Source: Candidatus Omnitrophota bacterium (lineage in GTDB: Bacteria > Omnitrophota > Gorgyraeia > Gygaellales > Profunditerraquicolaceae). Taken from it: 64,000 nucleotides of DNA. A program made the translations under genes and the position numbers. Shown here in pieces: positions 1 to 64,000 of the stretch. The stretch spans positions 89,083 to 153,082 of the forward strand of contig JAKLGJ010000003.1 of NCBI GenBank assembly GCA_022710715.1, given 5' to 3'. Below the pieces are notes generated by a model. That model worked only from the letters and a program-made list of their open reading frames with translations, searched no databases and had not been told where the DNA came from. Every line of letters begins with the position of its first letter. The first letter of the stretch is position 1.

Positions 1-48
1 GTATTTCTGTGCATAATTTTCAAATAATGCTTCGTACCATTGTTTCAT
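1..48 (-). CDS. N-terminal 16 codons of a gene running off the left edge (MKQWYEALFENYAQKY...). The motif is reminiscent of SAM-dependent methyltransferase N-termini. Product uncertain.
   Basis: ATG on the minus strand at 48-46. An RBS-like AGGAAAGGA sits about 8 nt upstream at plus 55-63. The reading frame stays open to the window edge. Confidence 0.3.
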   Translation of the reverse strand, partial: MKQWYEALFENYAQKY

Positions 49-124
49 CTGCTATCCTTTCCTCTGACTATTTTCCCGGGACGTTTTGCCCGTTCTTCAC
101 CCACCCATTATTCGCAAAAACCCC

Positions 125-466
125 TTAACCCTCCCCTTTGTGCCGGTATTTGATCACCCGGACCTTCTCGAGAGTGATCAACCCCTCTTCGACCACCTCG
201 TCCAGGAACGGCAGCAGGGCAGTGAGTTTCTCTTCCGTATCCACGATTTCAATGACTACCGGCAGGTCTTCGGACAAACGCAACAGTTTTGCCGTATGCA
301 TCCGGCTGTCCGCGCCGAAACCCATGATCCCCCGAACGACCGTCGCGCCGGCCAGATTCAGTTCCCTGGCTTTAAGCACGATCTGCTCGTAGAGCGCTTT
401 GCCTTTATAGTGATCCGTCTCGCCGACAAAAATTCTCAACAACATGCCATCCTGCGGCAGGTTCAT
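125..466 (-). CDS. DUF190-family small protein (PII-like fold), the usual partner of CrcB fluoride channels
   Basis: 113 aa with typical DUF190 size and composition (RIFVGETDHYKGKALYEQIV..GATVVRGIMGFG). It lies immediately downstream of crcB in the same operon. Confidence 0.75.
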   Translation of the reverse strand: MNLPQDGMLLRIFVGETDHYKGKALYEQIVLKARELNLAGATVVRGIMGFGADSRMHTAKLLRLSEDLPVVIEIVDTEEKLTALLPFLDEVVEEGLITLEKVRVIKYRHKGEG

Positions 467-474
467 GAATCCTC

Positions 475-864
475 CTATTTATACAAACCGATCGCCAGCC
501 GTGCCAGTCCATACCCGACGAACACCAATCCGATACCCAGGACATTCGACAGAACGATATTCAAAAGCGCGATGCCGCGCTCGCTGTCCCTGATCAGATT
601 GAAATTCTCCAGAGCGAAAGTGGAGAATGTGGTAAACCCGCCCAGTATCCCGATAAAGATACCCATCTTGATATTCGAAGACACAGCCGCCCCTTCGAAC
701 AATCCCCAGAGAAACCCGATCGCCAGCGAACCGGAGAGATTCACCACCAGCGTACCGACCGGAAATACTCCGCCGGAAAACTTATAGTCGAGACCGGAGA
801 CGAAGTATCTGACCATCGATCCGAGCGCCCCGCCCAGGCCTATATAAAGAAGTTTTATCGTCAT
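475..864 (-). CDS. crcB: CrcB/Fluc fluoride ion channel
   Basis: 129 aa, four predicted TM helices. It has the CrcB-type motifs (GGALGSMVRY, GTLVVNLSGSLAIGF, GILGGFTTFSTF). It overlaps the upstream antiporter gene by 4 nt. Confidence 0.85.
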   Translation of the reverse strand: MTIKLLYIGLGGALGSMVRYFVSGLDYKFSGGVFPVGTLVVNLSGSLAIGFLWGLFEGAAVSSNIKMGIFIGILGGFTTFSTFALENFNLIRDSERGIALLNIVLSNVLGIGLVFVGYGLARLAIGLYK

Positions 865-2342
865 TTCTGCTCCGCATCGCTGCGCAGTACCGCCAGATTT
901 TTCTGCAATTCTTTGATATCGGGCTCATCGGCAAGCACCAGAAAAACATCGCCGCCTTCGATAACCGTCGAACCGTTAGGAACGATGAATTTTTCCCCGC
1001 GGGAAATGAGCACTACCAGCGCTTTCTGCGGAATCTTCAAATCGGCGATCTTCTTGCCTGCCGCATCCGAATCGAACGGGACGATCAGATCGGTCAGGGA
1101 AGCATCTATCCCTTTCATCTGCTCGAATTCGAGCGGATAACGCCTGCGCGCTCCCAGAGGCGCATTGACGCCGAGCAGCCTGGACACCATCGGAATGGAG
1201 GTGCCCTGAATGAGTACGGACGCCACGACCACGAAAAATACCACATTGAAAATCAAATGCGCCTGGGGTATGCCCGCCAGAAGCGGGAACGTCGCCAGGA
1301 TGACCGGCACCGCGCCGCGCAATCCCACCCAGGCGATCATCACCTTTTCCGGAAAACGGAAGTTGAACGGCAACAGGCAGACAAATATGCTCAACGGCCG
1401 GGCCAGAAATATCAGTATAACGGCGATAAGCAACCCGCTACCAACCACCGGAACGATCTGCGATGGAAAGACCAGCAAACCGAGAGTCAGAAACATGGTG
1501 ATCTGCATCAGCCAGGCCATGCCTTCGTGGAAACGGATGAGCGACCGTTTCTGCACGAACTCTTCCCTGCTCATCATCAAACCCAGAACATACACCGCCA
1601 GAAAACCGTTGCCCCGGGTCAGGGTGGTCAGGGAATAGGTCAACAGGACCAGGGCGATGGTCAAAACCGGGTATAATCCTTCGTATTCCAGCTTGATCCG
1701 GTTGACCAACTCGACGCACAACCGGGACATCGCATACCCTAAGAGCAGCCCGATGCCCATATCGAGGACGAATAGCGGCAGCAACTGCAGGAACGACGAT
1801 CCGCTGCGGGTAATGATCCCCAGAAAACCAAGGGTCAGAAAAACCGCCATAGGATCATTGCTTCCCGATTCCAGCTCCAGAAGCGGCTTCAGATGCCCCT
1901 TCAGGGATATCTTTCTTAACCGCAGCACGCTGAACACCGCCGCGACATCGGTGGAAGAAACGATAGCGCCCAGCAACAATCCTTCGGCCAGGGAGAATTT
2001 GAATATACCCATGGCGCATACGCCAACGATCAAAGCCGTCATTACCACTCCGGCAGTAGATAAGATCAACCCGGGGAGCAAAAGCGGCTTGACCGTTTTC
2101 CAGGTCGTGTCCAGGCCTCCGGAGAAAATAATGAAAATGAGCGCTACGACGCCGATGGATTTGGCGATACGGTAATTATCGAAATAGATCCCGCCCAGGC
2201 CTTCGGAGCCGGCCAGCATGCCGATGGTTAAAAACAGCAGGAACGCGGGAACGGCAAAGCGGTCGGAGAGCTTGCTCGAAACTATGCTCAACAACGCCAG
2301 CACTGCGATCCAGAGTAAAATCACTTCGATGGTAATAGGCAT
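861..2342 (-). CDS. CPA1-family monovalent cation/H+ antiporter (NhaP2/CvrA-like) with a C-terminal TrkA-C (RCK_C) domain
   Basis: 493 aa. A polytopic membrane N-terminal region is followed by a soluble C-terminal segment (ALVVLISRGEKFIVPNGSTVIEGGDVFLVLADEPD) typical of TrkA-C. Such antiporters commonly accompany crcB in fluoride-resistance operons. Confidence 0.8.
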   Translation of the reverse strand: MPITIEVILLWIAVLALLSIVSSKLSDRFAVPAFLLFLTIGMLAGSEGLGGIYFDNYRIAKSIGVVALIFIIFSGGLDTTWKTVKPLLLPGLILSTAGVVMTALIVGVCAMGIFKFSLAEGLLLGAIVSSTDVAAVFSVLRLRKISLKGHLKPLLELESGSNDPMAVFLTLGFLGIITRSGSSFLQLLPLFVLDMGIGLLLGYAMSRLCVELVNRIKLEYEGLYPVLTIALVLLTYSLTTLTRGNGFLAVYVLGLMMSREEFVQKRSLIRFHEGMAWLMQITMFLTLGLLVFPSQIVPVVGSGLLIAVILIFLARPLSIFVCLLPFNFRFPEKVMIAWVGLRGAVPVILATFPLLAGIPQAHLIFNVVFFVVVASVLIQGTSIPMVSRLLGVNAPLGARRRYPLEFEQMKGIDASLTDLIVPFDSDAAGKKIADLKIPQKALVVLISRGEKFIVPNGSTVIEGGDVFLVLADEPDIKELQKNLAVLRSDAEQK

Positions 2343-2344
2343 TA

Positions 2345-3118
2345 TTAGAGTAGTATCAGGCTTACGGCCATGATCGCCATACCGGCGAATACGCCGGCAA
2401 TAGCGATGTGATTGCCTTCCCCGCTGGATAAAGGCAACAGTTCGTCAAAACTGATGAAAACCATGATCCCCGCGACAAATGCCAGTGAAAAAGACAGAAA
2501 CACGACGGTCAGAAACGGCATCAGCAACAAAATGGCCAGAACCGCGCCTGCCGGTTCGGCAAAACCCGCAAGAAAAGAATACCAGAAGGCTTTTTTGCGG
2601 CTTTTGGTGGCATAATAAATGGGCATGGCTACGGAAATGCCTTCCGGGATGTTATGTAACGCTATGGCGATGGCCAGAGCGATGCCCAGCTTCAAATCAA
2701 CCATAGCGCTCATGAATACCGCCACGCCTTCGGGAAAATTATGAATGCCGATGCCGATGGCGGTGAAAATACCGGCGGCCATGAGTTTTTTGTCATGCGT
2801 GTCCTTATGTATCCTCTCTTCGATATACTCATGCGGAACCAGGAAATCGATGAGCATCATCAGGAGAATACCGGCGAAAAAAGCGACCTGCCCTTTCAGA
2901 AAACCTATGGTGCGAATGGAAGCGGGCAAGAGCTCAACCAGAGAAACATACACCATGACCCCGCAGGATACCCCCAGAAAAAACCGCAGGTAACTTTTCT
3001 TGAAATCGCTGATAAAGAAAGTCAGCAAGCTGCCGATCACCGTAAAAATACCCGCGAGAAAACTAAGCAGCAACGGCATCACAACCTTGCACGTAATCAT
3101 AATGGACCCCTTGGTCAA
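2345..3118 (-). CDS. zupT: ZIP-family zinc transporter ZupT
   Basis: 257 aa membrane protein. It has the ZIP signature histidines (HNFPEGVAVF, ALHNIPEGISVAM). Its stop is 3 nt from the start of the antiporter gene. Confidence 0.8.
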   Translation of the reverse strand: MTKGSIMITCKVVMPLLLSFLAGIFTVIGSLLTFFISDFKKSYLRFFLGVSCGVMVYVSLVELLPASIRTIGFLKGQVAFFAGILLMMLIDFLVPHEYIEERIHKDTHDKKLMAAGIFTAIGIGIHNFPEGVAVFMSAMVDLKLGIALAIAIALHNIPEGISVAMPIYYATKSRKKAFWYSFLAGFAEPAGAVLAILLLMPFLTVVFLSFSLAFVAGIMVFISFDELLPLSSGEGNHIAIAGVFAGMAIMAVSLILL

Positions 3119-3125
3119 TTCACGG

Positions 3126-3455
3126 TTACTTACTCTCCACTGCCTGACCGACAGGAAGTATCGCCACTATTTCCGATAACTGGATATACCCTTTGTCCGG
3201 CTTAAAATCCGTGGTGTATACCACCAGAAACGGCAAACCCTGTATCGAGGTGATCTCCAGGACTTTCACATTCTTGACCAGGCGCAGCCGCTCCTCGCCG
3301 CCGTAAAAATACACGTCATAGCGGGTATCGGCGTTAAAAGGAACCGACTCTTTGTCCGAAGCCGCTCTGCCGGTAGAGATCAAACCCAGAACTACCGTCG
3401 CGGCAAAAACCATGCTGATCAGCAAACTTATTTTTGTGCTCATGGCCTTTTGCAT
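3126..3455 (-). CDS. Small secreted hypothetical protein (109 aa) with an N-terminal signal peptide
   Basis: An N-terminal hydrophobic segment (KISLLISMVFAATVVLGLISTGRAAS) is followed by a soluble beta-rich region. I recognise no family. Confidence 0.45.
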   Translation of the reverse strand: MQKAMSTKISLLISMVFAATVVLGLISTGRAASDKESVPFNADTRYDVYFYGGEERLRLVKNVKVLEITSIQGLPFLVVYTTDFKPDKGYIQLSEIVAILPVGQAVESK

Positions 3456-3486
3456 CTTCCCCCCTTTTTCCTGACAGAAGGCGTTT

Positions 3487-4266
3487 CTACCGCAATTCTT
3501 CTTTCAAAATATAATAGAACGCTTCCCGCGCCTGGCGCTCGATCCAGGGCTTGTGTCCGCACGACTCAAGCTGGATAAACCGGAAATCCTGCACAACCGC
3601 AGTTAAGGGTTTATTCACCCCTTCAGCCGGATGCGGATCATGCTCTCCGTGTATAGCCACGACCGGACACTTGATCCGGCCGGCCAAACGCAGCAGCTCT
3701 CCGCTGGAACGCAACCGGTCCGCCTGCGGCCAGACGCTTTGAAAAATATCTTCCCGGAAATCCACGCTCGTTCCTTCTTCCGGTAAAGGATCGAAGGCAT
3801 CGGTCCGGGAGAACAGGGCGCCGAAACGCGCGAATGCCGAATTTCTGTCCTCGGCCCTTCCCTTATTCAGGATCACCATCAGTTCATCCGCTTCCGCCCG
3901 CTGGCGTTGATCCAGGCGCTTGAGCCGCGTATCCATGATCCGGACGGCATACCGTTCCTCGAACGGTCCGCTGCTCACCAGAATAAGTTTCCTGACGCAT
4001 TGGGGATTCCGCTCGGCGAGCAAACAACTCAACCACGCTCCCCAGGAAAAACCCACCAGGATGGCCGGCAGACTCGCCTGCGCCTGCAGGGTATCGCGTA
4101 ACTCTTCGATCTGCGCTTCTACCGAACACGCGGTCTGCAGCGGCTCTAACACACCCCGCTCCCCGGAAAGTTCCCGCGCGACCGCGGACATCTCGCCCGC
4201 CGCTCCCGGCCCTCCGTGAATGACTGCTACAGAATAAGGAGCATCACCGTATGTTCGCGCCGGCAT
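3487..4266 (-). CDS. Alpha/beta-hydrolase fold protein, serine hydrolase
   Basis: 259 aa. It has an HGGPG oxyanion region, a GFSWGAW nucleophile elbow (GxSxG) and a C-terminal His (CGHKPW). Confidence 0.7.
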   Translation of the reverse strand: MPARTYGDAPYSVAVIHGGPGAAGEMSAVARELSGERGVLEPLQTACSVEAQIEELRDTLQAQASLPAILVGFSWGAWLSCLLAERNPQCVRKLILVSSGPFEERYAVRIMDTRLKRLDQRQRAEADELMVILNKGRAEDRNSAFARFGALFSRTDAFDPLPEEGTSVDFREDIFQSVWPQADRLRSSGELLRLAGRIKCPVVAIHGEHDPHPAEGVNKPLTAVVQDFRFIQLESCGHKPWIERQAREAFYYILKEELR

Positions 4267-4270
4267 GGCT

Positions 4271-4939
4271 TCACGCTCCTGCTTTCCGCTTGCGTTTTTT
4301 TATGAATTCAACGATCAAATCAGCGCTTCCCAGAAGGAAAGCAATGATCAGCCAGACCACAATCTTCGCATCGATCTTTTCCCGTTCCACTAAAAGCTCA
4401 TCTTTCATGTGGAAGGCGATAGCCAGAAAGACCATCCAGATGATCAGTTTATATTCCTGGCTTTTATACCAGCGTTTGAAACTGAATCGCCATTTATCTC
4501 CCTTGCGATAAGGAAAGATAGCGGGAAGAAAAGCCGGGACTTTCTTCTTGTAATCCAGATAGGAATGCTGGAACTTGTCTTCGAGCATCCGCTCTTCTTT
4601 TTTCATCGTGCGGGTATAGGCGATGACAAACATGACGAAAAACACCGGGCCTATCCAGTACAATTTAAGCATCAGGATAAAACCGGCCAAGAGAAGCATT
4701 GTGCCCAGGTACAACGGATGCCGCACAAAAGCGTACGGGCCCGAAGTGGTCAATTTCTCCAGTTTGATGGCGTAGCCGTTAGCCCAGCTGCGCACAAGCA
4801 GCCCTGCGATAATGAAAACTATCCCGACGTTCATCGACCGTTCGCTGGATTCGGCAAAGATCACCGCCAGAACGCCGAACGGATAGAGAATGGCAAAACG
4901 CAACTTGAAGAACCGCTTCAACCGATTTGAAACATTCAT
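4271..4939 (-). CDS. Isoprenylcysteine carboxyl methyltransferase (ICMT/PEMT) family membrane methyltransferase
   Basis: 222 aa polytopic protein with the family signature VRHPLYLG and a downstream EE..L motif. Confidence 0.65.
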   Translation of the reverse strand: MNVSNRLKRFFKLRFAILYPFGVLAVIFAESSERSMNVGIVFIIAGLLVRSWANGYAIKLEKLTTSGPYAFVRHPLYLGTMLLLAGFILMLKLYWIGPVFFVMFVIAYTRTMKKEERMLEDKFQHSYLDYKKKVPAFLPAIFPYRKGDKWRFSFKRWYKSQEYKLIIWMVFLAIAFHMKDELLVEREKIDAKIVVWLIIAFLLGSADLIVEFIKKRKRKAGA

Positions 4940-5580
4940 AGGTTCTCCTCTTTGGCCGGGAACGAAAAAACGAAATAGATGGCGATGAGAAAATACAACG
5001 CCAGGGAAATATACGTGTGCACCCAGGCCATAGCCGCGGCGATGGTGTAGCTGACCGGACCGAACAGGAACGCGAAAAGTATCCCTTTGCGATACCGCTT
5101 AAGCGAAATGTTCTCTTTGAGCAAAGACCGGTGCTTAAGACCATAGAGCCTGGCCGCGACGAACGCCGTTCCCGTAACCGCCATCACCAGACCATAGAAA
5201 GCGACGGCCAGCGGATTATGCGGATAATCCCCCAACAGCGCGGTGGGAAACGGCACAAAACAAACCCACAAGAGCATATTCACATTCATCCAGAAAAGCC
5301 CGATATTGATCCCTTTGAACATCTCGAAAAGCCGGTGATGATTCATCCATACGATGCACAACGTCAGAAAACTGATCACCCAGCTGACGAATTTCGGCAT
5401 CAGCAGCATGATCGAACGCAAAAGCTGCCCGGCGGAATCCGCATGTTCGATATGGGGGACCTTGATCTCCAGGATCAACAGCGTCACGATGATCGCAAAA
5501 ACTCCGTCGCTAAAAGCCTCCACGCGGCTCTTGGTGAACACGCCGTATTTGAATAGTTTTCCCATATGTTCCTCGGTCAC
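4936..5580 (-). CDS. TMEM175/DUF1211-family membrane protein, a putative K+ channel
   Basis: 214 aa. The N-terminal motif RVEAFSDGVFAIIVTLLILEI matches the RxxxFSDGVFAIxxTLL signature of TMEM175 channels. Six predicted TM segments. Confidence 0.7.
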   Translation of the reverse strand: MTEEHMGKLFKYGVFTKSRVEAFSDGVFAIIVTLLILEIKVPHIEHADSAGQLLRSIMLLMPKFVSWVISFLTLCIVWMNHHRLFEMFKGINIGLFWMNVNMLLWVCFVPFPTALLGDYPHNPLAVAFYGLVMAVTGTAFVAARLYGLKHRSLLKENISLKRYRKGILFAFLFGPVSYTIAAAMAWVHTYISLALYFLIAIYFVFSFPAKEENL

Positions 5581-5900
5581 AGTTGCTCTCCTTCCTGAAA
5601 AGTCCGCACCAATTTTTCCTTGCGCCGGCGCGTCAACCGTTTAATCGCTCGTTCCGCAAGGATCGCCGGCTTGAAATAAGCGAACCTTTTCGCGTAAACC
5701 AGCTCTACCGGCCCTTTGCCTTTCAAATACCTGGCGCCGCGGCCGCTATTATGCAGCTTGATGCGTTGTTCCAGGTCTTTGGTGCTTCCGGTATAATACG
5801 CGCCGCTTGCGCAACGCACGATATAAACGTAAAAACCGCCGGTTTTCTTAAAAGGCTTGCGAACCCTTGTTTGTTTTCGGCCGGGTGCGGTCATACTCAA
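5577..5900 (-). CDS. GIY-YIG nuclease-superfamily small protein
   Basis: GIY-YIG-like motifs GFYVYIVRC...YYTGSTKDLEQRIKLHN. The true start may be an internal Met. Confidence 0.65.
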   Translation of the reverse strand: MSMTAPGRKQTRVRKPFKKTGGFYVYIVRCASGAYYTGSTKDLEQRIKLHNSGRGARYLKGKGPVELVYAKRFAYFKPAILAERAIKRLTRRRKEKLVRTFQEGEQL

Positions 5901-5918
5901 CCTGCGGGTTTGAAGTGG

Positions 5919-6329
5919 TTATTTCACCAGGGACTTTTCCAGCTTGAGAGCGAACGCGCGCGCTGCCTGCTGACCGCGGGCATCCGGTCGTCCGGCGCAG
6001 GTAAATTCGCCGATTATCCGGGCGCTTTTACGCGCCAGACGCCTGCGCAGCGCGGCATGCTTCAGCCAGCCGAAACCCCAGCCTCCGGTGGAAAAAATAA
6101 AAACTTTTTTCCCGGACAGCGCCAGCCGTTCGCTGCACTCAAGGATCGCCCGGTGATGGCGCCAGAAATGAATACCCGCGCCTAACCCGATAACGTCGGC
6201 TCGAGCGCAATCCGCCGGCAGAACTTCTGCTACAGCGCGCAATTGCGCATGCAACGATTCTGCAAGGGCGATTGCGATTTTTTCGGTATTTTTGAGGGGA
6301 CCGGAATGATAGACGATTAAGCTGTTCAT
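5919..6329 (-). CDS. Flavodoxin-like fold protein
   Basis: 136 aa. The N-terminal LIVYHSGPLKNTEKIA and the central IFSTGGWG are typical of flavodoxin-like proteins. Confidence 0.5.
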   Translation of the reverse strand: MNSLIVYHSGPLKNTEKIAIALAESLHAQLRAVAEVLPADCARADVIGLGAGIHFWRHHRAILECSERLALSGKKVFIFSTGGWGFGWLKHAALRRRLARKSARIIGEFTCAGRPDARGQQAARAFALKLEKSLVK

Positions 6330-6676
6330 AAATGTTGATAAAATTCCATCATCCGGGCAATGAGATCTCGGTGAGCGTCGTCAATCGCCAAGAATTCTAT
6401 CCGGGTATCGTAGGTGACTCCGTCGGCGCCAGGAGCAGACTCGACTACCCTGCCGATCAAACGCAACGGCTGCAACCGGGAAGGCCAGGGAACTTCCAGA
6501 ACCAGGCTTACTCCCCGCTGCAGTTTCCTTTCGGTGGTCAACAAAAATCCCCCGATGCTGGAATTCTTCGTCTGACCGGGCTTGAGATTCTCGATCACTC
6601 CCAGCACATGGTAATTAACCGGTATGCCGATTTCTTTGCGCGGGAACTGCCTGCGTTCCCGGTTTGAATAAGACAT
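6326..6676 (-). CDS. PilZ-domain (c-di-GMP-binding) protein
   Basis: It has RERRQFPR (RxxxR) and NSSIGG (D/NxSxGG) motifs. I prefer the start at the internal Met, which has an AGGGAG RBS 6 nt upstream. The longer ORF to 6730 would overlap the upstream gene by 44 nt. Confidence 0.6.
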   Translation of the reverse strand: MSYSNRERRQFPRKEIGIPVNYHVLGVIENLKPGQTKNSSIGGFLLTTERKLQRGVSLVLEVPWPSRLQPLRLIGRVVESAPGADGVTYDTRIEFLAIDDAHRDLIARMMEFYQHL

Positions 6677-6686
6677 CGTCCGCTCC

Positions 6687-7277
6687 CTAGGGAAGGTCGC
6701 CCCGCTTCTTGCGCAGATTATATTCCACAAATCCCGCCAGCACTTCCTGAATCCGGCTCGGCGGCGGCACTACGAAAAAATGCGACATGATCGCATGCGC
6801 CATCTCATGGCCAAGCACGGAAATGGAAATATCCGGATACGAAACGTAAATAGTGCTTTTTTCATGGTAATAAATCGCCCGCTCATTGAAATCCGTATTG
6901 AAAATCTGCTTGAACATCGCGCTTAAACTGGCCTGATCCGGCATGAGCCGGATAGTCCCGTGGAAACTGTACACATGGATATCCAGGACGTCGGAAATCT
7001 CCGTATAGAGACCGTCGATACTGTCCGCCAGGATAGTCTTTAAATCGTCGCCGGGCGTTCCCGCAGCCGGCTGTCCGAAAAGCAGGTATTCGAAATTAAG
7101 TTTGGTCAGTAACGCATAGGCGTCCATATCCCTTTCGCCGTAAACCGAAAAGTATTTGGATTCCACGATCAACTGCCCCCGGGCTTCCTGCGCGCACGCG
7201 TTCGCGGCGACGCACACCGCCCAGGCCAAACCGACTAAAAGTGTTGCGATTTTTCTCATCGGTCCTTTTGAGATCAA
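6687..7277 (-). CDS. Secreted protein with an HEXXH motif, a putative zinc-metallopeptidase-like protein
   Basis: An N-terminal signal peptide (KIATLLVGLAWAVCVAANACAQE). HEMAHAIMSH lies near the C-terminus. Confidence 0.45.
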   Translation of the reverse strand: MISKGPMRKIATLLVGLAWAVCVAANACAQEARGQLIVESKYFSVYGERDMDAYALLTKLNFEYLLFGQPAAGTPGDDLKTILADSIDGLYTEISDVLDIHVYSFHGTIRLMPDQASLSAMFKQIFNTDFNERAIYYHEKSTIYVSYPDISISVLGHEMAHAIMSHFFVVPPPSRIQEVLAGFVEYNLRKKRGDLP

Positions 7278-7846
7278 ATCTTGAAATAATTGAGCACTGC
7301 CTGGACATCCTCCAGGCGCCGGGAGAATTCAGGGCTGTCCTGGGGACCAACACAATAATTCTTATCCTTCAGGAAACCTTTCAGATCGTCGCAGCGTTCT
7401 TTCAATTCCGAATGCTTCTGACGCATGGTCAAACACATCATGCTCAAGGACTTGGCCAGATCTTTCAACTGATCCTTATCGCGGACGGTAAACGAGACAT
7501 TGAGATTTCCGCCGGTGAGCAAGTCGATCTCTTTTTTGATCCGGTAAAGCGGTCCGGCGATCTTATGCGACGTCAGCAGGGTCAGGAGGAATAAAACCAC
7601 GGACGAGACCAGCGTCACTCCCAGCAACGTCAGCATCACTACCGGCAGGATAAAATCCGAGGTGCGCTTGACCACCACGCGGGTGTTTTCGATAGCGACA
7701 GTGGTCGAATTCATCGAGAAGAACAGGATCAGCCCGCCGATCGCCAGCGAAGATAGAATGACTATCGTGCAGAACCGCAGGATGAACCGCGCCTGAAAAG
7801 CCCGGTCAATAAAGTACTTCCTACGTTTATTTGCGCTATTTGCCAT
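7274..7846 (-). CDS. Membrane protein with two TM helices and a HAMP-like domain
   Basis: TM1 is ILRFCTIVILSSLAIGGLILFF and TM2 is ILPVVMLTLLGVTLVSSVVLFLL. They are followed by a HAMP-like amphipathic segment (HKIAGPLYRIKKEIDLLTGGNLNV...). Confidence 0.45.
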   Translation of the reverse strand: MANSANKRRKYFIDRAFQARFILRFCTIVILSSLAIGGLILFFSMNSTTVAIENTRVVVKRTSDFILPVVMLTLLGVTLVSSVVLFLLTLLTSHKIAGPLYRIKKEIDLLTGGNLNVSFTVRDKDQLKDLAKSLSMMCLTMRQKHSELKERCDDLKGFLKDKNYCVGPQDSPEFSRRLEDVQAVLNYFKI

Positions 7847-7861
7847 GATGCTCCCTCCTGG

Positions 7862-8410
7862 TTACTGCTGCTCGGGCAGGTTCAACAGTTTATAATCGAT
7901 CTCAACAGCGGTCCTTTTCTTCAATTCATCTGTCCAGCGCTGCATAGCAAGCCGCTGTTTAACCTTAAAAAGCAGGATCTTGATCTGATCGTATACCTGG
8001 GCCAGCTCTTTATCGGGAAAATCTTTTTCCTTGTGCCGCAGATAATACTCCTCGATCTCCTTATCATCCACACGCACCCGCACAGAAACCTCGTTGACTT
8101 TACGGGCAAGCATCAGCTTCAAGAGAGATTGTTCCCAGAATAACTGCAGGTCCTGTAAAAATTGCGGGGCTTTATCCAGACCGAGCTGTTCAGCCTCGAT
8201 CAGGATGAGCTTGCGGGTGACATACGTGTCCAGGAACTCCTTGCGATCTGCACTCTGCCCCCGGGCTTTGCGGAAAGCCGAAAACGACTCATTGAATTCG
8301 GCGGCGGAAATCCCGATATCACCGATCTTTATCGCGGGTTTAGCCTTTTGCTCGCAGCCACAACAGGCTGCTACGACAATAGTTAACAAAACAACCGGCA
8401 ACCTTCTCAT
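7862..8410 (-). CDS. SurA N-terminal-domain-like periplasmic chaperone lipoprotein
   Basis: A lipoprotein signal (LLTIVVAACCGC) is followed by a helical chaperone-like region. It is the first gene of the minus-strand block. A TATAAT on the minus strand at 8449-8444 upstream is a plausible -10. Confidence 0.55.
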   Translation of the reverse strand: MRRLPVVLLTIVVAACCGCEQKAKPAIKIGDIGISAAEFNESFSAFRKARGQSADRKEFLDTYVTRKLILIEAEQLGLDKAPQFLQDLQLFWEQSLLKLMLARKVNEVSVRVRVDDKEIEEYYLRHKEKDFPDKELAQVYDQIKILLFKVKQRLAMQRWTDELKKRTAVEIDYKLLNLPEQQ

Positions 8411-8462
8411 AGGCCCTCCAGGTTAATATTTCTCTTTAGCAGTATTATACTCTTTAATCAAT

Positions 8463-8500
8463 AGAAAGCAAAAGAAAAAAAGGGGACGTTCCCCGGGGTA
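8463..8500 (-). repeat. Short GC-rich hairpin motif GGGGAACGTCCCC + GGGGTGGTACC. On the minus strand it is followed by a T7 tract. A second copy is at 16972-17003.
   Basis: I read a near-identical 31-nt string at 8478-8510 and 16972-17003 in the same orientation. It is a REP-like or terminator-like element. Confidence 0.5.
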
Positions 8501-8530
8501 CCACCCCTGCGATCCGCGAGCGTCCCTGGA

Positions 8531-8583
8531 TAAAAAAACATCCGGCAGTCTTGTTCTGCTGAACGAACAAAACTGCCGGACGC
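8531..8583 (-). terminator. Rho-independent terminator of tpsA
   Basis: On the minus strand the stem is CCGGCAGTTTTGTTC...GAACAAGACTGCCGG, followed by TGTTTTTTTA. It lies 45 nt after the tpsA stop. Confidence 0.7.
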
Positions 8584-8628
8584 GCTTATCTATCGTATGA
8601 ATGTCTGCGGCAAGCAGACACCTGCTCC

Positions 8629-11600
8629 CTATTTCTTTTTCTTCTGATCCTCTTCGGTCACAAAGTACGGAGACAACGGCCGGTTCATCCGGATATTATT
8701 CGAGATAAACTCGTACGCTCCGGCATCCAGACCGAGATCGTCAAAAGCGCCTGTGTCCGTGGGAGTCAACGGCCGATACCCGAAGAACGTAGTCGGGGTT
8801 GCCGGTTCGAAGGACGCCAAACGGTACACATTCAGTATCTCATAATACGCCAGCACTTCTTTCATTAACGGGTTGGACAGCTGGTTTAAAGGTATCACCG
8901 GCGGTTCGGGTTCCGGCTCGGGCCCGCCCTTCTCGCTGAAGTTCAAGGTCAACCCGGCTTGCGGAGTAAAATCTTCGCGCACATCGGCCGCGGACTTCGA
9001 ACCTTCCAGCACCTGGATACAGACCTTCAGGGGATTATCCGTCACCAGCGCTTCTGCCCCCAGCAGCGGAGTTTCCGGCCAGACCTGAAGCGGACCTTCG
9101 TTCAACGCGGGTTCATATCCTTCGAGCGGACCGAAATAATCGGTATCCATATCATTGTACAAGACATTCTTGGAAGGCAAACCAAGCGGGTCGAACGCGA
9201 TCGAAGGAACCACTCCGGTTACGGACGTTACGCCCGGACGGACGATGCCTTCAATACCGCCGGACATATCCGGATCCTTAGCTCCGGGATCGGCGAAATT
9301 ACCCACACCGATCGTCCCTTCAGGAGCGGAGAAATACGAAAAACCGCCTGCGATCACATTCGGACCGGCGGAAATACCCATTTCGAACATCGGGATACCG
9401 AATACCACGGGTGTCAGGTAATCCAACCCCTCTTCGCCCACATCGGAAATATCCATCAGATAACTCGCCAGCACCTCGCCGAACAATTCCGGATCGCCGG
9501 TATCGTGGAATATCATTTCGTAGAGATCGGCGAGCACTTCGCCGGCATTACCGACCGTCTCGCCGCTGATCCCCGGCCACCATCCGGTGCCGGCATAGAT
9601 CGAACCTGTCCGCGATTCCAGGAATACTCCGCCGCGCGGCGCGATCACCGAATTGACCAGCATATCGCCTTCGCTGGACACGTGCACGATACCGTCGCGA
9701 GCCGCCAGAGACGCCCCGACCTCGATCAACGGCAGAAATGCGGGGATCTCCTCTCCTCCCTCGTCTTCGTCTTCATCTCCGTCGCCGAAAAAATCTCCGT
9801 ACACAGGCGCATAGAGGCCGATCTCCAGCGCATTCGCTTCATCGATAAAGATATCGCCTGCGCAGTAGGAATAACCGGTAACGATATTCACGTCGGTTTT
9901 GATCGGCGCATCGGCGGTGCCCATATCGTATCGGGATACCATCCCCAGCCAGTTGGCGGTGACCACGCCGTTGCTCAAAATCGAACCCAGGATATCGCCT
10001 TCATATTCGAACCAGCGGAAGGATCCCGAATACTGATCGAGAATGAGCCCCAGTTGCAGGAACGGGTCGTTAAACACCATGGTCTCCAGACCGAGCGTCG
10101 CCGCCAGCACGGCATCCGCGGTGATATCGCCCATGGTGATATCGCCGAACAATGAACGCAGCAGAACCGCTCCGCCATAGGTATACTGCGCGCCGATATC
10201 GAAGGCCGAGCAGAAATAATCGGATAACCAGCTTTCCGCCAGACCGATCAGATCCGCGCCGCCCGCTGCCACAACGTTCGCCGCGATCAAGTCGGTACCC
10301 GACTGCATCAGTATCCCGGCAACAGAGGTTAAACTGGCTGCCGAAACCAAACCCTGGGTGTTGATCAAACCGCCGGCGAGCAATGCCACTCCGACAGGAC
10401 CGTTCTCGCTGGAAGCGCTGATCGTCGAACCAGCCGCGGTATTGATATCGCCTTTAGCCAGCAAAGCGATTCCCGACTCGCCGTTGACTTCCTGCGCGGC
10501 GATCATGCCCGCGTCAAGATTGATATTGCCGAACGTATTCATCACCACCACTGCGGTCGCCGGAGTGACCAGGCTCCCCGCTTCGGCCAGGATCAGACTC
10601 TTGTCTCCGGAGATGTTGATATCGCCGGCAAAAGGATAGTTGATTTCATAGGTGCCGAACGGGGAATTGAACTCGTCCGACTCTTCGTAATTCTGGAAGA
10701 ACACGCCCGCGAACCCGTCGCCTCCGACATGCGCGACCACTTCGCTGTCGACGATATTCACGTTGCCCTCGCGGGGATAGATGTACACCTCGGCGTCGCC
10801 GTCGTAATCCACCAGCGCATGCACGTGGCTTTCATTCTCGATAGTGATATCGCCCATCCAGGACTGCAGATCGATCTCGGAAGCGTCATCGCCCCAGCCG
10901 GCCTGGGCTATGACATCCGTGCCCTGCGTGCCGCCGACGATGATCGGGCCGTTGCGCGCAAGGATCTCGATGTTCGCCTGTCCGTTCATTCCCACCGTCG
11001 CCAGGACATCGGTATTGAACAGGGAGATCCCGTTGGTCTCGGTTTCATATTTGGAATACAGACCCGCATCCATGTACACGCGCGAACCGCCGTCTTCGCC
11101 GATACCCTCGCCGTACACGTAGGCTTCAACGATCGGGATCGCGCCGGTTTCATCTCCCACGACGATGCCGCCGTTATTGGCAAACAGATACGTGCCGGCT
11201 ACCCCGTTCCCCAGCACCACGGAACGCAAAGTGCTCTCTCCGGTAACTGCCAGCCCGGCATACGTATCCACGGAAAGATACGCTTCCCCGCTCATATCCC
11301 ACGGACTGTATCCGCCCGAAGACAGACTGCCCACGGACGCTTCGATATTGCTGTCATTCATGTTCGCTTCATACGCAGAAACGGAAACCAGCGCTCTTTG
11401 CAGTTCATCCGGCATTTCGGAATCCCAGCCGTTTTCGATATGCGAGACGATATCGGCGCCCTCCAGAGTCACGCCGGAGCCTTCGAGCCATACTTCGGAA
11501 GTGCCGTACCCTGAAACCTGCGCCTGTATCGCGCTATCGGTCAGGTTAAGACCGCCATCCGCGTAGAGAGAAACATAGGCGCCGCCGTCAACTTCGGCTT

Positions 11601-13416
11601 CCACGCCGTTAAGCACGTACGCGTCTATATCGCTTTCCAGAATGTCGATGCTACCCGCATTAAGATGTATCGAGGCATTGCCCTGGTTCCATACTTCGGA
11701 ATAGAGAAATGCTCCCTCGACGCTCAATTCGTCATACGCATTGAGAGATACCGTGGCGTCCGCCAGGCTGGTGGTATACGCCTGGATCATGCTGCCGCTC
11801 AACACCCGCAACGAACCTTCCGCCGCAGTCAAGTTGACGCTGGCAGGCGCTGAACCATAACACTGCGCCAGAATAGTTCCGTCCACGGTCAGGTTGCCGC
11901 TGTTCACCAGCAGGTTGATCGATTTGTCCCCGGGAGCCGGGCCGGTGGAAGACATATCATGCACCAGGGTATCCCCGTTGGTAACGATATCGATGACACT
12001 GCCCGTAGCCTCGATATTCTCCAGAGTCACCCCGTTTTCTTCCTCGATATATATATCGCCGTCAGACACTGAAGCGGTTAACGTATCCACATTGGTCGCG
12101 ACCCTGGCGTCCGACAAACCGATCCCATTGACCGCTTTCAAGTCCGCGCCGGGCGCGGTGATCAACCCGCCGCTGATAGAACCGCGGGCATCCGCGCTGA
12201 ACTTTCCCATCGCGGTAATATCCCCCAGCAACAAGTCGTTGCCGGTAATGGTGATATCGCCGCTGTTGGCGCTGGTGGTCTGGATCAAACCGGAATTATG
12301 ATAAAAATTGCCCAGTTCGCCCGCCGGCAAAGGACCGACTCCGGCATTGATGGTCAAACTGCACAGATGCGAAGAATCTTCATAAGCCGTGATGTCGGCG
12401 TTGACGTAAATATCGCCCTGATCCCAGATCACGACATCCGAACCCAGCAACATACCGCTGTTAATATACATAGCGCCGGTGGTCCCGTTAATCCGGAGCC
12501 TCCGGGAATTGATATCTGCGCCCAGCTGCGCGCCTTTAGACTCTATCGACACTTCGCCGCCCTCGGCATCAATCGCGCCGTCGACCGCGATTTCCTGATT
12601 CGCCTGCAGAACCACCAGGCCGGTGGAATCGTCGATGGCCGTCGCTTCGATAATCCCGTCCGTATTGATGGCCTTGTCGAAAATCCCGTCCAGGGTTTGG
12701 GCGGTCAAAACCACCTTGCCGCCGTTGGCGCTCAAGGTGCCGGAATTCCTTACCGCGTCAGCCGCGCCGGAAGGATTAACCAGCGTTTCTTCATCCACAA
12801 CCACATTGATGAATCCACTGGGGTCAAGGTTCAAAGTAACCGCGTTGCCGCTGGCCAGCGCGATGCTGCCCAGGCTGGCTTCGATCACGCCGGTATTCAC
12901 CACGCTCGAACCCAGCAACGCCACGTACCCGCCGGGAGCGGAAATATATCCCTGATTGACCACTTCTCCGCCCGAGCCGATGAACGAATATCTGCCCGCC
13001 AGAAAATCCGCGTCGGCGATATTCAAAGTAGAAGCGACCAGACCCGCGGTATCAACCCGGGCTCCGGCGCCGAAAAGCACTCCGTTGGGATTGACCAGGA
13101 ATATCCGGCCATTGGCAGTCAACGTGCCCAGAAGTACGGACGGATCAATCCCGACCACACGGTTCAAAGCAATACTGCCGGAATTAGGCTGGTTAAAATG
13201 CACAGCCTCGGGTTGAGCGATGGAGAAAGAATTGTAATTGGCTATCAAACGGTCCGTAGACTGATTGACCGTCAGAGTATCGGTTTGAGAGCGATCGAAG
13301 GTCGCGCTGCCCGCCACCACCTGCTCGCCTTCAGGCAAGCAATAGCCGTGTATCGGCCAGCACATAAAGGAAAATAAAACCAGCAAAGAAACCGGTTTTT
13401 TGATCAATGTGAACAT
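8629..13416 (-). CDS. Two-partner-secretion exoprotein TpsA (filamentous haemagglutinin/FhaB family), 1595 aa
   Basis: It has an N-terminal signal peptide and a canonical TPS/haemagglutination-activity domain (NQSTDRLIANYNSFSIAQPEAVHFNQP...FLVNPNGVLFGAGA). Long Gly/Asn/Thr/Ser-rich beta-helical repeats follow. There is an acidic stretch (GDGDEDEDEGGEE) and a PEPEPEP linker before a C-terminal domain of about 150 aa with no recognisable family. Confidence 0.85.
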   Translation of the reverse strand: MFTLIKKPVSLLVLFSFMCWPIHGYCLPEGEQVVAGSATFDRSQTDTLTVNQSTDRLIANYNSFSIAQPEAVHFNQPNSGSIALNRVVGIDPSVLLGTLTANGRIFLVNPNGVLFGAGARVDTAGLVASTLNIADADFLAGRYSFIGSGGEVVNQGYISAPGGYVALLGSSVVNTGVIEASLGSIALASGNAVTLNLDPSGFINVVVDEETLVNPSGAADAVRNSGTLSANGGKVVLTAQTLDGIFDKAINTDGIIEATAIDDSTGLVVLQANQEIAVDGAIDAEGGEVSIESKGAQLGADINSRRLRINGTTGAMYINSGMLLGSDVVIWDQGDIYVNADITAYEDSSHLCSLTINAGVGPLPAGELGNFYHNSGLIQTTSANSGDITITGNDLLLGDITAMGKFSADARGSISGGLITAPGADLKAVNGIGLSDARVATNVDTLTASVSDGDIYIEEENGVTLENIEATGSVIDIVTNGDTLVHDMSSTGPAPGDKSINLLVNSGNLTVDGTILAQCYGSAPASVNLTAAEGSLRVLSGSMIQAYTTSLADATVSLNAYDELSVEGAFLYSEVWNQGNASIHLNAGSIDILESDIDAYVLNGVEAEVDGGAYVSLYADGGLNLTDSAIQAQVSGYGTSEVWLEGSGVTLEGADIVSHIENGWDSEMPDELQRALVSVSAYEANMNDSNIEASVGSLSSGGYSPWDMSGEAYLSVDTYAGLAVTGESTLRSVVLGNGVAGTYLFANNGGIVVGDETGAIPIVEAYVYGEGIGEDGGSRVYMDAGLYSKYETETNGISLFNTDVLATVGMNGQANIEILARNGPIIVGGTQGTDVIAQAGWGDDASEIDLQSWMGDITIENESHVHALVDYDGDAEVYIYPREGNVNIVDSEVVAHVGGDGFAGVFFQNYEESDEFNSPFGTYEINYPFAGDINISGDKSLILAEAGSLVTPATAVVVMNTFGNINLDAGMIAAQEVNGESGIALLAKGDINTAAGSTISASSENGPVGVALLAGGLINTQGLVSAASLTSVAGILMQSGTDLIAANVVAAGGADLIGLAESWLSDYFCSAFDIGAQYTYGGAVLLRSLFGDITMGDITADAVLAATLGLETMVFNDPFLQLGLILDQYSGSFRWFEYEGDILGSILSNGVVTANWLGMVSRYDMGTADAPIKTDVNIVTGYSYCAGDIFIDEANALEIGLYAPVYGDFFGDGDEDEDEGGEEIPAFLPLIEVGASLAARDGIVHVSSEGDMLVNSVIAPRGGVFLESRTGSIYAGTGWWPGISGETVGNAGEVLADLYEMIFHDTGDPELFGEVLASYLMDISDVGEEGLDYLTPVVFGIPMFEMGISAGPNVIAGGFSYFSAPEGTIGVGNFADPGAKDPDMSGGIEGIVRPGVTSVTGVVPSIAFDPLGLPSKNVLYNDMDTDYFGPLEGYEPALNEGPLQVWPETPLLGAEALVTDNPLKVCIQVLEGSKSAADVREDFTPQAGLTLNFSEKGGPEPEPEPPVIPLNQLSNPLMKEVLAYYEILNVYRLASFEPATPTTFFGYRPLTPTDTGAFDDLGLDAGAYEFISNNIRMNRPLSPYFVTEEDQKKKK

Positions 13417-13442
13417 GTGTGCCTCCCTCTTTAAGGATAGTT

Positions 13443-15173
13443 TTAGAATTTGGTGCGCACCTCGATCCAGGGATGAGCGTGATCGCCATCCGACGGAGTC
13501 TTGTGCCCTATGGGATACCCGATTTCGATACGGGCGGAAATATTATCTTTTAGATTAAAACGCCAGCCAAATCCCCAGCCGCGCAGCGTTTCGTGTTTCT
13601 TATCGCCGGCTTGCGGACTGCGGATATGCGTGGTGCCCCAGTCGAAAAAGACGACAGTGCGCAAAACGGTATACAATTTTTCATCCGTGGTAAAAGGCAC
13701 TGCCCAGTCCTTGGGCAGGAAATAGATCGGGAAGGAGATTTCCGGCGATGAATACAACCCTTTATCCCCGGCTTTCTCGGCGGGAGGATACCCTCTGACG
13801 CTGGTAGCGCCGCCGATCTGGAATTCTTCGGAAGCGACCAGTGTGTGATTGGAATACTGGGCGTTGTTCTTCCAGAGCAGCGTCATCTCCAGGGGCAGCC
13901 GCTGCAGGCGGTAATAGTTCAGTATGCCTTTGGTGAAAGTTCCGCCGGAACCGACGCGGGAAGCATTAGGATCTTTATCTTCCATGCCCCCGAGTATATC
14001 GGAGAAACCCTGATTGATTTCCGGGCTGATGATATTCCTGCCCCAGAAGTCGGCAATATCCAGATCTGCGCCGACCTTGAGCATGCGCACCTGATCGCGG
14101 GAAGTTTGCGCGCCGGCGAGGAAGTTGCGGATGCGCTTATAGTCGAATCCCAGATTCAAACGCAGGTCCATGGTCTGGCCGTGGATCAGGCTCTGGCTCA
14201 AGAATAAACCGTAGATCTCGGCTTTACCCTGCGCGTTGACGTCCTTGAATTCTTTCCCCAGCTTAAGCTGGCTGTTCACCAGGTACGCGCCGACGCTGGT
14301 ATCCCTGGAGATCGGCAAACCGTAGCGCGCCTGTTCCAGATGCATGCGGTTGGCCTCGGCCATCTGACCCTTCAGATATAATTTGTCATCAAACCCCAGC
14401 AGGTTATTATGCTCCAGCACCAATGCGTATCTTTTCTTGCCGATATACCGGGAACCGAAATTATCGAACTCGAATCCGGCGTGGATGGGCAGTTGATCGG
14501 TCACTTCCACCACCACATCGGTAGTACCGGGGGCAGTTCCGGGCATAAGCGTAGCCCGAGCTTTGCGGTCGGGATGTTCGTTGATATAGATAAGGGATTT
14601 TTGCAGCTCGGAATAATCGAAATATCCGGAAGGCTCGACTGAAAGACGCTGCTCGAGCAGCGATGATTTAAAAAAACGGTTGCCCTTGACTTCAATTTTC
14701 CCCAGCTTGCCTTCCACCACCCGAATGACCAGATTGCCGTCAGTAATGGTCTGCGGCGGAATATAAGCGCGGGAAGTGACATACCCCTTTTTACGGTACT
14801 CGTCCGTGATCAGATCCGCTATCTTCTGTATCGCCCTAAGTGTAAGAGCCTGCCCTTCATAGGCGGCAACGATGTTGCGCACCTCGTCCCGGCCAAGCAA
14901 AGTTGCGCCTTCGACCGTGATCGTTTTGACCATGGTTTTCGGACCGCTTTCATCGGTAACGATCTCCGCTTCAGCCGTGCCTGCCGGAGCGGCTTTTTTA
15001 GTCTCTATCTTTTGTTCGAGCTCTCGCGCTTTCTTGATATCTTGATCCTGGCGGGTTTGTCCACCTATGGTCTGCGATGCCGGAGGCTGCTGGCTGTAAG
15101 AAATACCGGTAAGAACAAAAACAGAACAAATCAAAAGAGCCGCGCTCCCGATTAGCACCTTGGCAGTTCTCAT
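13443..15173 (-). CDS. TpsB outer-membrane transporter (ShlB/FhaC/HecB family) with POTRA domains
   Basis: The signal peptide is MRTAKVLIGSAALLICSVFVLTG. I prefer this start over the track's 15257 because it has an AAGGAAG RBS. It carries FhaC-type POTRA motifs and a C-terminal beta-barrel ending ...WIEVRTKF. It sits immediately upstream of tpsA. Confidence 0.85.
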   Translation of the reverse strand: MRTAKVLIGSAALLICSVFVLTGISYSQQPPASQTIGGQTRQDQDIKKARELEQKIETKKAAPAGTAEAEIVTDESGPKTMVKTITVEGATLLGRDEVRNIVAAYEGQALTLRAIQKIADLITDEYRKKGYVTSRAYIPPQTITDGNLVIRVVEGKLGKIEVKGNRFFKSSLLEQRLSVEPSGYFDYSELQKSLIYINEHPDRKARATLMPGTAPGTTDVVVEVTDQLPIHAGFEFDNFGSRYIGKKRYALVLEHNNLLGFDDKLYLKGQMAEANRMHLEQARYGLPISRDTSVGAYLVNSQLKLGKEFKDVNAQGKAEIYGLFLSQSLIHGQTMDLRLNLGFDYKRIRNFLAGAQTSRDQVRMLKVGADLDIADFWGRNIISPEINQGFSDILGGMEDKDPNASRVGSGGTFTKGILNYYRLQRLPLEMTLLWKNNAQYSNHTLVASEEFQIGGATSVRGYPPAEKAGDKGLYSSPEISFPIYFLPKDWAVPFTTDEKLYTVLRTVVFFDWGTTHIRSPQAGDKKHETLRGWGFGWRFNLKDNISARIEIGYPIGHKTPSDGDHAHPWIEVRTKF

Positions 15174-15444
15174 AGTCTCTTCCTTTCGTTTAATGTTGTT
15201 ATCCACCAGGGTTCTATAGTAGCTTAAAGACAAATAAAGTAAAGTGGCCGTTTCCACTTTTTATTGACTTTCTTCCACTTGAATTATTGGCGTATCCGAC
15301 TGCGGTTGAGTGGGATTTAAACCTGCTGAAAACGCTTTCAATATGACAATTGTAGCATAAAATCAGCCAAAAAACAAACTTATTTATAAACTTTTTACTA
15401 ACCACCGGCTTAGCCTGAATTATTCGAAATTCTAACCATCACCC

Positions 15445-15473
15445 TTGACAAGTTGGCTTTCAAAGGTTATACT
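15445..15473 (+). promoter_or_regulatory. Near-consensus sigma70 promoter TTGACA-N17-TATACT for the first PEP-CTERM gene
   Basis: TTGACA is at 15445-15450 and TATACT at 15468-15473. The track's ORF start at 15453 lies inside this promoter, which supports the downstream start at 15510. Confidence 0.5.
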
Positions 15474-15509
15474 TGCTTTATGAAAGCGTTTTCAAACCAA
15501 AGGACAAAA

Positions 15510-16028
15510 ATGATCAAACAATTACGTCTTGCCCTGCTCTCTTGCGCCGCGCTGGCGTGCCTGTCCGGTAACCTCAATGCATCAGAGCCTTTCTACAGGA
15601 TGTGGATGACCGATGCGGAAAACGTGGTCCCCACCGAGAACGTCGAGGTTTTCAACGGCACTACCCCCTGGGTCTACATCCGCTACATGGGCGACCGGAA
15701 TTCAGATGACGTCATCGGCCCCGGAACCATCAAAACGTTCTGGACCTGGGACGGCACACCCGTTGATATTACCTATAATATAACCACTTCCGGGAATAAG
15801 AATGACTTCTGGATCCCCTTCAATGAGACCTCATTCGGAACAATGGCCGCCGGTAACTGGACAGTAACGGCAACCTCGACCCTTTTTACCTCCGGTAAAG
15901 TCAAAACTTACTTTGATTCGAAAACCTTCAAGCTCAACCCGGTTCCCGAACCGATCAGTTCATTTCTCTTTCTCACCGGCGGTTTAACCATGGCCTTTGG
16001 TCTTAAACGCGGCAAAAGGAAAAAATAA
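15510..16028 (+). CDS. Secreted PEP-CTERM-sorted protein (exosortase substrate)
   Basis: Signal peptide MIKQLRLALLSCAALACLSGNLNA. The C-terminus is PVPEPISSFLFLTGGLTMAFGLKRGKRKK, which is a PEP motif plus a TM helix plus a basic tail. Confidence 0.75.
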   Translation: MIKQLRLALLSCAALACLSGNLNASEPFYRMWMTDAENVVPTENVEVFNGTTPWVYIRYMGDRNSDDVIGPGTIKTFWTWDGTPVDITYNITTSGNKNDFWIPFNETSFGTMAAGNWTVTATSTLFTSGKVKTYFDSKTFKLNPVPEPISSFLFLTGGLTMAFGLKRGKRKK

Positions 16029-16204
16029 TGATAAATAAACTCTTTACTCTTCTTTACGCTTTTGTTGGCCTCCTGTTTTTTCTTACCAGCCAGGCGCTGG
16101 CCATGGAACAGATCGCTCCGGAACCGGTGAGCACCACTCTTTTTCTGACAGGCAGCGGAGTTTTGTTCGTTGCCGCGAGGTTGCGCGGAAAAATAAAAAA
16201 ATAA
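16028..16204 (+). CDS. 58-aa mini PEP-CTERM protein, a signal peptide directly fused to a PEP-CTERM anchor
   Basis: It is not in the ORF track. I translated it by hand as MINKLFTLLYAFVGLLFFLTSQALAMEQIAPEPVSTTLFLTGSGVLFVAARLRGKIKK*. The start overlaps the upstream stop (TAATG). A strong terminator follows. Confidence 0.55.
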   Translation: MINKLFTLLYAFVGLLFFLTSQALAMEQIAPEPVSTTLFLTGSGVLFVAARLRGKIKK

Positions 16205-16218
16205 GATTTTTCCTTCCC

Positions 16219-16252
16219 GGGGGAGGCTCTGTCCTCCCCCTCTTTTTTTTCT
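16219..16252 (+). terminator. Rho-independent terminator
   Basis: GGGGGAGGCTCTGTCCTCCCCC followed by TCTTTTTTTT. Confidence 0.75.
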
Positions 16253-16404
16253 ACTCTGACCGCCTTCTGAAACAAGAAGAAAAAAGTCAATAAAAAGTGG
16301 AAAAAAACTATTGCTTAATTCGGCTTTTCTGCTATTATAGAAGCAATTAGCGGTCATCACTGATGGATGACAAGTTCTTTTTTCCTAAACAAAGGCAGGT
16401 CGAT

Positions 16405-16968
16405 ATGAAAAAACTGATCGTTTTCTTGTTCTGCGCCATCACGTTCGTTTTAGCTTTATCTTCTTCGGCTTCCGCTATAACCGCTGAAGTCAGCGATTAT
16501 TTCCAGATCATGATGACCAACACTCCCGGCGTTGTGCCGAGCGTCTCGCAGGAAAACTTCGACCTGGGCGAAAAACCCTGGCTCTATTTGAGCTTCTATG
16601 ATGGCGTGGGCTCGTTCGAGGATATTGGCTTCAGCGTGACCGGTTCATTCTGGACGTTCGAAGATTCGGATCCGGCAAAGACCTATCTCAAAACAAAATT
16701 CGGCGACACCAACGACCTGTGGATCAGCTTTTCGGACAGTTACTGGAATTCCATCGAGAAAGCCGGGAACTGGACCGTGGAGGCATTCTCGCTGGTTCAG
16801 GCAATACAGGACGATGTCAAATCCGCTTGCGGCAACTGCTGCAACTGGCAGTCCTTCAAAGGCGAAATCGGATTCAAAGTCAATCCCGTCCCGGAGCCGA
16901 TTTCCACCCTGCTCTTTCTCGTTGGCGGCGGCACACTGTTCGCCACCGGCAGGCTGCGCAAAAGCTAA
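16405..16968 (+). CDS. Secreted PEP-CTERM-sorted protein
   Basis: Start at MKKLIVFLFCAITFVLALSSSASA, with a TTGCTT-N16-TATTAT promoter-like site at about 16311-16345. The C-terminus is PVPEPISTLLFLVGGGTLFATGRLRKS. It is a paralogue of 15510-16028 (shared FWT.ED/NDLWISF motifs). Confidence 0.75.
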   Translation: MKKLIVFLFCAITFVLALSSSASAITAEVSDYFQIMMTNTPGVVPSVSQENFDLGEKPWLYLSFYDGVGSFEDIGFSVTGSFWTFEDSDPAKTYLKTKFGDTNDLWISFSDSYWNSIEKAGNWTVEAFSLVQAIQDDVKSACGNCCNWQSFKGEIGFKVNPVPEPISTLLFLVGGGTLFATGRLRKS

Positions 16969-17018
16969 TCGGGGACGTTCCCCAAGGTACCACCCCTGCA
17001 ACAATTAGCAGGATGTAC

Positions 17019-17050
17019 ATCAAAAAAAAGGAGGCGTCAGCCTCCTTTTT
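17019..17050 (+). terminator. Rho-independent terminator
   Basis: GGAGGCGTCAGCCTCC followed by TTTTTATTT. Confidence 0.75.
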
Positions 17051-17128
17051 ATTTATAGATCCATTCAGAGAAAATTGATAACCATTGGCCCCCTCAAAAG
17101 GGGGAGCAATCCAACCAGGAGGTAATTA

Positions 17129-17683
17129 ATGTGTAAACGTTTGTTTTTCGTACTCTGCATTTGCGCAACGATTTTGTCTCTTTCAACCCTGGCTTTCGCC
17201 AAGAACCCCAACAGCAACGGCGCAGATAACGGCGGCGGCAACGGAATCGTGGACATCTTCATGACTTCCGATTACGATGTCTTCACCCCGCAGCCGAGTT
17301 TCCACGAAGACGAAACTCCCTGGCTGTACTTGAAACTTCAGGATTCGGTTACCCAGGTCACCGGCAACTGGTGGTTCTGGAATAAAGGGAACCAGGATTG
17401 GGCGGCCTCCTTTGATACCGCCAACCTTGATCCGCTGGTATGGGAATCCCATTCGTCCGACAATAGCGACGGCACCAAGAACCTCTGGCTGACCAGGCTG
17501 GATATCGATGACGCCGTGGCGCATGATCAGTGGTGGCACATCAACAACGTGCACACTTCCTGTCCTAATGGCGGCGGATCGACCAAGTACCACGTTACTC
17601 CCGAGCCTATCAGCTCATTATTGTTTTTGATCGGCAGCGGCGCGATGTTCGCCGGCGCGCGCATGCGTAAAAACCGGGCGTAA
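17129..17683 (+). CDS. Secreted PEP-CTERM-sorted protein
   Basis: AGGAGG RBS. Signal peptide MCKRLFFVLCICATILSLSTLAFA. The C-terminus is VTPEPISSLLFLIGSGAMFAGARMRKNRA. Confidence 0.75.
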   Translation: MCKRLFFVLCICATILSLSTLAFAKNPNSNGADNGGGNGIVDIFMTSDYDVFTPQPSFHEDETPWLYLKLQDSVTQVTGNWWFWNKGNQDWAASFDTANLDPLVWESHSSDNSDGTKNLWLTRLDIDDAVAHDQWWHINNVHTSCPNGGGSTKYHVTPEPISSLLFLIGSGAMFAGARMRKNRA

Positions 17684-17720
17684 CCCTGACGGATCATCTG
17701 CCTGAAGCAGACAACTTAAC

Positions 17721-17753
17721 AAGAAGGACGCTTCCGTACGAAGCGCCCTTCTT
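17721..17753. terminator. 14-bp stem hairpin between convergent genes, a putative bidirectional terminator
   Basis: AAGAAGGACGCTTC-CGTA-CGAAGCGCCCTTCTT. The U-tracts are weak on both strands. Confidence 0.4.
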
Positions 17754-17776
17754 GTTTCCTGCAGCAACAGCAGCTC

Positions 17777-18445
17777 CTACCCTGCCTTCATTCTCCTCGC
17801 AACACCCAGCACGCCTGCGCCCAACCCGAACAACACCATACTCACCGGTTCAGGCGTAGTCGTCACTTTCAGGTACGGCCGTAATTCCCGGCCGGTATAT
17901 TCCGATGCATAGAACCGGGCGTTCAACTCGTTATTCATCGCGTCCAGATTATTTTCCAGGACAAAGCCGTAATTCGCGCTGCCCTGGGCCCAGGCGTTCA
18001 GAGTCGGTTCTATCCCCTTCCATTGCCGCCAGCCCTCCACCGGATCGCCGATCCCCAGAGAGCTTACGGCCACAGCTTCATAGGCCGGTCGGGTATTCCA
18101 GGTAATGCCTGATTCGCTCCACGCCTGCGTCACCGCGTGCAGGTTAAGCGCATCCCCGGGTGAATTCGTTCCGGAATACTCGTAGGCGAACAACGACGCG
18201 GACTTTATTGTCTGCCCCCGCAATACGCCCAGGTCAGCCTCGCTGAACTTAAGATACGCTTCAGCCAGGCCGGAACGGTCCCGGACCGTCATATACGTAT
18301 TGTTACCGTAATTAACCTCGGGGCTGGCGTCATTCACCCAGGCATCCTCTGACGGCCAGAAGACGTACTCCTGGTCTGCCTGCGCTTGTCCCGTCCAGAC
18401 CGCGCACCAACAGACCAGCCACACCCACAATCGCAGCTGCTGCAT
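17777..18445 (-). CDS. Secreted PEP-CTERM-sorted protein (222 aa)
   Basis: AAGGAGG RBS. Signal peptide LRLWVWLVCWCAVWTGQAQA. The C-terminus is TTPEPVSMVLFGLGAGVLGVARRMKAG. Confidence 0.75.
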   Translation of the reverse strand: MQQLRLWVWLVCWCAVWTGQAQADQEYVFWPSEDAWVNDASPEVNYGNNTYMTVRDRSGLAEAYLKFSEADLGVLRGQTIKSASLFAYEYSGTNSPGDALNLHAVTQAWSESGITWNTRPAYEAVAVSSLGIGDPVEGWRQWKGIEPTLNAWAQGSANYGFVLENNLDAMNNELNARFYASEYTGRELRPYLKVTTTPEPVSMVLFGLGAGVLGVARRMKAG

Positions 18446-18535
18446 CGTTACCTCCTTGCAAAGAGGTTAGCCGGACGCAGCGCTCTCCTGCGGCTCTGCG
18501 TCTCATACTAATAGACGCAGGCCGGCCCGAAATCT

Positions 18536-18628
18536 AACAACAAAAATTATCCACAGGCGACCGCAGGGAGTCCCGCCCGAAGAGTATCCCCAGTGACAGT
18601 GGGAGAGTCCCGGACGGCCTGTGGATAA
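18536..18628 (-). terminator. Long hairpin of about 80 nt plus a T-tract, terminating giant gene A1. Its arms contain DnaA-box-like TTATCCACA motifs in inverted orientation.
   Basis: The arms are TTATCCACAGGCG...CGGCCTGTGGATAA, at 18547-18559 and 18614-18628. On the minus strand the structure is followed by TTTTTGTTGTT. It begins 4 nt after the A1 stop codon. Confidence 0.5.
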
Positions 18629-18631
18629 CTT

Positions 18632-21600
18632 CTACGGGTTTGCCTGGTAATCGCGGTAATTGGAATAAATTTCGGCGAGAATCCGGTGAGCCTGTTCTTC
18701 CAGAAGGATCGGACGCGCGTCGTGGAATAAACTCTGATAATCCGAGTCGCGGATAAGCTGATATGCCCCGAACACAAAATACACATTCTTCATCTGCTCG
18801 GGATGATCCAGGAACCACTGCATTTCATGAGAAGTCACCGATCCCTGCTCCACCTTGCTGTCCCCGAGAACAGCCTCGGGAACAAAGAACACGATCGGCC
18901 TGCCTTCAGAGGTGATCTCATTCAAATAACGGGTGGTATGATCTTCCCGATCTCCGTAGCGCCGGTCATATTCGGACATCCATTCTTTTAGATCTCCGGC
19001 TAAAGCCAGGGCTGAATAATCGTCCTGGGAATGGTACGTAGTGATCCCCAGCGCTTCCCCGTCCCGGTTGCGGAAGCTCGCCAGATTCTCGAGATAATCA
19101 TATATGGATATGACCCCTGCGGATTTTGCGCGCATAGCTGCAATCTGCGCCGCAGACAAACCGCTCAACTGCACTTCCCGCTCAAAATCCACCGGCTGCA
19201 GGATCGCATGATCGGCCTGCGCCAGCCGCTGCTGCACATAATCCGGCCGGTTTTCCACTTCGATCCGGAATAACGCGCGCCCGGCTTCGCTCTGGGCAAG
19301 CCTGATGAGTTGATCCTGCGACAAAAGCGACTTCAGCTCTTGAGAGCTCTTACCCGAAACCTGCAACTGCGCCCGTATAACATCCGGGGCCTTTCCGGTC
19401 AGCTCTATAATCGTATTGATCGCCAGATTCCTGTCTTCTCCGGTGGACGTGAACGCCTGCTCGACAGCCACTTTGGCTAACGGCGTTATGCCGGGTATCT
19501 GCGGCACGACGGTTGATTGTTTAACTTCCGCGCGCCCCTGATTTACCGTTTCTTCAAGCCTGGCGATCTGCGCGCTGATCTCCGCGTCGATCTTCACCGC
19601 TTCTCTCTGACCGGCTTCGGAGCGGATACTCGCGGCATTGCTCACCGCTCTTCGCTGCTGCAACTGCTTCAACCGCGCCAGTTCCCCTTCCGCCTGTTTC
19701 ACCTGCGCTTCAGTTGGCCCGCCGAGGCAGGCGGCAGCAATACTTCCGGCCCTTTCCACAGTCACCTCAACACCCTGATCTCTCAAAGCTTTCTGCATCT
19801 GACTGGCGAGATCTTTACCGCTCAAAGAAGCTCCGGACATTTGCTGGGCTATGGTATCGATCGCTTCATCGCTAAGACCGCGCAATGGATTGTCAGGATT
19901 GCTGCTGGCGCGCACGAACCGGATACCCCGGTCAAAAATATCTCTGCGGTTTTCTAATTGCGGACGATACGCTGAAGAATAATAATCAAGCACATTCTTA
20001 TGTGTACCGGCAAGAATAGCTTGTCTGATCGCATCCGCGTTCTGCGTAAGATGCGCATAGAAATCGTCCGTAACCACTCCGGACAAAGAAACATAATTTT
20101 GTGAAAGTGCGGGATTTTTCTCAATCATATCTTTCATAGCTTTACTACTTGCAATCAAATTACTGGTCATGCGACGGGAAATATCCATGGAGTCGACCGT
20201 GGAAAGATAATCCGACATCTCCCTTTCGACAAAGGTATCCAGCTGCGCCCTGTCTACATTTTCGCGGAGTTCCTCCGCTATCCCGGAATAAACAAAATCC
20301 GCCCAACCCCGGGCATCGTACTTCTGCGTTAATGGATTGGCACGCATATCTTCCGGGAAAGCATTGTCGAAATCGGATAAAGCGATATGTTTTCCGCTTT
20401 CCCTGCTGGTGACCGTTATTTCAGCGAGTTTTTCCAGATCAGCCAAAGGGCTCAAAACATTATACAGAGACCTCTTGGTCCCGATTTGCTTCAGGACATT
20501 ATTGATCTGATGAGGATCCTGCGCGTGCAGATACATCTTAAGCATATCGCTCACCGGAAAAGCCTTCGCTCGGATCAGCGTTTCCTGATCACCCATAATT
20601 GTTCCACCAATCAGCCAGTTTATCTTAATGAAAGAACCTCTTCCTGTTTTCATTTGTCCGGAATCTACAAATGCGGAAATTTCGTTAAGCGCATCTTGAG
20701 TATCCTTGTTCTCGAGCGATTGAGGACGCTCGCCTATCTGCCGCACAAAACGCAATACCGCGCGATAATCAAAATCTCCGCTCTTGGTCAAGCGTAAATT
20801 ATTGTTAAGAACGTCCTGCTTATAGCTTCCTCCGGTCTCATCGGTAATTTTCCAGCCTCCTTCATTATCACGATAAATACTCAACCGGTCCAGGGTAGCC
20901 GCTTTATTTCTTATCCCGCTATACTGGGACTCCACCACATATCCTTCCAGATTGACGATATCGGCATGCACTCCAAAGGTTTTCTCGATCTCCTGTTTAA
21001 AATCCCGTAACGCGCCCATCTCATCTTCCGTCAACACCACGTTGGCTGTTGCGGAAGGTCGCACGATAAGGTCGATATCGGAATAACCGTTGTCCTGTTT
21101 GCCGCCAAGCACCATTCTGCGCGCCGTCCCTCCGCCAAAAGCGATCTCCAATCCTTCGAATTCCGCCCTGGAGGCAATTTCTGCGATCATCGGGCTGATC
21201 TCAATTGAAACGCTGCTCTGATCCGGGAACCGCGCATCTGCTCTTACGTTACCGGCTTCAGGCTGTTGGAATGAAGGAACATTTGCGCCATTGAGCCCTG
21301 CGCGCCCGGCAATTGCCGTTGCCATATTCTGCAGGACCCGGTCCATCTGCTCCGCCGACACCTCGATATTCTGGCGCACCGCGCCGCTGGGCATCTTCTC
21401 ATTGATCCCGACATTGACCCCAAACACGGATACATCCGTACGATCTCCGCTATTGACCACCGAACCTTTGGAATAATACTTACTGAAAAAATCGCCATCC
21501 CTGGGCAAGCCCAGAGAATCTTTATAAAATTGTTCCAGCACTCCGATCATATCCTTAGTATAAACGTTGCCCTCGTATTCTTCTCCCAGAAAACTCTTGC

Positions 21601-24600
21601 CGTTCGCATTTGGTTTCTTGAGATTAATGAAGTTATCATGCAGAGTTTGCGCAAGTTCCTGCGCATCCCGCTGCCGGGTGACCGGATTGTTCAACCGCTC
21701 GCACGCGGCTTGCGCGTTTTTCTGCGCGAAGGCCGAAAGACGCTCGATTTCCGGCCCGTCGAAATGCCTGCCCATATTCTCGTTCATCCGGTCGAACGGG
21801 ATATCCTTATCGCTCAACCAGTGTATCGCGCCGTCCGATCCTTGAGTGCCGACCCTGACATCAAAAAGGTACATGCTGCCGTCCCGCTCAACCCGATACA
21901 CGCCGTCAAGGTCCGGCAGTTTGACACCGATAAATGTGACGAACACCTCGTTGATTTTCTCCGTGATTCCGGCTGCATCCTTTGCGCCCCGGATATACAT
22001 TGTTGTGCTGGAGGCGTAATCCATGTGATTATGGAGCAAAGATTCCAGCGCGCCTCTCACATCATTTTCCAGAAGCGAACGTTGCTGCGCGGCATCCCTA
22101 TCCCCGGCAGGTGCTATCCCTGCGCGCTGCGTGATATATTCGCCCAGATTTCGCAGGATCCTATCCATAGCCTTACGGTCCAGGTTCGTGGTCCGCACCA
22201 CGCCGGCTGCGGTCATCTCAACCTCGCCGACTGTAACCCCCAGAATGCCGGTCGTCTGGCGATCTCCAACATTTACCACCTGCCCCTCATGATTAAACTG
22301 ACTATTCAAAAGAAATCCATTTCCAGCTGGAGGTAATCCCAATTCTGTTTTATAGACCTCTTCTAAGCGCACAAGAACATCGGTAGGATGGACGTTTCCA
22401 CGGAAGAACTCTGGCTTACCGGCATATTTTTTCTGGAAATCACTTTCTATCTGCGGCAAAAGAGTATCTACGATTCTATCTCTGAATTGCGGACTCTGCA
22501 GATTGACCACCGCTTGCTGCGCTGCCGCCACAACCTGCGTTTTCATCCGCTCAAGAGACGTGCCGCTGAAAGTTTCCGCGATATTCTTATTCATCGTTGC
22601 AAAATCGATCTGGGCATCCGGCAGCCAATTGATCCTGCCATCAGCCTGTCGTTGCCCGGACAGAACGTCAAATACATAAACATCTCCTGTTGCATCAACA
22701 CGCATTAACTTTTCATTGAAGCCGTTGATGACCCCTGAAGGTAAACGAACTGCGTTAAGCAATACTGACTCTATTCTCCCGACCGGGTCAACCGACGGTT
22801 CACGCAGGATACCGACTAACCATTGCCCGGTTTTATTGTTACTATCCTGCAGAGTAACCAGTCTGTGCTCCAGGTCTCTTTCTATCGGCAATGACGTTTC
22901 TTCCGGAACCGGCGCCGTCGCTCTGTTCAACAGCCGGGAGGCTATAGACTGAACTCTATCCATTATCGAAGTGCCTTCTGCAACGGAGTTTTTCTCGACT
23001 CCAGCGGCGCGCGGAACAATCGGCCCGCCCAAGCACAAGGTAATGATGCCGCCTGCTTCAGACTGGGATAGCGGCGTGCCGCGCTGCTCCATATACTCCA
23101 TCAGCACCCGCTCATGCGTGCCGTAATCCGCGCGGGTCAGCCTCGAAGCGAGATCGCCGATCTCTCCGGAACTCAGATCCTTCAAGCGCGAATTCGCCGT
23201 CCCCTGTTCGAACTCCAACCCTCTCCTGAACACATCGTTACCCGAATTTTTCTTCTCGCCCGGAGACAGGCGCATCCCGGCGCCGGAAGCCCTGTTGATC
23301 ACCTCTTCTATGGCGAAATATATCCCGCTGCTGGTCCCGATCATCTCGTAATAATTCTGTGCCGCCCGCCCCAGAGCCGGATCGAGCGCGTTCGCTCTTT
23401 CCGCCAGAGCCGCGTACTCTTCGTATTTGTGCGACCATTCCCGATCCAGGGAAATTCCCGGAGACAGATTCTCGCCGATGAGCACGTCGCGGGTATCGCG
23501 CACATACGGCTTCAGCGCTGCCACAAAATCCTCGATCTGCTGCGCGCCCGGCCGTTCGCTTAAATACACGGTAACCGGATCATACCGGTCATACCAGTGT
23601 CCGGCTGTTGCGGGAGTCTTGTACCGGTTGACCAGTTCCGGGTATTTAAGCATAAATCCGTCCAGGGACTCGATCAGCCCTTCCTGCGCCAGGGCATTGA
23701 CGGAAAAACGCCAATCAGTTCCCGAGATATCCGCAGTATCGCGATCAGCCGGAAGCCGGTAGATGAACCCTTCGCCGGCATAGGTAGAAACAACTTCCTC
23801 TCCATTGACCAGACGCGGTTTAGACGCTCTATCGGCTATCGCAGGATCCTCGGAAGGCCGCGGGTTGTAAGAAGTGTGGCGCGCAGAGGAATACAGATCG
23901 CGGATAAAACGGCTATACATGCTCTGCGCATTATGCGGAACCCCGTATGCCTGGGACATATAATCGTAGCTCCATTCCGGGTCGCTCCTCGATCTGTCGA
24001 TATAATCGCAATATTCCTGAATCGCTCTTACCCGGGCTGTCTGGTGCTGCGGATAATCCGCTTCTGCGGATAAACTGTTGCTCCATGCCTCTTCGGCTGT
24101 CTGCCTCTGCGTCTTAATCACGGCCGGTTTATCTTTAGCGGGGGCGGTCTGCGCTTGCTGTTTGCTGCCGGCCGCCTGTTCGCCGCCCGCTGCCTCTGAC
24201 GCGCCGGCAGGCGCCATTTCGAGATCGATCAACCTGTTTGTTGCCGGGATAACCTCGGGCATGCGCCTTTCATTGTCGACCTGCTTTTGCGGCTGCGGCT
24301 CGGCGCTTGCAGAAGACGTCCGACTGCCGGAGACAGGCCGGTTCGACAATGCCTCGTCGTACGCTACCCGCGCCGAAGTATCTTTGCCGATGCGCTCGTA
24401 CGCCCAGTTGATGTCGATCATTCTTTCGGAACCTGCGGGATTCACGTCCGGGTGATACTGCTTGGTCTGCGCGCGGTAAGCTTTGTTTATTTCGGCCGGA
24501 GTTGCATCCCGGTTCACCTTGAGAATATCGTACGCCGACTCGCCGTTGCGATACACCTCTGCGTCAGTCGGCCGCACTGCCGAATCCGCCGGCCGGTCAA

Positions 24601-27600
24601 GACTGACGCTGCCGCCGTAGCGAGGAATGGCGAAGAACGGCAGCCAGCCCAGCAATTGGGCGTCCTGTTCGGTCATACCCAGCGTAGATTGCGTGACATC
24701 GTTGAAGAGCAAAGCGTTGGTCCCGGCGGTAAAACCGCTGAAGAACACCGCGTCATCCACGCTGCGCAGGAATGCGCCGGGCGTGGTCGGGAACATGGTC
24801 AGCCAGCTCTTCTGCACCGCGCCTTCTCCGGCGCTGGTCAACTCGCGTCCCAGAAGCGTTCTGGCCGTGCCGCGAAAATATCCATACGTCCCGGTATTTT
24901 GCGCCCACCGGGCGATACGGCCGGTACCCGCGGGATCCCATGTGGATGTAGTCAATCCCGCGACCTCGGTCAACGGACCCAGCCATAAGCCGGTATCTTT
25001 AGGAGAACTCGCCGCGCTCAACAACAGGTCCTGATACCAGGGCAGGCCTTCTTCGCCGTGCGGCCCGATCATCTCATCCGCAGACCAGTCGCCGGTGGTC
25101 AAACCCTCCCAGACATTGCCCAATCCCCAACCCACGGTATGGAACACCGGACCGACGAACACGAACGAACCCGCGCCGCGCAAAGAATCCGCTGCCAGCG
25201 TTTCCGGAGCCAGCGCATACGCGCCCAGCCGGCTGTCCACTCCCAGCAAATACCTGCCGGCCATCTGGCCGGTGCCGGATTCCGTACCCAATAAATAATT
25301 ACCCGCTCTGCCGGCAACGCCGGTCAATCCCAGTCCCTGCAATCCGGCGCTGAAGATAAATCCCTGGCCGTAGCCGTGACGCGCCGACTGCACCGTATCT
25401 TCCAGACTCGAAAGTCCCTGACCGCTGATCAAAGAATAGGCGTTATCCGAAGCTGCGGACACGCCTGCCCAGACCGCTCCGGAACGGGCAGCGCCCTGGA
25501 TCAATTTTCCTGCCTGCATACCCCGGCTGCCTGCGGCGAAAATCTCCTCACCTGCGCTCGACAACGCTATGCCGGTTTCCGCGGTGCCTCCCAGAATATC
25601 CGCTACCTGCATGCTCCGGGAGCCGATAGCCAGCGCCTCGTCGCCGATCAACGGGCTGACCAGCGTCAAAACCAGCGCCGCATCCGATGCCAGGTCCATC
25701 CAGGTATACGTCTGGGGTGTGAAAGTATAACTGGCCGTCGCCAGCGGATTTTTATTCACGCCGGCAGACACTACGGAAGACTGCCCGGAAGCATTCGCTG
25801 TTTCAGTATACGCATTCCATTCGGAAGAATCGATAAAAACCGAGGGGATCGCTCTCAAAGTAGTGATGCTCAACGGAGCGGGAATGCTGTTGATCAGCCC
25901 CGCGTTATACGCTTGATCGCCGGAATTAAGCAACGCCGGATCGACCGGGTTTTCATCGAGATACTGCTGCACATTATCCATTACGGATTGATCCACCACT
26001 GCGTTCATCTGGCCGCTGATCGTCGCTGATGCGCCCGCCCAGCCCGAAGCCAGACTTACCCAGAAATCGCCTTCAGCCTGGCCGAGCAGATACTGCGCGA
26101 CTACCGCTTTATGCTGCCGCTGCGCGCCGGTCTCTTCGGGCAGATCATTCCAATAGGTATACGCGCCCATCACGTCCGCCGCCTGGCTGTCTGACGGGCG
26201 ATAGCTGGCCACGAATTCTCCCTCGGCATTGAGCTCGTACCCCAGGCTCTGCGTCACCACGCTGATCTCATTGGGCAAAGTCACCAGAGAGCTCGGCTTG
26301 AGCATATCCGGGCTGACCCAGCCGGTGCGCTGTTTTCCGCTGCCGTCGGTATAGGTAACCATCACGTTGCCGTAGATGAAATTGAACATCCCCGGGTCAT
26401 CCTGGATCGCCTGCTGGCTCACCGGATACATTTTGCTGCCGTCGCTGCCGGCAACCGTCACGTTCACCGTGCCCTGGTACGTTCCGGGAATAGTGGTCGA
26501 GAATGAAACCCCGTCAATGCTGATCACGTCGGGATTCAACGCGTTATTGGCCGCCTGCGCCCCTTCCTGCATGCCATTGGCCCAGCCGCCGGTGATACCG
26601 CCGATAACCGCAGCCAATCCGATGTTCAGCTGCTCAACCAGCCCGGGAGCGCTCTGATGCCCGACCATAGAGGCCACGTTGCCCTGCGCGTCGAGAGTAA
26701 TAGTCACCTGCTTACCGGGATCCTGGCTATCGGTCAAAATGATAGTCGTATCGCCAATAACTTCTATCTCGGTCTGGCTGCTTAGAGCCATGGATTGTCC
26801 GTTGATGTTCAAGTACTGCACCGGGGCGTCCGCTTCAGTGGACCGGCTCACCGACACATGCTCGGACATAGCGGCGACCGAATAGTCCGTCCCATTACTG
26901 CTCACTACCGCTCCCTGCGCGTCTGTGGAATAAACGATAGCCCCGGAAGGATCCAGGACCACGGCATGGCGATTTTCATCATACTGGCCGGCAAGCTTAC
27001 CCTGTTCATAAACCTGTATCAGCGTCCTGCCGTTGGCGTCCGTGGTGACAAACTCGTAATTCTGCGCGTCCAGGTAATTCCGGTATTTTCCGGAAGCGCC
27101 GGTGGAATCCTGAACCGTCCACGGCGTGCCGTCATCCTTATACAGCGTGGTCACCGTGCGAGTACTGCCGTCGGGATTAGCCAGATACGTATACTGTTTG
27201 AACGGCACGAACTGTTGCTGGCCGTTGGCGTTGGTGATGGTATACCCCTCGGTAACGCTCTGGGTGTGCTCTGCGCCGACAGCATCGTAACTTTTCACGG
27301 TAATACGATCAGAGGTGCGAATAGTCGTGGTCCGGCTGGCCGGATCGAAAATCCCGGCAGTCAGCATATCGTTTATATTCCTCGCGCTTTGATTGATCTG
27401 ATTATTGATCTGCTGCATGGTCCCTGCGCCGGTTCCGGGAATTGCCGCCGCGGCCTGCAGTATGCCGATAGTGCGCACCTCGGCATTAACGTCATCGGCG
27501 CTGTAATATCCCGCTGGCGTGGCCATGCCCTGGGTCTGGCCGTTGACGGTCAATATTCCATCCGTAACCACATAGGCCGTTCCGTCCTGGCCTTGCAGGG

Positions 27601-30600
27601 TCAGGGTATTTCCGTCGGATGTCGAGCCGGCAACCATGATCTTACCCAGGCTGCCGTCGGCAGTGCGCTGATAATATGCGCCGGTGTTCTTATCCTTATA
27701 GAGCTGGCCGCGGTCGTCGACCGCGATCATGGTCGTGCCGGAACTTGAAGCCAGCGTATCGAGTACGGACTGGGGCAGGGACTGTCCGGTCTGACCTTCG
27801 TAGGTGCTCTGGAACAATAATCGGATCTCTCGATCGGAAAGCGGCTGGCCGATGCTTTCCTGAAAAGCTATGGTCTGCGCGACAGCCGCAGCCACGCCGT
27901 TATCCGCAGGCTGGTTGAGGATCGGCTTGAATGCCTCGATCTGCGTGCCGTCCGGATTCCTGCCGCCGGTGGCTGAAAGTATCGCCAGCAGATCCATAGT
28001 CGCTCCGGTATCTCCGGCATTTGATCCCGCGATCAATCCCGGCAAAACATAATTATCCCGGTAATAGGGATCATCCAGAGCGTTCTGCAAAGGCTTGAGG
28101 CTTTCGATGGTCGTGCCGTCGGGATTCTTGCCGCCGGTCACCGCGTAAACATAATTAAGCTGCTGCTGCGCGCCGACGTCGCCTCCGGCAGCTTTTTCCT
28201 GCAGATCAGGCACCAGGTAATAATCCCGGTAATACGGGTTGTTGGCGTCTGCGGCAAGCTGGCGTTCCTCCAGCGTCGGTTCGGACCGGGCAGGAGAACG
28301 GGCTTGCTGATCCACTGCTCCCCAGGACATAAAACCGAATGAGTTTCCGTTGTAAGACCATCTTCCCTTACCGAGCAGCCCGGCGCTATCTTTGCGGATG
28401 GTCAGGGCGGAGCAGGATGCGCCGATCTCCGGGGTCTGTCCGGGAACCAGGATCGCCTGCAGCGGAACGTAAAAAGTCTGATCATCGGCGCTGAAGGTCA
28501 CATTCGCATAGCGCACGAAATCCGGGATGATCACCTGCCCGTGTTCGTCCGTCGCCGGATCGGCGCTTAATCCCATCAAACCGGTTATTTCTTCCATACC
28601 GATATCTGCCGCAGCCAGATCGCTGGACTTGACCACTTTCCAGGTCCCTTCCTCTCCTTCGAATGGAGACGGCACGTAGACCGCGGAATAAACCAGGCCG
28701 GTGACATCATATTGCTTGCCGTTGATGGTAGCCGTACAGGTTTGTATCTGATCCGCGCCTTCATAATTATTGGCCTGCCAATTTGAGACGTTCGATTCGG
28801 ACAGAGCTACGGCGCACGCAAGAATATCCTGGCTGGGCGGCAGCTGATGATACGTATAGGTATACAGCCATAAAGCGGCGTGCTCCAGCTGCGGAGTCCA
28901 TACCAGAGGATTGTCTAGAGAAATGGTAACACCGGCCGGCGCCTGTTTGGATTCGTCTATTCTTACTTTAGCCACGACTCCGTTGTCGATACTCACCCAG
29001 GACTGGCTGTTGCGGTCGAGAAAATTCACGTTCTTCGGTACTGTTCCGTCCGCGCCGAGGCTGAAATCCGCGTTCGCGGTAAGCACCGTACCGTCGGCAA
29101 GGCCGAAGGCATCGCCTTTTTTATAGCCGGTCTGCAGGAATTGGCCGTCGGCTTGAGCAACCCATTGCCGGCCGTTGGAGGTGAATGCGGTGCCGGCAGG
29201 GATCACCCCGTTGGCTGCGTTAAAATCTTTAGCTGCGGTAAGGACGGTTTTGTCGTTCAGGGTGATGGTGTCGCCGGCTTTATACGACGTCTGCACGAAT
29301 CCCACTGCGTCGTGAATGGTATAGTCCTGCATGTCGCGCGGACCATTAAGACATGTCCAGGTCCTGCCCTGCTCGTCGGTTAACACCGTTCCCGAAGGCA
29401 TGGCGATACTGCCGGCGCGCGAAACCGCCATCGTACATGACTGGGTGGCGGTCAAAGTAACTCCTTCGGCTATTTCGAAGGTATCTCCCGGTTTGACGGT
29501 CAGATTGACCATTCCGCCTTCGGTGGACGCCCATTGATTGCCTGCGGCATCCACGTAATTGGAAGTTTTATTATTCCCGGGTTGCGAGCGTAGCACGGTG
29601 CCGTCGACAAGTGTAATAACCGCAGTCCTGGAATTCCCGGTTTCCGTGGAGGCTACGGCAACCGGCGCGCGCAAAGGCATATCGGCCCAGGCGATGTTGC
29701 CGGATCCCGGAACGATATTCCCCACGCCTGCCACGCGCAGGGTTCCTTCGATATTCAACCCGGTTGTTTTAGAAAGAAGCGCATCGGGAATGCGGGAATC
29801 GGCGGTCAACACAGGATAATCGCGGAATGCGGTTGCGGGAGAAACGGTATTTGCCGGATCGGCTGCGTCCGGGTTTACTGCCGTGGCTTTGCCGAGCATC
29901 CGGGTGACGGTTTCCGGCTGCATCTGCCTGATGATCGCGTTTGCCTGCTTCAACCCGAGATTCTCATGCTTGAGCAGGCTGGCGCCGATAGCGGTCTCCA
30001 CATGATCCATGGCCGGACCGGCCTTTTCCGCCTGCATCGCCTTAAGGATGGACGCCGCTCTGGGCAAACCTTGATTTGCCGCCGCGACGCTATTTAATAC
30101 TTTACCTGCGGTTTCCGGCTGAAGAGAGTTCATCATCTCTCCGGCCCGGGACAGATCAAGCGTGGGATCGGCGATAATCTTTGCGATCACATTCGCAGGC
30201 ATCCCCTGAAGGATGGACGCGAGATGCTGTTTATCGTTTAGCAGCTCCATCACCGACACCGCTTTGGGCGTTTCGACCGAAGCGATGAGCATTCCGGCTA
30301 TTTGAGTATCCATCTGCCCGAAAACTTCCGCCAGCGCCGGCGGTTCGAATGATTTGCTGTTGATAATGTCTACCGCGTTCTGCGTGCGCATATTCTCCAG
30401 AATAGTCGCGGCCTGTCCCGGATCGGTCATCTGCGCAAGGATCGCGGCGGAATTGCCGGGTGTGCCGGCGGCAAGGATATCCGCGGCTTTGTTCGCCCTG
30501 ATCTCTCCCATGATCCGCGCGGCCTGGTTGTTCTGGACCTGCCCCAGGATAGCAGTGGCGGTATCAGTGGTAATCGCATCGTTATTGAGGATCGACGCGG

Positions 30601-31546
30601 CTTTCTCTGCGGACAACTGGGTCAGGATCTGGCCGGCCAGTGCGGCGTTGCCGGATTGCGTCATGCTGCTGATCACCGCGGCGCCGATCGCCGGCGAAAC
30701 GGAACTGATCATCGTGACCTGCTGGGCCATGGACGCCTGTCTCATCGTGGCCAGGGAATTCAGCAGATTGACGTCGGCTTGATTTACTACGGAATCCGCA
30801 TTGAGATCCATGCTCGCGGAAACCACACCCGAATTGACAGAACTGGTAAATGTGGAGACATCCGCGCTGTTGAACACCGCGTTGCCGTCGAAATCGAGCT
30901 GGCTGGTGAGGGTGGAATTCGGCTGCCAATTGCCGGTGCTGACCAGATTATACGATGATGTGTTCATCACCGAAGAAAATGCTGTATTAGAAAGTGTGGC
31001 ACTGGAAACCGTGCCGGTCTGGACATTGGACAGAATATCGCGGTTAAACGATCCTTCGATGGTTGACCCCGCGCGCGTAGCAAAATCGAATCTATCGCTC
31101 ATGATGCCTGCGTCCGCTGCCGTGGGCATAATGGGAGTAAACCCGCCCAACGCTTCCGAAGGAATTACCGGTTTAAATGTATCGGTTATGCTTACGCCGG
31201 CGAATCCCGCATCGGATAATCTTACATTAGCGAAACTCGAGATCGATTCAGAAGGAATACTTGGCTTGATAATATTATCCGCCTTATAAGAGTCGAGTAT
31301 CGGGCTTGAGTAAGAAATCGGGCTGTCCGTGAATTTGGAGGCCAGGGAACTGGGGCTGACGAAACCCGAACCGGAGTAAGATGGAATAACGCCGCCGGTA
31401 TCCCCGCTTCCGGAGGTCTGATCGGAAGAACTGCTAAGCTGAATCCCCAGGGGGCCTTCAAGCGCGGAACTGGAATACTGGATAAAAGGATTAAAGGTGA
31501 GCAGCAACGATAAAAACAGGCTGCAGATTTGGCGTAATGCTCTCAT
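18632..31546 (-). CDS. Giant secreted multidomain protein A1, about 4300 aa (4335 aa from the track's start at 31639). It contains a dockerin-like motif, MgtE-N-like repeats, the family A core, a J domain, tandemly duplicated modules of about 200 aa and an NTase motif.
   Basis: I prefer the start at the ATG at 31546, which has an AGGAGA RBS and begins directly with the signal peptide MRALRQICSLFLSLLLTF. The track's 31639 start has no RBS and lies inside hairpins. Domains read from the translation: dockerin-like DxNxDxxVN repeats at about 30760-30905; MgtE_N-like A..IL..M repeats at about 30200-30760; the core shared with A2 at about 24560-25920 (EEGLPWYQDLLLSAASSPKDTGLWLG); a J domain with HPD at 24349-24560; tandem modules at about 21300-22710; and an NTase motif GGGTARRMVLGGKQDNGYSDIDLIV at 21041-21140. 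Confidence 0.8.
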   Translation of the reverse strand: MRALRQICSLFLSLLLTFNPFIQYSSSALEGPLGIQLSSSSDQTSGSGDTGGVIPSYSGSGFVSPSSLASKFTDSPISYSSPILDSYKADNIIKPSIPSESISSFANVRLSDAGFAGVSITDTFKPVIPSEALGGFTPIMPTAADAGIMSDRFDFATRAGSTIEGSFNRDILSNVQTGTVSSATLSNTAFSSVMNTSSYNLVSTGNWQPNSTLTSQLDFDGNAVFNSADVSTFTSSVNSGVVSASMDLNADSVVNQADVNLLNSLATMRQASMAQQVTMISSVSPAIGAAVISSMTQSGNAALAGQILTQLSAEKAASILNNDAITTDTATAILGQVQNNQAARIMGEIRANKAADILAAGTPGNSAAILAQMTDPGQAATILENMRTQNAVDIINSKSFEPPALAEVFGQMDTQIAGMLIASVETPKAVSVMELLNDKQHLASILQGMPANVIAKIIADPTLDLSRAGEMMNSLQPETAGKVLNSVAAANQGLPRAASILKAMQAEKAGPAMDHVETAIGASLLKHENLGLKQANAIIRQMQPETVTRMLGKATAVNPDAADPANTVSPATAFRDYPVLTADSRIPDALLSKTTGLNIEGTLRVAGVGNIVPGSGNIAWADMPLRAPVAVASTETGNSRTAVITLVDGTVLRSQPGNNKTSNYVDAAGNQWASTEGGMVNLTVKPGDTFEIAEGVTLTATQSCTMAVSRAGSIAMPSGTVLTDEQGRTWTCLNGPRDMQDYTIHDAVGFVQTSYKAGDTITLNDKTVLTAAKDFNAANGVIPAGTAFTSNGRQWVAQADGQFLQTGYKKGDAFGLADGTVLTANADFSLGADGTVPKNVNFLDRNSQSWVSIDNGVVAKVRIDESKQAPAGVTISLDNPLVWTPQLEHAALWLYTYTYHQLPPSQDILACAVALSESNVSNWQANNYEGADQIQTCTATINGKQYDVTGLVYSAVYVPSPFEGEEGTWKVVKSSDLAAADIGMEEITGLMGLSADPATDEHGQVIIPDFVRYANVTFSADDQTFYVPLQAILVPGQTPEIGASCSALTIRKDSAGLLGKGRWSYNGNSFGFMSWGAVDQQARSPARSEPTLEERQLAADANNPYYRDYYLVPDLQEKAAGGDVGAQQQLNYVYAVTGGKNPDGTTIESLKPLQNALDDPYYRDNYVLPGLIAGSNAGDTGATMDLLAILSATGGRNPDGTQIEAFKPILNQPADNGVAAAVAQTIAFQESIGQPLSDREIRLLFQSTYEGQTGQSLPQSVLDTLASSSGTTMIAVDDRGQLYKDKNTGAYYQRTADGSLGKIMVAGSTSDGNTLTLQGQDGTAYVVTDGILTVNGQTQGMATPAGYYSADDVNAEVRTIGILQAAAAIPGTGAGTMQQINNQINQSARNINDMLTAGIFDPASRTTTIRTSDRITVKSYDAVGAEHTQSVTEGYTITNANGQQQFVPFKQYTYLANPDGSTRTVTTLYKDDGTPWTVQDSTGASGKYRNYLDAQNYEFVTTDANGRTLIQVYEQGKLAGQYDENRHAVVLDPSGAIVYSTDAQGAVVSSNGTDYSVAAMSEHVSVSRSTEADAPVQYLNINGQSMALSSQTEIEVIGDTTIILTDSQDPGKQVTITLDAQGNVASMVGHQSAPGLVEQLNIGLAAVIGGITGGWANGMQEGAQAANNALNPDVISIDGVSFSTTIPGTYQGTVNVTVAGSDGSKMYPVSQQAIQDDPGMFNFIYGNVMVTYTDGSGKQRTGWVSPDMLKPSSLVTLPNEISVVTQSLGYELNAEGEFVASYRPSDSQAADVMGAYTYWNDLPEETGAQRQHKAVVAQYLLGQAEGDFWVSLASGWAGASATISGQMNAVVDQSVMDNVQQYLDENPVDPALLNSGDQAYNAGLINSIPAPLSITTLRAIPSVFIDSSEWNAYTETANASGQSSVVSAGVNKNPLATASYTFTPQTYTWMDLASDAALVLTLVSPLIGDEALAIGSRSMQVADILGGTAETGIALSSAGEEIFAAGSRGMQAGKLIQGAARSGAVWAGVSAASDNAYSLISGQGLSSLEDTVQSARHGYGQGFIFSAGLQGLGLTGVAGRAGNYLLGTESGTGQMAGRYLLGVDSRLGAYALAPETLAADSLRGAGSFVFVGPVFHTVGWGLGNVWEGLTTGDWSADEMIGPHGEEGLPWYQDLLLSAASSPKDTGLWLGPLTEVAGLTTSTWDPAGTGRIARWAQNTGTYGYFRGTARTLLGRELTSAGEGAVQKSWLTMFPTTPGAFLRSVDDAVFFSGFTAGTNALLFNDVTQSTLGMTEQDAQLLGWLPFFAIPRYGGSVSLDRPADSAVRPTDAEVYRNGESAYDILKVNRDATPAEINKAYRAQTKQYHPDVNPAGSERMIDINWAYERIGKDTSARVAYDEALSNRPVSGSRTSSASAEPQPQKQVDNERRMPEVIPATNRLIDLEMAPAGASEAAGGEQAAGSKQQAQTAPAKDKPAVIKTQRQTAEEAWSNSLSAEADYPQHQTARVRAIQEYCDYIDRSRSDPEWSYDYMSQAYGVPHNAQSMYSRFIRDLYSSARHTSYNPRPSEDPAIADRASKPRLVNGEEVVSTYAGEGFIYRLPADRDTADISGTDWRFSVNALAQEGLIESLDGFMLKYPELVNRYKTPATAGHWYDRYDPVTVYLSERPGAQQIEDFVAALKPYVRDTRDVLIGENLSPGISLDREWSHKYEEYAALAERANALDPALGRAAQNYYEMIGTSSGIYFAIEEVINRASGAGMRLSPGEKKNSGNDVFRRGLEFEQGTANSRLKDLSSGEIGDLASRLTRADYGTHERVLMEYMEQRGTPLSQSEAGGIITLCLGGPIVPRAAGVEKNSVAEGTSIMDRVQSIASRLLNRATAPVPEETSLPIERDLEHRLVTLQDSNNKTGQWLVGILREPSVDPVGRIESVLLNAVRLPSGVINGFNEKLMRVDATGDVYVFDVLSGQRQADGRINWLPDAQIDFATMNKNIAETFSGTSLERMKTQVVAAAQQAVVNLQSPQFRDRIVDTLLPQIESDFQKKYAGKPEFFRGNVHPTDVLVRLEEVYKTELGLPPAGNGFLLNSQFNHEGQVVNVGDRQTTGILGVTVGEVEMTAAGVVRTTNLDRKAMDRILRNLGEYITQRAGIAPAGDRDAAQQRSLLENDVRGALESLLHNHMDYASSTTMYIRGAKDAAGITEKINEVFVTFIGVKLPDLDGVYRVERDGSMYLFDVRVGTQGSDGAIHWLSDKDIPFDRMNENMGRHFDGPEIERLSAFAQKNAQAACERLNNPVTRQRDAQELAQTLHDNFINLKKPNANGKSFLGEEYEGNVYTKDMIGVLEQFYKDSLGLPRDGDFFSKYYSKGSVVNSGDRTDVSVFGVNVGINEKMPSGAVRQNIEVSAEQMDRVLQNMATAIAGRAGLNGANVPSFQQPEAGNVRADARFPDQSSVSIEISPMIAEIASRAEFEGLEIAFGGGTARRMVLGGKQDNGYSDIDLIVRPSATANVVLTEDEMGALRDFKQEIEKTFGVHADIVNLEGYVVESQYSGIRNKAATLDRLSIYRDNEGGWKITDETGGSYKQDVLNNNLRLTKSGDFDYRAVLRFVRQIGERPQSLENKDTQDALNEISAFVDSGQMKTGRGSFIKINWLIGGTIMGDQETLIRAKAFPVSDMLKMYLHAQDPHQINNVLKQIGTKRSLYNVLSPLADLEKLAEITVTSRESGKHIALSDFDNAFPEDMRANPLTQKYDARGWADFVYSGIAEELRENVDRAQLDTFVEREMSDYLSTVDSMDISRRMTSNLIASSKAMKDMIEKNPALSQNYVSLSGVVTDDFYAHLTQNADAIRQAILAGTHKNVLDYYSSAYRPQLENRRDIFDRGIRFVRASSNPDNPLRGLSDEAIDTIAQQMSGASLSGKDLASQMQKALRDQGVEVTVERAGSIAAACLGGPTEAQVKQAEGELARLKQLQQRRAVSNAASIRSEAGQREAVKIDAEISAQIARLEETVNQGRAEVKQSTVVPQIPGITPLAKVAVEQAFTSTGEDRNLAINTIIELTGKAPDVIRAQLQVSGKSSQELKSLLSQDQLIRLAQSEAGRALFRIEVENRPDYVQQRLAQADHAILQPVDFEREVQLSGLSAAQIAAMRAKSAGVISIYDYLENLASFRNRDGEALGITTYHSQDDYSALALAGDLKEWMSEYDRRYGDREDHTTRYLNEITSEGRPIVFFVPEAVLGDSKVEQGSVTSHEMQWFLDHPEQMKNVYFVFGAYQLIRDSDYQSLFHDARPILLEEQAHRILAEIYSNYRDYQANP
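24349..24560 (-). other. DnaJ-type J domain embedded in giant protein A1
   Basis: YDILKVNRDATPAEINKAYRAQTKQYHPDVNP...INWAYERIGKD. This has the canonical helix II-HPD-helix III pattern. I located the DNA by reverse-translating YHPDVNP at 24426-24446. Confidence 0.6.
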
Positions 31547-31564
31547 GCTTTCTCCTGATCGCTG

Positions 31565-31597
31565 AAAATAAAAAACCCAAGGCAGCGATACCTTGGG
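31565..31597 (-). terminator. Strong intrinsic terminator 8 nt upstream of the RBS of giant gene A1, a putative transcription attenuator
   Basis: Minus-strand CCCAAGG-TATCGCTG-CCTTGGG followed by TTTTTTATTTT. A second GC hairpin CCCGCTGCCAAATGCAGCGGG lies at 31631-31651, further upstream. Confidence 0.6.
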
Positions 31598-31796
31598 TGA
31601 AAAAAACGTTCCCTTTGGTAACGCAGCCTCCCGCTGCATTTGGCAGCGGGACTGTCGCTTTGCGCCCCCCGATTACTCGAGGTTTGCCTTTATCAGTAGA
31701 ACTCTTCTTCTACTTACCTATTATTACTATTATATTTCCAACATATTAAGTATAGCACATTTTTGCTAAATTTCAACCTTACCAATTGCACAATTA

Positions 31797-31923
31797 GCAG
31801 ACGTTTTCCCCATCCGCATGTGGCACATTGACTTACAAAGATATTGTTCCGCACCGCCAAATTGACGCATAAATAATATTTTTGTAACCAATTGCCGCAC
31901 ATGCGGATGGGGAAAGCGTCTGC
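31797..31923. repeat. 127-nt intergenic inverted-repeat element, copy A. The arms are about 29 nt (GCAGACG(C)TTTCCCCATCCGCATGTGGCA) around an AT-rich core.
   Basis: It starts 2 nt after the stop codon of giant gene A2. The other copies, also exactly 127 nt, are at 42787-42913 and 62687-62813. The cores of A and B are identical (ATTGACGCATAAATAATATTTTTG). Confidence 0.75.
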
Positions 31924-31925
31924 GG

Positions 31926-34900
31926 TTAAAGGTTCAGGTCTCCGTAGCCGGGCATGGAATCTAGAGACTGATAAAGCTCTCGGCATGCGCTAAGCAATTT
32001 TTCCCGTTCCGCCGCATTCAATCCCGATTTCTCAGCCTTGGCCGTCAACTCGCTGACGGTTCTAAAAGCAAGCTCGGTTTGCGGCGCGCAAGCGCCCTCC
32101 GCCTGCAACTCTTTGTCTAAAGCCGCGTACCGCTGGCGATAAACCCCAAGGCTCGCAGCCAAAGGATGCGCCTGCCATTGCTCCGGAGTTAAAACGATCC
32201 TGTTCCGCTCACTGTTTTCCTTATCCAGCTTAAAGCTGGTTTGCTTGAAGCTGGCGGACATTTCGTTGCCATAGTGCCCGATCACTTCCGGTCCGTTGCC
32301 ATAGAAAAACCAACTATTCGCGAATTTCGTCAACGCCCGCACATACCTTAACATTTCATTCCGTTGTTCCGGAGAATACATCCCGGGATTCTCGGCGAGG
32401 AACTTCATCACCGGCCCGACAACGGTCTTTCGTATATCCCGATAAGCAGCGAACGGGTCATTTCCGTTCCCCAGCTGCAAAGATCTGGGAGTTCCATGCC
32501 CGCCGATCACCAGCAGATCGATAGATCCCGGTTCATTGGAATTTTTGATCCACTCCACGGCCTGGGTCAACGAATTGACTTCTTTGGTCCTTACTTCATA
32601 GCCGGAACTTTTCAGCTGTTCTTCAAGATCCCTTTCTTTGAATGCTCCATTATGATCGGAGGACGGCGTAAGGATCACCGCGATCTTTGTTTTTGCATCT
32701 TTTTCGATTGTTTCCCTCGCCGCTGTTCCACCCGCGACAAAACATTCCCCATCCCTTTTCACCGGCGCGCCCTCCATACGAACTTCCATTACCCCGTCAT
32801 AATGCACCGCATAATTCACCTTGTCGATCGCGCCTTTGTCACTGAAGTCTATCCGCATACTGCTGGAGGAATGCTGGGCGCCGAATGTCCGGCGGTCACC
32901 CAGGGCCTTGGACACTTCTGTCGCCAGATTGACATTATCGCCAGGCGTTACGGCTCCCGTAGAACAGCTGTTCAATATAATATCTGCATTCTCTTTCAAA
33001 TACGGACCGATCTCCTGCAATTGCGCCACGTTCTCCAGGCTCAATTTCGCGTCTTTCATCGACTCGCGCATCTGCTCGACGATATCCGGGATATGCCGGG
33101 AGATGTTCTCCAACTCCGCCTTACTCTGCGCAGACATCCCCAGCTCTTCCGGATAATGCTCTTCGAAAGTCCTTTCCCTGGCGGCTTCGGAGCCCGGCTT
33201 CTTTTCCGGCGCCGGCAGCAGATCATCAATAGCTGGCGCTTTAGCGTGAGTTTCCCGGTCAAAGGCAATCGCGTCCTCGGGACAATACCTGATCCACTCC
33301 CTCATCTGTTCCGCTACGGATTCTGACGCAAAACTGTATTCCTGCCGTAATTCCTTCGCTTTCTCCTGCCAGGCATTGATCTCATACAACTCATGTTCCA
33401 GCACCCGTTGATTAGCGGCATGCTCGGCATCCACATAAATAACCGCCTCACCGTACACCCTGCCCAGGCCGATATGCGCCAGCTGACCGGTTTTTTCGAG
33501 CAATCCTTCGATCGGAATAACCCGCGCAGCCGCACCGCAGCCTTCGGCTAAAGGATAGTTCTTAATATTGGTTTTGTCCGCAAGCAGATCGGCTGGCAGA
33601 TTGGCCTTAACATGCTCGTTTACCGCGGTATGCGTAGCTTTTTCCGCGCCGCCGGCAGCGAGATTGATATCCACTTCGTTTTGCGCGTCATCAGCCGCTT
33701 GCAGTTCCCTCCGACCGCTGTTTTCGGGGATCAGGTCTTTCTGCAGACGGATGTAATCGCGAATATCCAGCAGCTGATTATACGTTTCTTTGGCTTGCTC
33801 CAGCGCCTTCTGCCCCTTCTCTTTATTCTCGGCTTTACGCACAACTTGCAAAGGAGAAGCAGCCACCCGGTCCAGCTCTTTAATCGAGCTCCCGATCAAA
33901 TCAATCTGACGGTCGAGCTCTTCGAGCATGGATTCGCATTCCTGGCGGTTGATCGAACGCAGGTCAATGCGGGATTTCAGTATCCCTTCCGTAAACGGCC
34001 TGTGGATCTTTCCGATTTCCCACAGAATCTGGTTAGCCCGGTACGCGCTGGAGGTTCTGTCTTTCACCCAGTTTTCCGCCTTTGCCCCCAGCCATTCCTG
34101 CGCGTTGAGGAAACGATCCAGGGCGCTGTCGCCGATATGCTCCCACGGCCGGTCATGCATCAGATTCGGACTTGCAGACAACCCCAGGCCGTACGACATT
34201 GCCCCGGACGAATACAGATTAAAATGCTTAACCAGCCCTTCCGCCTTCCTGAACGCCTCTTCCACCGGAGTGAACACGAACTCATTCTCCGAGATCATCG
34301 GCAGCCAACCCCAGTTCTTATCCTGCACGCGCACGCCCATCGGGCCGAAATCATAATCCTGGCTGACCTTGATCTTCGCGGGATCTTTCTGCTGAACAAT
34401 CAGAGGAAGCAATTTCGGTATCGCTTCAGGCGAAGACACCTGCACATCGATCTCCCTGCCTTCGAGAAGATTATCCGGGATCTCGCCGAACAAGTTCTTC
34501 ACATCGAAAATATCCTGCAGATGCTCCAGGGAAATCTCATACTCTTCGGTAACACTGGAATAATCTTTAGCGGGATCGTACGGCCTGGATCCCGGGTCAA
34601 CCGTCTTGATCAGGAAATAGGGATCGCGTCCGGCAACAAACTGGATATCCACCACGCTGCCTTCCATGCCGCGCTTGCCACGAGAGAACGCATACGCGTA
34701 CAGCTTCATCGCCAGCTGGGCTTTCTGATTATTATTCAATCCGTCGAAGTTGTTCACCACGAAATCGAATATCTTCTTCTCGTTCTCGTTGCGCCAGGTC
34801 CTCCAGTCGTCATTGACTTTCTCTTCATACTGCACCCTGACCGACGCGCTCGGCAACTGCCCGCCGGACTCTTTGCCGATCTCGGTCAAACTGGTGGAAT

Positions 34901-37900
34901 CAGCTGTCATTTCGGCGTTCTTTTCACCACTCTTGCCGGAATGTTCCACCTCGTTGCGCGGAAAATGAATGATCCCTTCCACATCGAATCCCTGGTCCTT
35001 CAGATCGATGTAACCCGAGCGCTCCCCGGGTTCGGTAGAGGCGATCACGGAGTTGGAAATGCGGGTGATCCCGCTGAATCCGCTGCGGGCGCTGAATGCA
35101 TCCCACCCCTTCTGTCCTTCGCTGATCCCTGCGACAATGCGATGCTCGATCCCGTGGTCCTGGAGGCTCTGCGGGATCTGCGCGGGATCGTTGATATGCG
35201 CGTAGCCGGTGATCGCAACTGCTTTCGCGCCGGGATTCTTCTCCAGGAAATCGGAGATGTATTCTCCCATATATTTACCGCGATTCACCGCTTCCTCCTC
35301 GGCTGTCCATTCTTTCTTGCGCATGTCTTCGGGCATATCCATGAAGACCACATCCAGCCCCGCGTCTTGAGCGGCTTTGATCTGCTGCTTAAAGCGGTGC
35401 GATAAGCGGGTTCTCATGGCGATGACATCTGCGTCCTCGACTTTCAAATCCGACTGGATCTCGAAAATCGCATGCGTGGCGCCCGCATCCTTAAGCGCCT
35501 GCATCTGCCGCGCAAAACCCCGCTGCAGCCCGTTATTTCCGTGATTGGTATCTCCGATCACCAGCGCCCTGACGCCCTGCATCAACTCTGCGTAAGGCAC
35601 CTGCGCGCGCCAGCCCTTCTCTACCAGCGCGCCCCAGGGCGTATCCGTATGCATCCAATCGTAGAGGCTTTTTGGATTATTCATCAAAATACTGGTAAAC
35701 GCGTTTTGCCTGTTCGGCTCTTGTTGCGCGCGGCCGATCAATCCGCCGACCGCATCCTTGATCCTGGTCAGAACGGAGCCTTGCGCTTGAGCCTCTTTGT
35801 CCGGCACTGTCGGAAGGTTTGCCGCTGGGCCGTCGCTGGAGATGATGAAATCCGCGTCCCCGGGCGCGGCCTCGCAGTCCGCGCTTCTTTTTTCCGCTAC
35901 ATAGCCATTGCCGATCGTTCCCGAATCTCTGGAAATATCTCTCTCATACACATTACCCAGTATGAACGGCAGCATTCTTTTCAGCTCTTCACTCGGCCTG
36001 AAATGTACGCTTTCCTGTACCGGTTCCTCATGATACGTATATTCGATATCTTCTACCGCACCTTTGTCATCGAATTTCAACCTGAATGAAGCGGAATCGT
36101 GATGCGGAGCCAGGACTTTCCTGCTCACTGCAGCGCTGATTTTGTCCGCGAGATTCTCGCCCTCTCCTGCGGTGCTGCCGGTACTGCAGCTTTTCAGAAC
36201 CACCAAAGCATCGTCAGCCAGGCGATCGCTGATCTGGCTCAACCGCTCGGCGTTATTGAAATCCAGGGACATCTGCGCTGTTTTGTAAAGATACTCTTTC
36301 ATCCCTTCGGCCAGAACCGGATAGTCGGTTTTCATCTGCCGCAAAGCGCTAAGAGCCTGAATGATGGATTGCTGGCGGGCATAGATCGCCTGATAGCTTT
36401 CAGAAGCGGCAAAATAATCCGCCTCCAGCGGCTTTAAAGCCGCGTACCCGTCCAAGACCCGCTGCCATTTGGCATCGATTTCCGCCTGGGATTTGCCCTC
36501 GGATAACGCAGCATCATGCTCCCTATGGGCGTCTTCTATTACGCGCCTCTGGGCAAGCAGTTTATCCATTGCGGATTCCTGCGTTATTCTCGCCTGCGCG
36601 GCAGGAGCTTCGATCTCTTTCAATCTTTGCTCCCAGCTCTGCGTTTCTATGCCGGCCAGGGTCTTTTCGACGGCAGAGATAAATTCCTGCACCCCTCCTT
36701 CAAGATACCATTTTGCTCCGGCTACGCTGTTCAACTCACCCACGAGAGCTTCGATCTCTTTCTCCTGGTCGGCAGAAACAAGGTCCGGATTTTCCCGGAC
36801 CAACCGCTGCAAAGACTGCTCCAGGGACTGCACTGCCGCATAGGTCTTTTTGAATATCTGACTGACCTTATCCCTGCCGGCATCCATCCAGTCGGTAAAT
36901 TCCATTCCCTGCTTGCCGCCATGGCCGCCCAGAAGCAATAGATCGGCTTTCTGAACGAGAGTGGACTGTTTGATAAAATCGATCGCTTCATCCATATCTT
37001 TGACCACTTTGTGCGCCACGTCGTAACCGCGATCCAGCAGGGCCTGGACATGGTCATAACTCCCGGCAAAAGCGCCGTTCCAGTCGCTTTGCGGCAATAC
37101 CACCACCGCTTTTTTCTTCGCAGGCTCTTTGCCTTCCGCGCGCAAACCCTCGTTGTGAAATTCCTGCGCTTTCTGCGCGATTTCCCGCTGGCGCTCGGCG
37201 CCGGCTTCTTTGTCGTTCATCCACTCGCGCAGCTTATCGCCCAGTTTACCGTCGGCGATATCCCGATCGGTAACTATGCCTTTTTCTTTGGCGAATTGCT
37301 TCCAGGCGTTCAGTTCCGCGAGCTCATGCCGCGCCTTGGCCTCGTCGCGCGCGTAAACCGCGTTCTCCCCGCGGCCGGCGTGGTCAGCCTCGAAACGGCC
37401 GTCGATGATCACCAGCGTCCCGTCGGCTTCGATGCGCAGTTCGCCGTGTTCAGTCTGTATGCGGCCGCCGGCCTTCTCGACGCGCGCTCGCAGATCGAAA
37501 CGGCCGTCAGATCTTTTGCCCGCGCCGATCTCATTACCCAGCGTATCGATGGTCTGCGCGATCTTTCCCGCCTCATGATACGCCTCGTGCTGCGCGCGGG
37601 TCGAACCGCCGTTATTCCCGCTGGAAATGGCCGGATCAAGAAGCGTATCCGCGAGCCCGTTGACCATGCCTTCTAAATCATCTAACCCGGGCAGCCGTTC
37701 CACTTTTACAAATTCTTTTCCGATATTCCTGCTCAGATCATCCACATTATTCCGGTCGATCGCAGCTTTAAAAACAGTAATAATGCTCTGGCCGTTTTTG
37801 GCCGGATTGAAATTGGCGCCGACGCTCACCAGTACTTGTTTACCGTCGCCGAAATCGGTCATGAACTTGACTTTATCCTGGCCGGGAACCATCCAGCAGT

Positions 37901-40900
37901 CGCCGCGCTCTATGGCTTCCACCGTTTTAGCCAGCATATCCTGGGCAGACATCTCATTGCGCGCCAGCACATGTTTATCCACGGCATGGCTCATCCCGTA
38001 CGGCTTAACCCTGTTTTTCTTGCTCGATCCCTTGCCATTGAGCTCGGTAAGTTCGGCTGCCTGTCCATCGGAAATCCCCGGTTTGATCGCCACTTCGAAT
38101 ACGTCCCCGAACTCATGGCCGAACTTCTCTTCGATCATTTCCCTGGTCAATTCCGGGACTCCGATCGTGGTCACGGCGGTCTCCGCCATATCCAGTATAT
38201 CCTCATAGATTTTCTTATACTCCCGGCTATCCTCCCCGAAAGCATCTCTGGCCTTTCTCAACTCGGCTATTTTGGCGTCGATATCATTCTTTGCCTTGTT
38301 TAATCCGGATGCCAGATCATTGATGCCGATTTGGGATCCGACAACCGCGTCTTTCAGGCTGAAGGAGAACTTCGCCCACAAACTATTGGTATAAAATTCG
38401 TCTTCCAGCTTGGCGGCCGTTTGCTGTCGTATTTCCCGGGCCTCCTGCGAAAGGGTTTTGTCATTAAGCCAATCCTGCATCTTACCGCCCAGAACGCCCT
38501 GTTCGATATCCTGCTCTGTGGCGATCCCCTCTTTAACGCTGAATTCCTTCCAGGCGCCTGATTCCGCAAGCTGCTGTCGGGCTCCCTTGATATCCGCGGC
38601 ATACACCGCATTCTCATTCCGGCCGAAATGATCCGCGCCGAAACGTTTGTCGATCATGACCATCGTGCCGTCGTCTTCTATGTGCAGAGAACCCGTAGCA
38701 GTTTTGATCGTTCCGCCTGCAGCGTCGATCAAAGCCCTGAAGTCGTACTTATTGTCGCTGCGCAGCTGCGCTTTAAGCTCCGCGCCGATCGAGTTGACCA
38801 CTTCGCCGATCTTGTTCTGCTGGTGGAAAAGATCATGCTCGATCCGGGAAGAGGTATACAGCGGATTATAAGAAGGATTTTGCTTAACGGTTCCCGTGTA
38901 CCGCGGCACCATCATGAAGGGGATCCAGCTCAAGATGCCGGCGTCCTGGGCAGTGATCCCCAGATTGTCCCGCGTCCAGTCGTTGTTGAGCGCGGCGTCG
39001 GTCCCGGAGGTCAGTAACGAGAAAAACACCGCGTTATCAACGTGGTTATAGAGGCCGTCCAGGGTTCTGGGCGTATCCAGCAGCCAGTTCGGACGAGCAG
39101 CCAGTTCCGCAGCAGTTAATTCCGCGTCGGTTTTGATTGCGGCTTCTGATGTCGCAAGCCGGACATCCGTGCCTAGCGCGGTTTTCAGCGAACCGCGCAG
39201 ATACCCGTACTTGCCGGTGTTCGCCGCCCAGCGCGAAACCAAACCCTCGCCGCCCGGATCGAGCACACCGCTGGTAGCGCCGAATATTTCCGTAGCCGTG
39301 CCCAGCCACAAACCGGTATCTTTGGGAGAGCTTGCCGCGCTTAAAGCCATATCCTGGTACCAGGGCAGGTTTTCTTCGCCGCGCGGGCCTTTCATCTGCG
39401 CCAGGTGCGGATCCCAGTGCAGATTCAATTCGCCATTCTCATCGAACAGGAACGACTCGCCGAGTGATTCCAGGCCGGTGCCCACCGCGTGGAATAACGG
39501 ACCCACGCCGATAAACGTAGTTGCGCCGGTCAAAGAATCGGACGCAATCTTGCCGGGGACCTCGGCATAATTCTCCACAATCTTGAGCGTATTAGCTCCC
39601 CAGCGGGTCAATGTGCCGTAATTCTTAGGCGCTGCCTGCACCGTATTGGCTAACTCGCCCAGGCGCGTAGCTTTAGAAAAAATGCCTGCCCCCTGAATTA
39701 CGCCGGAGAACAGAAATCCGCTGCCGAACCCCTGTTTGGCCGATCTGGCCACCTGATCCCACTTGATCTCTTCGCCGCTGATCGCCGAATAAGCGATATC
39801 CGAAGCTGCGGACACCCCCGCCCAGACTGCGCCGCTCTTTGCCGCGCCCTGCACGAACCTGGCTGCGTTGAATCCTTTCTGCGTATCTGCGATACATCCG
39901 CTTAACGTCCCCGCCTTACTCAAAAGACTTTCCGAACGCACGGCAACGGTTAACGCCTCTTCGGCTGCGCCAAGTTTGGCAACCTGCCCCAGTTTCGCCG
40001 CTTTTGATCCGATCTGCGCTATCTTGCTGCCCACGGCAGCTTCTTCATCCCCGGGCCAGGGAGTCAACGCGGTCACGATCATCGCTCCCGTAGATACCGC
40101 ATCCAGCAGAGCGTACGTCTGCTCCGTACGGGTTAACGAACTCATCGCGTCTTGCGTGGCGGGCAATTTCTCGCGCATCTCATCCGTGGTAAAATAAATC
40201 TTTTCATCCTGCCCCGCCGATGCTGACGTAACCTGCTGCGCCTGCGGCCCCTGCCCCAGATACGCGTCCCATTTGTCGGTCGCAACAAACGCCGACGGTA
40301 TCGCGCGCAGATCGTTGATCCCCAGCGGAGCGGGCAGGCCGTTGATCCATCCGGAAGCTATATTCTGTCCGGCAACATTCCTGTATTCCTGCGTCTGGTA
40401 CGCTTCGGGATGAGCTTTAAGATAATCCTGCACTTGCTGCAACTGCGCCTGTTGTTCCCGGGTATCCGCTGCGCCAGGCATGATCTTGCCGATGATCAAA
40501 GCAGCGGGAATAAAAGCGCCCAATGCGCCATTGACGCCTGTCCGGACCGCAGACTGTGAATCAGCTTGAGCCAGTATCTCTTCTCCTTTAAGCGTTTTTT
40601 CCACCGAACCATCTTCCAGTTTGTTCCATTCATTGCACTGCTCCTGGAGCGAAGCTTCTTCGATCTTTGGGCTCTCATACCAGTAGGTCATCGAGCCGTT
40701 CTGGTCGATACCGCAGCCGATGCGGATAGTAGACGTACTTGACTGCGTGGGCATATCCACGATGCTCTCGGAAACCGGCCGCAACTCCTTGCCATGGACA
40801 TACCCCGTCTTGACCTGGTCGTTTTCGGTATAGGTGACTTTTTCTTCTTCGCCGTATAGCCAGCTGCTCACCGAATCCAGCAAAGGCACGTCATGCAGGT

Positions 40901-42644
40901 CAAAGAAGCCTTCGCCCTTGCTATTGAGTATCTGCGACTGGGAAACAGTGTACGTCCGGTTATCCGCTCCGGTAACTTTCACCGCGCCCGGCGTTTCGCC
41001 GGGAGCCGTCTGATAAAATACCTGGCCGTCTATTTCGATGCTTTCCGGGTTGTGGAATGCGTGCTCGGCCTGCAGCGTCGGCAATGGATCCCCCGTCACC
41101 AGAGAAGTGAACCTGGCCACGCCGTGCTGAATGACTGCCAGCGGCGAGGTCTTTCCGGACACGACATCATCCCAGGTGTAATCCGCGGTATTGACCGGCG
41201 TGCCGGAAGTCAATTTTCCCTGATCGTCGACGGTATACATCATTTTCTTGTCGTCATTGGCGCCGTCGATTACCATGATCGTATTCCCGTAAACCTCGAC
41301 TCCGGCATTGGCGGGCAGAAGCATGGAATTATTCCCGACCGTAATTGTTTGCGTCGCTGCCCGGCTATCGGATTCTGTTGAAGGATCCGGCGCGCTATCA
41401 CGTGCAGTAAGCGCTAAAAGACCTGACACTATCGATGTGGAACCGGCATGAGCGCCCGGGAGGCTTTTATCAGCGCTGCCGGCAAGCCCGGCGCATAAAG
41501 AAAGACCGGCTGCGCCTAACCCTGTAACCGGGGCTGCAGTCAACGCTGCAGTCAAAAGGCTGCCGCCCTGCGATAAAGCATTCTCCACCGCGCTTGTTGA
41601 TCCGGATGCGGAATCCCGGGACGCTGCCCCCGCGTTCAGACCGGTCCAGGAATTAACCGACTGCGTCAGCGCGCCGGACAACGAGCTTACTGTGGAACTC
41701 GCGGAAGTGGCGACAGCGTTCAAGCCGGCGGTAACGGCATTAGCTGCGCCGCCAAGGAAGTTTCCCGCTGCCTGCGCTGCGCCGTTTACCGCACCCCCGA
41801 TCGCGCCCAGGATATCCAGGCCGGCGCCGGAGATCTCCTGCATCTGCTCGACAGAAAGCTGCACGCCAACCGGCTGATCGCAAGTCAATGCGAACCCGGT
41901 CCATTCTTTTTCGAATATTTCGCGGGACAGGCGGGTAACGTGGTTATTATCAGTGTAGGTCACGAACGAGTCATTTGCGCCGATCAGAGTCACATAATGA
42001 CCCTGTCCGTTACCCAGGTCGAGATGCACAATGGCCGGATTATTCAGCGCGGTCAGCTGATCATAGGTCATCTGGGTCCCGTACATGTCCAGGCCGTATT
42101 GCCGGGCGACGTTCTGAATACCGAACATGCTGGTCTGGCCGTTCTGGGTATACGGTTCAAGATTCCGCGCAAGGATAGAAGAATCTACGCCGGGCAGGAA
42201 CAGGGTCAACGATTGCACCGCGCAATTATACTGCACGGGACTAAACGAAGCGACTGCCGCGGAATTGGAAAAACCCGGTGTGGAAAAGGCCGGCTGCAGG
42301 GAAGAAACCTGCGGAGCGACAAAACTCCGCAGAGATGGCGGGCTGAAACTGCTTAACGCGCTGGCTGCCGGTTGGGTGAAGCTCGGGCTGGAGAACGAAT
42401 TCGCCGGCTGGGAAAGAGTAAGGCTGGCAGGCTTGGAGAAACTGATCCCCGTTGATTGCAACTTGAGCCCGGAAGATGAAGTTGAGGTTGATGACGAAGT
42501 TAAAGTCGATGATGTGCCGCAAGACGGAGCGCTGAAATCGAAAGCCTGGGCGGGAATGGTTTGATTGGAGATGAAGCAAACGAGAATAAAAATACTAACA
42601 CAACGAAAACCGACTCGCTGTATTCCGTGGCTTTGAGGGAGCAT
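31926..42644 (-). CDS. Giant secreted multidomain protein A2 (3572 aa), a paralogue of A1. It has an N-terminal C39-like papain-fold peptidase domain, the family A core, and duplicated modules.
   Basis: Signal peptide RVGFRCVSIFILVCFISNQTIPAQA. A Ser-rich low-complexity linker follows. The C39-like region (NCAVQSLTLFL...PAIVHLDLGNGQGHYVTL) is at about 41890-42255. The core shared with A1 is at about 38900-40375 (ENLPWYQDMALSAASSPKDTGLWLG). Tandem modules of about 120-180 aa (DGTMVMIDKRFGADHFGRNENAVYAAD and DGTLVIIDGRFEADHAGRGENAVYARD) are at about 37150-38750. Two modules carrying conserved GGHG and LxSCSTG motifs are at about 36170-37115 and 32480-32990. Confidence 0.8.
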   Translation of the reverse strand: MLPQSHGIQRVGFRCVSIFILVCFISNQTIPAQAFDFSAPSCGTSSTLTSSSTSTSSSGLKLQSTGISFSKPASLTLSQPANSFSSPSFTQPAASALSSFSPPSLRSFVAPQVSSLQPAFSTPGFSNSAAVASFSPVQYNCAVQSLTLFLPGVDSSILARNLEPYTQNGQTSMFGIQNVARQYGLDMYGTQMTYDQLTALNNPAIVHLDLGNGQGHYVTLIGANDSFVTYTDNNHVTRLSREIFEKEWTGFALTCDQPVGVQLSVEQMQEISGAGLDILGAIGGAVNGAAQAAGNFLGGAANAVTAGLNAVATSASSTVSSLSGALTQSVNSWTGLNAGAASRDSASGSTSAVENALSQGGSLLTAALTAAPVTGLGAAGLSLCAGLAGSADKSLPGAHAGSTSIVSGLLALTARDSAPDPSTESDSRAATQTITVGNNSMLLPANAGVEVYGNTIMVIDGANDDKKMMYTVDDQGKLTSGTPVNTADYTWDDVVSGKTSPLAVIQHGVARFTSLVTGDPLPTLQAEHAFHNPESIEIDGQVFYQTAPGETPGAVKVTGADNRTYTVSQSQILNSKGEGFFDLHDVPLLDSVSSWLYGEEEKVTYTENDQVKTGYVHGKELRPVSESIVDMPTQSSTSTIRIGCGIDQNGSMTYWYESPKIEEASLQEQCNEWNKLEDGSVEKTLKGEEILAQADSQSAVRTGVNGALGAFIPAALIIGKIMPGAADTREQQAQLQQVQDYLKAHPEAYQTQEYRNVAGQNIASGWINGLPAPLGINDLRAIPSAFVATDKWDAYLGQGPQAQQVTSASAGQDEKIYFTTDEMREKLPATQDAMSSLTRTEQTYALLDAVSTGAMIVTALTPWPGDEEAAVGSKIAQIGSKAAKLGQVAKLGAAEEALTVAVRSESLLSKAGTLSGCIADTQKGFNAARFVQGAAKSGAVWAGVSAASDIAYSAISGEEIKWDQVARSAKQGFGSGFLFSGVIQGAGIFSKATRLGELANTVQAAPKNYGTLTRWGANTLKIVENYAEVPGKIASDSLTGATTFIGVGPLFHAVGTGLESLGESFLFDENGELNLHWDPHLAQMKGPRGEENLPWYQDMALSAASSPKDTGLWLGTATEIFGATSGVLDPGGEGLVSRWAANTGKYGYLRGSLKTALGTDVRLATSEAAIKTDAELTAAELAARPNWLLDTPRTLDGLYNHVDNAVFFSLLTSGTDAALNNDWTRDNLGITAQDAGILSWIPFMMVPRYTGTVKQNPSYNPLYTSSRIEHDLFHQQNKIGEVVNSIGAELKAQLRSDNKYDFRALIDAAGGTIKTATGSLHIEDDGTMVMIDKRFGADHFGRNENAVYAADIKGARQQLAESGAWKEFSVKEGIATEQDIEQGVLGGKMQDWLNDKTLSQEAREIRQQTAAKLEDEFYTNSLWAKFSFSLKDAVVGSQIGINDLASGLNKAKNDIDAKIAELRKARDAFGEDSREYKKIYEDILDMAETAVTTIGVPELTREMIEEKFGHEFGDVFEVAIKPGISDGQAAELTELNGKGSSKKNRVKPYGMSHAVDKHVLARNEMSAQDMLAKTVEAIERGDCWMVPGQDKVKFMTDFGDGKQVLVSVGANFNPAKNGQSIITVFKAAIDRNNVDDLSRNIGKEFVKVERLPGLDDLEGMVNGLADTLLDPAISSGNNGGSTRAQHEAYHEAGKIAQTIDTLGNEIGAGKRSDGRFDLRARVEKAGGRIQTEHGELRIEADGTLVIIDGRFEADHAGRGENAVYARDEAKARHELAELNAWKQFAKEKGIVTDRDIADGKLGDKLREWMNDKEAGAERQREIAQKAQEFHNEGLRAEGKEPAKKKAVVVLPQSDWNGAFAGSYDHVQALLDRGYDVAHKVVKDMDEAIDFIKQSTLVQKADLLLLGGHGGKQGMEFTDWMDAGRDKVSQIFKKTYAAVQSLEQSLQRLVRENPDLVSADQEKEIEALVGELNSVAGAKWYLEGGVQEFISAVEKTLAGIETQSWEQRLKEIEAPAAQARITQESAMDKLLAQRRVIEDAHREHDAALSEGKSQAEIDAKWQRVLDGYAALKPLEADYFAASESYQAIYARQQSIIQALSALRQMKTDYPVLAEGMKEYLYKTAQMSLDFNNAERLSQISDRLADDALVVLKSCSTGSTAGEGENLADKISAAVSRKVLAPHHDSASFRLKFDDKGAVEDIEYTYHEEPVQESVHFRPSEELKRMLPFILGNVYERDISRDSGTIGNGYVAEKRSADCEAAPGDADFIISSDGPAANLPTVPDKEAQAQGSVLTRIKDAVGGLIGRAQQEPNRQNAFTSILMNNPKSLYDWMHTDTPWGALVEKGWRAQVPYAELMQGVRALVIGDTNHGNNGLQRGFARQMQALKDAGATHAIFEIQSDLKVEDADVIAMRTRLSHRFKQQIKAAQDAGLDVVFMDMPEDMRKKEWTAEEEAVNRGKYMGEYISDFLEKNPGAKAVAITGYAHINDPAQIPQSLQDHGIEHRIVAGISEGQKGWDAFSARSGFSGITRISNSVIASTEPGERSGYIDLKDQGFDVEGIIHFPRNEVEHSGKSGEKNAEMTADSTSLTEIGKESGGQLPSASVRVQYEEKVNDDWRTWRNENEKKIFDFVVNNFDGLNNNQKAQLAMKLYAYAFSRGKRGMEGSVVDIQFVAGRDPYFLIKTVDPGSRPYDPAKDYSSVTEEYEISLEHLQDIFDVKNLFGEIPDNLLEGREIDVQVSSPEAIPKLLPLIVQQKDPAKIKVSQDYDFGPMGVRVQDKNWGWLPMISENEFVFTPVEEAFRKAEGLVKHFNLYSSGAMSYGLGLSASPNLMHDRPWEHIGDSALDRFLNAQEWLGAKAENWVKDRTSSAYRANQILWEIGKIHRPFTEGILKSRIDLRSINRQECESMLEELDRQIDLIGSSIKELDRVAASPLQVVRKAENKEKGQKALEQAKETYNQLLDIRDYIRLQKDLIPENSGRRELQAADDAQNEVDINLAAGGAEKATHTAVNEHVKANLPADLLADKTNIKNYPLAEGCGAAARVIPIEGLLEKTGQLAHIGLGRVYGEAVIYVDAEHAANQRVLEHELYEINAWQEKAKELRQEYSFASESVAEQMREWIRYCPEDAIAFDRETHAKAPAIDDLLPAPEKKPGSEAARERTFEEHYPEELGMSAQSKAELENISRHIPDIVEQMRESMKDAKLSLENVAQLQEIGPYLKENADIILNSCSTGAVTPGDNVNLATEVSKALGDRRTFGAQHSSSSMRIDFSDKGAIDKVNYAVHYDGVMEVRMEGAPVKRDGECFVAGGTAARETIEKDAKTKIAVILTPSSDHNGAFKERDLEEQLKSSGYEVRTKEVNSLTQAVEWIKNSNEPGSIDLLVIGGHGTPRSLQLGNGNDPFAAYRDIRKTVVGPVMKFLAENPGMYSPEQRNEMLRYVRALTKFANSWFFYGNGPEVIGHYGNEMSASFKQTSFKLDKENSERNRIVLTPEQWQAHPLAASLGVYRQRYAALDKELQAEGACAPQTELAFRTVSELTAKAEKSGLNAAEREKLLSACRELYQSLDSMPGYGDLNL

Positions 42645-42786
42645 GAGTATTCCTCATATACTATGCTCCTCCTTATTTGTGAGACCCCTTCCCATGAGAG
42701 ATTCTCCCATAGGTACTACAAGTGTACCCCAAAAACCCCTCATTTCAATACTTCTACGACCTACTTTCGCAACCGCTTTCAAACCC

Positions 42787-42913
42787 GCAGACGCTTTCCC
42801 CATCCGCATGTAGCACAAAGATTTACAAAAATATTATTTGGCACCGCTAAATTGACGCATAAATAATATTTTTGCAACCGACTGCGGCACATGCGGATGG
42901 GGAAAGCGTCTGC
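42787..42913. repeat. 127-nt intergenic inverted-repeat element, copy B
   Basis: It ends 2 nt before the stop codon of giant gene B1 and lies upstream of the A2 start. Its arms and core match copy A. Confidence 0.75.
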
Positions 42914-42915
42914 GA

Positions 42916-45900
42916 TTACAATAAGGCTATGAGTTCTTTCAGGTCTGATGGAGTTGAGATAGCGCGCTCTTCTTCCATCTCCAGGATCGCGCTCACGCAA
43001 TCCACCACCTGCTTTTTCTGCTTCAAGGCATCCTGCCGGCCTGCACACGCCACCAGCAATTCTTTCATTTCCCGGCAGGGCATCTCGCCTTTAGCCATGG
43101 TTTTGCGGATATCCGCCCAGCGTTGATCCAATTCCGCCAGGCTCAATCCGGCCAGTGCTCCGGCAGCGGCTGCGTCAATCGGCGCGACAGCCGGCAGCGA
43201 CTGCACGGGCAGCGCCCGCATATCGATACCGCCGAGATCCGCAGGCGCCTGGGCATTCTCAACCGGCAATCCGCCATTCAGCAGGGCTTTCTCAACAGCC
43301 AACCGGACATACTCGTCCAGGATCTCTTCTCTGGACTTGCCGCTGTCGATCAGCGCCACCAGCATGGGGAAGAACGGCTGATTCCAACTAAGTCCGGCAA
43401 GTTCGCGCATCACGAACTCACTACGCCGCCCATAATAAGCCAGCGGAGCGATCATCTTATAAATACTATACTCTTCAATGCCCGCAGCTTTTCCCTGAAG
43501 CATCAGTTCGTTCGCAGCCTGCAGGCCGCCTTCCACCTTGATCAACTTACCGAGATGATTTTCTTCACGTTTATTCAACGCCTGTTCGAATGCGGCGATA
43601 GCGAAGAAACGTTCTTTTCCGCTATCCCCGACCAGTTGTTGATTGACCACATCGGCATTGAAATCGTTGCAAAGCGCCTCATACACCACCGTAGACATTG
43701 CTTCGGAAGCCAGGTTAACCTCGGGATGATTCTTAGCTGCGCTGAACACCGCCACCATCATCCTGGCCGTTTCCGCGCGACGGCGCGTACCGCTCAAACG
43801 GAAGATATTGGCGTCAATATTCAATGACAGCGGATACGCCATCCCGGGCTTGAATCCCGCTTCTGTCATCAACGGGATCAATTGTACCAATTCAGCGCTG
43901 AATGCTTCGGCCTCCCGGACGGAAAAACTCCGTTCCAGCGTGCCCCTGAAAATGCTCTCCAGAATGTTATTAGTCATCACTGCATTGATGCCATTTCTCC
44001 GCATGACCGGCAGCAATTTGATGACCGCCTCTCGCATTTGCGCGCCTTCTTCAGGATGCATAGCCTCAACAGCGACGACGATTTCATTGATATCATTCGG
44101 CCCCAACCCCGCTCCGGCCAGTTGCAGAATCAGCCGGCCGTTTTTCTTCAATACCCCGGCGCTCTGTTTCAAACCCTTAAGCCCCTCAAAAACAGACTTG
44201 AATACGGCGTACGAACTCTCCTTCTTGCCGCCGTCAGTACTTTCCGTTGTTGCAACCTGCCGCTTCCAATCTACAGCTGCAAGAACTTTGCATAGATCCA
44301 GCTCGTAGCCGGCCATCGAAACCACATCATCGACCAATCCACTGGTCTTAGCTTCCTGCACTTCAGCCTCATCGGGACCGGCTGCCACCATGAATTTCAG
44401 CGGCCGCCGCTCTCTGCCATTGGCCCGATCAAGCTTGTCGAGCTGGCGGACAAACCAGCTTCCGTTTTCCTTGATCAACTTCGGCATCAACTCATCGAAC
44501 TTTTCCCAAAATTCGTCTTCGCGCATCGCCCGGGTGAACTCCGCTTCGTTGCGATCGAGCCCGAACCGTTCGAACTGCTTCCACGTCCCGCCCATCGGGA
44601 AATCGTTATCCGAGATGACGATATCGATGCCGCCGCGCTCCTGCGTCACCGCCTGATACAGGCCGAATGCGGTATAAGCGTCGCCGGCGACAAAGATATT
44701 TTCCGGTTTCACTCCGATCCCCGCCAGTAATTGCTCGATACCTATCTGCCAGTCGATTTCGTCTATCACCACCAGAACTTTCTTATCCCGGATCTGCTCG
44801 CCGATCTTCTCCGCCACCAACGGCACCAGCACAGTTTCGACCAGAGGCCGGTACATATAGGAAGTAGTCTTTCTCGATTGCTCGACAGCAGCGATCGCTT
44901 TATCGAGAGTAACCGGCACGGTTGCCCCGCTATGAGATAAGCGTCTTGCCTCTCCGGTCAACCTGTCTGCTCCGGCGGCAAAAGCTGTTTTGATCCCGCT
45001 AACGATCTTCTCGCCTGTCGACATTTCCTCCTCGAAAACAAACCCGGCAGCTTCAGCCAGGTCCCGGACTACCATGGGAATGGTAATCTCCATTCTCGGT
45101 TTGCTGACTATCGCCGCGATCATTCCCCTGGACTTGGCCGCCTCGGCACCCGACTCTTCCGGATCGGCGCCGGACGTCCAGATGATCGGGATATCGATCC
45201 CCTGCCCTTTGTTCACCTGCTGAATCTGATCAGCCAGCCACAAGCCATCTTTCTCCAGATGCTCGGCGCTGAACGGCATGCTGTGGTCGGTGCTGACCAG
45301 ATCGAATGCGCGGCCCTGCGCGATCGCTTCCCGGTACTTCTCCAGTGCTTCCACCGGATTGCCCGCTGTTTCTATATCGGAAAAACCCAGCGAACGGTAC
45401 ATAATGGAAACGAGTTCACGCATTGCTTTTTCATCATCCACCACCAGGATACGCTTATCGCGCGCGTATTCCCGGACATCCTTTTTGACCAGTTCAATCA
45501 AACTAAAACTCAATCTATCGTATTCACGCTGATTGCGCGTTTGCATGGCGAGCGTATACGCATCTTTTATCTCCTTCGCGCGCGCGCCGCCGTCGCCGGG
45601 AATTTCCGCCACCGCTAATCCGTCCAGTGCCGACTGTCCTGCCGCGAATTCTTCCAAAACGTTCTGACGCTGGAACAGCTTATGTTCCAGGCTCTTGATC
45701 TTCGCTTTGCTTAATTTCATCCTTCTAGCCAATCCTGCGTCGCGGACTCCGCCCCTCATCCGCTGCACTTCCATATCCGCCAGACGCTCTTTTTCTTTAA
45801 GAAGGATCTGCTGCCATCTGGCATAGTTCTTCCCGCCGTCCAAAGAACCGACCAGGAACACGTCGTCGGCAGCCGGAATAACCCGCTCATTGCCCTTGTA

Positions 45901-48900
45901 CTGGCCGTTGGGATCAAGGCCGTCTTTTCCGACAATAACCAGCCACAACCCGATATCCTTGCCGTCCCTGTCGACGATTGCAGCGGTATCATAGACTTCG
46001 CCGCCGTTAACCTCGGCCTGCATCCAGCTATACCCGTTCATGGTCAGGACACCGAGATTTTCCAGTTCGTGAAGCAAAGCGAAGCGGATTTCCTGCCTCG
46101 TATCTCTATTAACCGCTTCATCCGTATATACGTTAATAAAGATATTGTCGCCTTTTTTAAGCTTCGACCAATCGATGGTCTGATCTTTACCGGCGTACTC
46201 TTTAGCTTTTTTTACCGAGATGACCGGATCCTTGATGCCGTTTTTGGCCAGAATACTCTCCAACTCGTCTATAACGTTCACTTTGTTGGTATAGAGCAGC
46301 GGCGACATAAACTCTACCGGTAACAGGAACGACGCGCGATTAAGGATTGCGCCGGGCTGTTCAAGAGTCAACCGGTCCTCCTTCTCCTCTTCATCAGCCT
46401 GAAAGGACCCAATAGAATAGTCTCTTTTGAGCATGCTCATGATATCAGGCAGTTTTTGATTTATTTTGTGGTTAACATAGCGGCCTGCAAGAAACACCCC
46501 GACGATCCCGGCGAAGACGCCAAAATACACCGCAGTAGCAACACCCAGGAATTGCATGATTATTAAAGCCGGAATAGCAACGAAGCCGAACCCATAAATG
46601 CTGGTTGCCGGAAAAATCCTCTTGCCCATGATATATTCCAGCAACTCGACGTCCGGAAGATTGTCCATTTGGTTCCTGAACAGAACCTCGTTGACAGTAA
46701 CAATGTCCAAGTCCTTTTCGGGGATGCTTCTCAACTCCTTGATCACCTCGTTGACCGGCCGCGAATTCCTGTCCAGGGTTTGATCAAGGAACAGGTTCGT
46801 CCCTATTTCGCGAACGAAAGCGTCCAACGCCAGATATCTTTTGGCACCGGTGAATAAAGAATACGCACCTACCAGCACCAATGGCACCCCTGTTATCAGA
46901 CTGCCGATGGTTGTGGCAGTCAGCAGCAGAAAAGCGCCGGCACCGGCAATCGTCGTATACATCCCGAGAGCAAGCATAGATTTCTTCCGGGCTTCGGCGA
47001 ACAATGCTCTTAAGGCAGTGAGGCTGCGCGCGCTGTTAAGCCCTTTCCTCTGCATGTCGAATACGGTTTTGTATACTTCATGCGCGGGATATTTGTCCGC
47101 TTTAGCGTCGATCCCGGTGAACTGCTCTTCTATCAGCTTGTTCTCCTGTATCTTCTTGAGCGTCTCTTCTTTCCCGCCGTCCTGAACCTCGCCTTCCACT
47201 TCAGCCCTGGTCTTTTTGAACTGATCGTTTACTCGTTCAACCGTCAGATATCCGCCCAGATAGACAATCCCTGCAACGCACAATCCCAGCACCACCCCCA
47301 ATACGCCCATTATCGGCGAGATCATGCCTACCAGGACAGCCCCTATCAATCCGCCGGAGGCAATCACAGGCGCTGCGGCAAAACCGCTCCAGAGCATCTC
47401 ACGCGTCCTTAAGAAGCCGGCATATCTTTCGATCGCCCCGGGTTCCTGCTTCAGTTTATTCACCAGGAACCTGAATTCCCGCTCCATCTTTTCCCTATCC
47501 CTGCGCAGGATATCGGCATAATAGGCTTCACGTGACGGCTCTTTCAGCTTGTGCCTGTCATAATACCCTTCGTCGAAATTATATACGCTCATAATCGCTT
47601 TCATCTGCGCGTACACCCGCCGGTTGCCGCCGTCGCTAGTTCTTTCGTCTGCCTCGTCAACGATCCGGCCGTCTTTTTCCCGCGCAAACTTCTCCGCCAG
47701 CTCGACAATATCCTTAACGCCGGCCTCGTCCATCGCGCGCTTGATCCCCTTGACTGCGGATATGACCATGGCTTGCGAGAAAGCGTCGTTGGAGTAATCT
47801 CTCCAGGCAGGATCAGGATTTATTCCGCCTTTATTGAGGATGAGCGTTCCGATGCTTCGTGCATGTCCTAAAACCTCTTTTTGCCAGCGCACGTAGGCAG
47901 CCAGGCCGAAAGCCGTCACCGCCCCGACAGCCGCGACCAGGCCCAGGGGATGCGCGATGAACATCACGAACCCTGCGGATCCCAGCACGCCTAAACCGAT
48001 CAATCCCGGGATGCTGTATTTCGCCCGATCCTGTCTTTTTTGCGCGAAGGCAACGTACTCCGACAGCTCCTGGTCGGTATACTTCTTCGCGGTCAGATAG
48101 TTCCTCGCTCCTTGTGCGGCTTGATCGATCTGCCCGACGACGTCGGACTCTCGAGACGCATTGCTCTGCAGCAGAATAAACAATCGTTCGAGCTCGTCAG
48201 TAAGCGCGTTCCAGCGCTTGCGGGTTTCGGACGTGATTGTGATTGAAGACGCCTTCAACGTGCCGCCGTCGACGGCTTGCGGATCAACCGCATCGGTCAT
48301 CGACGCGGGGATCTCTATCCTGGTCACCCCGGTAACGACATCCTTGGTCCTGTTCACTTTCCCCGCCCAATAAAAACTCCTGGCATACGACCGGTAGCTT
48401 TCTCCGGTCAATCTGCCCCGGATATACCCATCCGATATATACCGCGACCCGCTCGAGTACTCGTCATTGGCCAGGATAACTTCCATGCGCTGTCCGTTAT
48501 TCAACACTACCGTAACCGGGACCCCGTACAGAGCGACGGATTTAAAATCCAGCGAAATCTTATCCCAATCCGACTTTTTCAGGAGCGCTCGTTTAGTGTA
48601 CGTTCTGGGGCTCATCAGCTTGATTACCGCCGTAAGGCTGGAGCGCTGGCGCTTTTCCAGTTCGGGATTTTCAGCCATCGTTTCATAGATCTTGACCGCT
48701 GCCGGCCGGAACATGGCCAGCTCAACCAGCCTGTGAATGAGCGTTCTGAAAGTTTCCGCATCATACGAATCGGTTCTATCGATGAAATCCCACTTATCCC
48801 CGAAATGCAGGTGATCGTATCTCTCGCGCACATCCCTTTCCGCCGCTTCAAACGCGCTGTCTATACGGTCCTGAAGCGAGCCGCCGTCGTTAACTTCGGC

Positions 48901-51900
48901 GGACTGCTCGTCAGACTTCTCCTCCGGCGGGGCCAGGAACTTAACCGTCACCCGGTACTTGCTGGTCGGCGAGCTTATCTTGAACGTTCCTGCCGGCGAT
49001 ATCAGGATCAGGTTATCAGAGCCTTCTTCCAGATAAATCTTCCAATCGCCGGTATAGCTGATCTGAAAAGGAACGACATATTCTCTCTGGACCTTGTCGG
49101 TTTCGGTAATCTTCGTTTGCTTGACTTTATTCAGAGAAGAAATGATCAGCGTCTTTTTACCGTTATCCCTGTACCAGACAATAGTCCCATGCTTACGGAA
49201 AGGCACAACCAGCAGATCAGCGCGCACCGCCTTGTATAACTCATCCAGCGCTTTGCCTTCCGCGCTATTGCCCTCCGAGCTATTTTCGAATTTTTTCGCC
49301 CGGATAGCCAGACCGCGCAGAACGTCGGCTGCGCGTATTGCATCTTCGCGACTATCCACCTCCGCCAGCTTGATCTCCTGCGCCTGCGTCGCATCATCCC
49401 CGCCGTCGTTACCGGCAGCATCATCGGCAGACGCGTCTTCTGCAGTCTTCAACATCAGGGCAATACCGCGCGCGCCTATCATCGGGTCGGATTCACCGGT
49501 CAAAGTACCCATTGTAAGCATGGACCTATATTCATCGGACTTGACAGGTTCCCGATACTGCGCATGATCAACGTGAACCATAAGAAACGGCGCCAGGGCG
49601 TTCGCTTTCCGGTCTATCCCCGTGATCGCTTTAAACACGTTGTCGTAAATCGATTTGCTGTCGAGGAACGCATACAGAATAGAATACAGCTTCATTTGTT
49701 CCCGCGGAGACCAGTTTTCGTTCACCACTTCATTCCACGTCTTCCCATAGGTGATAGCTTCCGCTGCAAAAAATATCTTGATCCGCTGGCGGATAGTCAA
49801 CCCGTCTTTTACCATTAATCCGCCATCCATACCCCTGAACGAACCGGGACCGTCTCCCCGCGCCGGCGGCTCCACTTCGCCCATGGTCCGCAGCACCTCG
49901 ATGGCGTCGCGCAGTTCCATAGCATAGATCTCTGAGCTACGCTGCGCAACATCCTGCGGTTCCACCTCAACGGCCAGAATATCCCTTCCACGATGGATCA
50001 CCGGCAACCCGTCTTCGTCAGTCTGGCTACCGCTGATATACAATCGCTCCGGCATCAATTCGAGGTATGGCGTGATCGCGGTGCGCTTGAATGCCGGCTG
50101 CATCTTGATCTGCGCAGCGACCTGCTGCAGCTGGAGATACTCCCGCGCGCCCGACTGCTCGCCACCGCGCACTTTGGCCAGGCCCCAGTCCCACAAAGCC
50201 ATCGCCCAGCGGTCATACAGCGAGACCTCGCTTGCCAGTTGTCCGCCGTCGTTGTCCGTTTCGCGCGCCGGGATCTCCATGCCCACAATCCCGCCGACTG
50301 CGCCGGTAGACTTGCGCTCATGACCGGCCAGATAAAAAATATGGCTGCGCGGCTGCTCTTCTCCGGCATATTTCCCGAAGAAGCCGTTGTTGGTATAGCT
50401 GGTCCTGTTAGAAAGAATTACTTCTTTTCTCTGGCCGTTCTTGAACACCACGGTAACCGGAATGCCGTACCTGCTCACCAGGCCGATGTCTTCAGCGACC
50501 AGATCTTTTTCCGCAAACGTATCGACCTTATTCAGAAGGTCCTGAACGGAATAACTCCTCGGCCGCAGCAATTCGACCGCCTGCTGCAGGACAAACTGCT
50601 GGCGCTGGCTCATGCCGCCTTTTTTGAGCATCCGCTCATATTCTTCTACCGCCGCAGGTTTATACAATGCCAGGTCGATCAGCCGGTGGATCACGGTCAA
50701 TTCCTTGCCCTCGCTGTAATGCTTGCGCATGGATTTATACATTTCCCGGTCGCTGAAATGCAAAGTGCCGAATTCCCTGTCCAGTTCTTCTTCCGCCGCA
50801 TCGAATATTATATCGATACGGTCTTTGATCGTTCCCCCGTCGTTATCGGCGTCGCGCGCCGGGATCTCCATGCCTACGACCCCGCCGATCGCGTCGGTTT
50901 CCCCTTTGAAAGGCTTGCCTCTCCAGTACAACAGCATCATCCTGTCGTGCTCATCTCCGGCGTACTTCACATAGAACTTACCGTTGCTCAACCATTCCGG
51001 CCCGTGATCATAATGGCTGTTGTACAGAAACACTTCCTGCCTCTTGCCGTTCTTGAAAATGACCGTAACCGGAATACCGTAATCGCGCACCATACCCAGG
51101 TGATCGGCCATTTCCCGCGATATTTCTTTCTTGCTGAAATCCACTTTCCCGTACACCCGCGGAGTCAAAAGATCAACTACTTTGGTTAATGCCGCCCGGT
51201 CGCGCTTATTCGTCCCGGGATCAGCCAGCAACTCTTTGTAGAGGTCCAGCGCTTCCGGGATAATGATACCCATGGTCACCAGCTCACCGATAAGCAAGCG
51301 TTCGATCTTATCCCGGTACTCGTCAGACAAACTCATATAGAAATATTTTTCCCGGTTATGCAAATTATTGTACTCCTGCGCAAATTCCTTATCCGCGGCT
51401 TCGAATACGCGCCGCACCCGGTCGCGCATCCGCTGCCGAATCGTCCCCCCGTCGCTGGCCTCCGAATTGAGGACTTGCTCGGCCGTCGCGTTAGTTTTCG
51501 CCATCTGATAGGTAAAAATAGCCGGCAGCCAGGCAAAAAATGCGGTGGCGGCGAGGCCAATTTCCAGGCTGTGAGTGAACAAACCGCCAAAAATTCCGCC
51601 TATAGCGATGAACAATCCACCTATGATCATGCCTATGGCCATCATCCAGTTTTTGGCCCAGTAGAAATTACTCTTACCGCGGGATCTGGAGTAAGAATCA
51701 CCGGCGGTATCGGTATAAGCGTTCAACCCACCCACCAGGTCAGGCGCATGTAAAATTGACGATATCAAATAGAACATTCCAGGATACAAGCCGAGAATGC
51801 TGGCTGTGATAAAATCCGTAAATATTTTAGTCGTGGCCAATGACGGCACAGCCAGCATACTTACCACCAGTGCAACCGGCAGAACAAAATAAATCAGCGG

Positions 51901-53172
51901 ATACAGGTAATACAGCCTGGAGAGCGTTTTAGCTTGCGCCTTCAGGTCGTCCATTGTCGGCTTTTCTTTGCCGCCGTCCGGAGTCTCCTCTTCGCCGGTA
52001 ACTTCCTTGAGCACAGAGCCGTCGCGGCTGACTTCCATCAGATTATCTTTCAGTATTTCGACCTCTCCGGCCGATGCGCTCGCAGGATTCGCCTGCCCTA
52101 TGCCGGGCAATGCGTTCTGCCCTGCCCGCAGGCTCACGCCGCCGCTGAAGTACTGCCGCACAACCATTCCCCTGCCGGTGCTGACGGTTTCGCTTAAATT
52201 GTATTCGCCCTGCTCAAACGATTTCTTGTAATCGCGGTAATACTGCTCTTTCGACCAGGCCTTATGAGAAATCACGCCTTCGAGATTCCGGCTGTCGATA
52301 CGCGAGATATACCCTTGCGCGCCTTCCAGCTGCGTCTGCGCACCACCCGGTCGCGCCCCGTAACGCTGCTTGAACCATTGCGCCAGGATCAAAGCATAAT
52401 ACACCTGGCGTAACCCCGCGTACTTGCGTGAAGAATTGACTTCGCGGGTCAATTTCGGCAGGATCTCCTCGCGGATGATCGCCGAGGAATATTCGTTAAG
52501 CTGCTTCAAACGCGGATCATCGAATTGATACTGCGTGCCGGCGATCCAATCCTGCTCGAGCATGACTTTCAGCGATGCTTTAAAAATATACGCGCTGGTC
52601 TGATTCTCGCGCACCAGTATCTCGCCCGGAACGATCCAGGGCCGGGTAATGGTGGGAATGCTGACTTGCTGAGCGCCGAACAGCTCTTCGGCTTTTCCAT
52701 ACAGCTTATTCCAGTAATTCCTTCCCTCGCTGGTCTTAGGCGAAGTGAATCTGGCCATATCCTTCTTCAACTGCAGGTCGGCTGCCAGAAGGATGCGCCC
52801 GGCGTCAGTCTGCGCCAGATACGGATCGATAACCTGATCCGCGTTATCCGGCCGCAAATTCACCCAGAAGGACGTATTCGGCAGAGCCAGACCGATAGTG
52901 AAGAATTTCATCAGCTCATCGGTTGCCAGCTTGACCTCTTTAGGCTTGAGCTTGCGCGCGTCACCTTTGTCCAGCACGAGATTGAAATCGTGTTTGACCT
53001 CATCGAAGCGCAGGCTGCGCAACTGCACCGGCCGGAATCTATCCGGCGCGACGTACCCGTTGATATACGCGGGCACAGGCATCTGCGGCGCGACCTGGGC
53101 AAAACCGGATTGCTCCAGGACCAAAGCCAGTACCAGGGTGATGGCGATTGTGCGATTGATCATCTTGAACAT
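42916..53172 (-). CDS. Giant modular membrane/surface protein B1 (3418 aa). It has a conserved family B N-terminal domain, internal TM clusters, three DGG-bounded repeats of about 200 aa, two CheY-like receiver domains and a conserved family B C-terminal domain.
   Basis: AAAAGGAG RBS. Signal peptide MFKMINRTIAITLVLALVLEQSGFA. The N-terminal domain at about 52120-53172 is roughly 75-80% identical to that of B2. A four-helix TM cluster spans aa 417-556, about 51505-51924. Tandem repeats are at 50245-51453, with a third copy at 48265-48888. A second TM cluster and the block shared with B2 are at about 45840-47400. REC domains are at about 44330-45470. The C-terminal domain at 42916-43233 is shared with B2 and B3. 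Confidence 0.8.
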   Translation of the reverse strand: MFKMINRTIAITLVLALVLEQSGFAQVAPQMPVPAYINGYVAPDRFRPVQLRSLRFDEVKHDFNLVLDKGDARKLKPKEVKLATDELMKFFTIGLALPNTSFWVNLRPDNADQVIDPYLAQTDAGRILLAADLQLKKDMARFTSPKTSEGRNYWNKLYGKAEELFGAQQVSIPTITRPWIVPGEILVRENQTSAYIFKASLKVMLEQDWIAGTQYQFDDPRLKQLNEYSSAIIREEILPKLTREVNSSRKYAGLRQVYYALILAQWFKQRYGARPGGAQTQLEGAQGYISRIDSRNLEGVISHKAWSKEQYYRDYKKSFEQGEYNLSETVSTGRGMVVRQYFSGGVSLRAGQNALPGIGQANPASASAGEVEILKDNLMEVSRDGSVLKEVTGEEETPDGGKEKPTMDDLKAQAKTLSRLYYLYPLIYFVLPVALVVSMLAVPSLATTKIFTDFITASILGLYPGMFYLISSILHAPDLVGGLNAYTDTAGDSYSRSRGKSNFYWAKNWMMAIGMIIGGLFIAIGGIFGGLFTHSLEIGLAATAFFAWLPAIFTYQMAKTNATAEQVLNSEASDGGTIRQRMRDRVRRVFEAADKEFAQEYNNLHNREKYFYMSLSDEYRDKIERLLIGELVTMGIIIPEALDLYKELLADPGTNKRDRAALTKVVDLLTPRVYGKVDFSKKEISREMADHLGMVRDYGIPVTVIFKNGKRQEVFLYNSHYDHGPEWLSNGKFYVKYAGDEHDRMMLLYWRGKPFKGETDAIGGVVGMEIPARDADNDGGTIKDRIDIIFDAAEEELDREFGTLHFSDREMYKSMRKHYSEGKELTVIHRLIDLALYKPAAVEEYERMLKKGGMSQRQQFVLQQAVELLRPRSYSVQDLLNKVDTFAEKDLVAEDIGLVSRYGIPVTVVFKNGQRKEVILSNRTSYTNNGFFGKYAGEEQPRSHIFYLAGHERKSTGAVGGIVGMEIPARETDNDGGQLASEVSLYDRWAMALWDWGLAKVRGGEQSGAREYLQLQQVAAQIKMQPAFKRTAITPYLELMPERLYISGSQTDEDGLPVIHRGRDILAVEVEPQDVAQRSSEIYAMELRDAIEVLRTMGEVEPPARGDGPGSFRGMDGGLMVKDGLTIRQRIKIFFAAEAITYGKTWNEVVNENWSPREQMKLYSILYAFLDSKSIYDNVFKAITGIDRKANALAPFLMVHVDHAQYREPVKSDEYRSMLTMGTLTGESDPMIGARGIALMLKTAEDASADDAAGNDGGDDATQAQEIKLAEVDSREDAIRAADVLRGLAIRAKKFENSSEGNSAEGKALDELYKAVRADLLVVPFRKHGTIVWYRDNGKKTLIISSLNKVKQTKITETDKVQREYVVPFQISYTGDWKIYLEEGSDNLILISPAGTFKISSPTSKYRVTVKFLAPPEEKSDEQSAEVNDGGSLQDRIDSAFEAAERDVRERYDHLHFGDKWDFIDRTDSYDAETFRTLIHRLVELAMFRPAAVKIYETMAENPELEKRQRSSLTAVIKLMSPRTYTKRALLKKSDWDKISLDFKSVALYGVPVTVVLNNGQRMEVILANDEYSSGSRYISDGYIRGRLTGESYRSYARSFYWAGKVNRTKDVVTGVTRIEIPASMTDAVDPQAVDGGTLKASSITITSETRKRWNALTDELERLFILLQSNASRESDVVGQIDQAAQGARNYLTAKKYTDQELSEYVAFAQKRQDRAKYSIPGLIGLGVLGSAGFVMFIAHPLGLVAAVGAVTAFGLAAYVRWQKEVLGHARSIGTLILNKGGINPDPAWRDYSNDAFSQAMVISAVKGIKRAMDEAGVKDIVELAEKFAREKDGRIVDEADERTSDGGNRRVYAQMKAIMSVYNFDEGYYDRHKLKEPSREAYYADILRRDREKMEREFRFLVNKLKQEPGAIERYAGFLRTREMLWSGFAAAPVIASGGLIGAVLVGMISPIMGVLGVVLGLCVAGIVYLGGYLTVERVNDQFKKTRAEVEGEVQDGGKEETLKKIQENKLIEEQFTGIDAKADKYPAHEVYKTVFDMQRKGLNSARSLTALRALFAEARKKSMLALGMYTTIAGAGAFLLLTATTIGSLITGVPLVLVGAYSLFTGAKRYLALDAFVREIGTNLFLDQTLDRNSRPVNEVIKELRSIPEKDLDIVTVNEVLFRNQMDNLPDVELLEYIMGKRIFPATSIYGFGFVAIPALIIMQFLGVATAVYFGVFAGIVGVFLAGRYVNHKINQKLPDIMSMLKRDYSIGSFQADEEEKEDRLTLEQPGAILNRASFLLPVEFMSPLLYTNKVNVIDELESILAKNGIKDPVISVKKAKEYAGKDQTIDWSKLKKGDNIFINVYTDEAVNRDTRQEIRFALLHELENLGVLTMNGYSWMQAEVNGGEVYDTAAIVDRDGKDIGLWLVIVGKDGLDPNGQYKGNERVIPAADDVFLVGSLDGGKNYARWQQILLKEKERLADMEVQRMRGGVRDAGLARRMKLSKAKIKSLEHKLFQRQNVLEEFAAGQSALDGLAVAEIPGDGGARAKEIKDAYTLAMQTRNQREYDRLSFSLIELVKKDVREYARDKRILVVDDEKAMRELVSIMYRSLGFSDIETAGNPVEALEKYREAIAQGRAFDLVSTDHSMPFSAEHLEKDGLWLADQIQQVNKGQGIDIPIIWTSGADPEESGAEAAKSRGMIAAIVSKPRMEITIPMVVRDLAEAAGFVFEEEMSTGEKIVSGIKTAFAAGADRLTGEARRLSHSGATVPVTLDKAIAAVEQSRKTTSYMYRPLVETVLVPLVAEKIGEQIRDKKVLVVIDEIDWQIGIEQLLAGIGVKPENIFVAGDAYTAFGLYQAVTQERGGIDIVISDNDFPMGGTWKQFERFGLDRNEAEFTRAMREDEFWEKFDELMPKLIKENGSWFVRQLDKLDRANGRERRPLKFMVAAGPDEAEVQEAKTSGLVDDVVSMAGYELDLCKVLAAVDWKRQVATTESTDGGKKESSYAVFKSVFEGLKGLKQSAGVLKKNGRLILQLAGAGLGPNDINEIVVAVEAMHPEEGAQMREAVIKLLPVMRRNGINAVMTNNILESIFRGTLERSFSVREAEAFSAELVQLIPLMTEAGFKPGMAYPLSLNIDANIFRLSGTRRRAETARMMVAVFSAAKNHPEVNLASEAMSTVVYEALCNDFNADVVNQQLVGDSGKERFFAIAAFEQALNKREENHLGKLIKVEGGLQAANELMLQGKAAGIEEYSIYKMIAPLAYYGRRSEFVMRELAGLSWNQPFFPMLVALIDSGKSREEILDEYVRLAVEKALLNGGLPVENAQAPADLGGIDMRALPVQSLPAVAPIDAAAAGALAGLSLAELDQRWADIRKTMAKGEMPCREMKELLVACAGRQDALKQKKQVVDCVSAILEMEEERAISTPSDLKELIALL
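44330..45470 (-). other. Two CheY-like receiver (REC) domains embedded in giant protein B1
   Basis: REC1 is KRILVVDDEKAMREL...FDLVSTDHSMP...IIWTSG...AAIVSKP, which carries the acidic pair, the phospho-acceptor Asp, Thr/Ser and Lys signatures. REC2 is KKVLVVIDEIDWQ...IDIVISDNDFP...FMVAAGP. I located the DNA by reverse-translating LVVDDE at about 45440 and LVVIDEIDW at about 44745. Confidence 0.55.
50245..51453 (-). repeat. Tandem duplication of an in-frame coding module of about 200 aa (about 600 nt) inside B1. A third diverged copy is at 48265-48888.
   Basis: Each copy starts with DGG(T/S)hxxRID. It contains hLHFxD, RLhxLAhaKPAAV, YG(I/V)PVTV(I/V)FKNG(Q/K)RxEV(I/F)L and GMEIPAR, and ends at the next DGG. 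I counted residues 574-777 and 778-976 of the translation, and 1429-1636 for the third copy. Confidence 0.65.
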
Positions 53173-53228
53173 CTTTTACTCCTTTTTAAAGTTTCAATTA
53201 AGTGAAAATAAAAAACGCCGCGATCTTT

Positions 53229-53251
53229 TTAGAACCGTGGCGTAATTCTAA
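53229..53251. promoter_or_regulatory. Palindromic site TTAGAA-CCGTGGCGTAA-TTCTAA, about 60 nt upstream of the B1 start codon
   Basis: Its counterpart upstream of B2 at 62565-62589 reads TTAAGAA-CCGTGGCGTAA-TTCTTAA. The spacer is identical and the arms carry compensatory changes. Confidence 0.5.
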
Positions 53252-53324
53252 CAGAAAATTTGTTCCTGTGTTTGAAAACGCTTTCAGCTTTTTATATAAA
53301 TAAGTATACCCTATAAAAAGCTAA

Positions 53325-53377
53325 TTTTCAAGTGGTGGGCGCTCCCTTATCCCCTTGTCGCACAAGGCTTAAGGGAA
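53325..53377 (-). terminator. GC-rich hairpin just downstream of the B2 stop, a putative terminator or 3' stabiliser
   Basis: GGTGGGCG...CCTTGTCGCACAAGG...CGCCCACC, an imperfect dyad. On the minus strand it is followed by a moderately T-rich run (TTGAAAATTAGCTTTTTATAGG). Confidence 0.4.
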
Positions 53378-53396
53378 ACGCCCACCTGTCTCCCAT

Positions 53397-56300
53397 TTAT
53401 GATATTGCCAGTTGGATAATTTCCTTCATTTCACCGGCAGTAGGAAGCGCACGCTCCTCTTCCATTTCCAGTATCTGCTTGATGAACAATACCGCTGTAT
53501 GCATCTGCTGCGTTGCATCTGCGCGGGCATTACATACCGCGACGAATTCTTTCAGCTCCCGGTACGGCATGGAGCCGGATTTCACTTTCTCCTGAATGTT
53601 CAACCATTTGGCGTCTAGTTCGGCCAGCGGCATCTTCATCGCCTGCGGCATTGACTGCAGGATCTGCGCCGGATTGACCGCGCCGATCACCGCCTGCGAC
53701 TGGATCGGCAGAGCCCGGAAATCCACGCCGCCGGTGTTATCAGGCGTCTTCTTGGCAGCGGCAGCGTCCGCTACTGCCTGCGCCGGGCCGGATTTCAGCA
53801 GCGATTTAAGCTTTTCAATGATCGCCGTAAATCTGCCGCCGTCATTTTCTCCCAACTCATTGAACAAAACCTTTTTAGCAGGTTCATTCAACTTGTCGAT
53901 ATTTTCTTCGATCAGCGCATACACAAAAGGCTGGTCTCCGGCCGCTTCCAATCCTCTTTCGGCGATTATCTTCTCTTCCGCCTTTGCGATATGCACTAAA
54001 GCTTCGGCCGTCTCGTCAAGATCATACCGGCCGTCTTCGAGTATACGCCAGAGAGCTCTGGCTTTGAGAATATCCTTCCCGTTATCGTTATAGTCCCAAA
54101 GAAGTTCCGCAATTTCCTGAACATTATTTTTCGTTTTTATCCCGGCCTGATCCATCACCAGCAGCAAAGCGACTTGAGCTTTGATGCTGAACGGGGCAAT
54201 TTTACCCAACGCTGTTATCGCTTCAGAAACTCTCTTTACTTCGCCCGATTCAGGAATATAATCCTGCTCTCTGCTGAAACGGGTCAAAAGCATCGGCACG
54301 TACAAAGTGAGACCAAGCTTCTCCTGGACGATTTTACGGCTGACGTCCTGACTGTCTGTTCTGATTATCCTGCTATTGATCAAACCTAAGGTCACTCTGG
54401 CGGGTTCGCTTGAGGCAAACTCGTCAAGTCCGGTCACGGCGTCGATACGCTGTTTCAATGCCCCGTCGGCCTCGATGTCAATGAACAGACGGAGCATCCC
54501 GATGGTGAAAATGATCTTATTCTTCACATATTCTCTGGCAAAAGGATCTTTATTTTCGATCCCTTCCATCAGATTTGCCAGATACTGCGCATACTGTTTG
54601 TTTTCCAGCATATAATTCATATCTTCAATTTCGGCAATGAGAGGCTCGCCGACTAACGTGCGAAGCTTGATCGAGATATTTTCGTTAACCAGCGGATCTT
54701 TTCCGCCGTCGAGGTCGTCCAGGTCCAATCTGGCAATAGCATTACGGTACACAGCTTGCACTGCTTCGTAATTACTGCTGCTATTTTCTATGACGTCGAT
54801 TTCCTCTCTGATGTTTCGCATCTGGCCCGCAGTCCTGTTCGCGAGCGACATACTGCCATACATCGGCATGTTTCGCAAAGACCGATAATTCGCCCGCAGT
54901 TTTTCAGTTTTCTTATTTGCATCATCAAGGGCGCCGTCTATATTCTTAATCATCTGTGTGAAGAAAATCTTCAATCCCGCGCTGTCCCTGCTTTCTACAA
55001 ATTGTCTTACTTCCCTCAAATCGACCGTGCCGTTTGACCCCTCTTTCATTTCCTCAACGATTTCGGCCTTGAATCGATCGATCTTCAGGTCATGCGCCAG
55101 CGCATCCGCGAAGGCCTTGAGCGCTGCATTGGTCTCAAGAGGATTGTTGGATTCGGCAAAGAATGCATCGTCTTCCACTATGCCCGCGTTGATCAATCTT
55201 ACCAGTTCTTCAGCAACCGCCTCGCGGATTCTCTGCGCATCCCGCGCCTCATCCGGATCATTGATCAACTGGTAGAACGTTGACAACGCCGGACCATTGA
55301 TCGACTTTTCACTTCTGAATATCGTTCCCAAAGCCCGCACTATGGTTTCCCTTAAAGAAACGTGGGCGGCCGATTTTGAACCCAACAACAAAGCTGTGAT
55401 CATTTCAGCTTTCCGTTGGTCGTTAGCTTTCACCAAAGTAACCATATCATTAACCGTCTCGGTCAAATCGGATATCGTACTATTCTTGCTGGCGAATCTA
55501 GTCAGCGCTATGCTTGAATTCAATGCTAAAGAATCGATAACAGCCGGATTCACGGCTTTCAACGTTTCGCGCAAACCTGTCAGAAAAGCAATGTTATTCA
55601 TTAACCCTTCATAAACAACTGCCTTTTCAAGAATGGAATAATCATTGTTTGCTACGGCGATCATCGTTAGCGCTTCCGCAGCAATAGCTGTTTCCCCCTG
55701 CGAGCTGCGATCAAAGTTCGCGATGATGAAATCAGCTGCCGGGAGATAACCCAATTTACCGAGTTGCTGAATAATTTCAATCTTTTCTTCGAAATCCATC
55801 TTTCCATAAGCATTGAACTGCTTGGTGAGCTCCTGGAACCTTGCCATTTGGACCCGCCGCTCTTTGGTCAACCCGCCGTCAGAGACCTCGCCATTGATCT
55901 CGTCAAGTTCAGCCAGGGCCAGTTCGGCCTGCTTGCGCACTGCCATGGACTCCTGGTCATTTTCGTTGTAATTATTATTCAGAACATCATGCAGAACATC
56001 TCTGGCGTACTGCGTGTTGATCCGTTTTAACGCCCAGATCGCTTCCCGCTTGACTTCGAGAGACGCGATAGCGCCTTTACTCAAGATCGCCGCCAGGCTC
56101 TGAACAGCCGCCACAGGCTCGAACCGGAACAGATCAGCCACAGCCCGGATCGCGGTAATGCGCGTTCTTTCCGCTCTGGGATCCGCCCTGTAGGTCTCTC
56201 CCTGTCTCACCTGCATCGCCGCAATCACCGCCCGCAGAACATCAACATTGCCGACTTCAGTCAGCTTCTGGATCGCTGCCCTGCGCAACCCCGTAGACTT

Positions 56301-59300
56301 GTTCTGCAGAACATCCAGCATCGCGTACATAACTATTTCAATATCACCGCTGTAGTCCTTTAAGATGTTAACGATATTAAGCTTATCGTGAAATTCTCCT
56401 AATGTTGCATTGCGCTGATTAAGCTCCTGATTATAGAATCTGATCTCGACATCCTGGACCTTCGTTCCTCCGTCAAAAACGTCCGCGTCCTGTTCAATCG
56501 CCGAAGCTAAAATCGTGAATAAAGCAGCAACTGCAGCTTCTTTGGCTGCTTCATTTTCGTTATTACTGCCTATTATCCTGACCATCGACATGGCTTCATC
56601 TAGATTACTATCCACTGCGGTCTTTTCACAGGCTCGCGTGACCAGGGAAAAAGCGCCCCAGGTGTAATCTGTCCTCCAATGGCTCCAGGCAATCAAACCT
56701 ATACCCATAAAAGCAAACTCTGGTTCAACCGGCCCCATCCGGGTATACAGATCGGCAAACTCCGAGAGGCCCATTTTAAGTTCGGGAGTCACTTCCACCT
56801 TGGACTTCCCCGAGGCAACATCCCGGAGAAATACTGCAAACTCCCTGGCTTCTTTCTGCACATCGCCTATCGTGCCTTCATCAGCCGCTCTAATATCGTC
56901 AATGCTTAAATATCTAAAATAAGTCTTCGAATTCTGCTTTTTTAAATTCTCGATTATCGTTTTATTGGTAGTGCGCAACGCATAGTCCGCATTATCAGAC
57001 AGTCGTCTGATTGCCAGATCAAGAACTCTGTCGTCTGCGATATCTCCCACAAAAGCATCGTAATTATTCTCGATCAGCTTGATATCATCGCGGAACATCC
57101 TGGTGATGCCTGCGTAGTGTGACGACGCTTGTCCATCTCCTTGAGCGATGAACTGAATAATCCGCAGGCCTCTTTCCATCTGGGGTATCAATTCCCTCAC
57201 GACCTTAGCGCTGCCGCCGTCGGCTACGGCTTCAGGCTGCACGGGTAAGCGAACGGTCTCCAGATCCCTGGCGAAACGATTGAGGTTTTTAATATTTTCA
57301 TTGAGCGTAGCTATACGCGGTTCAAACGTTCTCACCTGCTCCAACTGATCGTTTCGCTGATGAATATAGGGCGCCCACTCTTTAACCTGTTTATCAGACG
57401 GTCTTTCGCCACGCCAAGCAGCTTCAATACTATCGGCAATACGCTTATTCTCCTGGGCCGACAATAACAGTTGCTGTTTGTGCTGAATCGTGAGATCCAA
57501 TTCATCCTGCAAAGTCTGAATAAGCTCGTCTACGAAATTGATAAGCGCCTTCTGGTTCTTGATTCCTTTCAATTCGGCACGCTGATCGGCGGTAAATTCG
57601 ACGGCCTCTTCGATCCGGCCGGCGAATTTCTGCACCTCGCTCTTAGCGTCGAAGATCAACCCGAATTCAGCTGCTTTAAGGATGTCCAACGTTAAATCCT
57701 GCAACGCCAGATCCCCGTGTTTAACCGCAATGCTCTTTATAATTTCTTCTTTATCAGACGGGAAATATACATTCAAACCGTTGGTCCAGGCCAGATAACG
57801 GATATGCTGCTCAATATCCGCATCTTTATCCTTCACCCGTATCGTCTGGAGATTAGGCTTAACCGCCCTTCCTTCCCACAACGAGAGCTCCCAGGCATAC
57901 TTACCGGTCAACAAATCCGGCAACTCGCGAAAATAATACGGAGATTCCCAATCATGCTTGCCGCCGTCATTGAGCTCCGAAACATGCACGACTTCGCCTG
58001 TGTTTCCCACACTTCCGTAGTATACCTGCCCTTCGAGATTATTCTTGGGTAAACCCAGCTGGTTGGCGCGATCCATATATATTGCCGCCAGCATACTTGC
58101 TTCTTGATTAACACTCGAACTGAAAAGCGCGTCCTTAACGCCCATTCCAAAGACTTCTTCGAACGTTCCTTGAATTGTTATCTGCACATCCTGGGCTACT
58201 TCGTGAAAATAGTTGGTTTCTTTGACCGTAAACGTTTTGCCTTTCAGATTCGCCGGCTTGCTCGCATTCTCTCTGCCTTTACCGAATTTGGCAAATTCAA
58301 CCGCGCTGTCCTCCTTAGCCCAGGACAGCGGTTTGCTGATATCATCTTCCGAGACCATATCCGGCTTACCGAACACCTTGAACTCCACCGGCTCGGTGCT
58401 TTTCGCTGCATCTAAAGTCAGTTGGGGAATCGAAGTCCACGCATCTTCAATAGTATCGCCCATCAGCCGTATTGACTGAATAGTATCTTTATAGATCGGC
58501 GCGAACTCGTCGCTGTCAAGATCCTTGACATACAGCCAGAACGGAAAATAATCGTTGTTCAAATATTCGAATTTACAATCCCACTCGACGCCGTCCTTGA
58601 AAACGACAGTGATCTTTTGCCCCTTGAAAGGCTCAACCAGTTTAGCCTGGACGGCCAATCCGAAATTCTCCATTGACAGCCCTGTCCGCAATCCCGATTG
58701 CAACTCCTGGACGGAAGGCAAGCCGGCTTTTTTGACCAGGCGGTCAAGGAAAAACCGGTACATTTTATTGCTTAGTACGATCGCGATCACACCCGCGCCC
58801 ATTGCCGCTGCGAAAGCCAAAGCGAATCCAAACGGCATAAGCGCCGCGCCAAGCACTATAATCGTCGCCGTAGAAACGGCCGCCGAATACTTGATCGCTT
58901 TATCTTTCAGATCTGCGAGTTGAGAATCCGAAAGCTTATCCTTCAAATTCCCGCCGTCTCCGGTTTCCATTCCGTCATTCCTCAGCGAGGTTTCCGGCGC
59001 ATAATTATCTATTATTTTGTCTGTTACCCCCAACAATCCGGTAAATACAACCCCACCCAGGACAATTCCCATCGCATATTGAGCCAAGCTAATATTCGGG
59101 TTAGCGATCATCATATTACCGGCCAAGAATGAGCCAAGGATCATCCGTCCCGGGAAAGTCAACACCAAATAGTCGGTAATCTGACGCACTATTTCCTTAC
59201 TTACTATTTTAGTCGCCATCCATATCAATGCGTCATATGCGAGGCCGCCCACGATACTGCCCATCGCATAGTGCGCGAGAGTATTTGTCGGATCAGTGAT

Positions 59301-62300
59301 CATCGATAGGCTCATAAGGGTCGAACCAACCAGAAAACGTCCGGAGTGAGTAACGGTTAGAAAATCAAAAAGACTCCGGTATACTTCTTTGCTTTTGCGA
59401 TTGCCGCCGTCCGGCGAGCCGACCAGGAACACGTCGTCGGCAGCAGGAATCACCCGCTCATTGCCCTTGTGCTGGCCGTTGGGGTCAAGGCCGTCTTTTC
59501 CCACAATGATCAGCCACAGCCCGATGTCGTTTTTGTCGCGATCGACTATCACTGCAGTGTCGTAAACTTCTCCACCGTTGAGCTCCGCCTGCATCCACCT
59601 GTACCCGCTCATGGTCAGGACGCCCAGATTTTTCAGTGCCTTAAGCAATTCAAAACGGATTTCCTGCCGCGTGTCGGCGTTCACATCCTCATCCGTATAC
59701 ACGTTGATATATATATTGTCGTTTTTCTTAAGCTTCGACCAATCGATCGTTTGATCCTGGCCGGCGTACTCCTGGGCTCTTTTCACCGAGATAACCGGGT
59801 TCTTGATCCCTTTTGCGGTCAGCACCCTCTCCAGTTCGTCGATCACGTTGACTTTGTTCGATTCAAGCAGCGGAGACATAAACTGTTTAGGCAGTGTGAA
59901 CGACTCGCGGTTAAGAATGGCGCTTGTCTCTTGCAGCGTCAACTGTGCTGACCCTTCTAAATCAAGCGGATCAAGTTTAAAATATTTAGGATCTGCATAA
60001 GCGATAAATCCAAGATATCGTCCCACCAGAGTATAAATATTTCTGTCATTAGCGAGGGACGCCATGATTTCCATTCCCGCAAGAATAGCCTTGGCTTTCT
60101 TTGCACTGGCTTGCGTTTCAAAAAGTCCTTCCTCACGCAGCATCTTCTCTGCCGAAGCGACCTTGTTTGATGAATCCCTAACCCGATGAGCGCAAGTACT
60201 CACAATTTGAGCAGCACTATTAAATTCATCTTCATTTAGTTCATGCTCAGTCAAAACTTTAACGATTGCCTGTATCTGTTTTTCGATCTGCTTTCCATAA
60301 GAGCTTAGACTATCCCTATGCACGTCCAAGTGCGATACGCTAGCCAAGTAGTCAGACACAAACTTAGCTCTCTGCGCCGAAACAACAGTCAGCCGGGCTT
60401 CCTTCTCCTCCTCTTCAGCAGCCTGATTGGGAGCAAAATAATACTCCTCTTTGAGCATGCTCATGATATCAGGCAATTTTTGATTTATTTTGTGGTGAAC
60501 ATACCTGGCTGCAAGAAAGACTGCAGCGATCCCGACAGAGACACCCACCATCACCGCCGCAGAGACGCCCAATAATCCCATAGTCATTAAAGCCGGAAAG
60601 GCAACAAAGCTGAACCCAAAAATGCTGGTTATCGGGGAAGTCCTCGTGCCCATGATATACATCAACAAATCGATATCCGTCCGATTCAACATCTTGTTCC
60701 TGGACAAGACTTCTCTGACCGTACCGCGGTTCAATTCCTTTCCGGGAATACTTCTCAACTCCTTGATCACCTCGCCGAACGGCCGCGAATTCTTGGCCAG
60801 GATTGGATCAATGGTCAATTGCGTCCCTATTTCGCGGACAAAGGTATTCAATACCAGATACCTTTTAGCCGATAAAAATAATAAAAAACCGCCTATCAGA
60901 AACATGGGTACCCCTGCTATCAGAGTACCGCTTATAGAAAGGAAAGCGCCCACCCCAAGAATCATCGTAGCCTGACCCATTCCAAGCGCCGATTGTTTCC
61001 GAGCTTCGTCGAACAATGTTTTTAAGGCAGTGAGGCTGCGCGCGCTGTTCAATCCTCTCTCCTGCAATTCAAATACGGTTTTGTATACTTGATTCGCTGA
61101 ATATGACTGCGCTTCAGGCTTGATCTCGTTGAACTTCTCGAAAATCTGCTGATTCTCCGCATCTGCTTTCCCGCCGTCCGGCCCCTTCTCATCCTGTGGG
61201 GGAGCCTTAAATTCTTCGGCGACCCGGTCTCTGGGCAAAGCTGCGCCGCCGGCTTTCAGAGGCATCTTCGACACGGCAAGTGCGAGTTCAGCTTCGAGCC
61301 CATCATCAATAATCCTGCCGTCCGGCTTCACTTTGATCAAACCTTCTTCGAAGCGGGTGCCGGCAGGAATTTCTACGGTCGGACGGGAGATCGCTTCGTA
61401 ATTCTGCGCGCCGCCGGCCTTCAATGTGAAAGCTGACGGATCTATATCGGCAAACCTGATGCCGCCGCTGAAGTACTGGCGGATAATCATGCCCGTGGGA
61501 GTTGAAACAGTCTCGCTGATATTGTATTCGCCCTTCTCGAATGATCTCTTGTAATCATTGAAATACGTGTCCCTGGACCAGGCTTTGGCGCTGGTCAAGC
61601 CGGTCAGGTCGCGCTGGTCGATCTTTGATGCGGCGCTGCCTTCCTGGCCGCGGTATTTCTCCTTGAACCACTGCGCCAGAACCAGAGAATAATACACCTG
61701 GCGCAATGCGGCATACTTTTTCGACGAGTTGACTTCGCGGGTAAGTTTCGGAAGGATCTCTTTACGGATGATCGCGGAAGAATATTCGTTGAGCTGCTTG
61801 ATCTTGGGATCGTTGGACTGGAACAACGCGTTGTTGGGAAGCCAATCCTGCTCCAGCATGACTTTCAAAGTGGCTTTAAAAATGTAAGCGCTGGCAGGAG
61901 TTTCGCGCACCAGGATCTCGCCCGGAACAATCCAGGGGCGGGTGATGGTGGGAATGGTAATGTCCTGACGGCCGAAGATCTCTTCGGCTTTGGAATAAAG
62001 TTTGTTCCAGTAATTCTTCCCCTCTTTGGTCTTGGGGGAAGTAAAAGCAGCCATGTCTTTCTTCAGCTGCAGATCGGCAGCAAGCAGAATACGGCCGACT
62101 TCGGTTCTCTCCAGCCAGGGGTCGATAACCTGATCTTTGGCATCCGGGCGCAAATTAACCCAGAAAGTGGAATTCGGCAGAGCGATCCCTATATTGAAAT
62201 AGGAAACCAGTTCTTTAGTGGTTAGTTGGACCTGCTGCGGCTTGATCTTGCGCGCATCGCCTTTGTCCAGAAGCAGGTTGAAATCCTGGCTTTTCTGGTC

Positions 62301-62468
62301 AAAGCTGATGCTGCGCAACTGCACCGGGCGGAATTTGTCCGGGGCGACATAGCCGTTGATGTATGTCGGAATGTTGAATTGCGGAGCGACTTGAGCGAAA
62401 CCTGATTGTTCAAGAACCAGACAGAAAACTACTGCGAATGCGACAATGCGTTTTACTAATTTGAACAT
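53397..62468 (-). CDS. Giant modular membrane/surface protein B2, about 3020 aa (3036 aa from the track's start at 62507). It is a paralogue of B1.
   Basis: I prefer the ATG at 62468, which has an AAGGAG RBS 7 nt upstream and gives MFKLVKRIVAFAVVFCLVLEQSGFA, aligning with the B1 N-terminus. The family B N-terminal domain is at about 61420-62468. The central shared block is at about 59400-61180 (TM cluster plus LTLQETSAILN...FLVGSPDGG), with near-identical DNA stretches to B1, for example 46441-46470 versus 60458-60487. It has multiple internal TM clusters. HEAT/ARM-like alpha-helical repeats occupy the C-terminal third. The family B C-terminal domain is at 53397-53715. Confidence 0.8.
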   Translation of the reverse strand: MFKLVKRIVAFAVVFCLVLEQSGFAQVAPQFNIPTYINGYVAPDKFRPVQLRSISFDQKSQDFNLLLDKGDARKIKPQQVQLTTKELVSYFNIGIALPNSTFWVNLRPDAKDQVIDPWLERTEVGRILLAADLQLKKDMAAFTSPKTKEGKNYWNKLYSKAEEIFGRQDITIPTITRPWIVPGEILVRETPASAYIFKATLKVMLEQDWLPNNALFQSNDPKIKQLNEYSSAIIRKEILPKLTREVNSSKKYAALRQVYYSLVLAQWFKEKYRGQEGSAASKIDQRDLTGLTSAKAWSRDTYFNDYKRSFEKGEYNISETVSTPTGMIIRQYFSGGIRFADIDPSAFTLKAGGAQNYEAISRPTVEIPAGTRFEEGLIKVKPDGRIIDDGLEAELALAVSKMPLKAGGAALPRDRVAEEFKAPPQDEKGPDGGKADAENQQIFEKFNEIKPEAQSYSANQVYKTVFELQERGLNSARSLTALKTLFDEARKQSALGMGQATMILGVGAFLSISGTLIAGVPMFLIGGFLLFLSAKRYLVLNTFVREIGTQLTIDPILAKNSRPFGEVIKELRSIPGKELNRGTVREVLSRNKMLNRTDIDLLMYIMGTRTSPITSIFGFSFVAFPALMTMGLLGVSAAVMVGVSVGIAAVFLAARYVHHKINQKLPDIMSMLKEEYYFAPNQAAEEEEKEARLTVVSAQRAKFVSDYLASVSHLDVHRDSLSSYGKQIEKQIQAIVKVLTEHELNEDEFNSAAQIVSTCAHRVRDSSNKVASAEKMLREEGLFETQASAKKAKAILAGMEIMASLANDRNIYTLVGRYLGFIAYADPKYFKLDPLDLEGSAQLTLQETSAILNRESFTLPKQFMSPLLESNKVNVIDELERVLTAKGIKNPVISVKRAQEYAGQDQTIDWSKLKKNDNIYINVYTDEDVNADTRQEIRFELLKALKNLGVLTMSGYRWMQAELNGGEVYDTAVIVDRDKNDIGLWLIIVGKDGLDPNGQHKGNERVIPAADDVFLVGSPDGGNRKSKEVYRSLFDFLTVTHSGRFLVGSTLMSLSMITDPTNTLAHYAMGSIVGGLAYDALIWMATKIVSKEIVRQITDYLVLTFPGRMILGSFLAGNMMIANPNISLAQYAMGIVLGGVVFTGLLGVTDKIIDNYAPETSLRNDGMETGDGGNLKDKLSDSQLADLKDKAIKYSAAVSTATIIVLGAALMPFGFALAFAAAMGAGVIAIVLSNKMYRFFLDRLVKKAGLPSVQELQSGLRTGLSMENFGLAVQAKLVEPFKGQKITVVFKDGVEWDCKFEYLNNDYFPFWLYVKDLDSDEFAPIYKDTIQSIRLMGDTIEDAWTSIPQLTLDAAKSTEPVEFKVFGKPDMVSEDDISKPLSWAKEDSAVEFAKFGKGRENASKPANLKGKTFTVKETNYFHEVAQDVQITIQGTFEEVFGMGVKDALFSSSVNQEASMLAAIYMDRANQLGLPKNNLEGQVYYGSVGNTGEVVHVSELNDGGKHDWESPYYFRELPDLLTGKYAWELSLWEGRAVKPNLQTIRVKDKDADIEQHIRYLAWTNGLNVYFPSDKEEIIKSIAVKHGDLALQDLTLDILKAAEFGLIFDAKSEVQKFAGRIEEAVEFTADQRAELKGIKNQKALINFVDELIQTLQDELDLTIQHKQQLLLSAQENKRIADSIEAAWRGERPSDKQVKEWAPYIHQRNDQLEQVRTFEPRIATLNENIKNLNRFARDLETVRLPVQPEAVADGGSAKVVRELIPQMERGLRIIQFIAQGDGQASSHYAGITRMFRDDIKLIENNYDAFVGDIADDRVLDLAIRRLSDNADYALRTTNKTIIENLKKQNSKTYFRYLSIDDIRAADEGTIGDVQKEAREFAVFLRDVASGKSKVEVTPELKMGLSEFADLYTRMGPVEPEFAFMGIGLIAWSHWRTDYTWGAFSLVTRACEKTAVDSNLDEAMSMVRIIGSNNENEAAKEAAVAALFTILASAIEQDADVFDGGTKVQDVEIRFYNQELNQRNATLGEFHDKLNIVNILKDYSGDIEIVMYAMLDVLQNKSTGLRRAAIQKLTEVGNVDVLRAVIAAMQVRQGETYRADPRAERTRITAIRAVADLFRFEPVAAVQSLAAILSKGAIASLEVKREAIWALKRINTQYARDVLHDVLNNNYNENDQESMAVRKQAELALAELDEINGEVSDGGLTKERRVQMARFQELTKQFNAYGKMDFEEKIEIIQQLGKLGYLPAADFIIANFDRSSQGETAIAAEALTMIAVANNDYSILEKAVVYEGLMNNIAFLTGLRETLKAVNPAVIDSLALNSSIALTRFASKNSTISDLTETVNDMVTLVKANDQRKAEMITALLLGSKSAAHVSLRETIVRALGTIFRSEKSINGPALSTFYQLINDPDEARDAQRIREAVAEELVRLINAGIVEDDAFFAESNNPLETNAALKAFADALAHDLKIDRFKAEIVEEMKEGSNGTVDLREVRQFVESRDSAGLKIFFTQMIKNIDGALDDANKKTEKLRANYRSLRNMPMYGSMSLANRTAGQMRNIREEIDVIENSSSNYEAVQAVYRNAIARLDLDDLDGGKDPLVNENISIKLRTLVGEPLIAEIEDMNYMLENKQYAQYLANLMEGIENKDPFAREYVKNKIIFTIGMLRLFIDIEADGALKQRIDAVTGLDEFASSEPARVTLGLINSRIIRTDSQDVSRKIVQEKLGLTLYVPMLLTRFSREQDYIPESGEVKRVSEAITALGKIAPFSIKAQVALLLVMDQAGIKTKNNVQEIAELLWDYNDNGKDILKARALWRILEDGRYDLDETAEALVHIAKAEEKIIAERGLEAAGDQPFVYALIEENIDKLNEPAKKVLFNELGENDGGRFTAIIEKLKSLLKSGPAQAVADAAAAKKTPDNTGGVDFRALPIQSQAVIGAVNPAQILQSMPQAMKMPLAELDAKWLNIQEKVKSGSMPYRELKEFVAVCNARADATQQMHTAVLFIKQILEMEEERALPTAGEMKEIIQLAIS

Positions 62469-62564
62469 GGGAGACTCCTTCTCTTTGTCTCCCCTCCCCC
62501 ACAACATTGTGTTTTAAAAAAAACCCGGTTTTTAAAAGACTCTTTGCTTGCGCAATAGAGATCG

Positions 62565-62589
62565 ATTAAGAACCGTGGCGTAATTCTTA
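62565..62589. promoter_or_regulatory. Palindromic site TTAAGAA-CCGTGGCGTAA-TTCTTAA upstream of B2
   Basis: See 53229-53251. It has the same position relative to the start codon. Confidence 0.5.
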
Positions 62590-62686
62590 ATTGACTAACT
62601 AACTCCTGATTGTACTAACAAGTATACGGATTACTGGACTGATTACAAGACGAAATATCAATATTATTGAAACCGCTTTCAAAACA

Positions 62687-62813
62687 GCAGACGCTTTCCT
62701 CATCCCAATGCGGCACAATGCATTACAATAATATTCTATATACGCCAATTCTTAAGCCGGTAATAATATCATTGCAACCTATTGCCGCATTTAAAGATGG
62801 GGAAAGCGTCTGC
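62687..62813. repeat. 127-nt intergenic inverted-repeat element, copy C (more diverged core)
   Basis: The outer arms GCAGACGCTTTCC / GGGGAAAGCGTCTGC are conserved. It overlaps the stop codon of the deaminase gene by 1 nt and lies upstream of B2. Confidence 0.65.
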
Positions 62814-63295
62814 TAATAGAGTTGTTTGTGGGGGAGGCGGTGCCAGTCGGAGAAAAGCTGACGGCATTCTTTGAGGAGGGAACTGCGCTTGAGGCAGATC
62901 GAGCTTTTGCCCAGCGACTTCAACCTGGCGCTGGAGACTTTGAATTCGTTGAAGCCAATCTTACTGGCATCGGCGATATTCGTGCCGTACACGATCTTGC
63001 CGATCCTGGCCCAATGAATCGCGGCAAAGCACATCGGGCAGGGTTCGGTGGTGGTGTACATCACGCAATTTGATAAATCGAACGAACCGGCCAGCTTTGA
63101 AGCTTTGCGGATAGCGTTGATCTCGGCATGGCAGGTTGCGTCGTTCTTGAGCACGGTGTTGCGCGCCACAGCCAGCACCCGGCCGCGTTTCACAATGCAG
63201 GCGCCGAACGGCCCACCTTCCATGGTCTTCAGATTCTTGCGCGCTTCTTTGATCGCCAGAAGCATGAAGTGCTCATCGTTTTTCTTCATGCTCAT
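62813..63295 (-). CDS. CMP/dCMP-type zinc-dependent nucleoside deaminase (TadA/guanine-deaminase-like), 160 aa
   Basis: CHAEINAI (His-Ala-Glu) and PCPMCFAAI (Cys-x-x-Cys) zinc-binding motifs. The size is typical of the TadA/GuaD family. Confidence 0.7.
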   Translation of the reverse strand: MSMKKNDEHFMLLAIKEARKNLKTMEGGPFGACIVKRGRVLAVARNTVLKNDATCHAEINAIRKASKLAGSFDLSNCVMYTTTEPCPMCFAAIHWARIGKIVYGTNIADASKIGFNEFKVSSARLKSLGKSSICLKRSSLLKECRQLFSDWHRLPHKQLY

Positions 63296-63337
63296 ATTCT
63301 CGCATATTCCCGCTTCAAATCAAGCTAAATCCCGGAC

Positions 63338-64000
63338 TTATAAAATAGCCAGAATTTCCTTCATTGCCGGCGCAGTGACCACAGCAGCGTCCTCTTCCAT
63401 CTTCAATACTTCCATGATCCAGCTTGAAGCGCGTTTAAGACTCTCACAGGCGTCTTTGTTTCCGCCGCAAGCCTTAATATAGGAACGCATTTCTGCGTAC
63501 GGCATCTCGCCGGACTGCGCTCTGGCCTGGATCGCCTGCCACTGCTGATCCAGTTCCCGCACGTTTACCTGCGCCACAGCCCCGGCAACCGCTTCAGCCG
63601 CTACTCCAGAGCCTGCAACCGCAGCCGGCTGCCCGGCCACCACAGGGATCATCCGGAAATCCACGCCGCCGAGATCTTCCGGCGCCGCAGGTTGAACATC
63701 ATCCACCGCTGCGTCCTTCAGCCCGCCATCCAACGCATCGCCTTGAGCCAGCGGTTTCTCGATCTGCCCCAGAGCCTGCAACACGGCTACTGCGTCGCGC
63801 AATTCCATACTCGCGATTTCTCTGCTGTAATCCTTATACTCTTCCAGCGTAAGCTCTTCCTTAGGAGACAAATCCCTCCCCAGCACAACTACCGGGTCGC
63901 CGTTGTCATTCTTCAAGGTCGAGCTGATATACATTCTCTCCGGAAGCAATTCCTGTAGAGGCGTTTTAACGGTTTCTAAGAATTCGCGGCTGCCCGTAAT
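63338..64000 (-). CDS. C-terminal 203 aa of a third family B giant protein (B3), which continues beyond the window
   Basis: It ends with the family B C-terminal domain (GGVDFRMIPV...ELDQQWQAIQARAQSGEMPYAEMRSYIKACGG...IMEVLKMEEDAAV...KEILAIL). It also carries an MPERMYISS...YSREIASMELRDAVAVLQALGQIE module that is internal in B1, followed by a DGG. Confidence 0.7.
   Translation of the reverse strand: MTGSREFLETVKTPLQELLPERMYISSTLKNDNGDPVVVLGRDLSPKEELTLEEYKDYSREIASMELRDAVAVLQALGQIEKPLAQGDALDGGLKDAAVDDVQPAAPEDLGGVDFRMIPVVAGQPAAVAGSGVAAEAVAGAVAQVNVRELDQQWQAIQARAQSGEMPYAEMRSYIKACGGNKDACESLKRASSWIMEVLKMEEDAAVVTAPAMKEILAIL

Follow-up and report, generated by a model that had tools for sequence, protein, structure and literature searches.

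The giant-gene array and the position of the element

The window, the whole 64,000-nt stretch of DNA that was analysed, belongs to a clonal Candidatus Omnitrophota MAG recovered from metagenomes. Omnitrophota are known for giant genes, and the window carries an array of them in which all genes lie on the minus strand (Table 1); a TadA-like deaminase gene is situated 43 nt downstream of the giant gene G5. Promoter-like sites recur before every giant gene, as consensus matches only, and, among the leaders, a c-di-GMP riboswitch is present in one giant-gene unit and a conserved attenuator-like leader in two. A term search of papers on Omnitrophota giant genes found no mention of intergenic structure.

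Table 1. Coordinates of the giant genes, the palindromic copies and the neighbouring control features
Feature	Position	Strand	Remarks
Long hairpin and T-run after the G1 stop	18535..18629	-	closes the array; canonical-looking terminator
Giant gene G1	18632..31546	-	4304 aa (NCBI annotation); copy A upstream of its promoter and riboswitch
Terminator of the G1-leader c-di-GMP-I-GGC riboswitch	31565-31598		
c-di-GMP-I-GGC riboswitch aptamer, G1 leader	31613..31697	-	downstream of copy A and the G1 promoter
G1 promoter, sigma70-like	31749..31776	-	TTGAAA-16-TATACT; consensus match only
Copy A, 127-nt palindromic element	31797..31923	-	-66.8 kcal/mol, z -9.6; 139.8 bits
Giant gene G2	31926..42644	-	ORF 3572 aa; annotated 3430 aa from 42218; Peptidase_C39 domain
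G2 promoter, sigma70-like	42721..42748	-	TTGAAA-16-TACACT; consensus match only
Imperfect operator-like palindrome	42771-42783		beside copy B, 3 nt away
Copy B	42787..42913	-	-77.2 kcal/mol, z -14.3; 143.8 bits
Giant gene G3	42916..53172	-	3418 aa; copy B after its stop
G3 promoter, sigma70-like	53303..53331	-	TTGAAA-17-TATACT; consensus match only
51-nt GC-rich hairpin	53335..53385	-	11 nt after the G4 stop; -36.2 kcal/mol, z -5.4
Giant gene G4	53397..62507	-	ORF 3036 aa; annotated 3023 aa from 62468; copy C upstream of its promoter
G4 promoter, sigma70-like	62621..62648	-	TTGTAA-16-TATACT; consensus match only
Operator-like palindrome TGAAACCGCTTTCA	62668-62681	.	TGAAA-N4-TTTCA, 14 nt; adjoins copy C
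Copy C, most divergent	62687..62813	-	-62.2 kcal/mol, z -9.3; 121.2 bits
Nucleoside/tRNA adenosine deaminase, TadA-like	62813..63295	-	160 aa; stop overlaps copy C

Three 127-nt copies of a palindromic element (A, B and C) were found within 31 kb of the array, aligning without gaps, as an earlier note on this DNA had reported. Its placement of the copies at stop codons and upstream of the next giant gene was also confirmed. Copies A, B and C begin 2, 2 and -1 nt after the stops of G2 (TAA, 31926-31928), G3 (TAA, 42916-42918) and the deaminase gene (TAG, 62813-62815), the G of the last being the first base of copy C. The sigma70-like promoter of the following gene lies 20-38 nt beyond the end of each copy, the distance to the -35 hexamer being 20 nt for copy A (G1) and 38 nt for copies B (G2) and C (G4). 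The copies take up the entire interval from a stop codon to the promoter module that follows it. G2 is bracketed by copy B upstream and copy A downstream. Duplication of gene ends does not account for the copies, since the three genes that precede them are non-homologous.

On the promoter side, copies B and C share a flank motif (TTTGAAAGCGGTT) lying 3 nt from each copy, since both adjoin an operator-like palindrome, imperfect in the case of B; the TGAAA-N4-TTTCA operator is 5 nt from copy C. No operator adjoins copy A in its flanks.

At the other junctions of the array the slot taken by the element is occupied by ordinary hairpins or terminators. The junction between G4 and G3, the one giant-gene junction without the element, bears the 51-nt hairpin, which is a functional analogue of the element and possibly a degenerate, internally deleted relative of it (16.5 bits with the covariance model, E 0.12 over 139 kb). 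Between a 138-aa gene and G5 there is a small hairpin followed by a T-rich run.

A long hairpin with maintained pairing

Copies A and B are 89.0% identical overall, with identical runs of at most 26-27 nt, and copy C is 69-70% identical to either. The claim that the cores of A and B are identical proved wrong: 11 of their 14 differences fall within the core. Inverted arms are present as described, but they extend over 52-54 nt rather than about 29 nt. Likewise, a common orientation is clear for A and B (89% identity direct, 74% reversed), whereas for copy C the two orientations are scarcely separated (72% versus 70%). The element ends in GCAGACG...CGTCTGC, and its AT-rich core (30-33% GC) lies between arms of 55-62% GC. 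Reading frames run open through A and B, but the element contains no ORF of its own.

The 18-nt arm end GATGGGGAAAGCGTCTGC, with up to three mismatches allowed, occurs six times in the window (0.04 expected), and these six sites are the two arms of each copy. The outer 18 nt of all six arms together carry 2 substitutions over 108 positions (~98% conservation), while the interior is much less conserved, suggesting sequence-specific recognition beyond structure alone. A covariance model scored the three copies at 121-144 bits. Copies B and C were 100% identical in four independent assemblies (ENA ERZ27257456, JGI 3300010429, GCA_035453765.1 and GCA_035390565.1), copy C was also 100% identical in five further contigs, and in two NCBI MAGs copies A and B gave the same model scores as in the window. 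Because it is identical in independent assemblies, the element is not an assembly artefact.

On the sense strand each copy folds almost wholly into one hairpin of ~50 bp (-62 to -77 kcal/mol, z -9 to -14); over all folds computed, z-scores against shuffled sequences were -7.8 to -14.3. The whole element is a single long hairpin, since ~50 of 63 possible pairs form (45-53 pairs per copy). The consensus fold contains 50 pairs, five of which show compensatory changes. Copies B and C are separated by 38 substitutions, which give 23 stem differences, and pairing is nevertheless kept: 44 of 50 pairs are retained from B to C (34 expected from random placement) and 50 of 50 from C to B (31 expected), with p <1e-4 (~5e-5 or lower) in each direction. 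Taken together, the folding and covariation analysis suggested in the earlier note revealed a strong long hairpin whose pairing is maintained across three copies, two of them close relatives.

Strand asymmetry was also observed. G·U cells number 17 on the minus (sense) strand, versus four that are G·U only on the plus strand; this corresponds to roughly 12-13 versus four independent events, and to fewer when the apical helix is left out. The sense fold is the more stable one for copy B (-77.2 versus -68.1 kcal/mol) and copy C (-62.2 versus -48.0), whereas copy A shows the reverse, with -71.5 on the plus strand versus -66.8. Both the covariation and the G·U statistics are weak because there are only three copies, two of which are closely related. 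In addition, template-switch mutation can preserve the complementarity of a palindrome in the absence of selection.

No Rfam family matched at its gathering threshold. Two matches to plant miRNA precursors fell below threshold, with 38 and 34.6 bits where 80 and 140 are required; they reflect generic long-hairpin character, and identity as a miRNA was rejected.

Distribution and comparison with known repeats

In scannable collections that do not include the source species, a search for the two-arm pattern gave no matches among 185,579 GTDB species representatives, and in JGI metagenome contigs it retrieved only two unrelated palindromes. In viral contigs the arm pattern hit one phage tRNA gene and one unrelated sequence, both chance matches. 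The single-arm 18-mer was found in the GTDB representatives as 35 singletons from unrelated taxa, none extending beyond ~26 nt of arm, and the three longest, which were examined in context, all lay inside coding sequence. Searches with blastn against plasmids, phages and E. coli gave no match, and open-frame translations of the element had no match at E<=10 in a collection of 15 billion proteins. Within the ~82 kb covered of the source genome, whose contig spans 1.62 Mb, the covariance model detected no copy beyond A, B and C, either in the other ~50 kb or at ~40 other junctions. Neither strain variants nor empty sites were found, all public assemblies of the species being identical.

Related genomes also lack the element. 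It was absent, as were giant genes, from two loci in relatives with synteny around the deaminase gene, and six loci with a homologue of the N-terminal domain of G3/G4 did not contain it either. In the closest relative with synteny, at 50-60% amino-acid identity, the palindrome is missing and canonical T-run terminators take the slot of the element, but the last 9 nt of one arm (AAAGCGTCT) are kept beside an operator. In a relative with a G3/G4 N-terminal-domain homologue, a search for a remnant half-element was not significant by Smith-Waterman alignment against shuffles; a fixed-register test, carried out post hoc, gave p ~0.003 for copy C only.

The best reading of these data is that the three copies constitute a small, new, lineage-specific family of long palindromic intergenic repeats of the ERIC, Correia and SPRITE kind. 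ERIC sequences are reportedly imperfect palindromes of ~127 bp, a description attributed to Hulton in 1991 and to Wilson & Sharp in 2006, and the present element is likewise an intergenic palindrome, of 127 nt, at gene 3′ ends with a long hairpin. However, blastn (word 11) found nothing similar to it in 5,426 complete genomes of E. coli, a species with ERIC copies, and it belongs to another phylum and is known from three clustered copies rather than tens to hundreds of dispersed ones. Correia elements occur in hundreds of copies and have a TA target duplication, an IHF site and outward promoters, whereas the present element has no duplication, no internal promoter conserved across copies and an unrelated sequence. 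ERIC occur in intergenic DNA that is transcribed, in many cases at the 3′ ends of genes, and their long RNA hairpins change the fate of the mRNA (PMC10969869). Correia elements, which are MITEs of Neisseria (100-155 bp, with terminal inverted repeats), are co-transcribed with their neighbours, are substrates of RNase III and can shield nearby genes or change how these are expressed (PMC2649163, PMC10969869). SPRITE and REP/BIME are repeated hairpins after genes that act, or have been proposed to act, as terminators or 3′-end stabilisers (PMC10969869, PMC3184786). REPs differ in being 20-40 nt long and dependent on RAYT; a RAYT (Y1 transposase, PF01797) gave no match in the 82 kb of the source species. 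SPRITE differ in having a true Rho-independent terminator, whereas no full U-tract follows the 50-bp stem of the present element.

Candidate roles and what they imply

Of the four readings offered in the earlier note, a dedicated intergenic structure acting as a 3′-end RNA stabiliser or terminator is best supported, by the position of the copies, the slot they occupy, the maintained pairing and the G·U bias. Specifically, the copies may be repeats of the ERIC/Correia kind that serve as 3′-end RNA hairpins and terminate, insulate or stabilise transcripts where giant genes under separate regulation adjoin, a proposal that we favour tentatively and place somewhat short of an even chance. Because the element begins 0-2 nt after a stop codon, transcription of the upstream gene would place it at the 3′ end of that mRNA, where it is predicted to fold into the ~50-bp hairpin. 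The hairpin could then stop or pause RNA polymerase, block 3′-exonucleases, be cut by RNase III, or combine these effects. In this way it would define the 3′ end of 10-kb messages and keep read-through from reaching the control elements of the next gene, be they a promoter, an operator, a c-di-GMP riboswitch or an attenuator in the leader. There are precedents for such behaviour: Correia elements are cut by RNase III, ERIC at gene 3′ ends alter mRNA levels and SPRITE are terminator-like (PMC10969869; PMC2649163). The copies have no proper U-tract, with four (A), three (B) and five (C) U's in the first 8 nt after the stem, and a terminator scan did not call any of the three, in part because hairpins of this length fall outside the loop and stem sizes that it allows. 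The organism does use terminators composed of a hairpin and a T-run, both at the riboswitch platform and at the end of G1.

A different account is that the element is selfish or neutral DNA without a host function, either a non-autonomous MITE or a locally duplicated palindrome. Palindromy would then be kept by the requirements of a transposase or by template-switch homogenisation, and copies would be seen only between a stop codon and a promoter module because 127 bp can persist nowhere else there. The form proposed in the earlier note does fit a MITE, as the element is small and non-coding, with an AT-rich core and inverted repeats at its ends. These repeats are near-perfect over the outer 18 nt in every copy, and no other part of the element is as well conserved. 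The clustering of copies within 31 kb is as expected after local hopping or local duplication, and the equal distance of B and C from their common flank motif and the lack of the element in relatives agree with this account too. The marks of a mobile element were looked for without success: no copy has a target-site duplication, as no direct repeat of at least 2 nt abuts both ends of any of them, no transposase was found in 82 kb of the source genome, and no empty site or dispersed copy was seen, the ~40 other junctions of the 82 kb included. No parent IS or family member was detected among the species representatives, metagenome and viral contigs, plasmids and phages, and the protein collection held no ORF containing a translation of the element, even though frames are open across A and B. 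Moreover, the side of the element facing the promoter lacks a clean boundary of insertion, since its last 9 nt are present in the relative without the palindrome. We consider this account unlikely while still giving it appreciable weight.

A further reading is that the element works as DNA, tuning the giant-gene promoters 20-38 bp downstream through protein-bound arm ends or cruciform extrusion. The protein could, for example, be whichever regulator binds the TGAAA-N4-TTTCA operators nearby. An operator half-site at 15481 (TGAAAGCGT) is similar to the arm end GGAAAGCGT, and the operator palindrome itself occurs four times in the window against 0.02 expected, always in intergenic positions. Conservation of AAAGCGTCT beside the operator at only 50-60% amino-acid identity, together with outer 18 nt that are far more conserved than the interior, also points in this direction. 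Against it, the inner stem is kept by compensatory change, which paired protein sites would not need, and the G·U asymmetry points to a single-stranded form. Furthermore, copy A lacks an adjoining operator, G3 and G5 have the same promoter type without the element, and inverted half-sites 100 bp apart would make an unusual operator layout. We regard a DNA-level role as improbable.

The layout of gene, stop codon and imperfect inverted repeat in a one-orientation array had also suggested a recombination site, either attC/VCR-like or used in homologous recombination, through which giant genes could be exchanged as cassettes, excised or amplified in tandem. The length is close to that of the long attC/VCR sites of Vibrio cassette arrays (~123-126 nt according to the earlier note), and the directly oriented copies A and B, with their 89% identity and identical runs of up to 27 nt, bracket G2. 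However, this suggestion is hardly credible, and membership among integron sites is largely refuted. No tyrosine recombinase, integrase (intI included) or transposase family was present among the Pfam results for the called genes of the ~82 kb, and neither attI nor RYYYAAC/GTTRRRY core sites were found. As in the earlier search for attC core sites, neither the element ends nor their flanks on the plus strand (GGTTAAAG, GATTACAA, TAATAGAG) or on the minus strand (TAATTGTG, GGGTTTGA, TGTTTTGA) fit GTTRRRY in register. Unlike integron cassettes, the downstream genes are 10 kb long and self-promoted, each having a TTGAAA-16/17-TATACT-type site (a consensus match) and its own leader. The pairing is also far more perfect than in attC sites, without conserved extrahelical bases. 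Identical runs between A and B are short, and all fetched contigs of the species (<=30 kb each, from several samples and assemblers) were 100% identical to the window and showed no rearrangement. Candidate assignments to CRISPR, retron and group II intron were rejected, as there is no layout of repeats with spacers and there are no RT or Cas genes.

With regard to origin, the element could have arisen through a MITE-like insertion or through inverted duplication of promoter-upstream DNA that was copied during expansion of the array. The second route underlies a variant of the hairpin reading in which no transposon is involved and the element is a home-grown super-terminator or insulator of giant-gene arrays. 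Here the promoter-upstream DNA of a G4-type gene would have undergone inverted duplication, and the product would have been copied to new junctions as the array expanded; the relative keeps the un-duplicated half (AAAGCGTCT and operator) in the same register. The 50-bp hairpin would have been maintained because an unusually strong stop is required for polymerases on 10-kb genes, which the conserved GCCACGGTTCT leader may have rendered resistant to termination; control by c-di-GMP or by the leader would then stay separate for every giant gene. We give this variant little credence.

The picture of the locus that emerges is one in which each giant gene forms a separate unit with its own promoter, recognised by consensus match, and its own leader control, and in which most units are parted from the next by a long hairpin. 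If the element is merely a low-copy MITE-like relic, it is an ordinary feature and the neighbouring operator and leader motifs would be the more useful leads. If, on the other hand, it functions as a stop or insulator, it would show how 10-kb messages are delimited in a compact genome, and would provide a further example, in an uncultured phylum, of a repeat family recruited for such a role.

The element and its copies

The palindromic element is present in three copies, A, B and C, whose ungapped alignment spans exactly 127 nt; every gene here is encoded by the minus strand. A search of the window with the 18-nt arm end GATGGGGAAAGCGTCTGC (up to 3 mismatches) returned six occurrences, both arms of each copy, against a chance expectation of 0.04. 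The number, length and positions given in the earlier note are confirmed, and the proposed location at stop codons was also borne out. The outer 18 nt of the terminal inverted repeats are ~98% conserved across the six arms and enclose an AT-rich core. A and B share 89.0% identity, but 11 of their 14 mismatches fall in the core, contrary to the claim that their cores are identical, while C is only 69-70% identical to either. Repeat searching gave arms of 52-54 nt rather than the ~29 nt first described, forming a single hairpin per copy.

Table. Coordinates of the element, the array and associated features; array order (pos.) was read on the minus strand across the window plus ~9 kb fetched per side (L001, L052)
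Feature	Locus	Position	Strand	Detail
Copy A	window	31797-31923	minus	starts 2 nt past TAA of G2
Copy B	window	42787-42913	minus	starts 2 nt past TAA of G3
Copy C	window	62687-62813	minus	first G is last base of deaminase TAG
138-aa gene (pos. 1)			minus	then small terminator-like hairpin, putative promoter
G5, 2893 aa (pos. 2)			minus	then 43-nt gap
TadA-like deaminase, 160 aa (pos. 3)	window	62813-63295	minus	then C, operator-like palindrome, putative promoter, leader
G4 (pos. 4)			minus	then 51-nt GC hairpin, putative promoter, leader
G3 (pos. 5)	window	42916-53172	minus	then B, imperfect operator-like palindrome, putative promoter
G2 (pos. 6)	window	31926-42644	minus	then A, putative promoter, riboswitch and its terminator
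G1 (pos. 7)			minus	then long hairpin with T-run, then CBM96 gene
c-di-GMP-I-GGC riboswitch	window	31613-31697	minus	G1 leader
Riboswitch terminator	window	31565-31598	minus	hairpin with T-run
TGAAA-N4-TTTCA	window	15327-15340, 15481-15494, 53273-53286, 62668-62681		all intergenic
TGAAA-N4-TTTCA	L057	888-901, 4493-4506, 6496-6509		three occurrences
TGAAA-N4-TTTCA variant	L062	~5889-5902		upstream of homologue
Leader with GCCACGGTTCT	window	53173-53302	minus	G3
Leader with GCCACGGTTCT	window	62469-62620	minus	G4
GCCACGGTTCT	L057	995-1005		leader
GCCACGGTTCT	L060	5906-5916		leader
640-aa protein	L057	1089-3011
Hairpin elements	L011	1501-1635, 16482-16606		125-135 nt
AbiEii toxin-like gene, RadC, type I restriction R subunit	L052	18033-21482		~7-9 kb left of window
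tRNA-like gene	L010	4600-4690		IMG/VR contig, phage-encoded

B and C were found with 100% identity to the window over 30 kb in an ENA MEGAHIT contig, a 1.62-Mb JGI contig and two NCBI MAGs, C was identical in five more contigs of the same species, and A and B were present in the two NCBI MAGs with covariance-model scores equal to those of the window. Since identical copies occur in ENA, JGI and NCBI assemblies, the element is a real feature and not an assembly artefact. Comparison of 32916-63172 with L013-L016, together with L001-L006, showed that contigs from various samples and assemblers (ENA, JGI, Logan, NCBI) match the window at 100% identity, in four cases across 30 kb; it appears that a single clone of this Omnitrophota species is widespread among sampled metagenomes. 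The nearest deaminase beyond this clone is only 71% identical, and source records of the deaminase and giant-protein homologues name Candidatus Omnitrophota/Omnitrophica.

The sequence family is new, having no match in any collection searched. The two-arm pattern had 0 matches in 185,579 GTDB species representatives, where one arm alone matched 35 times, each a singleton in an unrelated taxon; the three longest matches inspected were coding sequence and none was a family member. No family member was detected in JGI metagenome contigs, viral contigs, or plasmids and phages, and translated open frames of the element had no match in a 15-billion-protein collection, a search that reaches copies overlapped by called ORFs anywhere in that collection. 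With a covariance model trained on A, B and C, no further copy was detected in the window, both flanks or any of the relatives' loci scanned; a comparison with relatives had been raised in the earlier note. Rfam returned only sub-threshold matches to plant miRNA precursors, as for a generic long hairpin. ERIC elements equal it in length but are unrelated in sequence, no similarity being found to any of 5,426 E. coli genomes. As a kind, long palindromic intergenic repeats at gene 3′ ends are well known. Separately, the L010 tRNA-like gene contains the 18-nt arm sequence by chance in its D-arm/anticodon stem, so single-arm searches pick up unrelated tRNA genes.

Pairing and the 3′-hairpin slot

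Each copy folds as a single hairpin of 45-53 pairs (-62 to -77 kcal/mol, minus strand), and none of 200 shuffles folded as well (z -9.3 to -14.3). Of the 38 differences between B and C, 23 fall in stem columns, yet 44 of the 50 consensus pairs are intact in C and all 50 in B. With as many substitutions scattered at random, 34 pairs would be left going from B to C, or 31 going from C to B (p about 5e-5 or lower); five pairs have changed on both sides. The folding and covariation check envisaged earlier yielded a strong hairpin with maintained pairing, in three sequences of which two are close relatives. Template-switch repair can keep palindromes complementary without selection. Seventeen G·U cells lie on the minus (sense) strand versus 4 positions that are G·U only on the plus strand, corresponding to ~12-13 versus 4 independent events, a marginally significant difference drawn, like the pairing statistics, from these three sequences and a consensus structure taken from the same strand. 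B and C clearly fold better as the sense strand; A does not. Together, the G·U asymmetry and these folds point to a single-stranded form of the sense strand, i.e. the 3′ end of the upstream mRNA.

Hairpins of other sequence occupy the corresponding position elsewhere. At the G4-G3 junction, the one giant-gene junction without the element, a 22-bp GC hairpin lies 11 nt past the stop; it is the sole other covariance-model match (16.5 bits, E 0.12 over 139 kb), with its outer 16 pairs aligned to those of the element: a functional analogue, perhaps a degenerate relative. G1 also ends in a hairpin. A related species has a syntenic locus (L057, GCA_029571225.1) in which orthologues are 46-63% identical and the order CBM96-TpsB-TpsA-PilZ is kept; there, the junction upstream of the G3/G4 homologue has no palindromic element, and the preceding gene ends in two ordinary hairpins, one with a T-run. 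Another Omnitrophota locus, L011, holds two unrelated hairpin elements (-64.8 and -32.6 kcal/mol; z -8.3 and -5.4); a stop codon lies 4 nt before one of them, and the following intergenic spacer holds the other. Such long 3′ hairpins may be a common feature of the phylum. As a whole, these comparisons place the element in a terminator/3′-hairpin slot.

Promoter-side sequences, leaders and giant genes

A TTGAAA/TTGTAA-16/17-TATACT/TACACT site, a putative promoter by consensus match, precedes every giant gene, 20 nt (A) or 38 nt (B and C) from the element where one is present. The flank TTTGAAAGCGGTT, 3 nt past the element, is common to B and C, and in C it holds the palindrome TGAAA-N4-TTTCA (core GAAAGCGnTTTC); the window contains four such sites against 0.02 expected, B's imperfect version not being counted. 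They adjoin TPS secretion genes and giant genes, are conserved in the relative, and are a candidate operator of some regulator, possibly defining a giant-gene/TPS regulon.

At the orthologous promoter in L057, AAAGCGTCT lies ahead of the operator-like palindrome, from which a 5-nt spacer separates it. This sequence occurs just once in the 13-kb locus and is identical to the 9 nt that end the promoter-proximal arm of the element (before the final GC). In the same fixed register, 28 of the 60 nt further upstream match C (null 17.7 ± 3.3, p about 0.003), a result that is only suggestive as the test was devised post hoc, after a 7-mer had been seen in register; the match to A or B was not significant (p about 0.09), nor was unconstrained local alignment of this upstream DNA to the element. 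The palindrome may have originated in situ, through inverted duplication of DNA upstream of a G4-type promoter, with later copying to other junctions; alternatively, the relative keeps half of an old element. The data hint at an in-situ origin. On both readings there is no clean transposon boundary at the promoter-side end, and the strong arm-end conservation may partly reflect a promoter-associated motif.

The riboswitch in the G1 leader (RF03167) scored 60.2 bits, the gathering score being 59. Its aptamer contains the first ATG of the G1 ORF (31639), and the real start is the ATG at 31546, in agreement with NCBI's 4304-aa call. An invariant motif, GCCACGGTTCT, in the G3 and G4 leaders and those of their homologues in two other Omnitrophota appears by eye to pair with a downstream segment right before a T-run; RNAalifold predicted no consensus pairs on a poor alignment, and Rfam gave no match at E<=1. 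The motif is a candidate for a conserved attenuator or, alternatively, for an ops-like site used by a processive antiterminator of giant genes.

Omnitrophota are known for giant genes (bioRxiv 10.1101/2023.11.21.568195), and a term search of portions of the literature on these genes found no mention of intergenic palindromes, hairpins or riboswitches. G3, G4 and G5 have an N-terminal (~400 aa) and a C-terminal (~115 aa) domain in common, and G1 and G2 a central region. The 640-aa protein of L057 consists of just the two G3/G4 domains (~63% and ~42% identity, respectively) in a syntenic locus (CBM96, TpsB, TpsA, three small ORFs, PilZ), so the giant genes look like the outcome of internal expansion and duplication, starting from an ancestral gene of modest size. 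No protein listed in the homologue search with the G3 N-terminal domain exceeded 724 aa, G3, G4 and G5 themselves being absent from that list. G2 carries a Peptidase_C39-like domain near its N-terminus (residues 166-257, E 1e-12), and precomputed matches place Response_reg in G3 and Glyco_hydro_9 in G5.

Alternative explanations and proposed role

The element could be a MITE without function, or a local duplicate, which we consider rather unlikely. The MITE-like form noted earlier stands (small, non-coding, terminal inverted repeats, AT-rich core), but no target-site duplication was found at A, B or C, and no transposase or IS with matching ends within 82 kb, leaving MITE membership unproven. 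The 3′ ends of the genes preceding the copies are unrelated; therefore the copies were not carried along with duplicated gene ends. The element lies at 3 of the 5 junctions preceding G1-G5 and at none of ~35 others in 82 kb, an enrichment (rough hypergeometric value 1e-3, post hoc) that does not separate function from local copying. A DNA-level element serving the adjacent promoters, by protein binding or as a cruciform, is something we regard as improbable, and the G·U asymmetry argues against it. That the copies are recombination sites is very improbable. The suggested likeness to integron attC sites or VCRs was rejected, as the ends lack RYYYAAC/GTTRRRY sites, the downstream genes have their own putative promoters, and the search for a cognate tyrosine recombinase or intI came back empty, with no integrase, recombinase or transposase family among Pfam results in ~82 kb. 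The genes at L052 18033-21482 resemble a small defence island, in which no integrase was seen.

The most likely mechanism, though a tentative one, is a 3′-RNA hairpin acting in termination or pausing, protection, RNase III processing and insulation, by analogy with Correia, ERIC, REP and SPRITE elements as treated in PMC10969869, PMC2649163 and PMC3184786. Because it starts 0-2 nt past the stop codon, the element would be transcribed as the tail of the upstream message and would fold into a ~50-bp stem. This stem might terminate or pause transcription, with weak help from short U-runs (UGUUUUG after C, GGGUUUG after B), and may also shield the 3′ end from exonucleases or undergo RNase III processing. 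The hairpin would thereby delimit each message and keep read-through from overriding the control of the next gene (operator, riboswitch, leader). What is unusual is the setting: a giant-gene array in an uncultured phylum, with the element abutting stop codons exactly and its pairing strongly maintained.

Follow-up and report, generated by a model that had tools for sequence, protein, structure and literature searches.

The proteins that come closest to those described here are the giants of the Omnitrophota, among which 'multi-enzyme' and Archaeovorin classes have been distinguished (West-Roberts 2023, bioRxiv 10.1101/2023.11.21.568195; Nielsen & Lui 2026, bioRxiv 10.64898/2026.06.07.730766). 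Many of them have been read as membrane-anchored multi-enzyme proteins (Nielsen & Lui 2026). T2SS genes were reported near the giant genes, and C39-mediated cleavage was proposed without cleavage points; whether and where the giants are cut is stated to be an open question (West-Roberts 2023). Earlier accounts portray the giants as little conserved and mostly unannotated, and in the available parts of the published descriptions no shared N-domain, C-unit or DGG delimiter of the kind found here appears.

Other systems are comparable in their logic. The T9SS CTD, about 80-100 aa long and phylum-restricted, is folded at the C-terminus as an Ig-like beta-sandwich and is found together with a Sec signal peptide on diverse cargo. 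The dockerin is a small conserved terminal module on unrelated secreted enzymes; it has duplicated Ca-binding loop-helix repeats, pairs with cohesin and is a docking handle, not a membrane anchor. MARTX proteins are very long and secreted, with conserved N- and C-regions framing an effector mosaic reshuffled by recombination; they have RTX/glycine-rich repeats and a T1SS signal, and a built-in cysteine protease cuts the linkers between the domains. Substrates of the double-glycine peptidases (C39; PCAT, ComA) carry Gly-Gly just before the unit boundary, at a single N-terminal site after an amphipathic helix, and the peptidase is fused to an ABC transporter.

The window analysed here (the whole stretch of 64,000 nucleotides) contains three neighbouring genes, B1, B2 and B3, whose products share with the giants the phylum, a signal peptide with TM helices, and a tiling of kinase, PGM, ROK, HEAT, receiver and GNAT domains; some giants have a C39 domain near the N-terminus, as A3572 has here. 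In origin, domain mix and SP+TM architecture B1-B3 would fit class 1 of Nielsen & Lui, but at 2.9-3.4 kaa they fall below the cut-off of that catalogue, which is at least 10 kaa. They are paralogues in a large, previously undescribed and Omnitrophota-restricted family of 'bookend' proteins, in which fixed N-terminal and C-terminal caps enclose an interchangeable interior. A complete member consists, in this order, of a signal peptide, an N-domain of about 320 aa running to SGG, the interior, and a C-unit at the very C-terminus. The coordinates are collected in Table 1.

Table 1. Features of B1, B2, B3 and the neighbouring gene A3572 (nucleotide positions in the window unless residues are stated)
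Feature	Position	Strand	Remarks
B1 gene	42916-53172	minus	shares N-domain and C-unit with B2 and B3
B1 signal-peptide-like N-terminus, residues 1-25	53098..53172	minus	MFKMINRTIAITLVLALVLEQSGFA, followed by Q; logo of family N-termini
B1 conserved N-terminal domain, residues 26-345	52138..53097	minus	ends R.Y.SGG
B1 variable interior, 13 DGG-delimited cassettes	43234..52137	minus	13 DGG observed, 1.3 expected
B1 DGG codons, first seven	51970-78, 51445-53, 50833-41, 50242-50, 49819-27, 49399-407, 48880-88	minus	
B1 DGG codons, remaining six	48262-70, 47626-34, 47173-81, 45832-40, 45586-94, 44227-35	minus	
B1 module of ~200 aa, three copies	residues 577-780, 781-977, 1432-1637		repeats 33-39% identical
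B1 receiver domain	residues 2575-2692		Response_reg, 34.4 bits
B1 C-unit linear motif GGIDMRALP, residues 3314-3322	43207..43233	minus	
B1 C-terminal four-helix bundle, residues ~3345-3418	42919..43140	minus	
B2 gene	53397-62507	minus	likely true start ATG at 62468
B2 signal-peptide-like N-terminus	62394..62468	minus	MFKLVKRIVAFAVVFCLVLEQSGFA, followed by Q; AAGGAG upstream
B2 conserved N-terminal domain	61461..62393	minus	BLASTP to B1
B2 variable interior, 9 DGG-delimited cassettes	53733..61460	minus	9 DGG observed, 0.7 expected
B2 DGG codons	61170-78, 59403-11, 58950-58, 57960-68, 57213-21, 56466-74, 55872-80, 54702-10, 53835-43	minus	
B2 C-unit	53400..53732	minus	motif GGVDFRALP 53706-53732, helical bundle 53400-53627
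B3 gene	63338 to beyond window end	minus	runs off window
B3 penultimate cassette	63722..64000	minus	DGG end at 63722-63730; homologous to internal B1 cassette, residues 1028-1118
B3 C-unit	63341..63670	minus	motif GGVDFRMIP 63644-63670, helical bundle 63341-63562
A3572, next giant gene, signal-peptide-bearing	31926-42644		hosts C39 domain
Peptidase_C39 (double-glycine peptidase) domain of A3572	41859..42272	minus	PF03412, 48.5 bits, cutoff 22

The first-pass annotation postulated an N-terminal domain common to B1 and B2 and a C-terminal module common to all three proteins, and BLASTP bears out both. Residues 1-390 of B1 are 62% identical to residues 14-402 of B2 (E 4e-145), and the C-termini are 39% identical between B1 and B2 (E 2e-19), 40% between B1 and B3 (E 3e-21) and 36% between B2 and B3 (E 6e-19), with 30 invariant columns in the alignment of the three. 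The B2 ATG given in Table 1 has AAGGAG 7 nt upstream and is the most likely start; the database protein P0123 (3023 aa) is B2 read from it. The full-length B3 is represented by another database entry, P0124 (2870 aa), which agrees at 100% identity with the last 220 residues of B3 in the window: it starts MVKRLISFLIIFSLVVEQSGFAQVAPQ, carries the N-domain and has 8 DGG sites and a GH9 domain at 955-1332. Between B1 and B2 the N-domains show dN 0.21 and dS 1.40 (dN/dS about 0.15), and in the C-unit dS is saturated. These are old paralogues under purifying selection, and the likeness of B1, B2 and B3 is thus not an artefact of recent duplication.

A logo of 111 family N-termini has a K/R-rich n-region (-18 to -13) followed by a 12-aa h-region and a nearly invariant predicted cleavage region, [EQ]Q[ST]GFA-Q[VI]A (also written FEQ[ST]GFA-QVA), with the cut between A and Q. 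The invariant G(-3)-F-A(-1) before Q fits the -3/-1 rule of signal peptidase I. The N-terminus is predicted to be a Sec-type signal peptide with classical anatomy, and it is the sole basis for calling the B proteins 'secreted', a status which stays a prediction. The N-domain closes with an invariant R.Y.SGG, which in B1 falls at about residue 345. It was found at 428 loci, nearly all in Omnitrophota and with several paralogues per genome; it has no match in Pfam, NCBIfam or PDB, and its fold is without a solved relative. Profile searches against PDB sequences were negative for the caps, and both give confident folded models.

The C-terminal region had been taken as one domain of about 100 aa. 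A conserved terminal region is indeed present, but it has three parts: a linear motif, then 20-30 aa of low-complexity spacer, then a helical bundle some 75 aa long. The motif reads GG[IV]D[FM]R.[LI]P (also written GG[IV]D[FLM]R.[LM]P), and its G, D, R and P hardly vary among 46 diverse members. The AF2 model has motif and spacer disordered; the motif is extended with a pLDDT of about 50-64 and so looks like a tethered peptide. The bundle is modelled as four helices, all-helical and soluble, with a pLDDT above 90; this fold is generic and uninformative on function. The chain ends ...LKE[IL][IL].[IL]L, with neither a TM helix nor a basic tail.

A word-indexed search with the C-unit gave only 1, then 12 fragments; an exhaustive HMMER scan was required, and it yielded 848 cluster representatives at E<=1e-3 (348 at the stricter E<=1e-10). 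The C-unit ends no more than 28 aa before the C-terminus in every one of the 151 best hits, on proteins from 81 to 4294 aa long, and its fixed position on proteins differing widely in length and content, as claimed earlier, is thereby upheld. The C-unit has no match in Pfam, NCBIfam or PDB. Being conserved well outside this locus and no known domain, it passes on both points on which the earlier proposal could have failed. One candidate for a free-standing C-unit ORF, P0276, was rejected as a contig-edge fragment. Another C-unit fragment adjoins a T2SS pseudopilin gene.

Between the caps the family interior varies from 0 to more than 3000 aa and holds mostly unrelated enzymes, HEAT scaffolds, receiver domains and TM hairpins. 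The B1 receiver domain has its acidic pocket, and the B1 interior also contains TM hairpins; B2 has a TM-hairpin cassette common with B1 and a HEAT region (HEAT_2 match). Relocation of modules between paralogues, which had been proposed from the letters, is confirmed. Residues 1028-1119 of B1 match residues 7-94 of B3 with 43% identity (BLASTP, E 8e-15; E 3e-18 in a second comparison), internal in the one and penultimate in the other, and residues 1973-2452 of B1 match residues 421-1040 of B2, a different place in the chain, with 56-76% identity. Within the latter block the cassette B1 2001-2447 is 60-78% identical in B2 from DGG to DGG, and with dS 0.72 it is younger than the N-domains of the two proteins. 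Most B1 cassettes are without a homologue among about 230 family proteins. The 'shuffled interior' of the first-pass annotation is therefore right for a few common or relocated cassettes, but most of the cassettes are unique. While purifying selection has maintained the old caps, cassettes have been gained, lost, duplicated and moved between them.

The units follow a simple grammar in which the N-domain ends in SGG, the cassettes end in DGG and the C-unit starts with GG. DGG is enriched in the family only (127 observed against 41 expected, compared with 40 against 58 in neighbouring genes), and it is missing in 49 of 141 long members; the DGG linker bounds cassettes in about half of the family, this clade included. 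A logo of 625 DGG sites has A/S/Q/G upstream, K/R just before the Asp and no hydrophobic periodicity. The tripeptide is encoded as GAC-GGC-GGN. A nucleotide-level signal was considered and rejected, because in the window this is mostly generic dipeptide context (GGC before a Gly codon, GAC before Gly); after control for that context a residual excess is left in other genomes only. No DNA or RNA site is claimed for this reason.

The two caps are coupled. The C-unit is present in 54 of the 59 N-domain ORFs with a complete C-terminus, and every verifiably complete C-unit protein begins with the family N-terminus. Proteins with the N-domain only exist, and together with the five ORFs lacking the C-unit they indicate that the N-cap has no need of the tag. 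It should be noted that the earlier annotation had handled as separate features what is here found bound together. In the minimal members P0002 (640 aa), P0051 and P0088 (both about 608 aa) the N-domain and C-unit enclose almost no cargo, and at the syntenic locus of a relative P0002 stands alone where the window has B2-B1-A3572-A4335. A dedicated transporter or sortase gene had been suggested as a companion; when 792 ORFs within 10 kb of 78 family loci were clustered, no secretion, transporter, sortase or protease partner recurred. The genes that did recur there are gyrA, an rsmI-like gene and glmS, and some members lie in conserved housekeeping neighbourhoods (gyrA, gyrB, dnaN).

Most of the cargo is of a cytoplasmic type (receiver, ROK, PGM/PMM, HATPase_c, GNAT and NUDIX domains and, in fragmentary family proteins, PGK and GAPDH), which fits badly with a periplasmic or surface location. 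The flanks of the TM hairpins are rich in K/R (22% against a background of 12%), so that the positive-inside rule would put the flanking cassettes in the cytoplasm, in conflict with an exported N-domain to which they are joined without an intervening TM segment. No TM segment separates the caps in 38 of 67 complete members, and in these both caps must be in one compartment. The hydropathy caller is noisy (it split the P0002 hairpin into three); only this fraction was used, and topology from the parity of TM-helix counts was dropped.

In the searches of Pfam and NCBIfam the C-terminal module matched no known sorting signal, as had been stated. Like the T9SS CTD it accompanies a Sec-type signal peptide and diverse cargo and is folded and phylum-restricted, but it is all-alpha, no T9SS genes are present here, and no Por_Secre_tail or type A or B CTD model matched (NCBIfam and Pfam at E<=0.1, Pfam at E<=10). 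For PEP-CTERM/exosortase and other x-CTERM systems there was no match to an NCBIfam CTERM model and no TM helix with a basic cluster; true PEP-CTERM tails are found on other window proteins (15453-18445), so the system is present, yet B1-B3 do not use it. GlyGly-CTERM/rhombosortase likewise gave no NCBIfam match, and after the GG of the C-unit come IDFRALP, a spacer rich in Ala, Pro and Gln and then the soluble bundle, instead of an immediate hydrophobic TM helix. T1SS/RTX is not indicated either: no HemolysinCabind match, no ABC/MFP pair in the window, and a C-terminus that is folded in the AF2 model. The C-unit shares with the dockerin the place and size of a small docking handle on unrelated enzymes, but PF00404 gave no match even at E<=10, a four-helix bundle after a linear motif replaces the loop-helix repeats, and no cohesin-like partner is known for it. 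The B proteins share with MARTX the great length and the conserved ends around a mosaic; glycine-rich repeats, the CPD protease and T1SS export domains were undetected, the caps are globular domains of other folds, and a protease is at best in the neighbouring gene. MARTX-like delivery into a target cell would here be pure speculation.

The likeness to the double-glycine systems lies in GG at -2/-1 of the SGG, DGG and GG-IDFR boundaries and in the C39 domain encoded next door, which can be aligned with the peptidase domain of ComA and retains the catalytic Cys (QYNC/QMDC), His (GHY/LHY) and Asp. The DGG sites differ in being internal and repeated, with small/polar or K/R-rich residues upstream; the amphipathic leader with hydrophobic residues at -4, -7, -12 and -15 was absent at the 625 sites. 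Moreover, the A3572 C39 forms part of a signal-peptide-bearing giant where the known systems have an ABC transporter, and at 78 other family loci, searched with phmmer to a distance of 10 kb, no C39 domain turned up. We infer an association that makes A3572 a candidate processing enzyme for the B proteins.

A sorting or docking role of the C-unit is plausible, and we tentatively propose, as the best of several readings, that the caps are constant 'handling' parts for variable cargo and the C-unit a docking tag that a partner specific to the phylum recognises. Passage of the chain through the inner membrane and its retention at the envelope would fall to the signal peptide and N-domain, and the C-unit, made last and on a flexible tether, would be the folded tag for sorting or assembly via the partner, so that only complete chains would be handled. 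The tag would resemble the dockerin or T9SS CTD in logic, belong to neither and be no membrane-anchor signal; the GG-ending linkers would act as hinges and might also be cut by a double-glycine peptidase of the kind encoded in the adjacent gene. The docking tag is supported by the terminal position of the C-unit in all best hits, the coupling of the caps, the minimal members and the locus with P0002 alone, the members without TM segments between the caps, the classical signal peptide, the confident bundle behind a disordered motif and spacer, purifying selection on ancient paralogues, cassette exchange, the GG grammar and the intact C39 next door. It is weakened by the lack of a recurrent transporter, sortase, protease or C39 at the 78 loci, by the type of the cargo and the K/R-rich hairpin flanks, and by the N-domain-only proteins, the long members lacking DGG and the generic bundle fold. 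A stricter version, in which a dedicated transporter or sortase-like enzyme reads the C-unit and passes the protein, once exported by Sec, through or onto the outer membrane, perhaps removing the tag as with the T9SS CTD or PEP-CTERM, appears rather doubtful to us. The N-terminal signal peptide with an invariant terminal domain on variable proteins, the restriction of the tag to one phylum with many paralogues per genome, the pseudopilin gene beside one C-unit fragment and the T2SS genes near giant genes (West-Roberts 2023) are in its favour, but no machinery is co-located at the 78 loci, the C-unit has none of the hallmarks of known signals (beta-sandwich, TM helix with basic tail, unstructured tail), the cargo is of a cytoplasmic type, and the constant company of the N-domain is something that a tag for export alone could do without.

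The cargo, including the receiver domain with its acidic pocket, would be better accommodated if the N-terminal hydrophobic segment were only a tether and cargo, hairpins and C-unit stayed at the inner face of the membrane, with the C-unit as an oligomerisation or regulatory domain. The hairpin flanks, the members beside gyrA, gyrB and dnaN and the membrane-anchored multi-enzyme reading of giants (Nielsen & Lui 2026) agree with such a scaffold, which we nevertheless consider improbable, since the charge distribution, 12-aa h-region and invariant G-F-A before Q are what a cleaved Sec signal, rather than an anchor, typically shows, and B3 carries a GH9 cargo. About equally improbable is a polyprotein cut by a C39-type peptidase after the GG of SGG, DGG and GG-IDFR, which would free N-domain, cassettes and bundle and make the caps simply the first and last products. 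GG at the end of every unit, the family-specific enrichment of DGG, homology blocks running from DGG to DGG, the catalytically intact C39 in the signal-peptide-bearing giant encoded next door and the earlier proposal of C39 cleavage (West-Roberts 2023) all point that way; the missing -4/-7/-12 hydrophobic pattern, the third of long members without DGG and the lack of C39 near other family loci point away from it. An extension of this, more speculative and distinctly improbable, is an Omnitrophota polyprotein/effector-delivery system of a new kind, in which Sec-exported chains would be assembled or translocated via the caps and cut at the same three boundaries by the neighbour's exported double-glycine peptidase, freeing cytoplasmic-type enzymes outside the producer, for example in prey cells. 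It would be MARTX-like in logic with all parts different and, if true, would provide the cleavage points missing from previous studies of the giants. Finally, the movement of cassettes between paralogues could suggest that the ends are conserved as DNA homology arms for cassette exchange or gene conversion, without protein function. This was rejected and we give it hardly any credence, as nucleotide identity is only 71% in the N-domain and about 52% in the C-unit, saturated dS and the low dN/dS imply selection on the protein and no usable arms, and both caps have confident folded models.

Both caps are strongly conserved domains that lack annotation: the C-unit is represented by about 850 clusters and the N-domain by more than 400 genomic loci, in a phylum whose giants had been called poorly conserved. 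As markers they can serve to recognise, demarcate and sort these proteins, and the SGG/DGG/GG-IDFR grammar divides each chain into pieces that suit structure prediction and points to candidate cleavage sites. The natural cargo-less member at the syntenic locus suits experiments on cap function. If the C-unit is a sorting or docking tag it would represent a new, phylum-specific class of such tags, and the family offers a handle on how Omnitrophota build and handle very long proteins.

Three neighbouring giant genes of one paralogous family, B1, B2 and B3, lie in the right third of the window, with a cytidine-deaminase-like gene sitting between B3 and B2. The first-pass annotation had proposed a common N-terminus for B1 and B2, a common C-terminus for all three and a module relocated between B1 and B3. 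BLASTP bears this out: 62% identity over 399 residues at the N-terminus (N-domain), 36-40% (E 1e-19 to 1e-21) at the C-terminus (C-unit) and 43% (E 8e-15) between B1 1028-1119 and B3 7-94; B1 1973-2452 also matches B2 421-1040, differently placed in each protein. Among database proteins P0123 is a near-copy of B2, and P0124 (2870 aa) is identical to B3 over the last 220 residues and has the family N-terminus at its start, so that B3 has both caps; a GH9 domain is found in P0124 / B3. P0122, a near-copy of B1 from residue 965, begins within the second of two adjacent copies of a module of ~200 aa, which may be an assembly break.

Features of the window with their positions
Feature	Position (nt)	Strand	Remarks
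PilZ gene	6326-6730		
TpsA/TpsB two-partner secretion pair	8629-15257	minus	TPS domain protein 1595 aa; ShlB/POTRA protein 604 aa
Four small proteins beside TpsA/TpsB	15453-18445		PEP-CTERM-like tails; one with CBM96 domain
A4335	18632-31639		giant gene; MgtE_N and DnaJ domains
c-di-GMP-I-GGC riboswitch variant (Rfam)	31613-31697	minus	60.2 bits, gathering cutoff 59; leader of A4335
Palindrome, ~127 nt	31797-31923; 42787-42913; 62687-62813		three copies
A3572	31926-42644	minus	3572 aa, directly downstream of B1
Peptidase_C39 domain of A3572	41859-42272	minus	48.5 bits
B1	42916-53172	minus	3418 aa
Threefold module of B1	~48262-51444		residues 577-780, 781-977, 1432-1637
GAATTACGCCACGGTTCT	53231-53248; 62569-62586	minus	identical 18-nt motif
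B2	53397-62507	minus	likely true start ATG at 62468, AAGGAG 7 nt upstream
B3	63338 to beyond 64000	minus	3' end only in window

The B1 and B2 N-domains have 71% nucleotide identity, dN 0.21 and dS 1.40, and the C-units about 52% nucleotide identity with saturated dS. By these values the paralogues are ancient and the caps are under protein-level selection; the idea that the caps are DNA-level recombination arms was rejected on the same values. A TM-hairpin cassette common to B1 and B2 has a dS of 0.72, compared to 1.40 for the N-domain, and was thus exchanged after the N-domains diverged.

The profile search with the C-unit which the first-pass annotation had proposed was done with HMMER over 1.84 billion cluster representatives, and demonstrates conservation outside the locus: 848 proteins match at E<=1e-3 and 348 at E<=1e-10. 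Among the 151 best matches, which range from 81 to 4294 aa, the unit always ends no more than 28 residues before the C-terminus, and in 117 no more than 5. Close homologues of the N-domain number more than 325, and those with a name come almost all from Candidatus Omnitrophica or Omnitrophota; one-genome-per-species collections contain 428 N-domain loci; single MAGs can carry six or more paralogues, and tandem arrays are frequent. The two caps go together: of the 59 N-domain ORFs whose 3' end is intact, 54 are terminated by the C-unit, and all demonstrably complete C-unit proteins begin M.[KR]K....[12 hydrophobic residues][EQ]Q[ST]GFAQ[VI]A. Searches of Pfam and NCBIfam found neither cap, even with permissive cut-offs, and PDB sequence searches with both gave no match. 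Stand-alone N-domain proteins (P0083, P0094, P0105, P0108) of 342-356 aa end 2-7 residues past the invariant SGG, and the C-unit is also missing from a few long proteins with the N-domain (further examples without it are L055_0, L067_0 and L025_0); the N-domain therefore has an autonomous role.

A syntenic relative illustrates the arrangement. Window 4966-18379 corresponds gene by gene to JAKPTF010000013.1 from another Omnitrophota MAG (TMEM175, PilZ, three small genes, TpsA, TpsB, PEP-CTERM proteins, CBM96). The next gene there encodes a single family member, P0002, of 640 aa, consisting of N-domain, DGG, one TM hairpin, DGG, about 50 aa, DGG and C-unit; in its place the window has about 44 kb with B2, B1, A3572 and A4335. 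The caps are thus a fixed frame in which the interior expands.

The family N-terminus, with its basic n-region, 12-residue h-region and invariant G-F-A|Q, looks like a cleaved Sec signal. The N-domain, closed by an invariant R.Y.SGG, is confidently predicted to be an alpha/beta domain (pLDDT 82.7, pTM 0.78). The C-unit is composite: it opens with the motif GG[IV]D[FLM]R.[LM]P, which is nearly invariant, and continues with a spacer of 20-30 aa rich in Ala, Pro and Gln; motif and spacer alike come out flexible in the model and are followed by a predicted bundle of four helices (about 75 residues, pLDDT >90) with conserved W, G.MPY, L.EE, T...K and one invariant Cys. This Cys, in the third helix (B1 residue ~3376, in VACAG), has equivalents in B2 and B3 and is kept across 46 diverse members; the mature B1 N-domain has none. 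The C-unit has no TM helix, basic tail, beta-sandwich or RTX repeats and so stands, as first claimed, outside the known sorting-signal families; with these hallmarks absent, membership of T9SS-CTD, PEP-CTERM, GlyGly-CTERM, T1SS or dockerin is ruled out. Elsewhere in the window, small proteins do carry true PEP-CTERM tails.

The interior had been described as shuffled. This holds for cassettes with homologues, which are differently placed elsewhere (B1 1028-1118 is the penultimate cassette of B3, and B1 1259-1431 that of four other proteins), but most cassettes are unique: a search among about 230 family proteins gave a homologue for only 5 of the 21 in B1/B2 (all five from B1) and none for the other 16. 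The threefold module of B1 shows 33-39% identity between copies. Cargo catalogued in B1, B2 and 17 other members comprises receiver domain, HEAT repeats, PGM/PMM, ROK, HATPase_c, GNAT, APH, NUDIX, Metallophos, M48 peptidase and GH9; PGK, GAPDH and HD domains were seen in fragments.

Asp-Gly-Gly (DGG), usually in the form [KR]DGG, marks the limits of the cassettes, and homology blocks common to paralogues extend from DGG to DGG. B1 has 13 such sites (1.3 expected) and B2 9 (0.7 expected), whereas none occurs in the neighbouring giants, A3572 and A4335. Family-wide 127 are observed against 41 expected, compared to 40 against 58 in 698 neighbouring non-family ORFs. As 49 of 141 long members lack any DGG it is a feature of a subfamily. 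With the SGG at the close of the N-domain and the GG at the start of the C-unit added to DGG, all unit boundaries in the B1/B2/B3 clade follow Gly-Gly. The codons are GAC-GGC-GGN at 20 of the 23 DGG sites of B1/B2/B3, and all 20 occurrences of GACGGCGG in the window lie on the minus strand, 18 of them in frame in B1/B2, where about 4 would be expected, but generic Asp-Gly/Gly-Gly context accounts for most of this bias. In 85 family ORFs of other genomes (GAC 79% against a background of 31%, GGC 76% against 33%) such context accounts for only part (48% and 46%).

Several non-coding elements were observed in the window. The palindrome, near-perfect with arms GCAGACGCTTTCCCCATC.../...GATGGGGAAAGCGTCTGC, starts 0-3 nt past the stop codons of the minus-strand genes A3572, B1 and the deaminase gene; its RNA is predicted to form a single hairpin (-81 kcal/mol, z = -12), and it may act as a terminator or represent a REP- or MITE-like element. 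The start codons of B1 and B2 have GAATTACGCCACGGTTCT about 60 and 100 nt upstream, respectively; a sigma-70-like TTGAAA-N16/17-TA[CT]ACT precedes each copy, and the motif was not found in 83 loci of other genomes. Since the listed A4335 ATG at 31639 lies inside the riboswitch match, translation probably begins further downstream, at MRALRQ.

The bookend architecture itself is established; its function we infer. The most economical reading, tentatively preferred, takes the caps as the constant parts by which a variable cargo is handled. Export and anchoring would fall to the signal peptide and N-domain, and the terminal unit would be a tethered, folded docking tag that is synthesised last and recognised by a phylum-specific partner. 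The stricter reading of the first-pass annotation, a sorting signal with dedicated machinery, seems unlikely: among 792 ORFs clustered from 78 family loci the transporter or sortase it had pointed to is not recurrent, nor is a protease, although the strictly terminal position of the C-unit agrees with such a signal. Genes that do recur are gyrA (15 loci), an rsmI-like gene (14), glmS (13) and a response regulator (10). One orthologous group (L016, L027, L041, L073 and others) lies in a conserved housekeeping neighbourhood of these gyrA, rsmI-like and glmS genes, with gyrB and dnaN in several loci; one would not expect this of an accessory factor for the surface or for predation.

That the giants are polyproteins cleaved at GG is improbable. 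C39-mediated cleavage of Omnitrophota giants has been proposed, with cleavage points then unknown (West-Roberts et al., 2023), and A3572, which begins with a signal-peptide-like segment and has a Ser/Thr-rich linker and fewer Gly-Gly than expected (16 against 25.7), carries a C39 domain that aligns with the double-glycine peptidase ComA and keeps the catalytic Cys, His and Asp. The link is circumstantial, because no C39 domain is found near the 78 other family loci and the residues around DGG do not show the amphipathic pattern of leaders. Equally doubtful is a scaffold on the cytoplasmic face. The mostly cytoplasmic-type cargo counts against export, as do the uncharged hydrophobic hairpins of 36-60 residues, whose K/R-rich flanks (22% against 12% background) point to the cytoplasm; no TM segment lies between the first hairpin and the N-domain. 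The signal-peptide-like N-terminus favours export, as does GH9 in B3. Hydropathy-based calls, too noisy in their helix counts to argue from parity, place no TM segment between the caps in 38 of 67 complete members, in which both caps would accordingly be extracytoplasmic.

Within the open-access papers and preprints covered, those on Omnitrophota giant proteins describe them as poorly conserved and mention neither the caps nor a DGG delimiter. Modular giants of Omnitrophota were known, as were conserved terminal tags on variable secreted proteins; what is new is the two domains and a testable boundary grammar.

Follow-up and report, generated by a model that had tools for sequence, protein, structure and literature searches.

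The window analyzed here, the whole 64,000-nucleotide stretch of DNA from an uncultured Omnitrophota bacterium, carries on its minus strand the genes for the giant proteins A1, A2, B1 and B2 and, at its end, part of the gene for B3 (Table 1). B1, B2 and B3 are members of a phylum-wide, multi-copy Omnitrophota family whose plan consists of a signal peptide, a conserved N-domain of ~340 aa, a variable series of modules unrelated to one another and a C-domain that is again conserved. The N-domains of B1 and B2 were 46 to 65% identical to those of 15 family members; 69 columns were invariant, and the family ending was R.Y.SGG; no solved structures resembling the B1 N-domain were found. The C-domain (~110 aa, starting with GG[IV]D[FLM]R) was shared by B1, B2 and B3 with 46 of the 78 locus ORFs. 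Translation of B2 probably starts at Met14 (position 62468), which aligns with Met1 of B1. Several of the B1 modules contained transmembrane (TM) hairpins and one contained a receiver domain, and scanning B1 and B2 against Pfam and NCBIfam gave no matches beyond Response_reg and HEAT_2. Among 78 related loci, no homologues of the B1 or B2 modules were found besides the N- and C-domains, plus one weak match, and a search of 1.84 billion representatives gave only two matches to the ~200-aa tandem module, including B1 itself.

Table 1. Genes, domains, shared cassettes and DGG sites in the window
Feature	Position	Strand	Description
A1	18632..31639	-	4335-aa giant; 0 DGG
A2	31926..42644	-	3572-aa giant with C39 domain; next gene to B1; 0 DGG
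A2 C39 peptidase domain	41859..42272	-	aa 125-262; follows signal peptide and Ser/Thr-rich linker; candidate DGG-specific protease
B1	42916..53172	-	3418 aa; signal peptide, N-domain, DGG-delimited modules, C-domain
B1 C-domain	42916..43233	-	aa 3314-3418; start GGIDMRALP, end EEERA...LIALL
B1 cassette	45832..47172	-	aa 2001-2447; four TM segments and soluble part; 73-79% nucleotide identity with B2 cassette
B1 N-domain	52138..53172	-	aa 1-345, ends RQYFSGG; kept across phylum
B2	53397..62507	-	3036 aa; layout as B1; 9 DGG; HEAT repeats
B2 C-domain	53397..53732	-	aa 2926-3036; start GGVDFRALP
B2 cassette	59403..61169	-	aa 447-1035; B1 cassette homologue with 145-aa internal insertion
B2 N-domain	61461..62468	-	aa 14-349; 62% identity with B1 N-domain
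B3 fragment	63338..64000	-	C-terminal part of third family member, runs off window; DGG, then GGVDFR and C-domain
DGG B1-399	51970..51978	-	GAC GGC GGC; disordered linker following N-domain
DGG B1-574	51445..51453	-	tandem module 1 start
DGG B1-778	50833..50841	-	junction of tandem modules 1 and 2; pLDDT<50 coil
DGG B1-975	50242..50250	-	tandem module 2 end
DGG B1-1116	49819..49827	-	
DGG B1-1256	49399..49407	-	
DGG B1-1429	48880..48888	-	start of third copy of ~200-aa module
DGG B1-1635	48262..48270	-	end of third copy of ~200-aa module
DGG B1-1847	47626..47634	-	
DGG B1-1998	47173..47181	-	left edge of B1/B2 shared cassette
DGG B1-2445	45832..45840	-	right edge of B1/B2 shared cassette; FLVGSLDGG
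DGG B1-2527	45586..45594	-	
DGG B1-2980	44227..44235	-	
DGG B2-444	61170..61178	-	left edge of B1/B2 shared cassette
DGG B2-1033	59403..59411	-	right edge of B1/B2 shared cassette; FLVGSPDGG
DGG B2-1184	58950..58958	-	
DGG B2-1514	57960..57968	-	
DGG B2-1763	57213..57221	-	
DGG B2-2012	56466..56474	-	GAC GGA GGA
DGG B2-2210	55872..55880	-	
DGG B2-2600	54702..54710	-	
DGG B2-2889	53835..53843	-	37 aa ahead of C-domain
DGG in B3	63722..63730	-	~20 aa ahead of GGVDFR

A recount of the tripeptide DGG exactly reproduced the numbers given in a first-pass annotation of this DNA (13 in B1, 9 in B2 and 1 in the B3 fragment), and the composition expectations were 1.31 for B1 and 0.72 for B2. In the shuffled-sequence controls that this annotation had proposed, the observed counts for B1 and B2 were reached in none of 5000 global shuffles and in none of the 3000 local shuffles performed at each shuffling size (20, 30 and 50 aa). 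No other tripeptide was as enriched as DGG in either protein (Poisson 1.5e-9 for B1 and 7e-8 for B2). In the clade that uses it, the motif was strict: over 27,103 residues only exact DGG was enriched, by 10-fold, with all other xGG, DxG and DGx tripeptides at ≤2.3-fold. No DGG was present in A1 or A2, with 3.7 expected over both, in agreement with the lack of enrichment previously noted for these two proteins. The local context had been overstated as [DN]DGG, the preceding residue being N at 6 of 22 sites and D at none; of the residues listed as following the motif in xDGG[KTSNQG], K, T, S or N occurred at 16 of the 22 sites in B1 and B2. In relatives, K or R was favored just before DGG, and Pro or an aromatic residue was hardly ever present in the position after it.

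Segments running from DGG to DGG were domain sized, with a median of 195 aa. The DGG-cut pieces at B1 577-780, 781-977 and 1432-1637 aligned end to end with 33 to 39% identity, and the DNA-level homology of the block shared by B1 (aa 2006-2448) and B2 (aa 447-1036) started 0 to 5 codons past a DGG and ended one codon past the next, supporting the claim that DGGs fall at module boundaries. In AlphaFold models, the three DGGs within B1 560-1000 and DGG399 of the modeled N-domain all lay in coil with a pLDDT below 50 between structured modules, with the last strand of one module located upstream and a helix beginning 2 residues after GG. Order-promoting residues stood at 0.18 immediately before DGG, down from 0.33 (98 sites), and the DGG linkers were short (~20 to 25 aa; IPARDADNDGGTIKDRID is one example from B1). 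The low-pLDDT coil and the dip in order-promoting residues support the inter-domain linker signature that had been suggested. Some DGG pairs bordered disordered spacers of 29 to 49 aa and, in P0122, a 5-aa deletion has left the tandem-module junction without DGG; hence, DGG is no part of the module fold.

DGG was restricted to one family and to one lineage. Across the 78 loci and the window, 16 ORFs showed DGG or SSP enrichment, and 15 of these carried the N-domain. Eight genomes had 77 DGGs compared to 10.6 expected, with SSP at chance, and the DGG users formed one clade in the N-domain tree. In the remaining genomes, DGG did not rise above chance and [AGS]SP[VILM] (or SSA[IM]) was 10- to 25-fold enriched, with [AGS]S[PA][VILM] occupying positions equivalent to those of DGG in sister lineages. 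Both DGG and this sister motif were placed a few residues ahead of GGIDFR, with which the C-domain begins. From one lineage to another the junction motif is exchanged completely, while the N- and C-domains retain 50% identity. Strictness combined with restriction to one lineage and one family suggests that DGG is a recognition site.

C39 peptidases are papain-like and Gly-Gly specific. The C39 domain of A2 matched Pfam PF03412 (E 1e-12) and the ComA peptidase domain (3k8u and 5xe8; E 1.5e-7), and the catalytic residues were present as Gln138, Cys141, the His in GHYVTLIG and the Asp in YTDNN. Public gene calls put the start of A2 at aa ~143 to 173, excluding Cys141; the presence of a signal peptide and of AAGGAGG upstream of the first ATG favors the long form. 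A Pfam scan of A2 detected no ABC transporter domains. TM stretches between DGGs were mostly hairpins of 40 to 50 aa or pairs, so that all of the DGG sites would share a membrane side with the secreted N-domain and the A2 peptidase. Two A1 modules had homologues among the DGG-bounded modules that family members carry in other genomes, but with DAA or EAG where these have DGG. A tblastn search for C39 across the 78 related loci found none within 10 kb of any, and the syntenic locus of the closest genome encoded a 640-aa family member with three DGGs and neither A1 nor A2; the link between A2 and DGG therefore rests on one locus. No relatives of the A2 peptidase were found in protein searches and a metagenome scan.

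The probability that DGG arose through chance, composition bias or inflation by internal repeats is negligible. Inheritance through duplicated modules (tandem copies and the cassette shared by B1 and B2) is possible for 5 of the 22 sites, but 17 independent sites remained once duplicates were collapsed, compared to 2.0 expected (P 7e-11), the observed counts lay beyond all of the global and local shuffles, and the same enrichment was seen in eight other genomes. A purely structural role, with DGG as a flexible Gly-Gly hinge and helix N-cap insulating modules in a chain that stays whole, is rather unlikely. The location of DGG in coil with the next helix 2 residues on, and the frequent presence after GG of T, S and N, which are good N-cap residues, fit a helix N-cap and so favor this structural role; the linkers are short, and S-P, found in the alternative motif, is likewise a classic way for a helix to begin. 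Structural hinges and N-caps, however, have degenerate sequences, yet only exact DGG was enriched and NGG, SGG, DGS and DGA were not, and the motif has been replaced wholesale across lineages despite the conservation of the N- and C-domains. Furthermore, DGG can be lost between two copies of one module, borders disordered spacers, directly precedes GGIDL without a following helix and is dispensed with by the A1 modules that are homologous to DGG-bounded ones.

A primary function at the DNA level, in which GACGGCGG serves in frame as a microhomology or recombination junction for cassette duplication and swapping and DGG is simply its translation, is quite improbable. Exactly GACGGCGG was found at 18 of the 23 DGG sites, and the window contained 20 copies compared to 4 expected, 18 of which were in frame in B1/B2 and none of which were on the plus strand. 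The third codon of DGG was unconstrained, as an 8-nt signal would predict, and at 75 DGG sites from other species GAC and GGC were each used in 81% of cases, against a background of 38 to 41%. Both the B1/B2 homology and the tandem-copy homology stopped at the motif. The usage of GAC and GGC codons at DGG (85 to 90%) was, however, mostly a general codon-pair effect, NNC-GGN pairs being at a level of 66% in these genes, with same-gene controls of 66% GAC for Asp before Gly and 66% GGC for Gly before Gly. The motif was also nearly confined to one frame and one strand, and the flanking residues exhibited protein-level preferences. Nearly all of the modules are unique, indicating that most junctions are not recent recombination products. 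The serines in the Ser-Ser-Pro motif of other lineages were encoded by both AGY and TCN, a mixture intolerable for a DNA signal and one that points to selection on the protein. The microhomology envisaged in the first-pass annotation is thus retained with respect to the exact 8-mer and the breaks in homology and is weakened with respect to the codon bias, and the bias toward GACGGCGG suggests that in-frame microhomology may aid cassette shuffling. A pure DNA scar was made less likely by the codon-pair control and the serine codon usage of the sister motif. A genome-wide Chi-like DNA motif was rejected, as GACGGCGG never occurred on the plus strand of the window and GAYGGNGG was at chance outside the B genes. 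Recognition by something other than a protease, whether as a docking or hand-off site for a machine performing module-wise translocation or assembly or as a site of post-translational modification, is very unlikely. The strict, lineage- and family-specific nature of the motif argues for recognition generally rather than for proteolysis specifically, and the family is secreted and membrane inserted with many TM hairpins. Against such a role, DGG and Ser-Ser-Pro have no modifiable side chain in common, making a shared chemical modification unlikely, candidate machinery was not found, and a Gly-Gly in an exposed linker beside the gene for a Gly-Gly peptidase is more simply explained by cleavage.

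The preferred reading, held with roughly even confidence, is that DGG is a protease recognition site cut after Gly-Gly, that the family consists of polyproteins, that the C39 domain of A2 is the best candidate enzyme and that the 8-mer probably also acts as microhomology. Almost every module junction in this sub-lineage has a strict DGG within a short hydrophilic linker; a trans-acting endopeptidase would recognize DGG and cut after Gly-Gly, converting these bacterial polyproteins into domain-sized pieces, with TM hairpins anchoring many of them. The N-terminal, ComA-like C39 domain of the adjacent giant A2 would be the likeliest source of this activity. As the protein motif fixes an in-frame GACGGCGG, it probably supplies microhomology, and this in-frame 8-mer at the junctions probably keeps cassette exchange in frame. 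The processing site put forward in the first-pass annotation is, hence, the best explanation: we infer cleavage, its position after GG and A2 as the protease from a motif that is strict, confined to one family and replaced in sister lineages and from a C39 gene located next door at one locus. Spontaneous Asp-Gly chemistry and intein-like self-cleavage were set aside, as neither is shared by the sister motif and residues other than Cys, Ser and Thr also occur after GG. A bolder extension, possible but doubtful, is that these are true cellular polyproteins that are exported, threaded into the membrane through their TM hairpins and cleaved at each DGG by the surface-exposed C39 of the neighboring giant to yield up to 14 proteins per gene, with the code having been rewritten from Ser-Ser-Pro/Ala-hydrophobic to DGG together with a change of protease and with the 8-nt word keeping exchange in frame.

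Two studies of Omnitrophota giants (West-Roberts et al. 2023, bioRxiv 10.1101/2023.11.21.568195; a 2026 survey of 176 complete genomes, 10.64898/2026.06.07.730766) describe proteins with a signal peptide, many TM helices, an N-terminal C39 domain and embedded cytoplasmic-type enzyme domains. In the published work, C39- or S8-mediated cleavage is proposed and the cleavage points are stated to be unknown, and according to the 2023 preprint (10.1101/2023.11.21.568195) the missing cleavage points blocked domain-wise analysis. Term searches of both sources yielded no cleavage motif for the giants that they describe and no mention of a cleavage or junction motif for the B-type family, and no earlier report of a DGG junction motif was found. 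A2 is like the published giants in having C39 near the signal peptide; B1 and B2 differ in being smaller (3 to 3.4 kaa) and in having a distinct N-domain family. The issue addressed is whether Omnitrophota giants and large modular proteins exist as single chains or as cut pieces, and DGG would provide the first concrete, testable candidate cleavage points for these giant proteins. DGG also offers a practical rule for where to split the proteins ahead of structure prediction. In this family, the shuffling of modules, the junction "code word" and possibly the specificity of a protease evolve in concert; apart from MARTX toxins, we know of no close cellular precedent for this.

Substrates of the C39 systems (the ComA and PCAT bacteriocin transporters) have Gly-Gly, or Gly-Ala/Ser, in the two positions that precede the cut. 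Double-glycine processing by these systems is alike in that Gly-Gly stands right before the presumed scissile bond, with DGG at 23 of 23 sites, and in that the neighboring A2 gene encodes a C39 domain containing the Gln, Cys, His and Asp residues. The substrates of these systems have a single N-terminal leader of 15 to 30 aa with conserved hydrophobics at −4, −7, −12 and −15, whereas the DGG sites are internal, number up to 13 per protein and have Asp fixed at the third position in the B proteins, and a logo of 109 sites shows none of these hydrophobics. The absence of an amphipathic leader pattern upstream of DGG in this logo led to rejection of a classical double-glycine leader. The peptidase of PCAT is fused to an ABC exporter by which the substrate is secreted, whereas the C39 domain of A2 is fused to a 3572-aa secreted giant.

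MARTX toxins have conserved N- and C-terminal regions and variable central effectors that are freed by an internal cysteine protease domain cutting between the modules. The B proteins resemble them in having constant ends, unrelated central modules that vary between paralogues and strains and short linkers with a defined site. The glycine-rich RTX-type repeats of the N- and C-terminal regions and the internal C80 protease domain of MARTX toxins were, however, not detected in B1 or B2 by Pfam and NCBIfam; the MARTX site is Leu-X, whereas the B-protein site is DGG, the candidate protease is on a separate polypeptide and many modules have TM hairpins. Polymorphic toxins contain demarcation motifs, namely VENN in CdiA and PxxxxDPxGL in Rhs. 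Here too, a short peptide marks the exact break in homology and its coding sequence can act as a recombination handle. CdiA and Rhs have one junction followed by a C-terminal toxin and an immunity gene, whereas the B proteins have up to 13 junctions, a conserved C terminus and a motif that changes between lineages; no small immunity-like ORF was found after B1 or B2, nor was a toxin-immunity pair. Papain-like viral proteases cut polyproteins after Gly-Gly, as with the LXGG site of coronavirus PLpro and with alphavirus nsP2. In the B family, a cellular bacterial multi-copy gene family for which cleavage is proposed here, several units likewise lie in one chain and are joined by linkers with a strict, lineage-specific site ending in Gly-Gly.

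The Asp-Gly-Gly tripeptide (DGG), which the first-pass annotation had counted in the modular family B proteins, was recovered in exactly the same numbers, with 13 copies in B1, 9 in B2, one in the C-terminal fragment B3 and none in the neighbouring giants A1 and A2. Composition predicts 1.31 copies for B1 and 0.72 for B2; no global or local shuffle reached the observed count, and DGG was the most enriched tripeptide of both proteins. After collapsing sites possibly copied with duplicated modules, 17 independent sites were counted versus 2.0 expected (P 7e-11). These analyses confirmed the observation and extended it to a phylum-wide family. The source of the window is an uncultured Omnitrophota bacterium, all of whose large genes in this stretch lie on the minus strand; both GCA_035453765.1 and a 1.62-Mb JGI contig carry the same B1. 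The palindromic elements 3' of B1 and A2 are one and the same element (arms of 52-54 nt, ~82% complementary, core GCAGACGCTTTCCCCATCCGCATGT), possibly a repeated terminator or else a mobile hairpin of intergenic DNA.

Features of the window and their coordinates
Feature	Coordinates	Strand	Remarks
Three successive ORFs	6687-8410		~180-196 aa; no Pfam matches; downstream of TpsA gene
TpsA/TpsB pair	8629-13416 and 13443-15257	(-)	
A1, giant	18632-31639	(-)	4335 aa; MgtE_N, FliG_M and DnaJ domains
Long palindromic element	31797-31923		directly 3' of A2
A2, giant	31926-42644	(-)	3572 aa; Peptidase_C39 at aa 166-257, TraG-D_C
A2 N-terminus	42140-42644		small opposite-strand ORF called over the Ser/Thr-rich region
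Long palindromic element	42786-42914		directly 3' of B1
B1	42916-53172	(-)	3418 aa; one receiver domain
N-domain of B1	52138-53172		
B2	53397-62507	(-)	3036 aa; HEAT repeats
N-domain of B2	61461-62468		
Shorter palindromic element	62686-62814		19-nt arms; between deaminase gene and B2
Deaminase gene			
B3, C-terminal fragment		(-)	cut by window edge
PEP-CTERM and CBM96 proteins			small

The family is defined by its conserved N-terminal domain (N-domain; ~340 aa, 69 invariant columns), which matched no Pfam entry and resembled no solved structure. Its 326 relatives are nearly all from Omnitrophota, with several paralogues per genome, frequently in tandem; a scan of species-representative genomes detected 346, from which 78 distinct loci were retained. 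Members range from 640 aa to >3700 aa, and most are closed by the same C-terminal domain (C-domain), starting GG[IV]DFR. The modules between these constant ends are extremely diverse. Almost no homologues of the B1/B2 modules were found in other loci, and the tandem module had two matches among 1.84 billion cluster representatives, one being a fragment of B1 itself; some members contain PGK, GAPDH, HD or HEAT domains, in some joined directly to the N-domain. The syntenic position of the closest genome holds a minimal 640-aa member consisting of N-domain, DGG, TM hairpin, DGG, 54 aa, DGG and C-domain. This syntenic locus (L001/L003; GCA_029571225.1, JAKPTF010000013.1) shares CBM96, TpsB, TpsA and TMEM175 genes with the window, and three ~190-aa paralogues occupy the same place as the three ORFs downstream of TpsA. 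As the single 640-aa member replaces B2, B1, A2 and A1, the comparison suggests that the giant-gene block of the window expanded recently.

The proposal that DGGs fall at module boundaries was borne out, as pieces cut after each DGG align end to end. One ~200-aa module occurs in three B1 copies (577-780, 781-977 and 1432-1637), B1 2001-2447 matches B2 447-1035, the first ~390 aa are common to B1 and B2 (62% identity) and the last ~110 aa to B1, B2 and B3. At the DNA level, the B1/B2 cassette (73-79% similarity) begins 0-5 codons past a DGG and ends one codon past the next, with no alignable DNA past either edge. An inter-domain linker reading was also supported. In the N-domain model (pLDDT 75), aa 45 to 345 are folded, while pLDDT falls to <50 at residues 347-374 and 392-401, the latter containing the DGG at residue 399. 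In a model of B1 560-1000 (pLDDT 64, built on a 5-row alignment), 3/3 DGGs lie in coil of pLDDT <50 that follows the last beta strand of the module, and a helix starts two residues after the Gly-Gly. Order-promoting residues, scored at 98 sites in 15 proteins, thin out from a fraction of 0.33 to 0.18 over the five positions upstream of DGG and are back up ten residues past it. Segments between DGGs are domain-sized (median 195 aa, range 29-1845). Because hydrophobic stretches within them are mostly 40-50 aa or paired, i.e. hairpins, in a crude hydropathy scan, the soluble modules and DGG sites would lie on the same membrane side as the secreted N-domain.

The motif is strict and confined to one family. 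Within 15 DGG-type proteins (27,103 residues), DGG was 10-fold enriched while no other xGG, DxG or DGx exceeded 2.3-fold. The preceding residue is preferentially Lys/Arg in relatives, whereas in the window Asn is commonest without a Lys/Arg preference; Thr, Ser, Asn or Lys are favoured after DGG, Phe occurs once and Pro, Tyr, His and Cys never. An N-domain was present in 15 of 16 DGG- or SSP-enriched ORFs (>=300 aa, all loci). Eight genomes besides that of the window had 77 DGGs versus 10.6 expected, with Ser-Ser-Pro at chance; in the remaining genomes DGG was at or under chance, and [AGS]SP[VILM] was 10-25-fold enriched or replaced by a variant, SSA[IM]. In these other lineages (L019, L039, L042, L066, L072, L077 and more) the fuller junction motif reads [ST][AS][SAG]SP[VILM] or SSA[IM], at the same enrichment. 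In a neighbour-joining tree built from N-domains, the DGG users fall into a single clade. Each motif lies a few residues ahead of the C-domain start GGIDFR (e.g. KDGGTGGIDL versus SSPVADSKGGIDFR), and the two are positionally equivalent.

The first-pass annotation had also suggested that DGG serves as a DNA microhomology junction for cassette shuffling. In the window, 21/23 DGG sites use GAC and 20/23 use GGC, the third codon being free, and GACGGCGG occurs 20 times versus 4 expected, 18 of these being in-frame B1/B2 sites; in other species GAC and GGC each reach 81%, versus backgrounds of 38% and 41%. Within the same genes, GAC accounts for 66% of Asp codons that precede any Gly, versus 90% at DGG, and GGC for 66% of Gly codons that precede another Gly, versus 85% at DGG. 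Family genes of the window and 13 related loci generally show a strong preference for a C-ending codon before a Gly codon (GAC and GGC being 37% and 40% elsewhere), and much of the DGG codon bias is this codon-pair effect. No nucleotide conservation was detected outside the 8-mer. In the sister motif, serine is encoded by AGY as well as TCN codons (with a preference for TCG, 47% versus 11% background, and for the codon CCG), which points to selection on amino acids, and we conclude that DGG is selected at the protein level. The microhomology reading is secondary; what constraint is left at the nucleotide level may stem from in-frame microhomology that serves cassette exchange, or may make it possible.

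The main rival explanation takes DGG as a structural linker or helix cap that is not cleaved, and this fits both the T/S/N preference after DGG and the helix that follows. This explanation does not account for the strictness of the motif, its switch between lineages, the DGG pairs around disordered spacers or a deletion in P0122. This protein, with a homologue of the tandem module, has 12 DGGs versus 0.9 expected but joins two tandem module copies without DGG, via a 5-residue deletion; DGG is thus dispensable for the fold. Two modules of A1 have homologues among the DGG-bounded modules of family members in other genomes. Where these have DGG, the A1 sequence reads DAA or EAG, so modules pass between the A and B families of giants while the punctuation stays behind. 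The A1 region concerned (aa 2986-3749) shares two modules at 27-28% identity with L013 (aa 1892-2184) and L016 (aa 1988-2279). As the motif is strict, located in exposed linkers, restricted to one family and exchanged wholesale between lineages, DGG would be a recognition site co-evolving with its reader. The processing-site proposal of the first-pass annotation was retained as the best, though unproven, explanation of DGG.

A Gly-Gly before the scissile bond is the hallmark of papain-like peptidases, family C39 included. On this basis and from the features of the adjoining A2, the favoured reading is that a C39-type peptidase cuts after DGG, with A2 as the candidate. A2 is the next gene downstream; its product starts with a signal peptide, followed by a Ser/Thr-rich linker and then a C39 domain, which matches the peptidase domain of ComA (3k8u, 5xe8; E 1.5e-7) and retains Gln, Cys, His and Asp. 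A1 and A2 jointly contain 0 DGGs versus 3.7 expected (P about 0.03), which would fit avoidance of self-cleavage. The GG dipeptide is also rarer than expected (20 versus ~32 in A1, 16 versus ~26 in A2), and proteins carrying or accompanying a Gly-Gly peptidase may be avoiding such sites. No C39 was found near family genes at 78 other loci or at the syntenic locus, no relatives of the A2 C39 domain were detected by protein searches and a metagenome scan, and a classical double-glycine leader is absent from DGG sites. In public assemblies A2 is annotated with a length of 3400-3430 aa; the start chosen there falls at aa ~143-173 of the long ORF and would cut away the signal peptide and catalytic Cys141. 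Two features favour the long form, namely its signal peptide and an AAGGAGG that precedes the first ATG by about 22-30 nt.

Two papers on giant genes of Omnitrophota (West-Roberts et al. 2023, 10.1101/2023.11.21.568195, and a 2026 complete-genome survey, 10.64898/2026.06.07.730766) discuss C39- or S8-mediated cleavage and state the cleavage points to be unknown; term searches of both yielded neither a cleavage motif nor DGG, and nothing related to DGG punctuation was found elsewhere in the literature searched. Polymorphic-toxin demarcation motifs are similar in being short motifs at the point where homology breaks. While lacking the defining features of this family, of MARTX toxins and of viral polyproteins alike, the DGG system would work most like the latter two, with which it shares constant ends, variable modules and defined inter-module sites.
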